A stretch of DNA of 64,000 bases from Mytilus edulis (taxonomy: Eukaryota). The stretch lies in the NCBI RefSeq assembly GCF_963676685.1, contig NC_092355.1, forward strand, positions 19,530,001 through 19,594,000, read 5' to 3'. Position 1 is the stretch's first letter, and every line of letters starts with the position of its first letter. The translations under genes were made by a program, and so were the position numbers. Positions 1 to 64,000 of this stretch are shown piece by piece. A model generated the notes under the pieces. The model saw only the letters and a program-made list of their open reading frames with translations. It made no database searches and had not been told where the DNA came from.

Positions 1-3000
1 TGCAGGCTTTTGATATAAGCTACCCCCTTTTCAACTTGCTACAGGATGAGTGAATAAAATCTGTCTGAACAAAGTTCTGTCTTGTCTGATTTCATAATGC
101 AAATGTTTGGTATCATCAAAGAGATACGTTTTGTTTCGGTGAAAATATATCATGCGTAAGTTAAGGATTAGACGATCACCAACGAAAATTGAAGATGTAA
201 AAAATCGCACGCCCTTTAGAACACCGAAGTGCATAAAAAAAGAAACGAACATGCAATATACACAGAAACAAACTATTAGATAACAACTGCCATATTCCTG
301 GTACATGTCATTTTAAGAAGAAAAATTGGTGAGTTGAACCTGGTTTTGTGCTTGTCAAACCTCGCGCGTTAAGGCAATATTAAATATACCGCTAAAATGA
401 CAACATTACATGACAGGAATACACTACAAATAAATGTGAATCTGAAAATTTCTCTGTGATTCATGTTTGTCAGAGATTGAAGTTTGATGTCGTCGATCCG
501 AATGATTTTTCAGGAAAAGATCAAGATATGAAGCGGACTTTCAACTTTCTGTGACTATCCTTTATTCTAAGTCTGTTGGAATTAAACAAATAACTTGTTC
601 ATTTTTTAAGTCAAAACAATGTTATCGGCATGACTGGAATATTGCAGGGTGTTTTATGTTTGCATAGTTTTGGTTCAGAGTGTATTTATGCTGAAGATAT
701 AAAATAAATTAAACACATGTTGGTAGAAGCAAATGTATACAGTGTTGTTTTCTTTTTACTGCAGTTTATATAAAATGTAAGCAAGAGCATGCGACAGTTG
801 ATCGTGCATCAAAGATAGACGTACCCTCATTTAACATGTTTAAACTATTGCCATCCTTTGGCCTTCTTCCAACCGACATAACAATGGTTGCCAACATTGA
901 ACGTCCATGTAGCTATAGTTGATTTATCATCCGGTTAGACAAGGGACATTTATTCCGATGTCTTGTTTAGAGAGAGCGGCACACAGTCACGTTCAGAATG
1001 TTTTTAACAATTCTGTTTTGGCTATTCGTATAGTATATGCAATGGAAATTCTAGTGACAAAATATTACACCTCCTTTGCAAAAAATGAAAACTTGTTATT
1101 TTCAATGAACTTGATGAATGTCCTCTTTAAACAAGGTCACCATCAATGATAGCACGGGAAAACGTTCTGCTAATACTTAAAAGTAGAAATAAGTTGAAAT
1201 AAAAGTAAAACTTCCATTTAATGTTATCATTTTCCTCCTATAACATATCACACAAAAGATAACACCTGTCACATTCCTGTCTTAATACACGCATTTTCTT
1301 ATGCGGAAAATTGTGCATTCAACCTGGTTTTATGTCTAGGTTAACCTCTCACTTGTATGGCAGTCGCATAAACTTCTATTATATTGACAACGATGTGTGA
1401 ACAGAAATAAACCCAGAAATAGTAAATAAAAATCTCAAAAATAGGGATACTGCATTCAACATTGTGTTAAGATATTAATCAATTTAAAAGCAAACAAATT
1501 TATCAACAAAGAAAAACAAAAAGCCATAAAGACACAGCACATTAGCAAAAACGAAAACAACAATACAAAAACTCACTACACCACAATAACACAATGAATG
1601 GATATATAAGTCCTGAGCCACAACAAATGGATATACATATACCTACTAATATTTTATAAAGATATGTATCTATAATTTTTGTACCAGCACAGACAGACTT
1701 TAAATTTTTTATATTGACGACAATATTCATATATTGAAAAAGTAAAATCACAAAAATACTGATCCCCGAGGAAAATTCAAAACGGAAAGTCCCTTTTCAA
1801 ATGGCAAAATCAAATGATAAATACACCAAACGAATGGACAACAACTGTCATATTCTTAACTTGGTACAGGCGTTTTTGAATGTATAAAATGATAGATTGA
1901 ACCGGGTCATATAGCACTTAACCTCTCACTTGTATGCTAGTCGCATCAAATTCAATTATATTTACAACGTTGCACGTGACAAAAGCAGACCGGTGTACTT
2001 AGATATAAAAAATGAGTTTATTTTGGGAAGTTGTAACATGTTAACGTTTTCATGGAAAACTCCGAAAATTGGTGACCGAAAGATCCTGAGATCAGTTATG
2101 ATTTTTCCCCAAATTTTTCTTTATCGAAATTCTGATGCAGTTATCTCGAGAAAAAATAAACATAAAACATCACATGTTAATACGTATATTTTTAATAACA
2201 CAGTGAATGATATAATTTCTTTAAACTGTACAATTGTTGTTTTAGTGTAATACCACCAATCGTTGTACGTCATATCCGGATTCAAGCGAAAAAGGGTAAA
2301 TAAAATCGCTGAATTTGATAATTAAACTTGCATTTCTTTGCAAGAAAATAAATATGTGTTATAAACAGATATCTCTGGGGTTTGAAAACACTATACTTTT
2401 TCATTTGGTGCGTCTCAAATATTTTTGAAACCTGAGGTGACATGGTTACTGAGGCTTGTCAAAGGAAAATAAACAGTGAACATTTGATTGGTTAATTTCC
2501 GGTGATAGTTTTTATATATAAAGGCATCACAAGTCTATCGCTGTTCAATAGCCATAGATCGATTAAGGGAAAACAAATGCAGATTACAACAAAATTACAC
2601 GCGGAAAACACAACAAAGGTTAGTAGTCTTTCAATATATATATATATATATAATACTCGTCTAAACATCATATATATATATATATATATCTATATTGTCC
2701 CTAATCATAATATCCTCATTTTCGACTGATATTCAAAATTGGACCCTTACTCCCAGATCACAACATATGACAGCACTTATGTATTGACTGTTATTTTTTT
2801 TCTTTCTAAAACTTGCATTAAATGCTTGCCTTTGCACACGAAGCAATTAACAATAAATCAATCAAATTAAACCCCTTTGTGGTTTTGCCTTTAAAGGTAG
2901 ACGGGGCTATAAATTATAAACGATATTATTTTTCAATACCTTACAAAAACATGCTATTTTCAAATTGTAATTAAAATCATAGGTCGAGGAGTTTTATTGG

Positions 3001-3592
3001 AAGTTATGGGATGTGCACAATTAATAGGATTTGAATAAATTAAACATACACAAACAAATTTCTGGCGAACTAAAGGAGAAACGTTTAAAATAGATTATGA
3101 AAAGCTATGATACTAAGCCTTTTTGAAAGTAAAAATAAAAGTAGAGGGACCTGGTAAACATTTTCTTTTAGCATGTCCACTTTATCTTAACAAATATTCC
3201 GATTCCCACTTCTTTCGTAAAACTGTAGTATAGAATCTACTGTTAATAAACAAATCTGTTTTTTAACAAATAAAACACATAAAAAACGCTACGATGTAAT
3301 TATGAAGAGTCAGTCCGGGAATATCGCTCTGTAAGTCATTCCATTTCATGAGGGAGGTTTATTTGTCTTCTTGAATTAGATTGATTCATAGTGAGATGTT
3401 CAACGAGAAAGCCTTTATGTATATTCTAGATTTACTACTTGGAAAAAGTTCTTGAATTTAGTCCTGATATCTATGATGAGTTTATTTAGCTTCATTCATT
3501 TCAATGTAACCATATGAAATATAAATTAGATTCAACAATAAATCAGCATTACCTCCCTTGACTCGATAGACAGAACATAATCGATCTACAGA

Positions 3593-3616
3593 TAACAACC
3601 TGATAAACAAACTTCG
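3593..3616 (+). promoter_or_regulatory. Conserved upstream motif shared by B-box paralogs (GATA-like TGATAA overlapping forkhead-like TAAACA)
   Basis: TAACAACCTGATAAACAAACTTCG is identical at 3593-3616 and 47069-47092, each just upstream of a paralog ATG. A degenerate version lies at about 38735-38756. Confidence 0.45.
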
Positions 3617-3665
3617 ACCTTGTTAAAAACTGTAATATTTAATAGCTGATTTGCTTAACATAATA

Positions 3666-4490
3666 ATGGCTCAGTCTCCTGTTAGATTATGTGAAATCTG
3701 TGAAAATTCTCTAGGAAGTAGATACTGTACCGACTGTGAGCAGTTTTTCTGTGAGTCATGTGAATTATCACATTTAAAATCTAAATCTTGCAGAAATCAT
3801 TTCTTTAAATATGCCGACATTTCAAATCCGGAAGTAAAAACGCCAATTTGTATACAACACGAAGAAAAGTTAACATTTTACTGTTATACCTGTATATCAC
3901 TGATTTGTAACATGTGTTTGCCAATCACTCATAAAAAGCACGATTTCTGTCTGATCGATGATGCTGCTTCAAAAACGCGACCACGCTTAGACTTTGAGGT
4001 CAAATCAGCTGAAGCCCGCGTCTCTAGAGTTAAACAGCAAATCATCTCTTCTCGACTGACCCTCAAAAACGTTGAAGACGAAATAGACAAGGTTAAAAGG
4101 GATATTGATGAAAGAGTGGCTGTTATCGTAAACGCTCTTGATGCCACGAAGGACACTTTCTTGAAATCAGTCGAAGAACACAGACTGGAAGAAATCAAGA
4201 AGATAAACCAAGAAATTATGAAGATAGAAAAGGAGACTGAAAATGGCGTAGAAGTTTTGGATAAAATGAAAAACTCGATAGATGGACAAAATAATATCAT
4301 TCTGATGGATGCCTTTAGTGAAATGACCAAAACTTTGCATTCACTTTCTCTAGTTAATATGGGTACTGTGTTACCAGATCGCGTCCAGTTTATTCCATGT
4401 TCAAAGAAACCCTACTTTCATAATCTGATTGGAAATTTGTTAATAAGAAATCCAAATGGTTCTTGTTATGAAGTACAAATCCCGGAATAA
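3666..4490 (+). CDS. RING-less TRIM-like protein, copy 1 (B-box1, B-box2, coiled coil; no C-terminal SH3-like domain)
   Basis: ATG at 3666 gives MAQSPV, the same start as the paralogs. B-box1 CEIC..YCTDCEQFFCESC..SHLKSKSCRNH; B-box2 CIQH..YCYTC..ICNMC..THKKH; then a heptad-rich helix. Single exon, 274 aa. Confidence 0.85.
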   Translation: MAQSPVRLCEICENSLGSRYCTDCEQFFCESCELSHLKSKSCRNHFFKYADISNPEVKTPICIQHEEKLTFYCYTCISLICNMCLPITHKKHDFCLIDDAASKTRPRLDFEVKSAEARVSRVKQQIISSRLTLKNVEDEIDKVKRDIDERVAVIVNALDATKDTFLKSVEEHRLEEIKKINQEIMKIEKETENGVEVLDKMKNSIDGQNNIILMDAFSEMTKTLHSLSLVNMGTVLPDRVQFIPCSKKPYFHNLIGNLLIRNPNGSCYEVQIPE

Positions 4491-7027
4491 TTTTATAGAT
4501 CAATCAGATTTCCCTGCTTTCAAATAAATCTACTACGGATAACGAATTAATGCCACACACTAATTATATAGGTACTATACAATTAAATATCTCTGTTCAT
4601 GTAGTTTAAATCAACGTTATTTTCACACGAAGGAAATACAAAATTTAAACGACCACCATTTTTGTTTTTGTACTGTGATGAATCCTAGTGTATAACCTCT
4701 TTAAAGACCCGTCTAAATTAAACTTTTCACTAGCTGTCATAATCGTCAAGTACTCACATAGCTGGGTACCGTTTCACAAAGCCTTCGATAGGCTACGAAT
4801 CGTCGTACATCCATTGTAGATAAATCCTTGGTTTTACAACCGTTTCACATTGCCGTAATCATTTAAGATGATCGTAAATAACATGAATAATACGTAAATC
4901 CCGGCATAACTTTCTACAGCTATACCAAGTCGTATCTCGATTGAAGTTTAGTGTTTCGGCGAATATGAGTTATCCTTTGTGTCTTTTGATTTTGTTTGGA
5001 TGTACAATTACACAACCACGTCAACTTTGTGTTTTTGTATTTGTATTTGTATCCATCTGATGACTTAATAATTTTTCAAAAGATTTTTATAGTTCTTTCT
5101 TATGTTATACTGTTACAACACTGTCCGAGGTTAGAGGTAAAGATAAACTGTAAACGGGAAAAATTTTCGCATATTAAAAAGTTTTATATGACCACAATTG
5201 TCAATTGACCCCTTAAGTAGTAATTGCCCTATAGAGACCATTTCTCACAATTTTTTCATCTAGTTTGCTTACTTTAGAAAAAAATCTCCTTTGAAACTGA
5301 TGAATTAATTTCAGTCAAACTTGGGCTGAATGAGCCTCAAAGTACATAGTATATTTTTTTACTTCCTTGTACGACAAGAAACATGGCCACTATGGCTAAA
5401 ATGGAACAAAGGGGTAAAATGCATACAGTTTCGTTTGAAGACAATATGAAAGATGCAAAGAACATTTAACTTGAATTTATAAGCCACTCATCAATAGATA
5501 TTGAAAAGCAATGATTATCATTGATGAAAATATGAATATTTTTAGAATATCACTTTGGTATATTAATTAATAATATTATGTTAAATGGATTAACATCTGT
5601 ATTTTCTTGACATGTATGTCATACAACACGATCTCTGGCCATTGTTTCTAGATTTTTTTGACAAAAGAAATAAAAGACAGTTTTGATTTTTATTTTATAT
5701 GGGTAGATGAACCCTAAGTTTGAATCTTTTAACAATAGTTTTAACTGAACCATACTTGTTCAAGTAATTTTTTTAATTTTTTTATTGTCATCAGATGAAT
5801 ATTTGGCGAACTCTTCTGTATTTGTGGGGAATTTATTAAGCCTTTAAACTATTTGATTCCAGCTTTATTGCTGAGTCTTTTATAGACTTTTTATTATGTT
5901 ATGGTTTTACTTAATGTACTATGTGTACTGAAAACTACCAGCAACCCTGGATGATGTGTCCAACAAGATGACGATAATCGAAGAATGGTAAAATATTTTT
6001 TCTTAGTTTCCGATAGTCATGCATTGAATTTTATGTAAGTTAAATGAACACAAAACAGTTCTATCTATAATAACAACAACAAAGTCAAAATGCATGTGAT
6101 ACACTAATCTCCTGGGTTCTGAGAGATATTAAGCATAACGTGAATAAAAGCATCTTGTTTAAAATTATAAGCGACAGTAATAATAAGAGAAAAGTGAACA
6201 AACTCTAAATACGTCTCTGATCCATTGGACAAATAAGAAAAATCTGGTTCATAAATATAAAGGACTCTTTAGTAAAACAAATTTTGAATTGATTTAGTTT
6301 TTTCGTCAAATTTTCATTGCTGTGGAGAAAAATATTATTTCAATTATTTTTTAAACCCAGTTTATAATTTCCCACTTTAAAATTTGTCAAATGAATGTGC
6401 GCTAAGACTAAATCTTTGCTTTTACTGGAAAAAACTACAAAAATTCTGTATTCCGTTTTAATGAATATTAACAAGCACTTCCAAACCATAGATTTTATTT
6501 ATTCAGCAGATGTAAATCACAACTTTTTGTAGTAGTCTAAATAGACAAAATATTCAAAAAGTTTGCAGAAAGAAAAAGTGTTCTACATGAGCTGATACTG
6601 ATACGTCACGAAGGTCTAATGGCTGCCTAAAATTTCACAATCATTCAATGATTATCATTTATCACGTTGATCACAGGACTTTTAAAGTGTTGAAATTACT
6701 TTCTAAAGCATCTTCTAACATTCTTCGAAGTTATTTGTTATTACTGGACACTCCTATATTGTATTCTACATTTGAGACGAGTTGCAATGATCAGTTGTGG
6801 ATGTTGTTTTTTTTTTAAAGGAAACTCGATTCGTGATTTACGATGGATTTACTGTTTGATAGACTTCAAAATGTCTAACGGTACGGTCAATTTTACTATC
6901 AATATTAACATTGTAACAAAACACAAACAAAACAATATTTATAGATCAAAACCAAGTTCATCACGTCATTTCAAAAAGCCTGCGAAAACAACGTTAACGT
7001 TTTCCTGAACTGTTCGGACATTTAATA

Positions 7028-8750
7028 ATGAAAGTATACATTGATGGAGCATGCAAGAATAACGGAAAGCCATTGGCAAAGGCCAGTTATGGTATATTTT
7101 GGGAACCAAATAACATCAAAAAAATAAATGATCCAGTTCCTGAATCTTACAAGCAAACAAACAATACGGGGGAACTGTATACTGCCGAAAAATGCCTTCA
7201 ACAAATACACGAAAATCAATTATCAAACATTATCATTAAAACCGACAGTGAATATTTAGTTAGAGGTATAACTAATGACAATGTTTATTGGAAAAGCATC
7301 AACTGGAAACTCAAATATTCCGGAAATGATATGAAAAATAAAGAGCTGTGGTCAGACATAGATCATTTGTTATCAAATATAAACGTATCGTGGGTGCACG
7401 TTGCTCGTGGTTTTGGAATCGGTGTGATTGAAGCCGATAAACTCGCAAAACTTGCGATGAACATAAAAACGTCTGGAAAAACCGTTCAAGCAAATAATCA
7501 GAGTATCGTGAATGTGTGCAACAACATTGAATGAAGCGACGACGAAGAGCAAACTATACCGAGGAAGGTAAAAACCCCGCGTCTAAGTATCTCTAACAAC
7601 AAACTCTCAAAAATAATACTTAGGCAAACTCTACGTCTTTCTGTACAATGTCAACACTCAGGAGAATTGAAAGTCTTTTATTGTCAACATCTGAGGAAGT
7701 TTTAAATTTAAATGATGCCCTTAACTGTCATATTGACTCGTCAAACAGTCAATTTCAAGAGATGAAAGACAAATTTGCATCATTAACAAATACGGTTAAA
7801 GTTCAAACCAATTCAGCTTTTACCTCCGTTCAAGAAGTTTTTACACAAACACAGCTCATTAAATCGGATATCGATAAAAAAAAACAAAAAGGCATTTATA
7901 AATAAATCCAACAGTTTGTGGGACAAATTAAATGCCGTTTCAAATGAGATTAAATCTGTAAATTTAAAATCATCTCACGTCAACGATTTAACAAAAACTG
8001 TGACAGAAACACCAAATCGCAAAAGAGAGGAAAGAATTTCATCTACAAATAAACCAACACCTGGAACATACAGCAACACTGTAAAAAGTGGATTACCAAG
8101 TAGCTCTAATAAGCCGGTTTCTATAAAAAGGACAAACCTATGTAACAACCATGATGCTCAGAGTTATCCAATAAATACAAAACACACAGACCGTAAAGTC
8201 AACTCTATTATCCGCATTTCCATCGGTCTTTTGACTAGAAAAGCTTATTTCTTATTGGGAGTTCAACTCTAAAAGAGATGTCTCCTAGGAAAATGTCAAC
8301 TCAACAAATCAATGCCAAAGTAAAGACTATCCGGGGAGGACGGATCAGAGTCATTAAAGATTACCTAATTCAATGCATATTAGAAGGCAGACTTGGTTGT
8401 GTTGATGTTATTGCTACTCATGTGGGCACTAACAATGTATGAGATGGAGACTCTGTTCATGCTATTATGGACGACTTCAAAAATTGATTTGTACAGTCAG
8501 GCAAAGCTTACCAAGAACTAAGCTGGTAATTTCCTCAATTCTACGAAGGCCAACCCATTATCAAGCTAATCTTACAATTTAGAATATAAACAATCATCTA
8601 TTCTCTTTAGAGAAACAACATGTGGAAATTTTGGACACTACTTTAGACTTTCTATATTGAGACCATCCCAATCTTACTTTATTTGCAGACCATGATCACA
8701 CAAATGTTGCTAGTGCCAAACTTTTATGCCACAACATTATCTCGTTTTAG
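7028..8750 (+). mobile_element. Decayed retroelement-type ORF: RNase H1 domain, coiled coil, SGNH/GDSL esterase (LINE ORF1-like)
   Basis: RNase H motifs VYIDGAC, TNNTGEL, KTDSEY, KNKELW, WVHV, EADKLAK (7028-7534); coiled-coil fragments 7648-8270. Manual translation of about 8240-8750 gives SGNH blocks LFLIGSS, IRGG, HVGTNN, KLVISSIL, DHDH, with several stops and frameshifts. Confidence 0.7.
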
Positions 8751-8829
8751 GACAAACATATGATAAACATATGTTTACAATCATATGTTTACATAATTTG
8801 TATTGTATATCTAGTCAAACTTTTTTTAT

Positions 8830-9245
8830 TAAGTTGTTGTCTCTTCTATTTTTATATTTTTGTCTCTTTCACATACCCCATTTCTATTGTCTATGTTTTA
8901 TTTTCATATGTTTGTTTCTTTGACATATCCAATTTCTATTGTCTATATTCTATTTTCATAGTTTTGTCTCTTTGACATACCCCATCATATGTTTGCCTCT
9001 TTGACATACCCTAATTATATTGTCTATATTCTATTTTCATATGTTTGTCTCTGTGAAATACACCTTTTCTATTGTTGATAATCTATTCTAATCTGATGTA
9101 TGTGATATTTCTATTGTCTATATTCTATTTTCCTCTGATGTCTGTGATATTTCTATTGTCTATATTCTATTTCCCTCTAATGTATGTGATATTTCTATTG
9201 TCTATATTCTATTTCCCTCTGATGGATGTGATATTTCTATTGCTA
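8830..9245 (+). repeat. Tandem repeat tail after the RNase H/SGNH element
   Basis: Iterated ttgtctctttgacataccc..tttctattgtctatattctattttc units, grading into ~39-bp units (gtgatatttctattgtctatattctatttccctctgatg). Confidence 0.85.
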
Positions 9246-11149
9246 TATCACCATACACATTAATATGTAATTGTCTACACTGCTAGCTATTACAGGTGCG
9301 AGTGTATGCAGCTGCTTTTGTGGTCCTTAATGGCTTGCTGTTTCGTGTGAGCTCTGTTTTGAAATCCGTACTTTGACCTGTAATGGTTTACTTTTACAAA
9401 TTATGACCTGGATCGAGAGTTGTTTCATTGGCACTAATACCACATCTTCTTATATCTATAATTAAGAAAGACAACTAGATTGACTTTTGAGTTCAATATT
9501 TTATTAATTTAAAATGAATGTTCTTTGGTTCTGTTTCTTTACTTTTCAGTTCCTGCAAATAAAAATAAAAGAACAGAGTTTCAATGTCCACTGAGTTGCA
9601 CATATTTTATCTATCAAGGGGCAATAATTAAAAAAGGCACTTGAATAAAATTATAAATAAAAAAAGTGTGCTTGGAAAAAAAGTTCGTTTTCTTGTTTAC
9701 AAAATATTTCAAACAGACCTTCAAGGGCATTACTTACAGCATACTATGTGTTTTATAAAAAAAAAATAAACCGATGAGAGCGCTTACAAGACCATTTTCC
9801 TTTATTTAATATTTTCAAGGGGCATAACACTTTTGAAAATAGTCAAAAGTAGTGAACTTGACCAATATATTGCTAATATTAAAGTATAGTATAATTTTTA
9901 TAAAAATCTGGCAAGAATTGCACCTGCAAGATAAATATAAACACCTTACAATCATTCTATAAAAATAATAATTAATGTCTGCCATACAATTATATGAAGT
10001 TTTAATTTTTCAATGGTTCAGATTTTGCATCCTTAAACAAGTTGAAGGTTACTTTATGGTATGGATTTTGATTATTGTTCATTGCTGAACAGTGACCAGT
10101 AAATGTTTTATTTTCATTCTTTAGTTTTTTAATTGATAGTTATCACACTGAGGATCATACCTCATCTCCTTATATCAATATTCTAGTCCTTTAAAAACGC
10201 TCTACGGTTAAAAGAAAATTATTAAATTAATTTTTCTTGTTTATTTTAATGTACAGTGGCAAATATTTAATGTATATTCAAGACGAGAACAACTTTTGAT
10301 CATGTTAAATATACAATTCATAATATACGGTGTGATGCAAATGCTATAATTATTTGAGCTTCTCATTTCTCATGCGTGTGCAGCAGAAGCAGATGAGACT
10401 GGTAAGGATTCCTCGATGCATACTTGACATCAGAAAGACAGAAAAATAAACAACTGTATACATGTACAATTACACTTGAAAAAGTTTTGAAACGCTAACA
10501 TTAAATTTTTTTTTAAATCAAATGCAATTCTACATATGAACTTACTTTGATACCAGGTTTTTTTACAGGACATCTGCACCTACATGTACATCATAACATG
10601 TACCTCAGTGATTCTAATACTGCACTTTCCTTTCGTTTTGGTAACAAGCTAAAATTATAAATTTTAAGTTAATCCAAAAGTCCAGACAAAAACTAGATGT
10701 AGTATGAACTGATGCTCACTAATTAATACTTTTACTTTTGAGTTAATGGAAACAATTTATAAACAAACAACAAATATATGAATAGCATGAACTTTCTCAT
10801 ATATCATGTATATATAATAAACTATTCTTCTGCCTAAGTTTAAAAAAATTCATTTAGGCATTAAACTCCAGTTTATTAAATCTTGATTTGCTGTTTCATA
10901 GGCAAAATTGTTGAAATGCAACATTTATATATAAATATTAAACTCATGAACATAATATGTTGTCATTTGTGTTACCGTTTGTATACTTCATGCATTTTAT
11001 AAAAGAACAGTGTTTCAATGTACTTCACCAATTGATGGATATATAAAATTTGCTGTCAAAAAATGAATAACCACAACAAAAAACTTTAAGTATGTTCTTT
11101 TTTTAACATTTTTCATGAATTATAAAAATAATCTACAAGAAAAGTAGAC

Positions 11150-12370
11150 ATGTGTGGGATGCAATTTTCCTTACAATATCTATTTCCAAGAGGCATAACT
11201 CCTGTAAACATATTTTATTGATCTTGTATTTCTTATCATTTTAATAGCCTGTTAAGTTTCTCTTTATCTTCTTTAGTTCTTGCTCAAAACACAAAAGAGG
11301 AAAAAATTGCAAAATTTACGAGAAAGTTGTTAAATTGACTATAAAGGGCAACAACTCCTTAAGGGGTCCATTGAAAATGTTGGTTATGTTGACCTTTGTA
11401 TATCTTACTTTGCTGAACATTATTGCATGAAACTTTTCAAAAATCAAAAATTTGAAAAATTTTGAGAAAAAAAAGGAATCCCTTAAAAAAATTGTAATTA
11501 AACTATCCCCCCCCCCCACGCCCTCAACTTATTGAAATCTCCCTTGGAGCAATAACCCTAAAACTCAATCCCATCCTTTCTTTTGTAGTATGGAACCTTG
11601 TAGTACAATTTCAGAGAGATCCATACACTCGGTGGCAGATCCAGATACTTTCATATAAGTGGGGGCCCACTGACTGCCTTAGAGGGGGCCGATCCGGACA
11701 TGCTTCAGTGATTCCCTATATAATCAATCAAAATTTTCCCAGAAAAGGGGGGGGGGCAGGGCCGCCTGGGCTTCCACCCTAAATCCGCCTATGAATCACT
11801 TTAACACAAGTTATTGTCTTGAAACTAGAAACATACTTCTTTTTGGCCCTTTTTGGCCCCTAATTCCTATTTCGGTAACTAACCCAAAACTCTTTACCAG
11901 CCTTCCCTTTGTTGTATGGAACATTGTGGTACAATTTCAGAGAGATCTATACAACTTCACACAAGTTATTGTCTGGAAACTAGGAAAATGCTTGTTTTGG
12001 CCCCTTATTCCTAAACTGTGGCCCCATAATCCCTAAACTGAATCCAAACCTTTTACTTGTGGTTTTAAACATTGTGGTACAATTTCAAAGCAATTCAAAT
12101 ACTTATAAACAAGTTATTATCCTGAAACTAGAAAAATGCTTGTTTTGGGCCCATTTTGAGCCCCTAATTCCTAAACGGTTGGGACTTCCGACCATCATCC
12201 CCAAAATCATCCCAACCTAAGTTACCTTTTTTTTTTGTGGTATTGGACCTTCTAAACAAAATTCATAAAGATTTATGCACTTAAACTAAAGTTATTGTTC
12301 AGAAACCAATGTGTCTTCGGACCTTATCATTATAATTATATACAATCCCCAAAAATTGTTTGTGGTCGTA
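11150..12370. mobile_element. Non-autonomous Helentron/HINE-like repeat with internal tandem units, containing a Harbinger-like MITE (about 11630-11793)
   Basis: Internal repeats such as ttttggccccttattcctaaac and gtacaatttcagagagatc. The nested GC-rich insert ggtggcagatcc...aaatccgcctatg has a related copy at about 56572-56690. Confidence 0.5.
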
Positions 12371-14018
12371 TAAAAAGAACAAGCAATGGAGAGTATATAG
12401 AGCTTCCTATGTTATTTTCAATAAAATGGTCCAGAAGAAAAAATATTTTTTCACTGCTTACACGAAATCAAAATGTGTAACATGTAGATAGTGTGACAAC
12501 AACAAAATATTCAAACAAAGTTATCCTTTTTATTACATGTACGCGTACCTCTCGTCATAAAATAATTGCCGGCTGCTCTTTATATGCACATAAATCAATA
12601 TGAAAATCTATGAATCCATCATATAATCTAGAAAGCAATGCCTCAGAGAATTCCATTCTGTTGCTTAGCTTCTTCTTCTTGAAGTACATGTACTTCCATA
12701 GAAAATGCTAAAAGAAATAATGTAAAATGAAATGAAGTTAAAATATCTGATAAATTGCCTTAAATATTTTTATACATGTTATATGGCAAAATTGGCTTAT
12801 TTTGATCTTTTAAAACAACAGATCTAGACTTGCCCTGAAAAAATAATACTAGTATATATACATGTATATAAAAGTATTAAATTATTTGAATGTTCTAATC
12901 CATCTTATTAAGTCCATATGCCTGTTGTATGAATTTAATGGTGTATCAAAGTGGTTAAATTTGATCTTTGACTAAATAAGTTCTTGTTATAATTTACAAA
13001 TGTATAAAGCCAATCGTTTTCATCAGTTAACAGTGCAAATGTACATGGTCAAGGGGATAACTTAATTCAGGAGCCTGTAATTCAGTGGTTGTCCTTTGTT
13101 TATGTGTTACATACTTGTTTTTTGTTCATTTTTTGTACATAGATAAGGCCCTAAGTTTTCTCATTTGAATTGTTTTACATTGTCATTTAGGGGCCTTTTA
13201 TAGCTGACTATGCAGTATGGGCTTTTCTCATTGTTGAAGGCCGTACGGTGACCTATAGTTGTTAATTGCTGTGTCATTTTGGTCTCTTATGGACAGTCAT
13301 ACCACATCTTCTTTTTTATATAAAATAAGTTATTAGTGAAAATAACATGCATGTTGTAATGCCAGATAATTTTATGAGTTGTCTAATCTTCGTTTCTAAA
13401 ATTTTCTTCGGTAGTAACATATATTTGTTGTTTTTGGTGGGCACTAAGGAATTTTTGAAACTATATATGTGCAGTAACTAAATACACAACCTTTATAACT
13501 AATTTTCAAATTAAATGAATACATTTTTAATCAACCATGGTAACTTCTTTAGTCAATGAGACAAGGGATTTGAAGGGATTAAACTTAGCTGTTATAACAT
13601 GTAAGGCCTAGTTATCATTGTTATTACAGACATGTATTAATGTATTACATGTTTTATATGAGACAGTTTGGTAATTACTGGAAAGCATGCTCTGATCATC
13701 ATCATGATCATTATGTCTAACAATAACTTGAAATACATTGTGATTTTTAAAGCATGATATACTGATATACGTCTGAGCAAAAGCTTTGAAGTTATTTAGA
13801 GAAGCTGTAATAACCACCTTCAGTTACAATGTATTACATGCATTTTGTTACATGTATGCCCCTGTCGTATTGGGGGGGAGGGGGAGAGGGGGGTAAGTTT
13901 TAACATTGTCCATCCGTCAGTACATACATTTTGTTGTACGTCCCAAAAAATTTGGTGGTCACTGGTGTTACTTTTACCTGTCTTCAGTTATGCATTGCTG
14001 AATTTTTATTTTTATTTT

Positions 14019-15310
14019 TGTAACATGCCAAAAATTATATTAGAAATTTTTGAGTTACCTCTCTTTGTATATATAGAGTTCAGGTCTTGAAGTTTAATAC
14101 ATTGAATTACATTAGAAATGTTTGAGTTATCTATCTTTGTATAGAGTTGAGCAAATAAGTGAAATTTGGAAATTAAATAAAATTGGAAAAAAGAGAAAAG
14201 ATAATTTTTATATTAGCATTTATATATTTTATCAAATCATATTTATGATACAGTTTGATTATTTTGTCCAGATATTATTTAAAGGTATTTCAAAATATTA
14301 TTTACTTCATTCTAGTAATTAGTGTACAGGTAAAAACTGTTCACTACATTGTATGTTTTTACCATTGATAAATAACTGATCGACAGGTGTAGTTGTGTCT
14401 CAGTTTTGTGAACAAGAATATTTGAAGATTTAAGGTTGGTGTATTTTGTAAATATTTATAATGATTGTGAATATGACTGTTTGATATAAAAGAGTTTTAT
14501 AAAATACAAAAAAAAAAAGAACAAAAATATGATATGTACATGTAAATAACATTCTATATTTTTATCTGAAGTTTTGCAAATGCAAATATGATATTGAAAT
14601 TTTGTTTAATCATTTGAATTTGAAATATAGTTTTATTGAACTAATTGATAGGCATTGTTGAGAAATATTTATACTATGAAAGATGTGTTTTACATTTTAA
14701 ATATAAAAGGTTCTGATAAAGTAAATATTGTTCACAGGTAGATCAATGTGATTTTCATACTAGAGGATGATATTATTGCAGTAAAATTGTCTGCCATTTC
14801 CTTATTTAGGGTATGTATATTGAATTGTTATTATGTGCCCTTGATCGATATTATGATTGTGTATAGTTAATTTTTGATATTTCTAATTGAAACATTATTG
14901 ATTATTCATAAACAAATGTTGTTTACTTTGAAGACTTTCTCTTGTGTTCATATTTTGATTTGAGAAATGTTGTGAATTGTAATATTCAGAAAGGGAGATA
15001 ATCAAGTTTTTAAAGCTTTTATCTAGCTTTGGTTAAATTAATGTTTCTATTGTATTTAATTGATATTTGAAAAAGCAATCTTTATTTCAAGTTAAATTTA
15101 ATTGAATTTATATCTGCATTTCATTAGACTTATGATGTTTTGTGTTTTTCTATTTTTCTACAAATATTGAACTATTCAGCGTTGCCAATAATTAATGTTA
15201 TTTTCGATATATGTATAATGTGAATTCGAATATATGAATACAGTATAATAAATTCATGAACCTTACATTTGTGCTTTCGTAAGCCAGTTTTATCGTTTTC
15301 GGAGGTTACA
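14019..15310 (+). repeat. 5' LTR (1292 bp)
   Basis: Direct repeat of 20949-22239. The only difference I found is one A in the poly-A run near 14508-14518. Confidence 0.95.
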
Positions 15311-15314
15311 AAAA

Positions 15315-15332
15315 TGGCGTCGTCGACAGGAT
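15315..15332 (+). promoter_or_regulatory. Primer-binding site, tRNA-Ser-like
   Basis: TGGCGTCGTCGACAGGAT starts 4 nt after the LTR. It resembles the complement of the metazoan tRNA-Ser 3' end (TGGCGTAGTCGGCAGGAT, recalled from memory) with 2 mismatches. Confidence 0.75.
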
Positions 15333-15415
15333 AACTATTTATATATATAAAAATTGGCAACGTTGGTTAGACAATATTTTCTAGGGTTAAAGTACTACTA
15401 GATATTATAAGCAAG

Positions 15416-16555
15416 ATGGAAACTAAAGAAGAAAAGTTACAGAAAGAAGTAGATGAATTGAGTAAGAAATTATACCATATGCACAAAGAAAAAGGTGAAA
15501 ACTTACAATTAAAGCAACAATTAGAACATAATAACAAAATCATTGAACAATTACAAAAATCAACAAAAACTGTATATGTTGCAAAAGAGAGACCGTTTAC
15601 AAAATTATCCGGTAGATCCGAAAAAGACAAAGATCCGATTATAAGTGATTGGTTGGAAGATGCCCGAGAACATCTCGTTACAATACCAGACGAAAAAGCC
15701 AAAATTGACTTTCTTATACAAAATCTACTATCTCCAGCTAAAGATGAGATAAGACTTAGACCGTTATTAGAAAGAGATTCTGCTGATAAAATTTTGCTTT
15801 TGATTCATCGTATTTATGATGGTGATGATTCAGTTAGTCAATTACAACAGCTATTTTTTCAAAGAAATCAAAAAGAGAATGAAACTTTGCAAGACTATTC
15901 TTTGAATCTGATGAAAATTTTTGACCAAATAAATAAGCGAGATAACACAGTTTTGGGTGACAAAGATAAAGTTCTTAAAGATCGATTTATTGAAGGTATT
16001 AAAGAACCACACTTGAAACGAGAAGTCAAACGATTCAGTTATGAGCACAAAACAATGAAATTTCTTGAGTTTAGACAGGAAGTGTTACTTTGGGTAAATG
16101 AAAATACACAAAGTTGGAAAGTAAAACTACAAATGCAAGATGCCGAAGTTGTTAGCAATCAAGCAATAAAATCAGAACACACATCGAAAGACAACTCCGA
16201 GATATTAAAACTTCTCACAAAACAACAGGAAATGTTAGAAAAGCAACAACAGCAAATTGATAGGTTGTCTAACAGGTCTAATGTTAAAACATATAGTGAT
16301 TCAACAAACAATGATGTATATAATAGCCATAAACCAATTGTTTGTTATAATTGTGGTGGTAAGGGTCATAAACGTCCAGAATGTCCATCAGCTTTTCAAG
16401 TACAAAGAAGTGACGAAGATACACAGACAACACATACTCGAGAACAATTTAGAGGTAGAGGAAGAAGTTATCGTGGTAGATATAACCAAAGAGGTAACAA
16501 ATATCAAGGCCGAGGTGGTGTTGTTCCTAGTGAGTCAGAAGAGGTAAAAGAGTAG
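15416..16555 (+). CDS. gag: Gypsy Gag
   Basis: 379 aa: N-terminal coiled coil, capsid-like region (RNQKENETLQDY, KDRFIEGI), CCHC knuckle CYNCGGKGHKRPEC, RG-rich tail. Confidence 0.93.
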   Translation: METKEEKLQKEVDELSKKLYHMHKEKGENLQLKQQLEHNNKIIEQLQKSTKTVYVAKERPFTKLSGRSEKDKDPIISDWLEDAREHLVTIPDEKAKIDFLIQNLLSPAKDEIRLRPLLERDSADKILLLIHRIYDGDDSVSQLQQLFFQRNQKENETLQDYSLNLMKIFDQINKRDNTVLGDKDKVLKDRFIEGIKEPHLKREVKRFSYEHKTMKFLEFRQEVLLWVNENTQSWKVKLQMQDAEVVSNQAIKSEHTSKDNSEILKLLTKQQEMLEKQQQQIDRLSNRSNVKTYSDSTNNDVYNSHKPIVCYNCGGKGHKRPECPSAFQVQRSDEDTQTTHTREQFRGRGRSYRGRYNQRGNKYQGRGGVVPSESEEVKE

Positions 16556-19500
16556 CTTCTACTGCGGTGAGTCGATCAGTAGAAGATACTACAGTACAGG
16601 TAGACTCCAATTCATTTCAGAGTAACATTTTTAAAAACATTGCTAGTAAAAGTCCAGAGACAGAAATTGTTGTTGAAAATCAATCAGCTATAGCATTTAT
16701 AGATACTGGTTCCCAGGTTTCAACAGTTACCGAAACATATTTTAAAACATTATTACAAAAGAAACCAATACTACATGATATAACAAAATGGATGAAAGTC
16801 ACTGGAGCCAATGATTTACCGATCCCATATTTAGGTTATATTGAACTTAACATTTCAGTAGCGAAAACAATGATTCCGAATGTTGGTTTTCTTGTTGTGA
16901 AAGATACAGATAACATTAGTAAATTGCCATTTTTACTAGGAAGTAATTTTTTTATGAAGATGAAAGAAGCTTTAGAAGTTTATAATGAAACCGAAATAAA
17001 CGCTCTTATTGGGAAGCAATTGTCAGGTATTTTAACTGTATACAATAATTCTTTTGACTGTGAAATACTAGATTCTCCAAAAATATCTTTTGTTAAGATA
17101 GCAGGTAGTAGTCCAGTACATATACCGGGAAATTCAATGAAGACAGTAATGTGTACAACCAGACAAAAAGACAATAATGAAAAGTATTGGGCAGTTGTTC
17201 AGTCATTACAAGGTAACCAAGGCTCTTTACCAAGAAACATTATGGTAGTTGATAGTTATGCTGAGATAAGTCAAGGAACAGTACCGGTACGTATGATTAA
17301 TATAGGATTAGAAGATATATGGATTAATCAGAAAACAAGAGTTGGTACATTACATTCAGCTTCACTGATACACGAGGTGTCACAAGACAATATTGACATT
17401 GATATAGATCAGACTCAAATTAATGTTCAAATAAAGGAAATAGATATTGCTGTTTGTAAGCAAGCTACAACAAATACAGAGAATAAGAAAATACAATTGA
17501 ATGACCTCGACATAGAAAAGGAAAACCTTACCGATGAACAAATAGAAAAAGTTAAAGATTTGTTAAACAAGAACACCGATATATTTTGTAAGAACGATTT
17601 AGATTTAGGATATACAGACATTGTAAAGCATAGAATTCTTACAACAGACGAGAAACCAATTGCGATTCCACATAGACGCATTCCACCTAATCAAATGGAA
17701 GAAGTTAGAACACATATCAAACAATTGTTAAATCAAAACATTATTCGTAAGAGTAGTAGTCCTTATGCTGCGCCCGTAGTAATAGTACGCAAGCATGACA
17801 AGTCTATTAGACTGTGCGTAGATTACAGATTACTGAATAAAAAGACTATACGTGACGCATATCCACTTCCAAGAATCGAGGAGGCGTTAGACACCTTGCA
17901 CGGAACAAAGTTTTATACTACGCTAGACTTATCCCAAGGTTATTATCAGGTAGCGACCGATGAAAGAGATATACATAAGACTGCATTTCGTGTTGGCACG
18001 GGAGGTCTTTATGAGTACCTAAGAATGCCGATGGGACTTTCTAATAGTGCGGCTACATTTCAAAAGATAATGGAAGCATGTTTTAATGACAAAAATTTTG
18101 AAATATTATTGATTTATTTAGATGATATTCTTATCTTTTCAAAGACAGTAGAAGAACAGTTAGAACGCCTGGAGTTTGTGTTTCAACGACTAAGACAGCA
18201 TGGTTTGAAATTAAAATTGTCAAAATGTCATTTCTTCAAGAAGGAGGTAAGATACTTAGGACATGTTATTTCACAAGATGGCATCAAAACAAACCCAGAC
18301 AAAACAAAATCAATACAAGATTGGAAAGTACCTACCACCGAAAAAGAACTCCGTTCATTCCTAGGACTATGTAGTTACTATAGGAAGTTTGTTCCAAAGT
18401 TCAGTAAGATATCTGCTCCGTTACATTCACTCATTACAAAAACAAATGGAAAGAAGGGAAAATCAAAACAATTCAAATTACTAAGTGCAAAAGAATTTCT
18501 AGAAAAATGGGATTCGAAATGTTTAGAGTCGTTTGAAGAGCTAAAACAGAGGTTAGTAAGTTCACCAATTTTAGGCTTTCCTGATTTCAAAAAGCCGTTT
18601 CGTTTAGAAACCGATGCATGTATAGAAGGTTTAGGTGCTGTTCTATCGCAAGAACAAGAACAAGGAACTGTTGTAATAGCGTACGCATCACGCAGCTTAC
18701 ATCCGAATGAAAAGAACATGGAAAACTACAGTTCTATGAAACTTGAAATGTTGGCTCTAAAATGGGCTGTGACCGAAAAATTCAGAGACTATTTGATAGG
18801 AAGTAAATTTATAGTTTATACCGATAACAATCCTTTATGTTACCTGCAAACTGCAAAACTGGGTGCGACTGAAATGAGATGGGTTTCTCAACTTGCACAA
18901 TTTGACTATGAGGTCAAATACAGATCAGGACGATCTAATGTCAATGCAGATGTATTGAGCAGGAATGCATTAGATGTTGAGACAAATATCAGACAAATCG
19001 TACAAAGTTCTTCTTTAAGCAAATTGCGAGAGTGTAAAAACAACGATGTACAACACATACAGATAAATCAAATAAATTTGACTGATCAAATAGAGACAAT
19101 GTCAACATTTCCAGAGTATACTGTAAACGAAATAAAACAATTACAAAGAAGTGATAATGTTCTCTCTGTTGTTTTAAATTTTGTAGAGCAGGGTAAACTG
19201 ACAACACAGATGCTGACGAGACAAACGAAACCAGTGAAGAAGTTACTGAGGAAATTTGATGCATTGGTGATAGACAATGGTATTTTATATAGAAAGATAA
19301 ATGACATAGAATGTGGTGAGTGTAAACAGTTAGTTATACCAGAAACATTGAAACACTATGTTCTTGAAACACTACACAATCTATCAGGACACCAAGGTAC
19401 AGAACGAACATTGGCGCTATTACATAAACGATGTTACTGGTCAGATATGGTAAATGATGTTAAACACTGGATAAAAACATGTGAACGTTGTTTAGTTGCT

Positions 19501-20784
19501 AAAAATCCGTTACCAAAAGTTCGTCCATCAATGGGTTCCTTAATAGCATGTAAACCACTAGATATTTTAGCTATGGATTTTACAGTGTTAGAGAAATCTT
19601 CAGATGGTAGGGAAAACGTTTTAGTACTAACTGATGTGTTTACTAAATTCACACAAGCATTTCCGACGAGAGACCAGAAGGCAACAACTGTCGCTAAAGT
19701 ATTAGTTAAGGACTGGTTTTTGAAACTAGGGATACCAAAACGGTTACACAGTGATCAGGGTAGGAATTTCGAGGGTGTAGTGATACGTGAACTCTGTAGG
19801 ATATACGACATTAAGAAATCACGCACAACACCGTACAAACCAGAAGGAAACGCTCAAACTGAGAGATTCAATAGGACCATGCATGACAGATTAAGAACAT
19901 TAATGCCTGAAAAGAAAGCTAAATGGCCCGAGTATTTGCCAGAACTAACTTTTATGTACAATGCAACACCGCATTCTTCAACTGGATATACTCCATATTT
20001 TCTTATGTTTGGTCATGAGCCGAGACTCCCTATTGACAATCTTTTTCATAATGATATGACAGAAATAGACACCGATTTAGACACTTATTTAGCTAATCAT
20101 CAAAAGCGAATGACTGAAGCTTTGAAGACAGCTAATGAAAACATCCACAAGAAAGCGAGTGAAAGACAAGACATTATGAACAGAGGAACAGATGACAAGT
20201 CTATAGAAATTGGTTCCAACATCTTATTGAAGAAACATGTACAAGGACGAAACAAAATGCAGGACAATTGGCATCCAACACCGTACAGAGTTGTTCACCG
20301 TTTTAAAGACAATGTGTACGGAATTCAGTTAGCCGATGGTAGTGGTCCCGTTAGGAATGTAACAAGAAGAGAAATTTGTGACACAGGAAAAGTAGACATG
20401 ATGCAAAACTCAAGTTCAGATATTACTGAGGACAGTAATTCGAGTTTTGGAGGATGGAATGTGACCATTGTTGACCCGAATCCGTTACCAATTCAAATTG
20501 ACCATCAGGAATCTGGCGAAGATGAACAAGATGTAACTACAGCTAGCGTAGATGATGACAACTCAATAAGGAGATCAAAACGAACAAACGCTGGAAAACA
20601 TTCAAATCCTTTTAACTTGCCAAAGTCTGTCTTGTTAAAAGAAACATCTGTTCATGGAAACATAGAACCAGTGAAATTTGAACAATTGGGCGAAGCAATT
20701 GCTGCATTAGGAACTAGTCTTGGACAGAGTTTAGGACAAACACTTCAAGAAGGATGGTTAAAGCATAATATGTCAAACAATTAG
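16534..20784 (+). CDS. pol: Gypsy Pol (protease, RT, RNase H, integrase), in the -1 frame relative to gag
   Basis: The frame opens after TGA at 16531-16533 and overlaps the end of gag. Motifs: FIDTGS, RLCVDYR, YLDD, ETDAC, HNLSGH..CERC, MDF/HSDQG/QTER. Confidence 0.95.
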   Translation, partial: VRRGKRVASTAVSRSVEDTTVQVDSNSFQSNIFKNIASKSPETEIVVENQSAIAFIDTGSQVSTVTETYFKTLLQKKPILHDITKWMKVTGANDLPIPYLGYIELNISVAKTMIPNVGFLVVKDTDNISKLPFLLGSNFFMKMKEALEVYNETEINALIGKQLSGILTVYNNSFDCEILDSPKISFVKIAGSSPVHIPGNSMKTVMCTTRQKDNNEKYWAVVQSLQGNQGSLPRNIMVVDSYAEISQGTVPVRMINIGLEDIWINQKTRVGTLHSASLIHEVSQDNIDIDIDQTQINVQIKEIDIAVCKQATTNTENKKIQLNDLDIEKENLTDEQIEKVKDLLNKNTDIFCKNDLDLGYTDIVKHRILTTDEKPIAIPHRRIPPNQMEEVRTHIKQLLNQNIIRKSSSPYAAPVVIVRKHDKSIRLCVDYRLLNKKTIRDAYPLPRIEEALDTLHGTKFYTTLDLSQGYYQVATDERDIHKTAFRVGTGGLYEYLRMPMGLSNSAATFQKIMEACFNDKNFEILLIYLDDILIFSKTVEEQLERLEFVFQRLRQHGLKLKLSKCHFFKKEVRYLGHVISQDGIKTNPDKTKSIQDWKVPTTEKELRSFLGLCSYYRKFVPKFSKISAPLHSLITKTNGKKGKSKQFKLLSAKEFLEKWDSKCLESFEELKQRLVSSPILGFPDFKKPFRLETDACIEGLGAVLSQEQEQGTVVIAYASRSLHPNEKNMENYSSMKLEMLALKWAVTEKFRDYLIGSKFIVYTDNNPLCYLQTAKLGATEMRWVSQLAQFDYEVKYRSGRSNVNADVLSRNALDVETNIRQIVQSSSLSKLRECKNNDVQHIQINQINLTDQIETMSTFPEYTVNEIKQLQRSDNVLSVVLNFVEQGKLTTQMLTRQTKPVKKLLRKFDALVIDNGILYRKINDIECGECKQLVIPETLKHYVLETLHNLSGHQGTERTLALLHKRCYWSDMVNDVKHWIKTCERCLVAKNPLPKVRPSMGSLIACKPLDILAMDFTVLEKSSDGRENVLVLTDVFTKFTQAFPTRDQKATTVAKVLVKDWFLKLGIPKRLHSDQGRNFEGVVIRELCRIYDIKKSRTTPYKPEGNAQTERFNRTMHDRLRTLMPEKKAKWPEYLPELTFMYNATPHSSTGYTPYFLMFGHEPRLPIDNLFHNDMTEIDTDLDTYLANHQKRMTEALKTANENIHKKASERQDIMNRGTDDKSIEIGSNILLKKHVQGRNKMQDNWHPTPYRVVHRFKDNVYGIQLADGSGPVRNVTRREICDTGKVDMMQNSSSDITEDSNSSFGGWNVTIVDPNPLPIQIDHQESGEDEQDVTTASVDDDNSIRRSKRTNAGKHSNPFNLPKSVLLKETSVHGNIEPVKFEQLGEAIAALGTSLGQSLGQTLQEGWLKHNMSNN

Positions 20785-20948
20785 ATTTTTGTGGGAAAAT
20801 GTTAATTTTGAGAGAAAGTATATTTTATTTGTATAGTCAAACGATCCGAATATTTTTATGCTAGATCATTATAATAATGATATTGAATATGTAGTTGTGT
20901 ATTTTTATATTGTTTGTTGAGGGCAACAAAAAGAAAACTAGGCAGATT

Positions 20949-22239
20949 TGTAACATGCCAAAAATTATATTAGAAATTTTTGAGTTACCTCTCTTTGTAT
21001 ATATAGAGTTCAGGTCTTGAAGTTTAATACATTGAATTACATTAGAAATGTTTGAGTTATCTATCTTTGTATAGAGTTGAGCAAATAAGTGAAATTTGGA
21101 AATTAAATAAAATTGGAAAAAAGAGAAAAGATAATTTTTATATTAGCATTTATATATTTTATCAAATCATATTTATGATACAGTTTGATTATTTTGTCCA
21201 GATATTATTTAAAGGTATTTCAAAATATTATTTACTTCATTCTAGTAATTAGTGTACAGGTAAAAACTGTTCACTACATTGTATGTTTTTACCATTGATA
21301 AATAACTGATCGACAGGTGTAGTTGTGTCTCAGTTTTGTGAACAAGAATATTTGAAGATTTAAGGTTGGTGTATTTTGTAAATATTTATAATGATTGTGA
21401 ATATGACTGTTTGATATAAAAGAGTTTTATAAAATACAAAAAAAAAAGAACAAAAATATGATATGTACATGTAAATAACATTCTATATTTTTATCTGAAG
21501 TTTTGCAAATGCAAATATGATATTGAAATTTTGTTTAATCATTTGAATTTGAAATATAGTTTTATTGAACTAATTGATAGGCATTGTTGAGAAATATTTA
21601 TACTATGAAAGATGTGTTTTACATTTTAAATATAAAAGGTTCTGATAAAGTAAATATTGTTCACAGGTAGATCAATGTGATTTTCATACTAGAGGATGAT
21701 ATTATTGCAGTAAAATTGTCTGCCATTTCCTTATTTAGGGTATGTATATTGAATTGTTATTATGTGCCCTTGATCGATATTATGATTGTGTATAGTTAAT
21801 TTTTGATATTTCTAATTGAAACATTATTGATTATTCATAAACAAATGTTGTTTACTTTGAAGACTTTCTCTTGTGTTCATATTTTGATTTGAGAAATGTT
21901 GTGAATTGTAATATTCAGAAAGGGAGATAATCAAGTTTTTAAAGCTTTTATCTAGCTTTGGTTAAATTAATGTTTCTATTGTATTTAATTGATATTTGAA
22001 AAAGCAATCTTTATTTCAAGTTAAATTTAATTGAATTTATATCTGCATTTCATTAGACTTATGATGTTTTGTGTTTTTCTATTTTTCTACAAATATTGAA
22101 CTATTCAGCGTTGCCAATAATTAATGTTATTTTCGATATATGTATAATGTGAATTCGAATATATGAATACAGTATAATAAATTCATGAACCTTACATTTG
22201 TGCTTTCGTAAGCCAGTTTTATCGTTTTCGGAGGTTACA
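20949..22239 (+). repeat. 3' LTR (1291 bp)
   Basis: Near-identical to the 5' LTR; preceded by the purine-rich tract gagggcaacaaaaagaaaactagggcag. Confidence 0.95.
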
Positions 22240-23270
22240 TTTTCTTGAATTTTAGTTTGCCTCAACCAAATGTTCTGAAACTTATACACACCGCTTATTT
22301 CCACATTTATAAATTCAGATCAAGTTCATATTTGGTGGCATCACTTTTAATGTTCTTGATTTATACCCTTTACAAATTAAAAAATGACAGATTTTGTTTT
22401 GTTTTAGTTTTCTTATTTTAGTTTCCGTTTGTTTTGACCAAATGCAACGAAAATTACACACAATGCTTATAACCACATAAAATGTACACTTTGTAACACA
22501 GATCAAGTTTTGAATTCTAGAGGAATTACTTATACATTTCAAGAGTTATGCTCCTTTACAAATGAATTAATAAAATTGTTGATATTTTGTTTCCACTCTT
22601 TTCATGTCTCTTGATCATGTTGATAGACAGACTTGCAGACTCATTCATGCCCTATTATAATTATTGAATACATTGTAAACCAAAATCTGACCTATTTTGT
22701 ATACTGTAGTTACTACTTGTATCTGGAATAAGCCTGAACCAGGCAAGGTTTGGTGGTAAATACCTTGTTATTAGCTTTGAACTAGCTATCAGTAACTAAG
22801 AGGTAACTCTCAAATCTGGACTTGAAGAGGTTATTTTTGTTGTGGTGATGTATAAATATCCTGCCTGGTCTATGTTTTTGTTAGCTGTATTTTTGCTTTG
22901 TACAAATCTGATGGCAAATGTGTTAAGCCCTTTTCACACCACTATCCAAGGTTAGGAGGGTGTTTAATTTGGCACCAACAATCTGGTTTGACTCCATCAC
23001 ATCCTGTACAAAAATAGTGTACATGCTGTATGTTTCTGTCCCAAGTCAGAAGCCTGTTATTTAGCAGTTCATGTTGTAGTTTGTTGCTATACTAGTATAT
23101 CATATTTGTTTATTTGTTCCTTGTTTTGTTTAAAAATCATTACCAGTCTGTAAGTTCCTTCATTTGAATTGTTTAACATTTGTCAATTACCATTGTTTAC
23201 ATCATTACATTTAGCGTCTTTTAAAGCTGACTTTGCATTATGCACTTTGCTCATTGTTGAAGTCAACTTG

Positions 23271-23432
23271 TAAAATACAAATGAACATGTAGTCCAAATT
23301 ATTATGACGTCTAGAAAGGCTATTTTTAATTTTCGCATTGAGGCCATTCTGCGACATAGATGTAAATAAAATTAAGTATAATAGCTTTCAAGACTTCATA
23401 ATTATTTGGACTACATTTGTACTTGTATTTTA
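23271..23432. mobile_element. MITE with ~55-bp imperfect terminal inverted repeats
   Basis: Left end taaaatacaaatgaacatgtagtccaaattattatga; right end tcataattatttggactacatttgtacttgtatttta. Confidence 0.65.
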
Positions 23433-23449
23433 ACTTATAATTGTTGGCA

Positions 23450-23700
23450 GGCCTTGGTGGCTGAGTAGTCTATGTAGTTACTACTGTATTAAATCACTAG
23501 CCAGTCAACACTGAGGTTGTGAGTTCAAACCCTGCTAGTACTGGTGCACTTGCCTCCAATCTTAATTGACTAGGATTGTCAGTTTTCCTATTGAAAGTTG
23601 GTGGTTTTTCTCCAGCTTTCTCCACCAATAAAAACTGGCCGCCTTGAAATAGCCTAGATGTGTTGTTTAAAAGTGGCGTTTATACACCAAAAATCAAATA
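23450..23700 (+). mobile_element. tRNA-derived SINE (V-SINE-like)
   Basis: A box tggctgagtag, B box gagttcaaacc, V-like core ggtggtttttctcc..ttctccaccaataaaa, tail aagtggcgtttatacaccaaaaatcaaat. Confidence 0.6.
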
Positions 23701-24444
23701 TAATTGTTGACAACCATGACAAACACATCTTGTTTTTTTTTTTATATTTTCATGTACATTTATATACAGTTTAATTAGACCTTTCAGTTTCATGCACTCA
23801 TAATAATTTGAGCTATAATCAAATGTAATGAATCATGATTTTCTCGATTATGCTGGAATGTGATTCTCGACTTGGAACCACTTGATAACAGTGCTATTGT
23901 AGTCTCAGCTTCATCATAATTAAAATTTGGGTAACAATTACATTTACGGTGCAGTCCGGTGTATCCGCACACCTAAGACTTATGACTTCAATTCATTCGT
24001 CTGATAAAACCAATAATTGGATAAAATTGTGTGAATACATTCATAACATATTTTATTTCACAAAATTATTAGTTTGTAGGGTTTCACTCTCAAGATTTTG
24101 TGTAATGTGTGTCCAAAATTGGGGAAACCCCTGTTCTGAGAGTTCCTCCAATGTCCGGTGATTTCGCGCATGCCTTCCAAAAATAACTTATTTTGAATAG
24201 AGGAAAGATTTGCTGCTACGAAAGGTAGCTAAATTCAAACAAAGCACACTGCCAAGGATGCAGAGCAAAAATTATTTCAATCTGATAAAAATTTAACTTC
24301 AGTAAAACAAATTTTATTTGATGCTGTATTTTTTTTAAGGGACATTGGCCAAATATTGTAGATCACGGGATTGCAGTTATTATTTCAATCTGGAACTTAT
24401 CAATGTTTTTTTTTTATCTCTTGGGAATGCTAAAACAATAACAA

Positions 24445-26802
24445 GAACAATTAAAAACCAATTGTTCAGAGAACCATTGATGGTCTTTCCACCAGTAATG
24501 ATTTTTTTATATGAAAATATGAAAATTTGGTTTTAAATGTCAATTTCAGCGTCAAATGACAACTTATTGTACGCTGATTCTAAAAATATAAGGTTTTTTA
24601 TACAAAAAGATATAAATAAAGGAGATAATTGTCTACAGTCGGTTCAAAATATGTTACATCCGGTACTGTCTTATAGTTTACTTGACGCTGATTCCAAAAA
24701 TATATGGTTTTACATACTTTGACAATAATTTATTACAAAAATTAGCTACTTCCGGTTTACAAAATGTCACTTCCGGTTAACTTTTTCAACGTCATAGTGC
24801 TTGCAACCTAATGCAAAAAGTCTAATAGCTTTAACATGAATACATATGAAGTAAAAGCAAAGGTCAAAATCTAGAACGTTAAATTAACAAGACTTTAGGT
24901 CTTTACTTTATATTGTTAATGAGTTATATTACCATACGACTGATATTAGATATAAAAGGGGGGGGAAAACTCGCATCAAATGTTTACTTACCCTTTCGAC
25001 TCAAATTCATGTGTAACTACATGTCGCGACTAACAATTGTGTGAAAGTATTTTGTTGATATCTTATATGATTTCTGAAAAGAAGCGATAACAAGCCAAAA
25101 TCAAAAATTTGAACATGACCTTGACCTTTGACCTTGACCTCATTTTCATACTTTTTGACCAAGGGCCTCAAATCAAAAGACCCTAGGCCTCTATCACTTA
25201 TGGTTTTCCAGTTACAAATTTATTTCACTTATTTCAATACAAAAGGGGAAATTACTCTCATATGGGGTCTTCGTAAAGCTTCGGTCAAAATAAAAGGTAA
25301 CATCCTGAGGATATAACGAGCAATTTGGAAAAATAAATTTGTCTCTTTCTTTTACGGTTGCGGAGGAGATATGATAACAAGAAAAACAGTGTTTGGAGAG
25401 ATAACTCTTACAAAGAAAAGTGTTCGGTTAAACAGGGTGAGTTTCAAAAGCGTATAGACTGTATGATATCATATACAAAAAAACTAAGCGACATCTTTTG
25501 AAACATTTTTACCCCGCAAGAAAAAAATTAGGCGGAAGAAAAAAAATTAAAAATTAAAAACCAATTGTTCAGAGAACCATTGATGGTCTTTCCACCAGTA
25601 AGGATCTTTTTTATATGAAAATATTAAAATTCGGTTTTAAATGTCAATTTTAACGTCAAATGACAGCTTATTGGACGCTAATTCCAAAAATATATGGTTT
25701 CTATACAAAAAGATATACATAAGGGATATCATTTTTTACTTCCGGTTTAAAAAATGTTATTTCCGGTATGTTTTGATAGTTTACGTGACACTGATTCCAA
25801 AAATAGATGGTTCTATATACTTTTACATTAAATTAGTACAAAAAATGGCTACTTCCGGTTTACAAAAGGTCACTTCCGGTTGGCTTTTTCAAGGTCACAT
25901 TGCTTGCAACCTTTTGCAAAAATTCCCATGGCTTTATCATGTATATATGAGAGGAAAAATCAAAGGTCAAAATCTAGAACGTTAAATTTACCTATGACCT
26001 TGAGCTCAATTTCAAGGTCATCAACCAAGGACCTCAAATCAAAAGACTGTAGGCCTCTACTTTATATTGTTAATGAGTTATATTACCATACAACTAATAT
26101 TAGATATCAAAGGGGGCAAAACTCGCATTAAATGTTACATACCCTTTTAAGTAAAATTGACATGTTACGACATGTCGCAATTAACAATTGTGTGAAAATA
26201 TTTTGTCGATATCTTGTATGATTTCTGAAAATAAGAGATAACAAGCCAAAATCAAAAACTTGAACATGACCTTGACCTTTGACCTTGACCTCATTTTCAT
26301 ACTTTTTCGAGCAAGGGCCTCAAATCAAAAGACCCTAGGCCTCTATCACTTATGGTTTTCAGTTACAAATTTATTTCACTTATTTCAATACAAAAGGGGA
26401 AATTACTCTCATATGGGGTCTTCGTAAAGCTTCGGTCAAAATAAAAGGTAACATCCTGAGGATATAACGAGCAATTTGGAAAAATAAATATGTCGCTTTC
26501 TTTTACGGTTGCGAGGAGATCTGATAACAAGAAAAACAGTGTTTGGGGAGATAACTCTTACAAAGAAAAGTGTTCGGTTAAACAGGGTGAGTTTCAAAAG
26601 CGTATAGACTGTATGATCTCATATACAAAAAAACTAAGCGACATCTTTTGAAATATTTTTACACCGCAAGAAAAAAATTAGGCGGAAGAAAAAAAAAATA
26701 ATCAGAACAAAATCAATAGGTCTTTCCACACGAAAGGTGGAAAGACCTTATAATCAGAACAAATTCAATAGGTCTTTCCACCAGGAAAGGTGGAAAGACC
26801 TA
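24445..26802 (+). mobile_element. Helentron/DINE-like non-autonomous element, ~1.1-kb tandem duplication with terminal hairpins
   Basis: Unit 24445-25550 recurs at 25550-26700 (aaaaaccaattgttcagagaaccattgatggtctttccaccagtaa; gaccttgacctttgacc). It ends with two copies of the palindrome ggtctttccac..gtggaaagacc. Confidence 0.7.
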
Positions 26803-27724
26803 ATTTTATTTGCGTTTGAGTGTTGATATAATGAAATCAGCTAATGCGCGGTATCACCGGCCGCGCGGACACCGGGTACTCCACTGTACATTATTACCTT
26901 TGGCTATGCAATGTATGAAAAGCCAGTATACTTTTTATGAATCTAAATTATATGAAAAGAATGGGAGTAATAGAACCTCACTGACATCTATCCATTCAGT
27001 ATTGATGCACCCCCCCCCCCCAACACCTTTTTTAAAATTTAACAAATCTCTACAGAGTTTACAAATATTGTAAATAATTTACCCCATGATAGATAATGAG
27101 ACAGATGCAATTACTGATTACTATCGGATATATACTATTTTGTATATATTTTTTACATTACAATATCGTTCTCGGGTTTACAATCAACAGTCAAATAGTT
27201 TTTTTGTGAAAAATTTGCACACACATCTTCCTGCTTTTGTCCAATTATAATAAAAAAAAAAGTGCATAGTTATATTTGCCATTCGTTGCCCTTTTAAGGT
27301 ACATACATGTACGTCATCCATGAAAACAAAACACTTTCGACATTTCAAACTTTCGTTGCGTTGACTTTCTCTAGACTTTCATTTCTATGTTTCGTTCCCC
27401 GGTTTCTTCTGGTTACTCGACATGTCACCCATTCAATTTATCTGTTTATAAGTAGAAGTAGTAGAATCTATCTCTGTCCATGCTTAAAACTTAAATAAAC
27501 AGCAGTAGACTGCTGCAGGAAAAACGGTAGTATTAAATTTTCCCAGCATTAGGTTGGCCTTTTGTGTACCCAAGGCAGGTGAAGGAGGTCAAATTAGGAG
27601 CGCTGTGATTGGATGTAAGGGTACAATATATTTTTTTTTCTATCTATGAATAACTGCAGTGTGTATATTTACAATATAAATTTTGAAACCTATTGAAATA
27701 TTTTCTAGAGAATTATTCGAATAA

Positions 27725-28225
27725 ATAAAGGCAACAGTAGTATACCGCTGTTCAAAACTCATAAATCCATGGACAAAAAACAAAATCGGGGTAACAAACT
27801 AAAACCGATGGAAAAGCATTAAATATAAGAGGAGAACAACGACATAACACTAAAATGTAACACACATAGACAAAATCCCACGAGAATAACAAATATAACA
27901 TATATATAACATCCAAACCAAACATGAATTTGGGATAGACAAGTACCGTGACACGTCTTATCGCAATGTGAATTTACACTAAAAAATAAGAGAAAACAAA
28001 CGACACAACGTTATAATTTAATACACACAGAAACGAACTATAATATAACAATGGCCATATTCCTGACTTGGTACAGGGCATTTTTAAAGGAAAAAATGGT
28101 GGATTGAACCTGGTTTTGTGGCATGCCAAACCTCGCACTTTTATGGCCATGTGAAATATAACATCAAAATGACAACACAGGACTACAATATAAATAAATT
28201 GGAGAACACAATTGACAAAGAATCA
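27725..28225 (-). mobile_element. Interspersed SINE-like repeat (bivalve-type)
   Basis: Inverted copy at about 43880-44104. Shares the tcctgacttggtacagg core with copies at about 280-430, 1320-1560 and 1850-1990. Confidence 0.55.
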
Positions 28226-29129
28226 CAAGTTCAAAATTTTAATACGCCAGAAGTGCATTTTGTCCACACAAGACCTACGTGTGACGCCCAGATACAAAAG
28301 TTTGAAAGCCGAAACGAGTACAAAGTTGAACAGCATCGAGGACCAAAAGATCAAAAAAGTTGTGCCAAAAACGGCAAGGGTTTTCTGTTAGTTACCAGAA
28401 CATCCCTATTATTTAGAATAATTTATTCTTTTGCAAACAGTAAATTTTATAAAATGAATATTCAAAAGATGTACATAATAAAACTGAAGTATTAACTAAT
28501 TACAGGAAACAACTGAAATACATTTACATAACCAGACATTTGAAACACAAAAGTAGACACATCCGAATAAGTTTAAACCTCAACGCCAAGTGACGTCCTA
28601 TTTGAAACTGAAAAATGACGAAAAAATGACGTCATTTGAATTTGTAAAAGACTTGCAAAATTTCATAAATTTGGTGCAAAATGACGGTGGGCATGGATAA
28701 CATAAACAAGCTCCGTTGGAAGTTGGTCATGATACTATTTGGCTTTAATTTTTAAAACAGAATAATAAAGTACTAACACAACTGTTTTATCCAGGTTTTT
28801 ATCTTAAAAAGTGGTAAATTTAGAAAATGTTAATATTGTCGCCTATGGCAGAATAAATAGTACCGTTTTCCCTGCAGATGATCGCGTGAGCGTCCATGGT
28901 TTGCGTCATAGTGCACAAAATGATAACGGTGAAAATATTTCCGAGTTTTCCCGGTTTTCGAATTCGACGTGCCAAGTACGTAATACGAGGGTCTGGAATC
29001 AAAATTAGGGATTTAAGAAAAGGGAATAAAAAAAAAATGCAGAATAAATAATAAAAAATAAATATTAATGAACAGAGAGAGAATAATGGAGTAATCAATA
29101 AAAAAAAAAATTGAGAATAAAGAACAAAC

Positions 29130-29838
29130 TATGAAATAAAGAATATTTATTCATATTATTATCTATTAATCATAACTCATTCACTTATTTTAAATTCTGT
29201 TCAATTCAGAATAAGAAAGCTCTTCTGTTGGGATGAAAGGCTTCGATACTAATTTTGACATTTTCTCCAATTTTCATTAATGGTTTTTATATGAAAACAT
29301 ATGAAAACATATGAAAATCATATGTTTTTCATATGTTTACACACATGTTTTCATATGTTTCAAAACATATGTAAACATATGATTGTAAACATATGTTTAT
29401 CATATATTTGTCCTAAACATATGAAAAACATATGATTTTCATAGGTTTTTCATATGTTTTGAAAACATATGATAAACATATGAAGCAATTTTCCTGTGTA
29501 ATGCAGAGTGGATTACACAATTTGAATCAATGTTAACAAATGTCGCTATTAAAGATCAGGAAATGATTATGAAATAAAGAATATTTATTCATATTATTAT
29601 CTATTAATCATAACTCATTCACTTATTTTCAAAACATATGTAAACATATGATTGTAAACATATGTTTATCATATGTTTGTCCTAAACATATGAAAAACAT
29701 ATGATTTTCATAGGTTTTTCATATGTTTTGAAAACATATGATAAACATATGAAGCAATTTTCCTGTGTAATGCAGAGTGGATTACACAATTTGAATCAAT
29801 GTTAACAAATGTCGCTATTAAAGATCAGGAAATGATTA
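29130..29838. repeat. CATATG-rich palindromic array with local tandem duplications
   Basis: Many aaacatatg/catatgttt inverted units; about 29133-29188 recurs at about 29570-29628 and about 29360-29570 recurs at about 29630-29838. Confidence 0.8.
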
Positions 29839-31055
29839 TTTTGGGTGACTTTAATATTAATTTGGCGTCGAAATCGAGCTAAATTGTCACATTTGAAAAA
29901 CATTGTTAACTTGCCTCAAATAGTATCAGTTCCCACTCGAGTCACAAACATCTTCCACTTTGGTAGACCATATTCATAGCAATGAACCAGATAATATTCA
30001 TTTTATATCTGTTCCGAAATATTCGGTCAGTGACCATTATCCAGGATACAATTCTCACAAAAGAGGGTTAAAATCGAAAAAGAAAATTCATGAATATATT
30101 ACGTTCAGATCTACTTAACATTTTAATGAAAATGATTTTATCAGTCACATATCACAGTGTTCATTTAATTGTGTATTAGAAATCGATGACCCCAAATTAG
30201 CACTGTTGTCTTTTTTGAATATTTTTACTGAAGTATTAAATCATCATTCTCCACTTATTAAAAAGAGAATAAAACGTTTGAATCAAAATGAGTGGATGAT
30301 TGATGAAATTCTAGATAGCATGAGAAAAAGTGATTTTTATCATAAGAAAAAAGATATGTATAGTTATAGACTCTGGAGAAATAAAGTCAAATATCTCATC
30401 GAAAACTCTAAACAAAATTATCATACAAACATCATAGAACACAAAAAAGGGCAACAGCAGTACATTATAGAAAAATAAAAAAAGAAGATGTGGTATGATT
30501 GCCAATGAGACAACTGTCCAAAAGAGACCAAAATGACACAGGCATTAACAACTATAGGTCACTGTACGGCCTTCAACAATGAGCAAAGCCCATACCGCAT
30601 AGTCAGCTATAAATGGCCCCGATAAGACAATGTAAAACAATTCAAACGAGAAAACTAACGGCCTTATTTATATAAAATAAAAATGAAAGAAAAACAAATA
30701 TGTAACACATACACAACGGACAACCACTGCGTTACAAGCTCCTGACTTGGGACAGGCACATACATAAATAATGTGGCGGGGTTAAACATGTTAGGGGGAT
30801 CCCAACCCTCCCCCTAACCTGGGACAGTGGTATAACAGTAAAACATAAAAAAGAACTATAAAAATCAGTTGAAAAAGGCTTAACTGATCAGATGGACAAA
30901 AATACAAGTGGACGTGAAGCACCTACATACTGTCAGCGGTACAGACAATCATACCAGTATAAAAATCATAAGTGATTGTAACAAAAAGAAAATTTTAGAA
31001 CCAAAAGGCATTGCTGATGTTTTTAATTCTTAATTCACAAATATCGCAGATAATC
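29770..31055 (+). mobile_element. Decayed CR1/L2-group LINE, 5' part (endonuclease end and linker)
   Basis: Manual translation gives IILGDFNINL, PTRVT, SDHY, HSPLIKKRIK..EW, IADVFNS.FTNIADNL. Interrupted by a SINE (about 30478-30917) and then by the L1/Tx1. Confidence 0.8.
30478..30917 (-). mobile_element. Nin/Deu-domain-like SINE inserted in the CR1
   Basis: Minus strand carries gtttaaccccgccacatt..gcctgtcccaagtcaggag and the tail cattggcaatcataccacatcttct. Related copies at about 13060-13320, 22740-23265 and 40590-40870. Confidence 0.6.
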
Positions 31056-34000
31056 TTTTTTTTTTTTTTTTTTTTTTAAGACTTGAAATACATTTATTGA
31101 TAATCACCTGAATACAATTTTCCTTGTGTAACCCAGGGAATAATACACAAGGGGCCCTGTGTTTACATTGATCCAACGTCCAGGGATAAACGGTGGACTC
31201 TTATAAAAAAAAAATCAATTTTATATTTTCCCATACATAAGTTATACATTCATATTTTAAAATTACACAGATTGAGTTTGCGTATAAATTATTCACAATA
31301 TTCTACCAGTAAATAAAATACATCAAAAGTCCCCCAAAACACACTATAATCTACACAATAATTTACCTTTACTTATATAATTGACATTTTATTTTTTGTA
31401 CTTTTAACACCTGGATTACATTGTTATGTGTCGGTCAGTGATTTTATAGGTCACATGCTCGACCTTGTAAATGCGTGTATTGTATATTTCTATAGTTGGA
31501 TGTATTATTATGTTCTAAAAAGAAAAGGAAAGTAAGTACAAATTATTACGTCACTTACTAATGTATAAGATTTATTATAAGTTTTATTTCAGCTGCAAAA
31601 TTTTCTTTTTTAGATGATAATGATTTGTCCATAGATTCAATTAAACTGCTCAGTTCCCGTTTTGCATATGCTATCAATTGACTGGAAGTAAAACTTTTAG
31701 ACTGATATTTGATTATATTCCTACATTTCCAAATAATCCATTTAACTGTATTCATAATCGTATTAGTTATGACATTGTACTTTTTGTTGTAATCGTACAT
31801 TCCTAGTATGATAAGTTCTTCGCTCAATGGAATATATACAGTGTTATTAAGTACATTATATGTTTTAAGCGCATCAAAAATGTGTTCCCAAACAACCATT
31901 ATAATGTTACAGCTGTGAAAAAGGTGTGTGAGAGTTTCGTTTTCAGTTTTACAAAAATGGCATTTGCCATTATTTGATTTGCCGATTCTAAATAGTTTTT
32001 GCTCCGTATAGATAATGTTATGAACAATTTTCCAGCTAATTTGATTTGCTTTCCTAGAGGACATACTTTTATTTAAATTTATCCAGATCTTTTTCCACGG
32101 TAATTCCGAATTATACTGAATATTCCATTTTATTTGACAGTTTGGAACTATATCTAAATTTAACGAATATTGGATTAATTTCAAAGATATCTCACTTGGG
32201 ATTACTACTTTATTCTGTTTATCGTAAAATTCAAATGTATTTTTAATGTAATAACCATTTTTGGGGGGTTCTGGATCAACGTGGACGTTTTTTAGTCTGT
32301 CCTTGAACAATTTTGGAATAGCTAATTTCAGCCTTGTCCATTCCGAGATCCAGTTTCTCTTATCTTTAAGAGTATTGTATATAAAGTTGTCGCTTTTAAT
32401 GTTTTTCGTTTCTTCATCCCAAATATCTTTTATTGTATGAATTCCACTTTTTCCGAAGTTAGCGAAAAAAATAGGTTTTTTGTTGTATTGAATTTTTATG
32501 TTTCCAAAAAGTTGTTGGTTTAGGATATCGTTTTTATTTATTGGACTTTGTATACTTAAAAATTTTGACCACGTTTTAATTAACTCAAGATAGTATTTTG
32601 GAAAATTTTCCATTTGTAATCCTCGTAAGTCCGAACACTTTGCTAAAAAATTATCACAATTATATTTGATATCAAACTTCTGTAGCCACCATTTGGCTAT
32701 TGTATTCCAGTTATCGGTTTTTGATCTTAAAATTTTTTGCATACTTTTGATTTGTTTGGATTTAATGAACGAGTCTATATTGATCATACCAATCCCCCCT
32801 TCCTCTACCGGTAAGCAACACACGTCCCTTTTAATTAAATTTACTTTTCCCTCCCATATAAAATTCCACATGACATTGTTTATTTCTTTTTTATATTTTT
32901 CAGGTATACCTCGCATTTCGATTTCGAACCCTATTTTAGATATAATCAATGATTTTAATATTAAGACCCTGCCCTTCAATGTTAGGTCACGAGATTTCCA
33001 AACCTCAAGACACGCCTTAATCTTCTTTATTTTTTCTAACCATATAGCTTCTATATCAACACTGTATCCATGCATGACTCCCAATGCTTTAATTGGTTCG
33101 CTTGACCACCTAATTTTTTTATATTTTGGTGTTTTATTTTTCCAACGACCCAAATATACCCCTACAGTCTTTTCATAATTTATCTTAGCACCCGATGCTT
33201 TCTCGTATATTTCTAAAACCTTGAATGTTTCCTCGATTGATTCCTCTGTTCTATTAAAAAATTGTGTATCGTCTGCAAACATGTTAATCTTAACCTCTTT
33301 CTTTTCATTTTCTATGTCAGGGTGGGGTAAATTTATTCCTTGAATTTTCGGATTAGCCCTAATTGTGGCTGCCATCGGCTCTGCTTGTAAAATGTATAGC
33401 ATCGGCGATATTGGACAGCCCTGACGGATTGATCTAGAAATTGGGACGTATCTTGATTGAAAACCGTTAGTCATTAAACAAGTTTTAGCATTTTTTAGTA
33501 ACATTTTAACCCATTCCCGAAAATTTTCCCCAAATTGAAATTTTTCTAAACATGCATCTAACCATTCCCATTCTGCATAGTCAAAAGCTTTTGTTTGATC
33601 AAGAAAAAGGATTGATCCTTCTTCGTCTTCCATATCTATAAAATCGAAAATATCTTGCAGCATTCTATTAGAATCAAAAATATTTCTGCCCTTAACAAAC
33701 CCTTTTTGATCTGTTTCTATAATAGATGGTAAAACTATTTTCAAACGTTCAGCCAGAATTTTTGAGCAAATTTTATAGTCTACATTTAATAATGTTATAG
33801 GTCGCCAGTTTTTAATATCCTCCCTCTCCCCACTTTTATATAATAGGCTTATCATTCCAAGTCTCTGCGATTCGGAAAGTGTTTTATCAAAAAAGGTTTC
33901 TTTTAATATTTGCGTAAGCTCATCCTGTATCAAAAACCAGTATTCCTGATAAAATTCTGCAGTTATGCCATCTTCCCCTGGTGATTTATCCCTTTTCATT

Positions 34001-35732
34001 AATTTAATTGCTTTGAAAATTTCATCTTTTGTAATTTCACTATCACATAACCGTTTTTCTGCTTCAGATAGAGTTTTATTTACATTATATAGTAATTTTC
34101 CCCCAGCCTCTCTATTACAACCACCCGAGGTAAAAAGTTTCTCATAATATTTTAATTGTTCACCTAAGATTTCATTAATATTATTTTTGTATGTGCCATT
34201 TTCGGCTTTTATTTTTGACCATAGTTTTTCTTTTCCTCGTTTTTGTTCTAATCTGAAAAAATAATTTGTGGATTTTTCACCTTTTTCATACCAATTTATT
34301 TTTGATCTTATGCGTGCTGCTTCTGCTTTTTGTTCGTAATATTTATATATATCATTTTTTAGTTTTTCAACCTCATTCAGATTTTGTTGTGTTCCATCAT
34401 TTTCTAACAGATTTTCTAATTTATCTTCCCAATTTTTAATTTCATTTTCATTTAACCTAAGTTTCTTTGAAACAGTTATTGTTATGTCCTTTATTTTAGT
34501 TTTTGTTAAATCCCAGAACTCCTTTTTATCTTTAAAATTATTTATGTTAAGTTTCCAAGATTTCCAGAATGTTTCAAAAGTATTTTTGAAAAGGTCGGTT
34601 TTAATTATACTATTGTTCATTTTCCAATAACCCGGGCCTCTTTCTGGTTCGACGATGTTCATTGTAATTGTTACGCCGTCGTGATCGCTGAAGGGAAAAT
34701 AAACAATTTTTGCATTGTTTACTCTACAATCGATATTCTCACTAGTGAATATATAATCTATTCTCGAGTATGATTGACCCCTTGAAAATGTATATTGTTT
34801 TTTGTTTGGATATCTGAGACGCCAAATGTCCGTCAGTTCATTTTTTTCAATGAAATTTTTTAGTTCATTATTTCCCGCATCTTCACGTTTGGGCATATGT
34901 TTTCTATCTAATTTCCTATTTAGACAACAATTAAAATCTCCCATAACGTAATTCACAATATCATTTTCTTTATCTATTTTTAACTTATTAAAGAAATGTT
35001 TTCTTTCTATGCCATTATTAGGGGCGTAGATATTAAAAATTCTAATAGTTTCGTTTGAGTCTAATTTGAATTCAACTATCAATTTCCTTCCCTCCGCATC
35101 TTTATATTTTTCAGTGATGTTTATATCTAGATTTGGTTTCACTAAAATTGCTACCCCTTTGGAAACGGAAGTCCCGTTACACCAAAAACTTGACCCTCCC
35201 CATTCTTTTTTCCATTCATTTTCTACAAATTTTGTACAATGAGTTTCCTGCAAACATATAAAATCAAAATTCTTTTTCTGACACCACTGGAATAATGCAT
35301 TTCGTTTTGACTTATCTCCCATACCGTTTACGTTTAATGAAACTAAACGAATAGACATACTTTATGGGAAAAAATAAATATGTATATTATTGTCTTCAAA
35401 ATTCTGAATATTTAGTTTGCTATACAGTTCTCCGATTTCATTTATGTAATACAACATAATAAAAGTCCAACATATATTCAATATATTTACAACAAATGAA
35501 TTTGCATGTGCACTTACAGTGCATTTTTTTTATAGAGTTATCTCCCATACCATATATTTCATATATAATCATTTTTTGCCTCCTTATTTCACCAACAAAT
35601 ACACATATTTGTATCACTAACATAATACAGTTCAATAATTTTCCAAAATATATTACAATAAATGCAAGATTTTGCATACACAATAATAGCATGGATTTTT
35701 TTTAAGTTTTTCATTATATGATAAAAAATTAT
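31056..35732 (-). mobile_element. 5'-truncated L1/Tx1-clade LINE with intact ORF2
   Basis: 22-nt poly(A) tail (T run 31056-31077); minus-strand AATAAA at 31093-31098; ~480-nt 3' UTR; no ORF1. The host CR1 reading frame resumes at 35733. Confidence 0.92.
31558..35358 (-). CDS. L1/Tx1 ORF2: AP endonuclease, reverse transcriptase, C-terminal CCHC zinc finger
   Basis: 1266 aa with no stops. Motifs SLNVNG, QETH, GDFN, RIDY, SDH, KSPGEDG, WRPITLLNVDYK, QGCPISP, FADD, CHFC..ETLTHLFHSC. Confidence 0.95.
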   Translation of the reverse strand: MSIRLVSLNVNGMGDKSKRNALFQWCQKKNFDFICLQETHCTKFVENEWKKEWGGSSFWCNGTSVSKGVAILVKPNLDINITEKYKDAEGRKLIVEFKLDSNETIRIFNIYAPNNGIERKHFFNKLKIDKENDIVNYVMGDFNCCLNRKLDRKHMPKREDAGNNELKNFIEKNELTDIWRLRYPNKKQYTFSRGQSYSRIDYIFTSENIDCRVNNAKIVYFPFSDHDGVTITMNIVEPERGPGYWKMNNSIIKTDLFKNTFETFWKSWKLNINNFKDKKEFWDLTKTKIKDITITVSKKLRLNENEIKNWEDKLENLLENDGTQQNLNEVEKLKNDIYKYYEQKAEAARIRSKINWYEKGEKSTNYFFRLEQKRGKEKLWSKIKAENGTYKNNINEILGEQLKYYEKLFTSGGCNREAGGKLLYNVNKTLSEAEKRLCDSEITKDEIFKAIKLMKRDKSPGEDGITAEFYQEYWFLIQDELTQILKETFFDKTLSESQRLGMISLLYKSGEREDIKNWRPITLLNVDYKICSKILAERLKIVLPSIIETDQKGFVKGRNIFDSNRMLQDIFDFIDMEDEEGSILFLDQTKAFDYAEWEWLDACLEKFQFGENFREWVKMLLKNAKTCLMTNGFQSRYVPISRSIRQGCPISPMLYILQAEPMAATIRANPKIQGINLPHPDIENEKKEVKINMFADDTQFFNRTEESIEETFKVLEIYEKASGAKINYEKTVGVYLGRWKNKTPKYKKIRWSSEPIKALGVMHGYSVDIEAIWLEKIKKIKACLEVWKSRDLTLKGRVLILKSLIISKIGFEIEMRGIPEKYKKEINNVMWNFIWEGKVNLIKRDVCCLPVEEGGIGMINIDSFIKSKQIKSMQKILRSKTDNWNTIAKWWLQKFDIKYNCDNFLAKCSDLRGLQMENFPKYYLELIKTWSKFLSIQSPINKNDILNQQLFGNIKIQYNKKPIFFANFGKSGIHTIKDIWDEETKNIKSDNFIYNTLKDKRNWISEWTRLKLAIPKLFKDRLKNVHVDPEPPKNGYYIKNTFEFYDKQNKVVIPSEISLKLIQYSLNLDIVPNCQIKWNIQYNSELPWKKIWINLNKSMSSRKANQISWKIVHNIIYTEQKLFRIGKSNNGKCHFCKTENETLTHLFHSCNIIMVVWEHIFDALKTYNVLNNTVYIPLSEELIILGMYDYNKKYNVITNTIMNTVKWIIWKCRNIIKYQSKSFTSSQLIAYAKRELSSLIESMDKSLSSKKENFAAEIKLIINLIH

Positions 35733-37283
35733 ATTAATATAGATTAAAACATTAACAATTCTAGAAGTTGTTTTAACAAACTTGATGATTTTATATCGGG
35801 TCATGTACCAGATAACGTGTATTTTTCTATACCATTTATGAGTTATGATTTTGTGTGTTTACAACTAAAAGCACTAGATGAATCAAAAGCAACAGGCCTT
35901 GATACCATAAGTGTGAAATTGTTAAAGATGTCTTCTCATACTATTTCACTACCACTTTGTCATATTTTTAATTTAAGTATCAAAACAAGATGTTTTTAAT
36001 TACAGATCAATTGTTATTTTACCACTCATTTCTAAAATCCTTGAAAAACATGTGAAAACACACTTAGTAAAATATCTTAATAAATACAACTTATTGTATA
36101 GAATGTAGTCAGGCTTTCGTGCAAACCATTCTTGTCAATTTGCGTTAACAGCTTTAAAAGATAAGTGGCTTAAAGCCGTTAATGATGGCGATCTTGTTGG
36201 AGCAGTGTTTCTAGATCTATCAAAAGCCTTTGATCTCCTCAATCATGAACTGTTTATTCAAAAATTAAACAAATACAAATTTGCTTATACTTCATTACGC
36301 TGGTTTACATCATATTCTAATCATAACACCGATTAATTGCTGATGATAGCACCATATCAGTCATTTGGCAAAACAAAAGCTTTCCGTTACATCAAATGAA
36401 AACATTAATCTTGCTTCAAATGGACAACAAATTATAGAAAGTACATGTGAAAGCTTCTAGGTATTTTTATTAATGCATCTCTATCTTGGTCTTCTCATAT
36501 CGATTATATAATCAAAAAAGTTAACTCTTCCTTAGCTTTACTAAAAAGGATAAAGAAGTATTTAAATCACAAAGCTAGACAAATGTACTATAACGCTTAC
36601 GTTTTACCTCACTTATATTATTGTTGTTCAATATGGCGAAACTGTAATAACTTTCTATTAGATATTTTACTAAAACTGCAAAAAAGGGCAGCAAGAATAA
36701 TTTTAGACGAACATGATTACACCAAACCTTCAAGAAACCTATTGCATGAATGTAACATTGTGCCAATCACAAAAAGAAGACTTTATCACAAATCATAACT
36801 TGTGTATAAGGAAAAACATGGCTTAGCTCCAGAATATATACCCAGTCTTATTTTATCAGCTTCTGCAAACCAAAAGTAAAATACGAGATATTCATCCTCA
36901 GATAATTCTATAATTCCAAAACCAAATACAGAGTTGTATAAGTATAGTTTCTGGTACACTGGACTAAAAAGTGTGAAATGCTCTTCCCAATTCAATCAAA
37001 AAGTCAAATACGGTATCAGAATTTAAACATAAAAACTGTTACAAATCTATGTTCTTTTATCATCACCATCATACATTTTGTCATATGTGTACTGTAATGT
37101 CATATTATAACTGTTTATTGTATTTCAATTTATTTATCATTATTATTGATGCATTGTTTATTTTTAATTGTAATTATTATTGTATTAAGAGAGCCTTATT
37201 GAAAATTGGTGTAACCCGAATGAGTTACTCTCTCTAAATAAAGATATATTGTTATTATTATTATTATTGTTATTATTATTATT
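35733..37283 (+). mobile_element. Decayed CR1/L2-group LINE, 3' part (RT and tail)
   Basis: KATGLDTISVKLLK, SGFRANHSC, GAVFLDLSKAFDLLNH, IADDST, YYNAYVLPHLYYC, LQKRAARII; ends with aataaa followed by (TTA)n. Confidence 0.85.
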
Positions 37284-38181
37284 AAAAGAAGCTCAACAAA
37301 TCTAGCTGTTAGAAATGAACTAGGACTTTTGCCATTAGAAACTTTCATAAAAACCCAAACTATCATGTACCTATCTAGATTAAATAATGAAAATCTAAAC
37401 CCACTTCTTAATGAAGCCTTTAAATTAACTAAAAGTTTAGATACCAAGGGAACATACTCTTGGTATACTTTTGCAAAAAATGTGTCACAAGATATAAATA
37501 TTGACATTAAACTTATTGAGGAAACTAAAACTTTAAAACAGACTAAAATGTTAAAACCCCAATTAAAAAAAAGTTATATCAACTATTATCAAACTCTTAT
37601 TGATGATAAACTAAATAACTTAAATGAAAATAATAAAATATATCTATATAGATTTCTTAAATCTAATATAAATAACCAAATGCAATACTACCTATCACAC
37701 CCAAGTAAAGAGACAAGAAAAATGTTAACCAAATTTAGAATAAGCGAACATTGTCTCTTCATAGAAACTGGACGATATACCAAAGTACCACGAAATGAAA
37801 GAAAATGTAAAATATGTAATATCTTAGACGATGAATTTCATTTTTTCTTCAACTGTAAAATAAATAAAAATATAAGAGAAATCTTTCTAAAATATTATAT
37901 ACAAAAATATGTAAATTTTAATACACTTAATGTTACTGATAAACTCGTGATAATACTTAATCCATCAACACCAAATGATGTAAAAGCAGTTGTTTCTTTT
38001 ATTAAAGAGTCAGTAGAACTGAGGAAAGGAGAACAGTAACTGTTTTTATCATATTTCTTATAATATTGTCGAGCTTTCATTATGTTTCATTATGTTTGTT
38101 TGTCAATGTATTTGCCACAACCAAAATTGGTTTTTGTATGTTTTGCAAATAAAGATATTATTTATTATTATTATTATTATT
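37284..38181 (+). mobile_element. 5'-truncated LINE 3' fragment (RTEX-like ORF2 C-terminus) with (TTA)n tail
   Basis: Open frame to 38039 with RISEHCLFIETGRY..RKCKIC..DDEFHFFFNC, followed by aataaa and (TTA)n. The clade assignment is tentative. Confidence 0.75.
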
Positions 38182-38810
38182 ACTTTCGAGATCATATACA
38201 GTTGTTATCAATTCGTATGACATGTATGATGTGTTTGAGCTTTTAGTTTTGCCATTTGATTAGAGACTTTCCGTTCTGAATTTTCATCGGAGTTCATTAT
38301 TTTTTGTGATTTTACTTTTTATATGCTTTTTAAAGCAAATATATTTTGAACTGTTCGAGTTAGGATAGTTTATTTCAGCAATTGATTAAACTGATTTTTT
38401 TCCCTTTCGATTGACTTTAACATGTTAAGTAGGAAATGTTTACTCTCTGCAGTGAAAAGGCACACTGATTTTCCTCTCTTGTTGGCTATGTAAATAAAAT
38501 TTGTAGTCTGCAATTTAAATTTTATCGTCTTTTAATGAATTTGTTCGTTGTCTAGTCTGAAAATAAAATGTTTGCATCATCATTGTGAGGAAAATACTAT
38601 ATTATTCAAAAATATGTTGATAAAAAAAAACCTCTATGACATTTTGAATGTTACAAATATACCAGTTAAATTGAATGTAGAATGTAAATTGAATTAAACA
38701 AATAACACAAACATACCAACTTTTCATTTATACATACAACCTAGATAACATACTTTACCTTTGTTTATCGATAAACAACAGTGACATTTAATATTTTGTT
38801 ATATTTAGAC

Positions 38811-39193
38811 CAATCTAATTAAAAACCGATCTCTCATCGCTCCTGTTTCTGATATGTCGCGTGGGAGATCTAACGAAACCGGCTTTGAGGTCACAAGTGA
38901 GTGAACTAAAAGTTATGAATTTATAAAGATATGCAAATAAGTTGACGACCTATTAATAAGCCAATCAAAAAAGTTTATGAATTATTTTGACTGACAATTT
39001 CGTCGTAAATAAAATGAGTTACATCCCTTTGCCTTACGTTAAACTTCCAAGATCGTGGAAGACTCAATTTCATTGGTCGAAAAAGACACACCTACGAGGT
39101 CACTCACATGTGACCTCAAAGCGGGTTTCGTTAGATCTCCCACGCGACATATCAGAAACAGGAGCGATGAGAGATCGGTTTTTAATTAGATTG
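38811..39193. mobile_element. MITE with ~93-bp TIRs and 9-bp TSD (Mutator/MULE-type)
   Basis: TIR caatctaattaaaaaccgatctctcatcgc...; TSD TATTTAGAC at 38802-38810 and 39194-39202. Confidence 0.9.
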
Positions 39194-39220
39194 TATTTAG
39201 ACTTGTCATTCAAGATCAAT

Positions 39221-40198
39221 ATGGCGCAGTGTCCTGTTAGGTTATGTGAAATTTGTGAGAATTCTCCTGGAAGAAGATACTGTGTAGATTGTGAACAGTT
39301 TTACTGTAAGACATGTGAAATATCGCATGTAAAATCGAAATCTTGCAGGAATCATGTTTTTCAAGATGCCGACATTACCAATCCGGAAGTAAAAACACCC
39401 ATTTGTAAACAGCACGACGAAAAGTTTACATATTTCTGTAATACATGTACATCATTGATTTGTAACATATGTTTGCCTACAACACACAAGGCTCACGATT
39501 TCTGCTTGATAAATGAAGCTGCTTCAAATGAGCGATCACGGTTAGACAAAGAGGTGCATACAGCTGAAGAGAGCATCAGGAGTGCTAAACAGAATATAAT
39601 CACTTCTCGATTGACTTTCAAAAACTTTCAAGAAGTAGTAAAGAAGACTCAATCAGATATTGAGGATAGGGTTGTCGTCCTCGTAAATGCTGTCAATGAC
39701 ACAAAAGATGCGTACTTAAAGTCAATCGACAAACATGAAATAAAAGAATCACAGAAGTTGAAACAAGAAATTCTAGAGATCGAAAAGTCAACTGATTATA
39801 GCCAAGAAGTTCTTGATAAGATGAAAATATCCATAGCCGCGGAAAATGATATTATTCTACTGGATTCGTTTATTGACATGACAAAAACTATAAAGTCAGT
39901 TTCTCTCTCGAAAACGAAGACATCAATACCAGAAAGAATTCAGTTCGGTCTTGTTTCAACTAAACCCGAACCAGAAAATCTGATAGGAAATCTTAACTTT
40001 GGAAAATCAAGTACCACCTTTAAAGTATGTGATAGAGTTCGAGTGAGGCCCAGTGTAGTTAAACCGCAATATTCTTGGGGCATAATCACATATCAAAGTA
40101 TAGGTACAGTTGCAACCGTAGATGGGAATCTTTTAAAGATCAATTTTCCAGGAGCGATAGGTTGGCAAGGATTAGCTTCGGAGATGGAATTGGTATAA
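39221..40198 (+). CDS. RING-less TRIM-like protein, copy 2 (2 B-boxes, coiled coil, HERC2/KEG-like SH3 repeat)
   Basis: MAQCPV start homologous to the paralogs; C-terminus DRVRVRPSVVKPQYSWG..QSIG..INFP..WQGLASEMELV. 325 aa, single exon. Confidence 0.88.
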   Translation: MAQCPVRLCEICENSPGRRYCVDCEQFYCKTCEISHVKSKSCRNHVFQDADITNPEVKTPICKQHDEKFTYFCNTCTSLICNICLPTTHKAHDFCLINEAASNERSRLDKEVHTAEESIRSAKQNIITSRLTFKNFQEVVKKTQSDIEDRVVVLVNAVNDTKDAYLKSIDKHEIKESQKLKQEILEIEKSTDYSQEVLDKMKISIAAENDIILLDSFIDMTKTIKSVSLSKTKTSIPERIQFGLVSTKPEPENLIGNLNFGKSSTTFKVCDRVRVRPSVVKPQYSWGIITYQSIGTVATVDGNLLKINFPGAIGWQGLASEMELV

Positions 40199-41224
40199 TT
40201 AGTTCGATTTCCTTTCGGATCACAGTCGAAATATTAAACTGGTAAAATTCAATGGCGCAGAAGTCAACCCAAACATTGTATTTACTAAAAGGACTATTTG
40301 TTGTTAAGCAGAACTGATAGAAATAATCATAAAAATATGTGTATGTCATTTTAATTTATGTCGAATATATTTTAAAACTGCATGTGAAAGACTTCCAGTA
40401 TCATGATTATTATGATCCTAAGATTAAGTTCTGTTTGTCATTAGTGTTTTTTCAATTAGGTGGGGGGATTAAGCACAAATTTTAATTAGCAAAAAAAACA
40501 TGTGTATTGTTAATTTTAGATAAAGGTTAACGAAATTAAATGTTCTTTTACATTTCTGCTTTATGCTCGCACTGTTTACTATCGAATAAAGTTAAGAATG
40601 GAAATGGGGAATGTGTCAAAGAAACAACAACCCGACCAGAGAGCAAATAACAACCAAAGGCCATTAATTCATCGTGAAAATATCGCACCAAAGGCGAGCT
40701 TCAGCTGGCCCCTAAACAAAAATGTATACTAGTTCAGTGATAATGGACGTTGTACTAAACTCCGAAATATATAAAAGAAACTCAAATTAAAAGTCATACA
40801 AGACTAACAAAGACCAGAGACTCCTGACTTGGGACAGGCGCAAAAATGCGACGGGGTTAAACATGTTAAATGAAGACTTCACTTTTTTTTCTTCAGAAAA
40901 TCCATTACTATGGTTCTGTTGGTTAATCGAGTCGAGCTTTTAGGTTTTTCTAGTAAATGGAAGTCCGCTTTTGAATTTTTCATTTATCTTTGATTTTGGG
41001 ATTTTTGTTAATACTGTTGAATATATGTTTAACTTTTAAAAGGTTTTACAATTTATATTTTTTAAAAGTCCTCATCCACTTTTTTGTCCGAAGCGAAAAT
41101 GAAAAAAATAAAATATCATTTTAATTTATAGAATTAATTTTTCCAAAGACGCATATTCTATAAAATGAATCCTTAATGAGTTTTGTATTTTTTCTAACAC
41201 AGCTCATCTTTATTGCACTATATG

Positions 41225-41990
41225 CTGTAAGCAGATCCTGCTCCACATGTGGCACCTGTCGTATTGTTCATGTTACAACAAACCCGGTAAATAGTCTCAT
41301 TCGATAAGTCACATTCGTGGAAAGTGAACGGGATTGACGTTACGGAATAAGGGACATATCCGATATCATCTGCATAACGGATATTCCGTAACGATCAACC
41401 AACTTGTGACGGTGTCCGTAAAATTTACGAAGGGGTGATTTCATTACCATTTGAAACTCTTGGTTTAATAGGTCCCTTGTGAGCAACAATCCTTTATAAA
41501 AAAAGACATGAGAGGAAATGCAAGCTCGGGAATATCGTATCGATTGGGAGATATATAATGTTGCTTCATATAAATGGAAAGTTCGAAATTGGGAAGCTAA
41601 GATCATCACTTCTGTCTTAAAGTTTTGTATTCAAATTGTCAATTTTTAAGATGTATATCATGATATGAAGCAGACTTAACTATATCCGTGTACCTTTACA
41701 TGTTGTTCGATGGGATAGATGCGTTTGACATCACCAAATGTTGATTTTTTTAGTGAGAGAACATCATCAATATAGCGGAAAGTAAAGTTGATGGATATTG
41801 CTAACACTTTTATATCTTCCTCAGAAATTCTTGTATGAAGTCAGCCTCATTAAAACTAATAAACAAGTCGGAAAGAAGAGGGGCACAGTTGTTTCTCATG
41901 GGAATGCTGAATGCTGTTCAAATACACGTCTTCCAAATGTAACAAATTGGTTGTTAATCAAGAAATCACAAACAAAATTCCTAAAGCAAA
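41225..41990 (-). mobile_element. Penelope-like retroelement RT fragment
   Basis: Minus-strand NFTFRYIDDVLSL and YISQSIRYSRAC..LRKFYG; degenerate. Confidence 0.7.
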
Positions 41991-42984
41991 CTATGCATCC
42001 AGAAATCTTGGACTACACACTGTTTTAGATAAATGAGGAATGTTTTCATGGTACATAGATGATGCCCCAGCTAGCACATAAGTTATAAAAGGGACTTAAC
42101 TGAAGAACGAGTATAGTGACACCACCTAAATTTGAATTGTAAAAAAGCATTGCACATAATTTTCAATCGTCCAATTATTTCCAATCGGCATAAATCTAGA
42201 ACGCTTAAATTAAAACTGGATCTGTGATTTGTGATAATTAGCATTGTGTATAAGATTCATTACATTTGGTTGAGACAAACTTAAGTGAAAAAACGAAAAC
42301 GAAAAGTATAGTAAGTTTCCATTAGTAAAGGGGCATAACTCTAGAAAAGTAAAATAGGCGCCACCAAAATTAAACCTGATCTTTGTTTTGTAGTATTGAG
42401 CAATGAGGTTACACTTCTGTAAATATAAACAATGCAATTTCCCATGGAAACTCCCTTTACGGCTTCACTATAAAGTTTCGTAAAAAAATATGTCCTAGAA
42501 TCGAAAGTTCATATGCACTACAATTTGTTTCAAGGGTTAAACATAGTGCTGTTTTGAAATATTTTCAACAGTCGTTTGACCGGAACTTTAAAGAGTTTAA
42601 TATAACACTAAAATACTAAACTCTCCCTCCCTTCACTTTGGGTCGTCCTGACAATTCATGTATATTTATACTGTTAGCATTCCCAATTTATGTCTCTATG
42701 AACTGAAACATAGATATCATATCCTGGAACCAGTACGTTAACAAAACAAAAAATCTATTAATAACATATATCTTCACAAAAGAAGCTTGGTCTGTATTAC
42801 ACCTTTACTTTTGGTCTTCCACAGAATGCAATTTTGTTTTTATGCTGGTAGGATGCCGAACTAATGCCTTTATGAGATGAAACATGGGGACCAGTACGTA
42901 AATAGAACAAAAATGCCTATATTGCCCAGAAAGAGGAGTAGTTTATGCTAAATAATTATAATAATGACGACTACAGTATGTACA

Positions 42985-43620
42985 CTAAAGAGATTTATCC
43001 TGCAGAATTGATATTAAATAAAGCTGATAATAATGAACAGTGCCCTTTCCTGAATCTTGATATCTAAATCTATAACGAGAAGCTTCATACAACAATTTAT
43101 GATAAAAGAGAAGATTTTTTATTTCCTATTGTTAAATATCCATTTTTAGATGGTGACGTCCCTTGTCACCATCTTTTGGTGTTTTATATTTCAATTTGTT
43201 CGATTCGGTCTTATATGTAACAACATATTAGATTTCAACGAAACGGCCCTTATCATACCTTGTCCTTTCTGTATTCCTGAAAAATAATTACACCAGGGTT
43301 TTTGGTATCACAAACTAGTCAAGACATTTACTAAATTTTATCAGCAGTACAAGCTAGGACAGCATTCGTAAAAACAAATCTACATGTAGACATCTTATAC
43401 GGTATTTCACATCCAATATTATATGGTTATAATCTTAACAAAGCACAAAAATGTCGGCATTCACCTCAAAAGCTAACCAAACCTTTAGACAGACTTATTC
43501 GGAAGGGTTATAGTAACGATACTGTTGTGAGGTCATAAAATATTACATATTTTGGTATTAATATTAATTCACTCATAGGGCCTTTGTATCGAAAAAAACA
43601 ACATTTATTCTAGAACCAGT
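42985..43620 (+). mobile_element. Second Penelope-like RT fragment
   Basis: EIYPAEL, CPFLNLDI, IYDKREDF, YPFLDGDVP, LVKTFTKFY, with frameshifts. Confidence 0.7.
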
Positions 43621-44169
43621 TGCTGGCATGCTACGGGTTACGGTTTTCTCATATAGTTTATGAGTTTTGTTTTGACATTTGATTAGAGACTTTCCCTTTT
43701 GAATTTTCCTCGGAGTTTTTGCCAATTATTTTGATTTGCTCAATGTGACAGTTGTAGAGACCACGCAAATCTCCTAGTTTATTATTAAAAATTTCAATAA
43801 GAACTTGTATTTGGGTTTTCAAATATTTTTGCCTGCAGCATCACATAAGTTGCGCAAAATGCAAAATTGGTGCCGTTTTGTATCCCAAATTCATGTATTT
43901 GGTTTTGATGTTATATTTGTTATTCTCATCGGATTTTGTCTAATGCTTAGTCCGTTTCTGTGTGTGTTACATTTTAATGTTATGTCGTTGTTCTCCTTTC
44001 ATATTTAATGCGTTTCCCTCAGTTTTAGTTTGTTACCCCAATTTTGTTTTTCGTCCATAGATTTACGAGTTTTGAACAGCGGTATACTACTGTTGCCTTT
44101 ATTTAATGTGAATGTATTATGAATTTTGCATAAGTATCAAACTACCGGCTTCAAAAATCCTTTTGTGAG

Positions 44170-44935
44170 AAGATTGACTTTGAAGAAAAATTATACAAAG
44201 GCTTAAAATGATATTGTTGAAAGAGTGAATATAATCGTTATAGCCAATTCAAATGACATAAAAGTTGCTTACTAGTAATTGAAGTCAACTGCTGAAACCA
44301 GATTAAAAGAATCACAGAAGTTGAAATAAGAAATTTTGAATAGTGAAAAAGCATCTGAAAATTGGTAAAGAGTTCTGATTAAAGTGAAAAACTCCATAGC
44401 TGAAGAAAATGTCATGGTGTTTGGTTCATTTAGTGACACAACCACCAAGACTTTAAAGGCATAGCAAGGATTCAATTTTTCCTTGTTTTAACGAGACTGG
44501 GAGCAGAAAAACTGATTGGAAATATAAACATTAACACACCCAAATACCATTATTAAAGAAGCTGACATTGTTAGTTTAATAAAACCAATTACTAGTACTG
44601 CTATTTAAGTAGGTGATAGAGTTCTACAGAAGCCCAACATACAAGATTGGCAAAAGATACCAGAGGGACATTCAAACTCATAGATGAAATAGTAAACAAT
44701 AGTACACAAGACACAAAATAGAAAAACTTAAGACTAAGCAACACAAAACACTGGGGATGATCTCAGGTACTCCGGAAGGGTAAGCAGTTCCTGCTCCACA
44801 TGTGGCATCCGTCGTGTTACTCGTGTTATTACATACCTGGAAAGTAGTCTAATTCGGTAGGTCACATTCATGGAAAGGGGAAAACATCAAAACACATGGC
44901 TTAATCTCGCAGGAAAGTATCGTAAAGGTTTTACT
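44170..44935 (+). pseudogene. Relic of the B-box/SH3 family (coiled coil to SH3 part), interrupted by a repeat at about 44640-44880
   Basis: Nucleotide matches to copies 3 and 4: gatattgttgaaag, aaagaatcacagaagttgaaa, tcatttagtgaca, gcagaaaaactgattggaaat, ggtgatagagtt, ttaatctcgcaggaaagtatcg. Confidence 0.8.
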
Positions 44936-44970
44936 TATGATAAAAAAAAAACAATGTTCTTATAAAATTT

Positions 44971-45436
44971 CTATATATATATATATATATATAAGTACGT
45001 CTGAGTCAGTGACAACTCTACAACAGATGTATCCATCGGATCGCCATCAATGATGGGGATACATGGCTGTGTACATAATGTATATACAACTCGTCTAAAC
45101 ATCAACCCAACAATGTTAGATCTGTAAATTTGCTTTCGCAAATTTTTGGTTCTTCCCTCGCCGGGATTCGAACCCATGCTACTGTGATATCGTGACACCA
45201 AATCGCCTGCACTGCAGCCGTCCCGCTAGACCAAACGACCATCTGGGCTTCAAAAATAAAGCTTTCGTTGGCCGTGTGTTACCTTTCCTCGTCAGTTTTA
45301 ATCTAGCGGTGGACTACAGTACATGATATATAAGGCATGGAGATGTTATTGTTACAGATCAGCTCAACTATCTATAGTAAAGGATCCTACAAATTAATGT
45401 AAGATACAGTCACAGAAAATAATTATATTTATAAGA
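44971..45436 (-). mobile_element. tRNA-derived repeat abutting a (TA)n microsatellite; tRNA-like head at about 45155-45249
   Basis: Minus strand gcccagatggtcgtttggtctag (A box) and gcatgggttcgaatccc (B box), resembling tRNA-Leu/Ser. The acceptor stem does not close properly. Confidence 0.6.
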
Positions 45437-47127
45437 GTTCACTAACTAATCAGTATTTGACCTAGATTTCGGATCCTGGTACTTGCCAATACTGAATGAC
45501 TAGGTCAATTATAATAAAAGGTAGATAATATAACCTTAGATTTGATCATTTCTATAAATAGCTTCCGTCATGTTGTGATATATGCTACTGTAGGGATGAC
45601 CAGAAAATTGGAAAATCAAGGTCTTGTAGATGTGTCATCACATGTGATTCATTATGCACCGTAGGAATCTGTAGAAAGTTGGTTACTTAATAACATAACA
45701 CTTGATGTTTGATTGTCCTTGAGTTTATTTGTGTTGATGATGAATGCAGGTTTAAATATATTGTTGCTTTACATAGAATATGATAATTAAAGTCACAATA
45801 GTGATCTACCTAGAAAATTTTTTTTTTTTTTTTCAAGCAAATAAAAAAAGTTAATTATAAATAGGATTACTTACAACTTATCAATTAATATAGATATAGG
45901 ACGAAATAAATGTTAATTAGGAAGCCAAACAACAACAACAAAACAAAAAAGGATATTTAAAGGTCACCATACAAGGTGTTCTCAGTGCATTGAGTACATT
46001 CCACTTCATATATAAACCTAACAAATACACTGTCAAAGGAGTGCATTGTCATTTAAACTTTATTGTTTACAAAAACCTCATTTACCATGTTTACAGATGT
46101 CTTAACATTTATCAAACATTTAAAAAGTTGACCTTCATTTATTACATGTATAAGGGGGGGATAGATTAGTTATTTTTTACAAGGACCTTGACCTGTGTGA
46201 GGTCGTTAAAAAATCTCATTATCATTAATTTATTTTTAATAATTTAAGATGTATGTAGGTAAAAATAGCATCTTTGGTTAGTTTCCTTGTTAGCTGAACC
46301 GTAATTCATAATTATGTTAGGTATACTACCCTCCGTTTTAAGAAGTCTAGTCCTATACACAGATATATTCGTTTGTTGTCAGGCTTGTCTACTATGTAAG
46401 TAGAATAGTGTACCAAACCTAATAATGACTTCATGGTTCAGCTAACGAGCAAGCTTACAAAATATATTACATTTCCCTTCACACTCAATGCATTCTGCTT
46501 TCATCCACTTATAATAACTTGACAAACACTTGTTACACTTGTTAACATTAAAGCAACAAATAAATAAAGCAAACGTTTACTTTAACTTGACAAGAACAGG
46601 TAATATTCACAGGTAACACCAGAAACTACTTTAATTTTAAGAAATGAAGCGTCAAGACTGTTTTACTCTATCAAAGCTTCATCGGAGAAATCTTTTGAAA
46701 ACTGTTTATTATTATGAACTTGATAATTTTAATTTGTACAATGAATGAAAATTCATATTTTATCATTCTTTATGATATTTTACCAATTTTTTTTTTTATC
46801 TTTTAATAAAATTTGTTTTACTTTTACTCATATTATAATCAATAGTGATTGATTTTAAAAATCATTACTTAATTGTGTATGAGATCATTTTGTATAAAAC
46901 CGAGTAAATATGCCTTTTAAAGACACAAAATATATGATTTATTTGATTCCTTTTGTATGTACATGTTGTACATACATGTAATTAATTTAAATAACTAAGG
47001 ATATTTACTACATGTCGATGTGCTCCTACTCAAAGGAGGATAAAGAAGTTAATAGCCGTCATGTCCTTTAACAACCTGATAAACAAACTTCGGCTGATTA
47101 CCTTTAAAAGTGACATAAAGTATTATA

Positions 47128-48149
47128 ATGGCACAGTATCCTGTTAGATCATGTGAAATCTGCGAGAATTCTCCGGGGAGTGAATACTGTATAGACTGTG
47201 AACAGTTTTTCTGCAAGTCATGTGAAATAGCACATTTAAAAACTAAACCATGCGGGAATCATGTCTTTTAAGATGCCAACGTTGCCAATCCGGAAGTAAA
47301 AACGCCCGTTTGTAAACAACACGGAGAAAAATTAGCGTATTACTGCAACACGTTTAAATCATTGACATGTATTATTTGTTTACCGACCGTACATAATCGA
47401 CACGATTTCTGTCTAATAGATGCTGCAGCTTCAAAGGCCAGGTCCCTTTTGGATAGAGATGTGTTAGCAGCAGAAGACAGTATCGAAAGGGCTAAGGAAA
47501 GAATAATTTCTTCGCAATTGGCTCTAATTAACTTAGAAGATAAAGCAGACCAGGCTAAACAAGATATTGTTGAAAGGGTGGCTGTCATCATTAATGCCCT
47601 CAATGATAAAAAAAAGATGATTACTTGAAGTCAATTGATGAACACAGATTCAAAGAATCACAGAAGTTGAAACAAGAAATTTGGGATAGTGAAACGGCAA
47701 CAGAAAATGGCCAAGAAGCTCTGTATAAAGTGAAAAACTTAATTACTGGAGAAAATAATGTCATGCTTTTGGAATCATTTAGTGACATAACAAAGACTTT
47801 AAGAACAGTTTCTTGTGTAAGTAGGATGAAAACGATCCCACCAGGAATTCAATTTCTTCCGGTTACGAAGCCCGAAGCAGAAACACTGATTGGATATCTT
47901 AACTTTACAAAACTAAATACCATTATCGAAGAAGTTGACCCGGTTAATTTGATAAAATCAACTACCGTTATTAAAGAAGGTGATAGAGTTCGTGTGAAGC
48001 CCAGTATAAAGAACCCCAAACTTGGATGGGGCGGTGTCTCGCATCAAAGTATAGGAATTGTTTTATCAATACAAGAATGCAACATAACTATAAAATTTTC
48101 CGAAATATCTACATGGGACGGTTATCTTTCAGAAGTTGATTTGGCATAA
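47128..48149 (+). pseudogene. B-box/CC/SH3 copy 3, disabled
   Basis: ATG at 47128; premature TAA at 47269-47271 (CAA in most paralogs); B-box2 Cys to Phe; +1 frameshift in the A run at about 47608-47615; SH3-like domain otherwise intact. Confidence 0.85.
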
Positions 48150-49272
48150 TAAGTCCTTTTTCTAGGTTTCGTAGTCCTATACATGACATGACTAGACAGT
48201 GAATGACATTCGACAATTTACTGATACATGTACGTACATCATGCAAATTCATATCCATGCAAATACAAATATTTTGATATATTCTTCAAAAAGTTTCCTT
48301 CTTCTTAGTGCGGGATGAGTATTCTGAGTTGTCAACGAGATTTTTGCAGATTGCATGATTATTCGTTTCATCTGATCTGCTGATGATGAAGATGCATATT
48401 TTGTTTCTTGCTGCACAGCTGTGTGAAGGTTTTGTTTACTTTTGTACACATTTGTTTCCTCAATTTTGTGTTGCATAAAAATATTCAGTCCGTTTTGGGC
48501 AAGTTAATTATTTTCAGTTCTAACCAGACTAGGCCGTTTCTTTTCAATTACAACCCCTAACGTTTACAAAAAAAAATATTGGCAAACACGCCGAACTTCA
48601 AGGAAAACAGATTGTCAAAACATTTTTAGACAGTCACAGAGTCAACCGTCCTAATTTAAATCAGTATTTTTGTAATCACAACTTCAAACGTTTTTTATTA
48701 TATGGTTCTATATGATCTTTTAAACTCTTTTAATTCTGACGTTACTGATGTGTCTTTTATAGACTAAACGCGCGTCTGATGTACAAAGTTTAAATATTGG
48801 TATCTATGATGAGTTTATTAACTATTAAACACCGATTAGGATCGATTAAGATCAATTATATTTCGTAAGACAGATCGGGTCTTGAAATAACTTCATGTCG
48901 TTTTTTTATTTTTCAACTTATTCTAACCGTGTTATTAGTTAATATTAAAAAAAACCCCACAAGAATACTGAATTCTGAGGAAAATTAAAAAGTAAAGTTT
49001 CCTTGTTAGTTGAACCGTAAGTCAATATTATGTTAGATAAACTACCCTTCTGTCGTGTAGTCTAGTCGTTAAGACAGATAGATTGGGTAACTGTTAGCAT
49101 CATGATAACCGGTTTTATGATGATGTTATAGAGGTTCCAATTGGGGAGAGAACAACCAATCACAGATAGCAATTTATTTGTATCTCTATGTCATGTTTCC
49201 TTCACAAAATGGCTGCGCCCATGTAATTTTATTTGGAACATTGTAACCTTTACAGTCTGTTTTAGTATCATA

Positions 49273-50291
49273 ATGGCACAATGCCCTGTTAAATCATGTG
49301 AAATATGTGAAAATTCTCTGGGAAGTAGACACTGTATAGACTGTGAACAGTTTTTCTGTAAGTCATGTGAAATAGCACATTTAAAAACTAAGCCATGCAG
49401 GAATCATATCTTTCAAGATGCAGACATTGCAAAACCGGATGTAAAAACTCCCATTTGTAAAAACACGGAGAAAAGTATACGTATTACTGTAACACGTGTA
49501 CATCATTGACTTGTAACATTTGTTTGCCGACCACACATAATAAACATGATTTCTGTCTAATAGATGCTGCAGCCTCAAAAGCCCGGTCAGTTTTGGATAA
49601 AGATGTGTTAGCTGCGGAAGACAGTATCGGAAGGGCTAAAGACAAAATCAATTATTAACGATTGGCTCTAGCTAACTTTGAAGATGAAGCAGAAAAGGTC
49701 AAAAAGGATATTGTTGAAAGGGTAGCTGTCGTCGTTAATGCCATTAATGATACAAAAGATGACTACTTGAAGTCAATTGAAGAACACAGATTCAAAGAAT
49801 CACAGAAGTTTAAACAAGAAATTATGGTTCGTGAAAAAGTAACGGAGAAAGACAGAGAAGCTTTAAATAAAGTGAAAAGCTCCATTGCTGGATAAAGTAA
49901 TGTCATGATATTGGTTTCATTTAGTGACATGACCAAGACTTTAAAGACAATTTCACGTGCAAGTCTGCAGACTACTATCCCACAAAGGATTCAATTTTAC
50001 CCTGTTTCAACGAAGCCCGAAGCAGAAAAACTGATTGGAAATATGATCATTACAAAACCAAATATCGTTAATATAGGAGCTGACATTGTTAGTTTTATAA
50101 AATCAGATACTACTATTAAAACAGGTGATAGAGTTTGATGATTGAAACCCAGTTTAAAAAATCCAACACATCGCTTAATCTCGCAAGAAAGTATCGGAAA
50201 GGTTTTATATATAATAAGGAACAAGGTACTTGTAAAATTTCCCGAAATTTCTTCATGGAGTGGATGTCTTTCAGAAGTTGAATTGGCATAA
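49273..50291 (+). pseudogene. B-box/CC/SH3 copy 4, disabled
   Basis: ATG at 49273; frameshift at about 49460; stops at 49893-49895 and 50136-50138; ends ...SEVELA TAA. Confidence 0.88.
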
Positions 50292-50635
50292 TGGGTCCGT
50301 TTTCTAGGTTAACATGGTTAAGGAGTATGAAATATATCGTAACTAAACAGTAAATAAATTTATACAATTTATGTATTGTAACCGTCGTTATAGGAGGCCA
50401 ATCGAGTTATATGGTATACACATGATTATTGTAAGACAACATGATATAGAACTGCACCTGTTACAAGACATCAGTGTGTTATATATAGATAAAGTCAATG
50501 AACTTTAAGCTCGTGGAACTGTTAAAATGTCAGTCAAGAAAAGATAGGCGGAGTCTCTATAAATGTAAACAGATTGATAAGATGATAAAGCAATATTATT
50601 ATATTTTATGTATCTCCCTCTTGAGACAAGCAACT

Positions 50636-51109
50636 GGTTACAAGAGCGCAATTATTCGTAATGCATTTTCCATAGGGTACCACTAGTGTTCCGTATTTTT
50701 TTTTCTCGAAGACTACACAAACTAGGGAAAAACGGGTGGCAGTTCCTTTTACTAGAAATGCCAGTGTTGCATTACAACTAACAAAAAATATAGGTTCATG
50801 CAGCTCAAATTGACTTAAAAAATTCAGTTGAAAAAGATCGTCTACTTTTTTCGCTGAATGAAAAAGGCATATTTTTAATGGCATCGACGTGCAGATATTG
50901 AAGATATTTTCTATACTTCGTAAAATGTGACTATGATTTTCGGCAATTTTTAAACCTAATTGGATAAGCTTTCGATTAAATGTAATTCCAATCCTGTATC
51001 AACCAATCAGAAGCCGTATAGCATTCTACTCTGAGTACCATCTTGGGGTAAAAAACGGGGTAAAAAACTTGACGGTAAAATGTAAACAAATAATTGCGCT
51101 CTTGTAACC
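50636..51109. mobile_element. MITE with 21-bp TIRs and 4-bp AACT TSD (Sola-like, tentative)
   Basis: ggttacaagagcgcaattatt ... aataattgcgctcttgtaacc, flanked by AACT on both sides. Confidence 0.8.
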
Positions 51110-51289
51110 AACTAGTTTAACACAGTTCATTAAGTCACATTAGATATAATTAACAAAGATAAATATTTACTTCTACAATTTAACGATTATACGAAATAAA
51201 TTTAGAAAATCACTTAAAGAAAACAGAGAAAATGTTTTCTCAAATGAGAGGTTAAATTAAATAAAGAAAATAGTTTCATACAAACATAA

Positions 51290-54200
51290 GGTCAGAAAAG
51301 ACTATCCTGCCTTTTCATGCTCACTAACAATTAGAAGACTGGGGAGAACTATTCACACAATAAAGAACCGTTTAAAACAAAAATGTGGTAATAAAAATTA
51401 AAAAATGAAAATAATAAAAAAAATATACTACGATAAAAGTTCAACACCATGACTGGCACATTTAAAACCTAGTGACACTTTATGTTTCCAGCACATTCCA
51501 AAAGGAAAATAAAACCAATAAAATGTCGTTAGATATCATAAAAGAGGGCCGAAAGATAACACGGGGACATTCAAACTCATAAATTTTAAACAAACTGACA
51601 ACGGCATTGCTAAAAAAGAAAAATACAAATAGTACACAAGACACAACAAAACTTAAGACTTAGCAACACGAAATCCACCAACAACTGGGTGTGCCCTGCA
51701 CTCATATGTCATCGAAACACCAGAAGGACACATAATAAAATTATTCATACGAAACAGAAAACATTTATTGTAAACAAAAGAAGACAAAATCGAACCAACA
51801 TCTCTAAAAGAAGTCAATGAAAACAATCACAAAGTGTTTCATATAGATGACACTGAAAATTGTCGAAATTCAGATGATACACTTCGGACTTTTGACAGTA
51901 TATCGTGTCTCGCAAAATAGGATTTTATGTGTGTTATAACAGATGACGCAAGCATGTATTCTAATTTCACAATTGGAAAATATCTGAAGTAGTAATCGAC
52001 AATAAGAAAGTAGATTTCTATAAGACGTTGATGTATTTGTATGATCATGTTCACGAAACACTCTTTATCATTTACCACTTCATTATTTGTGTTGATCTTT
52101 ATCGGCGCGCGTAATAACATGTCTGGAAATATAAAGCCCTTCCCTGGTATCACTTTAGTAAGAAGTCATATTTTTGTAACCTTAATAACATCCTTTGTAG
52201 CCGCGGCGGAGCACACCGTAGATATTTTCTCAGAACCATCTCTTTCTTTGTATGGTGTGTGGTCAGATTAAATATTTATGTGTCTACCATAATTCTGATT
52301 TTTTTAAATACTAAGGCTTTTCTACCTCAGGAATAGATTACCTTAGCTGTATTTGGTAAAACATTTAGGAATTTTTATCCTCAATGTTCTTCAACTTTAT
52401 TTTGTCTTTTTAACATTTTTGAAATTCGATCGTCACTGATGAGTCTTTAATACAAAAGTTAATCCTGGTATATATGATGAGTTAATTTACAACCACTGGG
52501 TAGATGCCACTGCTGGTGGAGTTTTAATTTCCCCGAGGTAATCACCGGCCCAGTAGTCAGCACTTTTGTGCTGACATAAATTATCATTGATATGGTCATA
52601 TTTATAAATTAACTGTTCACAAAATTTTGAATTTATGAAATACTGAGGCTTTTCTAAATCAGGAATATATTACCTTAACTGTATTTGACAAACTTAAGGA
52701 ATTTTGGTCCTCAATGCTCTTCAACTTCGTTCTTTATTTGGCCTTTTGAATTTTTTTGGATTCGAGCGTCACTGATGAGTCTTTTGTAGACGCAACGCGC
52801 GTCTGGCGTTCATACAAAATTTAATCCTGGTATCTATGATGAGTTTATTTATGTATAATCGATGCATCTTTCCAATCCTATGCACATCAAGCAATTCTCG
52901 TTCTATGTTGGCATATCAGCTTTCTGCATCTATCAGTGATCTTGATACATATGCAACAGGTTCATTGCCCCTAAACCGTATTTGGTGCATCAAAACTTAC
53001 AGTTTATGGTTATGGCACATCGTAGAAACTGAATACTGGATTAATGGGTATTATGTCTTTTAATTTCTCAAATGCTTGCTGTTTTTCATGTGTCCAAATG
53101 AATTTATTTTCTCCTTTCAATAACGTTCTTATATGCTCTGTAACAGCTGGTATATTTGAAACAAACTTTGATAAGTAATTAATGGTCCCTACTTTATCTG
53201 TTAAAGCCGGCATTTCTTTAATACTCCTTTTTTTTCCTGATCGCGCTTAGAGTGTATCCCCTCTTTTACTCGAAACGTGCATTTTTCGTCCAACCTCTCT
53301 ACATCTGGTAGGAACTGTGCAAAGTGTATCCTCATGTTCCTTTCGCGTTGTTACCCACACTTAAATATCAATTTCAGCTCCTTTTAAGTTTTCAAGTAGT
53401 TGCGACACTTGTTTTGGAATACTCCTTTAGCCGATTCAATTACAAAAGGGATTTGGAAGAAGCAAATTCTGCCGAATCAATAGTTAAACGTAGTAATGAG
53501 CTGGCTCACTTTATCCTGTTACTGTCAATATCCATTATTACTATCTAGTTTACTCAGAGATTAATACCCGTCAGTCGTGTGGTTATGTCCTCTATCATTG
53601 GTAGCGGAAATGTTCTTTTTTTATCGCTTTATTAAAATTTCTTAAATTTAAACAAATCCTAAACTTTCCTGTTCTTTGCTTTTCAGCAACAACCAAAGAA
53701 ATCGCCTAGTCTGTCGGTTCATCGACCTTTCAGATTACTCCTTTGTCTTCCATATCTTTTAAGGTACCTTTGAGCTTTACTCGAAGCGCGGCGGGTATCT
53801 TTCTAGGCCATTACAGGAATGATGCTGGCATCTTTTTTTTTTAATATGGTATGACTTTTCTAGACATCATACTCCTGTAAAGACTTTCAGAAACGCGTTT
53901 TGACAGGATCGTCAATGTCAAGGTATGTTTGTATCGTCATGATAACATGAATAAGACCCAACTGATTTGATGCTCTGAATCCTAAATGCGGAAATTTATT
54001 TGTATATCAAACATGTACCAACAACTTTGGTTTATCTCCTGAATAGCTAGTAAAAGAGGGATGAAAGATACCAAAGGGACAGTCAAACTCATCAATCGAA
54101 AATAAACTGACAACTTCCGATTCATATGAAGTATATTTAACACATTCGTGAATACTTTTCGAAAACCTTGATTTACAGAACTTCTGATAGTGATTCTGCT

Positions 54201-54480
54201 TTTTGCATTTATGACACTTTTTACTGTATGGGGAAGAGTTTCTTCTCTCATGTGTTTTTCCACATTTTCCACAACTAAAACTCGAGTTCGAGTCTCGCCT
54301 CTCATCATGCTCATGATCTCGTCTGCTCGGACCTTTCTTTGTGTTGCCTTCATTGTGGGTATTTCTTTAGTTTTGAGCTTTCCTACTTAATGTGTGTACG
54401 TTTTCATCTTCGTTTAACATTTTCATCTGTTTTCTCGATTCTTCGTCGGAACGACAAATACCAACAGCTTTGTCAAGTGT
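51290..54480 (-). mobile_element. Decayed Gypsy (Mag/K02A2.6-like) gag-pol remnant; integrase tail inverted
   Basis: Minus strand: CGKCGKTH..KKCHKCKKQNH knuckles, RKIPAALR, INYLSKFV..FIWTHEKQQAF, PVAYVSRSL, LIVDYYFRY. Plus strand about 51290-51800: YYDKSS, HSYVIETPEG, RNRKHL. Confidence 0.75.
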
Positions 54481-55164
54481 TTATCACCCATCGAGGGACG
54501 TTTCTGTAAATCCTGCTTCTACATCTCGAAAGCAGGGTCCATTGTCAATCATCACAATAGAAATTGTTTTAAATATAATGAATCCCTTTAACAATTATTA
54601 TAGTTTAAGTTATTAATCATACTCGTAACTTGTATATACATATTTTCTTCTTCTTCATTAGGTACACGATTGAATGCAGTTTTTCAAGGCTACCAGGATT
54701 ATTATTTAATACGCCAGACGCGCGATTTGTCTTCATAAGACTTATCAGTATTGCGCAGATCAAAATAAAGCGACTGCACTTTTAACTTCGATTAAAACAA
54801 TTCTGTCCGGTGAAACAAGCGTTTCAAAATTTTAATCCTGGTATCTATGATGTATTTATTATTTGTTTCATTTAACGATATCTATTCAATTTATATTGTT
54901 GGCATTCGTAATAATATTTTGTAAAATAAGTAAAATTCCACAAGAAATACATCAAATCAATATCGATAAATATGTCAAATATCAACATCAACATCAATGT
55001 ATTCTAAAAGTATTTACATCTCGACTAACAGACTCTGCCTTTGTTATTGAAACGAATAACGACCATGACATTAGCTGCAGAGATTTAGGTGTGTTTTAAC
55101 ATTATATAATATCCGCAAACGTACATGATAATTAACAACATATTACGTAGCAGATAATATTAAA

Positions 55165-56181
55165 ATGGCACAGTGTCCTGTTAACTCCTGTGAAATATGT
55201 GACAATTCTATTGGAAGAAGGTTTTGTATGGACTGTGAACAGCTTTTCTGTAAGTCATGTGAAATATCACATTTGAAAACTAAATCGTGCGTGAATCATG
55301 TATTTCAAGATGCTGATAAAGCCAACCCGGAAGTGAAAACACCTATTTGTAAACAACATGGAGAAAAGTATACTTATTACTGTAACACATGTTCATCATT
55401 GACTTGTAATATATGTTTGCCAACTACACATAATAAACACGATTTCTGTCTGATTGATGCTGCTGCTTCAAAAACGAGGTCAGTTTTGGATACAGAAGTG
55501 AAAGTAGCTGAAGACAGAATCAGGAGAGCTAAAGAGAAAGTAACCTCGTTTCGATTGAATCTCAAAAACTTTGAAGATGAAGTAGACAATACTAAAACAG
55601 ATATTGCGGAAAGGGTGGCTGTCATCACAAAAGCCCTTAACGACACAAAAGATTCTTACTTCAAGTCTATTGACGAGCACAAATCGAAAGAATCTAGTAA
55701 AATGAAAGATGAAATTAATAAGATTGAAAACACAATTGCTATTGAAAATGACATACAGTCACTGAATCAAATGAAAAGCTTGATTGATGGGCAAAATGAT
55801 ATTATACTTTTGGATTTATTCAGTGACTTTACAAAAACTTTGAAAGAATTAAGTCTCCTTGATATCTTTGATAAGGAATCAACAGCAAAAGCTAAGTTTT
55901 TTCCAGCTGCAGCGAAATCTGGGACAATAGAAAAACTTATTGGAAGTATTAAATTGGTAGAATTTAGTGGCGCCGAAGTTAAACCAAACATAAAAGTGGG
56001 TGATCGAGTTCGTGTGAAATCTAGTGTTAAGAAACCGACCTTAGGATGGGGACCTGGTGTCTCTCATAAAAGTATCGGCACGGTCGTTGACATACCATCT
56101 AATACCAGTGGACTGATACACATTAAATTCCCAAGTTACTCTTGCTGGGAAGGCTATATCAATGAAATGGAATTAGTATAA
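55165..56181 (+). CDS. RING-less TRIM-like protein, copy 5 (2 B-boxes, coiled coil, HERC2/KEG-like SH3 repeat)
   Basis: Intact 338-aa single exon; C-terminus IKVGDRVRVKSSVKKPTLGWG..HKSIG..IKFP..WEGYINEMELV. Confidence 0.9.
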   Translation: MAQCPVNSCEICDNSIGRRFCMDCEQLFCKSCEISHLKTKSCVNHVFQDADKANPEVKTPICKQHGEKYTYYCNTCSSLTCNICLPTTHNKHDFCLIDAAASKTRSVLDTEVKVAEDRIRRAKEKVTSFRLNLKNFEDEVDNTKTDIAERVAVITKALNDTKDSYFKSIDEHKSKESSKMKDEINKIENTIAIENDIQSLNQMKSLIDGQNDIILLDLFSDFTKTLKELSLLDIFDKESTAKAKFFPAAAKSGTIEKLIGSIKLVEFSGAEVKPNIKVGDRVRVKSSVKKPTLGWGPGVSHKSIGTVVDIPSNTSGLIHIKFPSYSCWEGYINEMELV

Positions 56182-57169
56182 ACTATAGTTTAATTTCCGA
56201 AAGAGACTTCTAGTATACAAAACAAAGCATAGCGAATATAATAATGATATATTTGAATAAATGTCGTATATTTTTTGACTGCATGTAAAAAAAAAATCAG
56301 TATTACAATAAACTCATCATTATATACCTGGATTCAAATTGTGTATGTGTGCCAGACGCGTGTCGTCTACAGAAGGCTCACCAGTGACGCTCAGCGTTTG
56401 TTTGTTATGCCTGATCTGAACGGCATCCATTTGATTTGTAGGATGTAAAAATATACAGTCACATCTGATCTGGTTAGAATGGGGACCATGACTGGTACAC
56501 CAATGTTCGAGATTATCTCTGTATGTAAAAGAACCCTTACAATGAGGGTTGTATGAACTGCCTTATCTGACCAGTGGCGGATCCAGAAATTTTCATAAGG
56601 GGGGCACACTGACTGCCTAAGAGGGGAACCGCTCCAGTCATGCCCTATATTATCAACCATTTTAGTCCCACAAAAAAAGGGGGGACCACTTAAACGCTCT
56701 AGTAATAGTAATGTTTTATCCTCAATGCTATTCATCTTCATAACTTGTCTGTCCTCCAACTATTTTATTTGAGGGTCACTATCGAGTCTATTATACACCA
56801 ATCAGGCTTCTGGCATACACAATTATAAATTTGGTTATTTTTTTAAATTGTATCATAGTTTTATTGAAGAAACAGTAACACTGGATTGCTGATCCAACAA
56901 ATTAATAATAAAATAATCAGACAATGGTAATAAAAAATGCCAATTATTGAATTAAATTTTGTTGTTTATGTAAACAGGTTTAATAGGGTCATGGTTTGAA
57001 TTGATATAGTATGATTTGTCTAACTTACACCTGAGTGTTCCAACACTCTGTTTTCACCAACACATTCTCGTGGTCCCAAAATATGCCTATCTTTGTAGAA
57101 AAACCTGTATTCCGACACCCTTAATCCGACATTTTTTCTGGTCCTACAGTGTGTCCGATAACACAGGTT

Positions 57170-58060
57170 ATAGTGTACAAATGATAAACAGCAAAACTGG
57201 ATTCACTCATTCTGTCAGTTTTTATAGACTTCCCTTTTTGTTACTTTATTGAAAAGTGTCATGGTTTTATTTGTTGCACTAATGATAAACAGTGTCATGG
57301 TTTTTATTTGTTACACTAATGATAAACAGTGTCATGGTTTTATTTGTTGCACTAATGATAAACAGTGTCATGGTTTTAATGTTACACTAATGATAGTGTC
57401 ATGGTTTTATTTGTTGCACTAATGATAAACAGTGTCATGTTTTTTTTTATTTGTTACACTAATGATAAACAGTGTCATGGTTTTATGTGTTGCACTAATG
57501 ATAAACAGCAAAACTGGATCAATCATTTTTTTCAGTTCTTATAGTCTTCCCTTTTTGTTACTTTATTGAACAGTGTCAAGGTTTTATTTGTTGCACTAAT
57601 GATAAACAGTGTCATGTTTTTTGTTTGTTACACTGATGATAAACAGTGTCATGGTTTTATTTGGTGCACAAATGATAAACAGCAAAACTGGATTCAATCA
57701 TTTTTTTCATTTCTTATAGTCTTCCATTTTTGTTACTTTATTGAACAGTGTCAAGGTTTTATTTGTTGCACTAATGATAACCAGTGTCATGGTTTTTTTT
57801 ATTTGTTACACTAATGATAAACAGTGTCATGGTTTTATTTGGTGCACAAATGATAAACAGCAAAACTGGATTCACTCATTTTTTTCAGTTCTTATAGTCT
57901 TCCCTTTTTGATACTTTATTGAAAAGTGTCATGGTTTTATTTGTTGCACTAATGATAAACAGTGTCATGGTTTTTATTTGTTACACTAATGATAAACAGT
58001 GTCATGGTTTTATTTGGTGCACAAATGATAAACAGCAAAACTGGATTCACTCATTTATTC
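57170..58060. repeat. Minisatellite: ~36-bp units organised into a higher-order repeat
   Basis: actaatgataaacagtgtcatggttttatttgttgc iterated, punctuated five times by aatgataaacagcaaaactgga... Confidence 0.9.
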
Positions 58061-60291
58061 TTTATAGCTTTTCTTTGCTGCTGATGATGATCATACAATA
58101 AATTTAATGTAAGTAAAATGTATACAAAACAGTTCTATAATAATAACAACAAAATTAAAATGCATGTGATATACCGATCTCTTGGGTTCTGAGAGATTTT
58201 TTAGCAAAACGTAAATAACATCATCTGGCTTAAAACTCCTAGAACACAAATGGCAGTAATGATATAAGTGAAAAGTAAATTAACATTACAACAGTCTCTG
58301 ATCCCTCAGAATAGATAAAAATCTGGTTCATTAAAATAAAGAATTTTGAGCGATTCATATTTTAAATATATTAAGCTATTTGTCAGTCCAATTTTCATGC
58401 TTAAGACAGATGTGTGGGTTATAGTTATTCAACCCTACAGGTTTTCACGTTCGCCTTTTTTAAGAACTTTAAAATTGTGCTGTATTTAGAAAGATGGTTT
58501 GTTTAAAAAAATATTTTAAAACAGATAATATGTTAATACTATAATAGCAATTCCAGACCAATGATTTTATTGCTTATGCTTATGGCAATCACCACTTTTT
58601 AGGGCATCTTCATGAATGAATTATATTTATTTTCTACAGGAATAAACAATATTCTATGTTAACTGTAATAATGCATTTCCTATTAACTTTTGTTGAAAAT
58701 TTAACTTCTTTTAAATGGCTTCTTATTCTGTATTTTAAGGGATTCGACCTACACAAACCAAAGGAGGTATCAGTTTCGAAGATTTTATTCATTTTCCCAT
58801 GAAAAAACTCCTACAGATGTATTTAGCTTTTATATCACAGAGTTTGAAATGTCAAATTTTTACTTAACTTCTAAAATTCAAATTAATTGCTTCATCTTTT
58901 ACAAGACCAATCAATAAACAGTTGACCAATAAAAAAAAGACACATTTTTGCCATCTTCTTTTGAGAAGATTCATCACAAATCATTCCGAAATGAAAATGT
59001 AATATAATAATGAATTCTCCAGGTCTCACACTTTGATCAAATTAAATACACACAAATTAGAAGCTATATACTCAATCATACACAATTAGACCATGATTCA
59101 CACTCTTCAAATATGACACTCATTTATGTTTCATTAACAGTCAACCAGCAAATTTGCTTCATTAGCAACTAATAAAAAAATATGAATTCTGGTGTGAAAA
59201 GGTGAAATTTGAGGTTGAAAATAAAAGTATTAAAATATTTCAAATGAGTTAGTAGATCTGCCAAAAGCTTCCATCTTTTTTTTTTTTTTTTGTATAATTG
59301 GTACTTGATTTTTTTCAAATAATAACACACTTTTTGTTGATTTGATTCAATATTAATTTTTTACAAAGTTTGTCTGAAAAAAAAAAGATTTCCCTTTTAA
59401 TATTTTCAACCTCATGTCAATGAATACATGAACAGAAAGAATCTGATAATTATAATACAAAATCTGCTGAAAATATACAATATTGCTTTTTAAGACCAAA
59501 TTATAAAAAAAAATGTTTCAAAGCAGCATATTTTTATGTTTAAATATTTTGGGATGAAATATATACATGTACTTGGTATAGTCAAGTAAGTCATTTTCAT
59601 TTGTCCAATATGTCCGTGCATTTTAGACATGGTGTTGAACCTATTTAATTTACAAACAAAATTTTCAGTCTGATTAATGTCTTCTGAAACACTTTCACAG
59701 AACTTTTTAAATAATAGCAGTTTATAAATCAAGAACACTTTCTGTAATCAGGTGTGTTTGAACACATGTTTTGAAGAACCATACAATTTTGAACAAATCA
59801 CTTTCTTACATCAAATTGAAGCATTTAATACAATGCTGAACTATAATTTGTTCATCATATACACCTATTTAGTTATAGATGAGGACATCAAATTCAAGAC
59901 AATGCTGAACTATAACTTGTTCATCATATACACCTATTTAGTTATAGATGAGAACATCAGATTCAAGACAATATTTAATGTTTTAATGGGAATGAATTAT
60001 AAATAAATGTTGACTTTTACTACATTTTGTGTAATTCCCAACTGAGTACAGTCAAAATCCTCATAAATTATATCAATATTATTCTGTTTTTAACAAATGC
60101 AAAACATATTCCTTAAATCTTTTAATAAAAGATATTTTTCTTATATCTATTGAAGTTTCTTTAACTGATATATGTAAAAAGCAATGAATTCAATATTTGT
60201 ACTTACAAATACAAGTGTTTACCCTACCACACAATCAACACTTCAGGTGTTGGTTTACTTATATTTTTACAGTTATAAATACAAGATTTAA

Positions 60292-60565
60292 GGTGGTACC
60301 TAACACTACAGGGAGATAACTCTGTAAAATCAGCTAAACGTTTTAATTATGTTGTGTTGTAAAGGGTATATTAAGCTTCTCATTGATCAAAATTGGTGTT
60401 TGTCAAATTGTTATATAACCAGTGTATTTTTTCTGACAAAACTGTTTTGTTCAAAAATTTTAAAATTTTTATATTTTTATTAAAGTCTCAAAGTAAATAC
60501 TTTGACAAAATTTTATGACAATTAAACGAGCCAAATTAATTTTAGTGAAAGTGTTGGGTACCACC
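60292..60565. mobile_element. MITE with TTAA TSD and GG..CC termini (Kolobok-type)
   Basis: TTAA ggtggtacctaacact ... agtgttgggtaccacc TTAA. Confidence 0.8.
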
Positions 60566-60941
60566 TTAAGTTTCCAAAATTCTAAATGATTCATTATTTT
60601 ACCAAAATCACCCAATTCATTGATATACAGACTCCCTCTGTAATTTTCTATTCTTCATATCTAAATCATAATAAAGCACATTTTCGTAAATATAAAAAAA
60701 ATATTTTAGTATGCCAAAGTCCTGTTCAAATTTCGACTCTGAATGCTTGTAGTATAAAATTTAAGATAAAATCCTGTTTCATCTATTTTGGTGTTAATCT
60801 CAAGATAATTGAGATTTTACATTGTAAAGAAAACCAAACTAATATTCAGGCAAAAAAGTCCAAATCAATATAAAATGGCAAATTAATTCTTTATGGGCTA
60901 ACATTCAACACTATTCACTGCATTGTCAATGTTCTTTCTCA

Positions 60942-61154
60942 TTATACAAAACCAAATGCTTTGGTTTTAATTGCTAATAACAGTTTACTTCGTAGAATAA
61001 TTTTTGATGAATATAACGGAATATAAAGTCTTGAAATGCATGTGTTAGCTGTTGGCAGGTGATCATCGTCTGCCGGGCGAAGTGTAATGCTAGGCATCGG
61101 TTGGAATCCCTCCTCACTGGCAGGCAATGCTGGGCTGGATGTCCAGAAATATAC
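60942..61154 (-). CDS. UBR5: UBR5 HECT E3 ligase, last coding exon (contains the catalytic Cys)
   Basis: [62 protein letters not shown]; acceptor ttgcag. Confidence 0.95.
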
Positions 61155-61634
61155 CTGCAATAGAGAGTATAAATTAAATTTCAGTTCAAAAAACACATCA
61201 TTAAGTTATCTTAGAATTAAGATATCCCCAAATTTTTCCAAGTCACATTTCTCTGATAAGCAATACCATCTTTTTTGTATCCAGTATACATTTGATATGT
61301 GCCTGTAATTCACTGGTTGTCTTTCATATTTCTTTATTATTTAATGTTATGTACACAAATCAGCCAGTTAGTTTTCTCATTTGAATTGTTATAAATATAT
61401 TTGTCATTTCAGGGTCTTTTAAAACATACTATGCTTTGAAGGTTTTTCTCATTGTTGAAGACTGTATTGTGACCAGTAGTTACTTTCTTCTATCATATAG
61501 TCTCTGGTGGAAAGTTGTTTTTTTTATTTGCATTCTTACCACATTTTCTTATTTTGATAAACTTATGCACATCTCCCTGATTTTATATCTTGTGTATATA
61601 ATTGATAACAGTTTTAGACTGAAGATAATCTTAC

Positions 61635-61720
61635 CAAATCTTGTCTTTCTTGATTATTCATTTTTTCCACAACAGACCACAGCCATCTTTTGAATCTCTG
61701 TACCTTATCATTACCTTCAC
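61635..61720 (-). CDS. UBR5: UBR5 exon
   Basis: (G)[28 protein letters not shown]; AG and GTAAG boundaries; phase matches neighbours. Confidence 0.92.
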
Positions 61721-61914
61721 CTGTTATAATATTGAAGAAAAAAATCATATATCAAAAAGCTATAGAAAGCTTATTCTACAACAATTTTTATAATTTAATT
61801 CTGTACAATATTGGACAATACATATGAGTTTATCCCTCTAAATACCAGTTATATCTACTGTAAAATTATTGTGAATCCCTGACACCTAGCAAAAATGCAA
61901 AATCTAAGTATTGG

Positions 61915-62150
61915 GAATGAATGATAAATGAATCCACAGTACTGTAACATTTTTTATATAACGTCTTTTCTTTTACCAATACAACATTTTCGTATCGCGA
62001 ATGAATGATAAATGAATCCAACGTACTGTAACATTTTTTTTATAACATCTTTTCTTTTACCAATACAACATTTTCGTATCGCAAATGAATGATAAATGAA
62101 TCCAACGTACTGTAACATTTTTTATATAACATCTTTTCTTTTACGAATAT
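61915..62150. repeat. Intronic tandem repeat, ~88 bp x ~2.6
   Basis: gaatgaatgataaatgaatcca..tactgtaacattttttt repeated. Confidence 0.85.
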
Positions 62151-62162
62151 AAATACACTAAC

Positions 62163-62307
62163 CACTCTCATCATTAAATGATGTGTAACTAATCAGAGTC
62201 TGTACATTGATATCTCCCACACCATTTAGTAACAATCGTAAATCTTCTGACGTCAGTCCTTCTAAGTTAGCCGCAGGTATAACATCAAACACACCCTGTT
62301 GTAAACT
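62163..62307 (-). CDS. UBR5: UBR5 exon
   Basis: [48 protein letters not shown](G); ttttcag and gttagt boundaries. Confidence 0.92.
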
Positions 62308-62495
62308 CTGAAAACAAATAAGTTATCAAAATGAGAAAATGAAGTGTGTTTGCCAATGAGATAATTCTAAACCAGATATCGAACGACATAAAAGTTACAA
62401 GAACTTATATCTTGTCAAAATACAAAAAAAACATTCCCCCCCCCCCTTACAGACCCTCATATATCTCTAATTAGCATATCTTAGTTTGGACCTAC

Positions 62496-62621
62496 CTTAA
62501 GAGCTTTCTCAGCAACTTTGACCATCCTAAGTTCAGCATATCTTCTAACATAATCATGTACATTCTGAGCATTAACCTCTATATCAGCACCACCGGGAAT
62601 TAGTTCTACTGACTCGCCACC
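62496..62621 (-). CDS. UBR5: UBR5 exon
   Basis: GGESVELIPGGADIEVNAQNVHDYVRRYAELRMVKVAEKALK; aacag and gtaggt boundaries. Confidence 0.92.
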
Positions 62622-63197
62622 CTGTTATCAACAAAGTACACAATTATTCTTCGTCTATCTCATACATGTGATTTAAACTCTTGAATCAAAATTGATAGGT
62701 AAAAAACTATAACTTAAAGGTATGAAAGTCATATGGAAAAAACAAAGCTGAAACTCCTCCATGAAAACTATTTACTACATCACTTTTTGTTTGTCTTTTT
62801 GTTTCCATAGAGATAAATCTTTAATTTTGATAATGTCACAAACGATGAAAATTTTGCACTCTAACTAAATTTGTGCAACCAGTCAAAATGATTTTTTTTT
62901 TTCAAACTGTTTCTTTTCACAACTTAAATGTTTTGTATTGGTAAAGAATTTGGTGCTGTTATGAAATTTTCGTAGACTGTTCTCAATTCATTCACAACTT
63001 ATTGTGATTTAGAGCTTATGGGGTTTCAAGTTTTACATATTGTATGGATACTTATTGCTTTGTTGAAGACCATGTGTCTACCACTAAATATTTTTTAGTA
63101 CTGTTGGGTAGCTGTCTTGTTAACATATACCTACAACTCCACTTGAAACAAATCTTCTTTTCATGTGTGCCTTATCATGAAAATCATTTTTTTGTGT

Positions 63198-63231
<34 letters not shown>

Positions 63232-63303
63232 ATTGTAATTATCCTATTTCCTGCAGTGGAAAATCAAATGTTTGTAGTCTTCATTAACATATAAATTTCT
63301 TAC

Positions 63304-63532
63304 CAATTCAGGGTTCATTTCCACACAGAAATTCATATCCAGGGCAGTGAATAACAAACTGGCATCCTTTTTCTCAGAGTCTAGCACCAATTGTCGTAAA
63401 CTTTCATACATCACAGAATCAAAGAATGCAAGGTCATGCCAGCCGATCTTACGTCCAAGGATATACTTCAAAACGTGACGATTGAAGAAGAGCGGACACA
63501 TTTCGTTTTGTAACAAACATAAACCAATTATT
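63304..63532 (-). CDS. UBR5: UBR5 exon (gene continues beyond the window)
   Basis: IIGLCLLQNEMCPLFFNRHVLKYILGRKIGWHDLAFFDSVMYESLRQLV..NPEL; tttcag and gtaag boundaries. Confidence 0.93.
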
Positions 63533-64000
63533 CTGAAATCAAATTCATCAACCTTAAAAATATGTCCTATCACATTTCATTGGTATTATTACAATTCCTA
63601 GGGAAAGTGTTTTATAAAATATATTCTGTGAAGACCCATTGGTGGTCTGCAGCTGTTGTCTGCTATTTGGTCGGGTTGTTGTCTCTTTGACACATTCCCC
63701 ATTTCCTGTCTCAATTTTATCATCATCTCTTTAATCACATCATATAAAACTGGTAAATCAACAGTCTTTGCTATGATTTGCAGTTTTAGAGAAAAATTGA
63801 ACAGCAATCATACCTGTCAACCTGTGACGATGAAAATGCAGGTCATGACCTGCATTGAACAATCAAATCTCAGGTCATAACGCGTACGAACTTTTTCGAG
63901 CTGAATTTCAGTATTAATGGTACATTTTCTTATAATGTATATCAAAGATACCAAAACATCAATGCATGTTCACTTGGTTAAGTCATTTTAAATCTTATTT

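Follow-up and report, generated by a model that had tools for sequence, protein, structure and literature searches.

A cluster of TRIM-like genes lacking a RING, in several of which a single β-barrel of the HERC2 INBD type is fused behind two B-boxes and a coiled coil, was found in the mussel Mytilus edulis; its existence is confirmed, and it is conserved among mussel species. The reading we favour, with a probability of about 0.6, is that of a Mytilus-specific cluster evolving by birth and death, the barrel-bearing products of which would act as dimeric, non-catalytic adaptors.

Organisation and state of the gene cluster

Six copies, all on the + strand, were recovered by tblastn of three intact ORFs against the window (the whole 64-kb stretch of DNA analysed, ∼32% G+C). 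Their pairwise identities were 43–78%, and E-values as low as 1e-110 put the similarity well outside what chance would give; all six lay where the initial annotation had placed same-strand copies. The copies and their parts are:

3666..4490, + strand: c1, intact 274-aa ORF with B-box1, B-box2 and coiled coil (type A)
39221..40198, + strand: c2, intact 325-aa ORF with B-box1, B-box2, coiled coil, linker and INBD-type barrel
40010-40195, + strand: INBD-type barrel of c2, located with an HMM of the C-terminal domain
40233..40277, + strand: fossil second linker of c6 type, 15 codons, immediately after the stop codon of c2
44153..45060, + strand: c3 relic, coiled-coil remnants with many stops, B-boxes missing
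47128..48149, + strand: c4 pseudogene, stop at codon 48 and frameshift near codon 162
49273..50291, + strand: c5 pseudogene, frameshift near codon 63 and several stops
55165..56181, + strand: c6, intact 338-aa ORF
55189..55452, + strand: c6 B-box1 (residues 9–45) and B-box2 (residues 59–96)
55456..55869, + strand: c6 coiled coil (about residues 98–235), modelled as an antiparallel homodimer
55984..56178, + strand: c6 C-terminal β-barrel (residues 274–338), HERC2-INBD type, SH3_15 family

Two further, broken c1-type copies, 4–8 kb upstream of the window, were detected in a genome search and bring the cluster to at least eight. Three of the eight are intact (c1, c2 and c6), each being a single open frame that specifies B-box1, B-box2 and a coiled coil; the other five are pseudogenes with stops or frameshifts, and retroelements have inserted between the copies. 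The description of these genes as intronless holds for the coding frame, to which its scope is confined. All five complete copies begin with MAQ(C/S/Y)PV, in agreement with the MAQxPV start first noticed, in the context A(–3)/G(+4). Comparison of the flanks revealed no promoter or UTR block conserved between copies; only a 24-nt stretch was shared, by c1 and c4.

Copy c1 ends in a short tail with no barrel domain; a c1-type orthologue from M. californianus (P0008) has a longer acidic tail. Every other copy in the window carries the domain, intact or decayed, as had been proposed: it was detected by HMM in c2, c4, c5 and c6, while c3 (tblastn match at 44153–44529, E = 4e-12) retains decayed remnants at ∼44609–44647 and ∼44950–45060, split by ∼300 bp of unrelated sequence. 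The idea that c3 is a relic without the C-terminal domain was rejected on the strength of these remnants. In c4, one Zn-ligand Cys has changed to Phe, and the barrel (47964–48146) is still an open frame; the barrel of c5 (50145–50288) is without its P-x-x-x-W-G loop, a deletion also present in an intact ORF of M. coruscus (P0004). The fossil linker behind c2 shares 12 of its 15 residues with the c6 linker of the window, and 14 with the linker of P0246, the c6 orthologue from M. coruscus.

Orthologues of c6 are present in four other Mytilus species, all of them 338 aa long and 92–98% identical. The barrel is their best-conserved region: 59 of its 65 columns are invariant, compared with 80% in the rest of the protein, a difference that is marginal in this five-species comparison (Fisher p = 0.048).

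Identity of the C-terminal barrel

The HMM of the C-terminal domain (∼62 aa) matched c2, c4 and c6 with E-values of 1e-33 to 1e-35 and c5 with 4e-14, and gave no other match in the window. At the sequence level, the barrel matched residues 88–163 of the human HERC2 chain of PDB entry 9l8y (E = 1.3e-10), as well as entry 9l93. The model of c6 showed five strands over residues 273–338 (pLDDT 70–91) in an SH3-like barrel fold, and the top two Foldseek matches were again 9l8y (rmsd 1.1 Å, 48% identity) and 9l93, the pair spanning 1.0–1.1 Å and 47–48% identity; the REP of MIB1 (4tse) came at rank 27 (21% identity, rmsd 2.6 Å), the other matches being Tudor, KOW and CPH barrels. Within the mussel genome, the barrel is confined to this cluster and a single HERC2 exon; the first half of the mussel HERC2 barrel exon is 56–65% identical to it. 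The HERC2 exons matched sit directly before the exon for the ZZ finger. The proposed likeness to the HERC2 repeat just before that finger is thus borne out, as is that to the repeats of plant KEG: the Lactuca protein P0040, which clusters with KEG of Lactuca sativa, was matched over 11 repeats (E = 3.9e-41).

When scored against Pfam SH3_15 (PF18346), the barrels of c6 (22.3 bits), c4 (18.9) and c2 (15.1) fell under the 24-bit cut-off, while the Mytilus proteins P0002 (27.8), P0003 (25.9) and P0094 (36.7) exceeded it, as did the HERC2 INBD fragments (25.6–30.9). The suggested SH3_15 membership therefore applies at the level of the family, some Mytilus members being above the cut-off. Assignment to the MIB/HERC2 domain (PF06701) was rejected, there being no such Pfam match and the match being to the INBD, which is SH3_15. 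These results confirm the barrel as HERC2-INBD type, SH3_15 at family level, and it belongs, as the initial annotation had it, to none of the standard TRIM C-terminal classes. The cluster ORFs lack the CPH-INBD-ZZ context of HERC2, no CPH domain or ZZ finger being found in them by Pfam.

A phylogeny of the domain, as the initial annotation had advised, placed the Mytilus barrels in one clade (support 0.994), nested in a larger clade (0.947) that also takes in the HERC2 INBD and the repeats of the fish finTRIMs; the branching order of the mussel clade relative to those of fish and HERC2 had supports of 0.586 and 0.0. In this tree HERC2 was represented by short fragments, 68–85% identical to the mussel HERC2 exons and including one cluster with a member named HERC2, because multi-repeat proteins outrank full-length HERC2 among the best 150 of the representative search. 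Since the two barrel exons of mussel HERC2 were compared separately, no joined mussel HERC2 barrel entered the tree.

In mussel HERC2 the barrel is split by an intron, whereas in the cluster it is uninterrupted, which suggests that the latter originated as a retrocopy. The tree gives no placement of mussel HERC2 as the barrel donor, and the retrocopy origin thus stays a suggestion.

B-boxes, coiled coil and predicted dimer

Pfam searches of c1, c2 and c6 detected two B-boxes per copy (zf-B_box, 45–50 bits over two stretches against a cut-off of 24.1, with ANCHR-like_BBOX covering B-box1) and no RING; the N-terminal RING finger of the TRIM family is thus missing from all three. Pfam TRIM_CC remained below its threshold of 30 bits in the window copies (16–17 bits; c6, 17.3). 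The AF2 model of c6 contained one long helix over residues 93–231, and the homodimer model gave an ipSAE of 0.53, against 0.00 for the best control, with antiparallel contacts, at least 90% of which agreed among three runs, and a partner pLDDT of at least 76. Among 30 proteins solved as one-chain pairs, 21 attained the mark set for homodimer models; among 23 solved as single chains, none did. The c6-type protein is accordingly predicted by modelling to dimerise through an antiparallel coiled coil.

A pass of this kind may reflect the exposure of the model to solved TRIM coiled coils.

Distribution of the family

Among 1861 candidates in the mussel genome, at least 119 were scored matches of the RING-less B-box/coiled-coil kind. 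The paralogues sampled were single ORFs of 255–326 aa with two B-boxes, no RING and the same kind of start. With well over a hundred such ORFs, RING loss is therefore genome-wide rather than specific to the cluster. In every search made, only Mytilus proved to have a single INBD-type barrel fused to B-boxes and a coiled coil. The notion of a lineage-specific class consequently stands for the combination with the barrel but not for RING-lessness, which is the rule in a very large B-box/coiled-coil family of this genome. The union of TRIM and SH3_15 is not new as such, since finTRIMs of otocephalan fish have a RING, B-boxes, a coiled coil and 1–6 repeats, and zebrafish ftr97 with SH3_15 repeats has already been shown (PMC11701565). 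As judged from sequence, the trait specific to the cluster is the single-barrel fusion, its component parts being already known.

Proposed function and alternative explanations

RING-less B-box1/B-box2/coiled-coil single-frame genes have undergone a very large expansion in the mussel. The cluster would represent one of its branches, in which a single SH3_15 barrel, with the HERC2 INBD and the fish ftr97-like finTRIM repeats as its nearest relatives, became fused behind the coiled coil. By forming an antiparallel dimer, as in canonical TRIMs, the protein would present two barrels as ligand-recognition modules. Without a RING, it might serve as a non-catalytic scaffold or adaptor that sequesters a protein ligand, or that delivers it to assemblies built via the B-boxes and coiled coil. 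Ligand binding, the adaptor role and any immune function we infer.

A rather unlikely alternative, drawn by analogy with TRIM16, is that these proteins are RING-less E3 ligases in which the B-boxes supply the activity, or which recruit it by heterodimerising with RING-TRIMs. The Cys/His zinc ligands of the B-boxes, invariant or nearly so (≥90%) across 20 family members, would be consistent with this, and RING-less TRIM16 itself is reported to have E3 activity and to homo- and heterodimerise, the latter with other TRIMs, through its coiled coil (PMC3357404).

A bolder proposal, to which we give only a slim chance, is that the HERC2 INBD is a portable module caught independently by TRIM-type scaffolds in mussels and in otocephalan fish, and that the mussel E3 is split across genes, dimeric RING-less scaffolds choosing the target and separate RING-only TRIM-type proteins performing catalysis. 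If true, hundreds of single-ORF genes would make up a combinatorial recognition system.

It is improbable that the captured domain competes with HERC2 as a mimic, binding its partner (NCOA4-like, iron-sulfur-loaded) and shielding it from HERC2-mediated degradation. The barrel is an INBD homologue, the INBD of human HERC2 is the principal site of contact with [2Fe-2S]-bound NCOA4 (PMC12318192), and the W-G pair that contacts the backbone is conserved in the mussel barrels. However, while HERC2 fragments keep the contact residues K2655, Y2656, K2657, K2677, Q2686 and T2690 or exchange them conservatively (mean entropy 0.82 bits), the mussel paralogues have other residues there, which vary from one paralogue to the next (2.0 bits in these columns against 0.93 for the other columns; n = 8 sequences only), and the CPH domain, which cooperates with the INBD, is absent from the mussel ORFs. 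Under the adaptor reading, each paralogue probably has a ligand of its own; the NCOA4-contact positions differ between paralogues and are fixed within the c6 orthologues.

That the copies are ordinary RING-TRIM E3 ligases with the RING on an unrecognised upstream exon is very hard to accept. The frame is open for 81 (c2) and 48 (c5) codons before the ATG, but in-frame stops lie 4–12 codons before it in c1, c4 and c6, and neither a C3HC4-type pattern nor similarity to the RINGs of fish TRIMs was seen in six-frame, stop-to-stop ORFs of at least 25 aa in the window or the 10 kb upstream. Public gene models of five Mytilus species, RefSeq XP records included, begin at the same Met, and so do the sampled genome paralogues. 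The RING-less nature of the copies, claimed from the outset together with a check for an upstream RING exon, has thus withstood examination of the window and the 10 kb upstream. Equally far-fetched is the view that a transient expansion has left only decaying remains, its intact frames being recent, functionless survivors: broken frames in five of eight copies and intervening retroelements would fit it, but the 338-codon frame of c6 is open in five species with its barrel best conserved, and c1, c2 and c6, only 54–60% identical to each other, are all open despite the low G+C content.

The present evidence reveals no new mechanism. What c6 offers is a concrete, conserved example from an enormous and almost unstudied mussel expansion, with a recognisable domain of putative ligand-binding type that could be used as bait. 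In addition, the misleading public names 'HERC2 [Mytilus edulis]', 'Trim36-like' and 'transcription intermediary factor 1-beta-like' can be corrected.

Comparison with known systems

Plant KEG and the REP of MIB1/MIB2, the founding SH3_15 members, have the Pfam family and fold in common with the mussel barrel. KEG, however, combines a RING, a kinase, ankyrin repeats and many barrels, of which the mussel copies have the repeat itself only, and MIB proteins consist of MZM, REP, ankyrin repeats and RINGs. The human RING-less TRIM16 and TRIM29 resemble the mussel proteins in having B-box(es) and a coiled coil without a RING, but they are single multi-exon genes rather than a large expansion of uninterrupted ORFs, and their C-terminal ends are not SH3_15 barrels. 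That of TRIM16 is a SPRY/B30.2 domain.

The HERC2 INBD is the same five-stranded β-barrel of ∼62 aa, about 48–50% identical to that of the mussel (rmsd 1.0–1.1 Å), the two having in common the motifs G-D-R-V-R-V, W-G, S-I-G, F-P, W-x-G and E-M-E-L-V. In HERC2, it lies between the CPH domain and the ZZ finger of a HECT ligase of ∼4800 aa, whereas in the cluster it forms the C-terminus of a B-box/coiled-coil protein of 325–338 aa and does not retain the side chains that contact NCOA4.

The ftr97/ftr79-like finTRIMs of Otocephala (annotated as 'TRIM65-like' or 'KEG-like') share with the mussel proteins a B-box/coiled-coil scaffold followed by SH3_15 barrels of the HERC2-like subgroup, which are 50–56% identical to the mussel barrel. 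They differ in bearing a RING and 1–6 tandem barrels in 500–715 aa, whereas the mussel copies have no RING and a single barrel that falls in a clade of its own and so are not ftr97-like proteins; the N-terminal halves are only 22–26% identical, and the fish barrels form a separate clade. The TRIM-barrel fusions of mussels and fish are probably independent. The recently defined HERC2 INBD is therefore not private to HERC2, but a mobile SH3_15 member found on TRIM-type scaffolds in two distant animal groups.

Organisation of the gene cluster

The window (C12:19530001-19594000 of the 1.37-Gb Mytilus assembly) has the base composition of AT-rich animal DNA, with 30-35% G+C. A tblastn search using the three intact ORFs as queries recovered six plus-strand paralogues in it, at the positions given in the initial annotation, and a search of the whole genome added two c1-type pseudogenes lying 4-8 kb before the window start.

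Copies of the TRIM-like gene (window coordinates unless otherwise stated)
c1, 3666-4487, + strand: intact, 274 aa
c2, 39221-40195, + strand: intact, 325 aa
c3, 44153-44529, + strand: relic, B-boxes absent, many stops
c4, 47128-48146, + strand: stop at codon 48, one B-box2 zinc ligand lost, frameshift near codon 162
c5, 49273-50288, + strand: frameshift near codon 63, several stops
c6, 55165-56178, + strand: intact, 338 aa
L002 (stretch just upstream of the window):1958-2530 (C12:19521958): c1-type copy with stops, outside the window
L002:5534-6400 (C12:19525534): c1-type copy with stops, outside the window

With the two upstream pseudogenes, the cluster therefore comprises at least eight copies, three of them intact. 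The acidic tail retained by one of the upstream copies resembles the tail of P0008, a model from M. californianus. The C-terminal SH3-like barrel, said to be present, intact or decayed, in every copy but c1, was indeed matched by a domain HMM in c2, c4, c5 and c6, the only matches in the window, and weak remnants of it, interrupted by ∼300 bp of unrelated sequence, lie downstream of c3. The copies thus fall into type A, with a short or acidic tail (c1 and the two upstream copies), and type B, with the barrel (c2-c6). A Ty3/gypsy-like element and a LINE take up much of the gap between c1 and c2.

Mobile elements and other ORFs among the copies
7028-7534, + strand: stand-alone RNase H ORF, 168 aa (PF00075, E 7.5e-23), without an adjacent RT in the same ORF
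15416-20784, + strand: apparently intact Ty3/gypsy-type LTR retroelement, in which a gag-like ORF, PNMA-like and with a zinc knuckle, precedes a pol of 1405 aa (protease, RT, RNase H, integrase)
31558-35358, − strand: LINE with a 1266-aa ORF2 (endonuclease/exonuclease/phosphatase domain, RT, zf-RVT)

The C-terminal barrel is of the HERC2 type

Pfam recognised two B-boxes in each intact copy; its coiled-coil match stayed under threshold. The proposed membership of SH3_15 is confirmed at family level: fragments of the HERC2 barrel exceed the 24-bit cut-off, as do three further members of the Mytilus family, and the window copies themselves score below it (c6 22.3, c4 18.9 and c2 15.1 bits). The decisive evidence for the identity of the barrel is a sequence match: when solved structures were searched by sequence, c6 residues 261-338 aligned with the HERC2 chain 9l8y at its residues 88-163 (E 1.3e-10). 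This chain corresponds to HERC2(2540-2700), made up of the CPH domain and the INBD, a five-stranded barrel through which HERC2 mainly contacts [2Fe-2S]-loaded NCOA4 (PMC12318192). An AlphaFold2 model of c6 showed a single long helix at residues 93-231 and a barrel with pLDDT 70-91; when used in Foldseek, its top ranks were 9l8y and 9l93 (rmsd 1.0-1.1 Å, 47-48% identity). In contrast, the REP domain of MIB1, the founder of SH3_15, ranked no higher than 27th (21% identity). The suggested similarity to plant KEG also held, as P0040, a Lactuca KEG-cluster protein, was matched across 11 repeats (E 3.9e-41).

Outside the cluster, the genome search found just one relative of the barrel, in an exon; the next exon supplies the rest of the barrel, and the one after it encodes a ZZ finger. 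The locus is the mussel HERC2 gene, in which the barrel immediately precedes the ZZ finger, as the initial annotation stated for HERC2.

Mussel HERC2 exons
L001 (HERC2 locus, C8 near 25.87 Mb):5018-5122, 4415-4522 and 3826-4050, − strand: split INBD barrel, with the ZZ finger next

The two HERC2 barrel exons were compared individually, not as a joined sequence. In HERC2 an intron interrupts the barrel after the S-I-G-T-V-T motif, whereas the cluster copies have none; this fits, but does not prove, capture of the barrel from processed RNA.

Where the fusion occurs and how it may have arisen

Searches of 5.8 billion proteins, with single sequences and with profiles, detected the family that combines B-boxes, a coiled coil and the barrel in Mytilus species alone, and among the best 150 of 374 barrel matches in a representative set of 1.84 billion proteins, the mussel-type N-terminus was present in one cluster, from Mytilus. 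TRIMs that have a RING, B-boxes, a coiled coil and 1-6 barrels do occur in otocephalan fish (cyprinids, characins, catfish and an anchovy), under the database names finTRIM 97/79, TRIM65-like and KEG-like; zebrafish ftr97 is shown in PMC11701565. Their N-terminal halves, however, are just 22-26% identical to those of the mussel proteins. A tree built from 272 barrel instances united those of Mytilus in one clade (SH-like support 0.994), nested in a larger clade (0.947) together with the repeats of the fish proteins and the barrels of HERC2, within which the branching order of Mytilus, fish and HERC2 was not resolved. Given the low identity of the N-terminal halves and a distribution that covers a single genus of mussels and a single superorder of fish, the simplest reading of these sequences is that the barrel was fused twice independently, in mussels and in fish.

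Immediately 3′ of the c2 stop codon lies a fossil c6-type linker of 15 codons (40233-40277, + strand), 14 of whose 15 residues are the same as in the M. coruscus c6 orthologue. It hints either that copies recombined or that an ancestor had two linker-barrel units. Two such units are present in the M. coruscus model P0005, and together with the fossil linker this makes an ancestor with two barrels plausible. A second, more distant Mytilus lineage, represented by P0190 (M. galloprovincialis XP_076116444.1) and P0191 (M. californianus), has B-boxes, a coiled coil and a degenerate INBD-like tail, and is 41-42% identical to c6. No orthologue of this lineage was found in the present assembly, where the best match is c6 (42%); presence/absence variation, a difference between species or a gap in the assembly may explain this.

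A putative dimeric scaffold

A two-copy model of c6 residues 57-262 yielded an ipSAE of 0.53 versus 0.00 for the best control. Such a pass can stem from the model's memory of solved TRIM coiled coils, and it denotes likeness rather than binding. Of proteins solved as one-chain pairs, 21 of 30 reached the mark used; of those solved as single chains, none of 23 did. Three runs shared at least 90% of the contacts, which were antiparallel and symmetric around about residue 155, with partner pLDDT of at least 76. In our preferred reading, with a probability of about 0.6, the RING-less protein would dimerise as a TRIM-like, non-catalytic scaffold, and the dimer would display two INBD-type barrels recognising protein ligands. 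Given the birth-and-death pattern of the cluster, an immune role would be possible. Alternatively, the protein might have an E3 activity that is RING-independent or supplied by a partner, as has been reported for TRIM16 (PMC3357404); we consider this unlikely here.

The c6 orthologues of M. edulis, M. galloprovincialis, M. trossulus and M. coruscus are all 338 aa long and 92-98% identical. The barrel is their most conserved region (59/65 invariant columns, 91%; marginal against the rest, Fisher p = 0.048), followed by the B-boxes (85%), the coiled coil (81%) and the linker (66%). Among paralogues, the six columns aligned to the NCOA4-contacting side chains of HERC2 (K2655, Y2656, K2657, K2677, Q2686 and T2690) had a mean entropy of 2.0 bits, versus 0.93 bits elsewhere; among HERC2 fragments, the contact columns averaged 0.82 bits. 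Since sites are fixed within an orthologue and differ between paralogues, these small samples suggest that each paralogue may have its own stable ligand, rather than being engaged in an ongoing arms race. The contact residues also speak against competition with HERC2 for its ligand, which is quite improbable, and the conservation of c6 speaks against decay without function, which is very improbable.

Absence of a RING and relation to known proteins

The absence of a RING, claimed at the outset, was upheld: stop-to-stop ORFs of at least 25 aa, in any frame of the window and the 10 kb upstream, contained neither a C3HC4-type pattern nor any likeness to fish TRIM RINGs, so that a RING on a hidden exon is very improbable. 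The ATG is preceded by in-frame stops at a distance of 4 (c4), 11 (c1) and 12 (c6) codons, an A(-3)/G(+4) context is common to the five starts, and the same start Met is used in public models from M. coruscus, M. edulis, M. galloprovincialis, M. californianus and M. trossulus, RefSeq XP records included. In c2 and c6 the coding frame is uninterrupted, barrel included; 'intronless' here means a single coding exon in these two copies.

Across the genome, the c6 protein gave at least 119 scored matches among 1861 first-look candidates, nearly all beginning at residue 1, in open frames of 255-300 aa that form large tandem arrays over several chromosomes.

RING-less B-box1/B-box2/coiled-coil arrays
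C8, 73.6-76.9 and 85.6-89.8 Mb
C11, 44.4-44.6 and 77.9-79.0 Mb
C12, 35.9-36.7 and 41.1-41.6 Mb

All eight array members sampled were single ORFs; four started with MAQAA, and two more had this motif a few residues in. Pfam, run on five, detected B-boxes in every one and a RING in none. Most stop shortly after a conserved IG-x-L-x-F(R) motif, and a few have other tails (e.g. NHL-like repeats or a Cys-rich tail). RING-lessness is therefore a trait of a huge mussel family rather than of this cluster, whose specific feature is the barrel. An expansion of bivalve B-box genes has been described at the orthogroup level (PMC8382680). Public databases already contain proteins of the present family, where their names say little or mislead.

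The initial observation and its domain assignment (HERC2/KEG/SH3_15) thus hold, and the interpretation drawn from them is supported in part. The novelty is modest, namely a RING-less, single-barrel form restricted to one mussel genus; RING-less TRIM-like proteins are a known kind, as is the combination of TRIM and SH3_15 found in fish ftr97.
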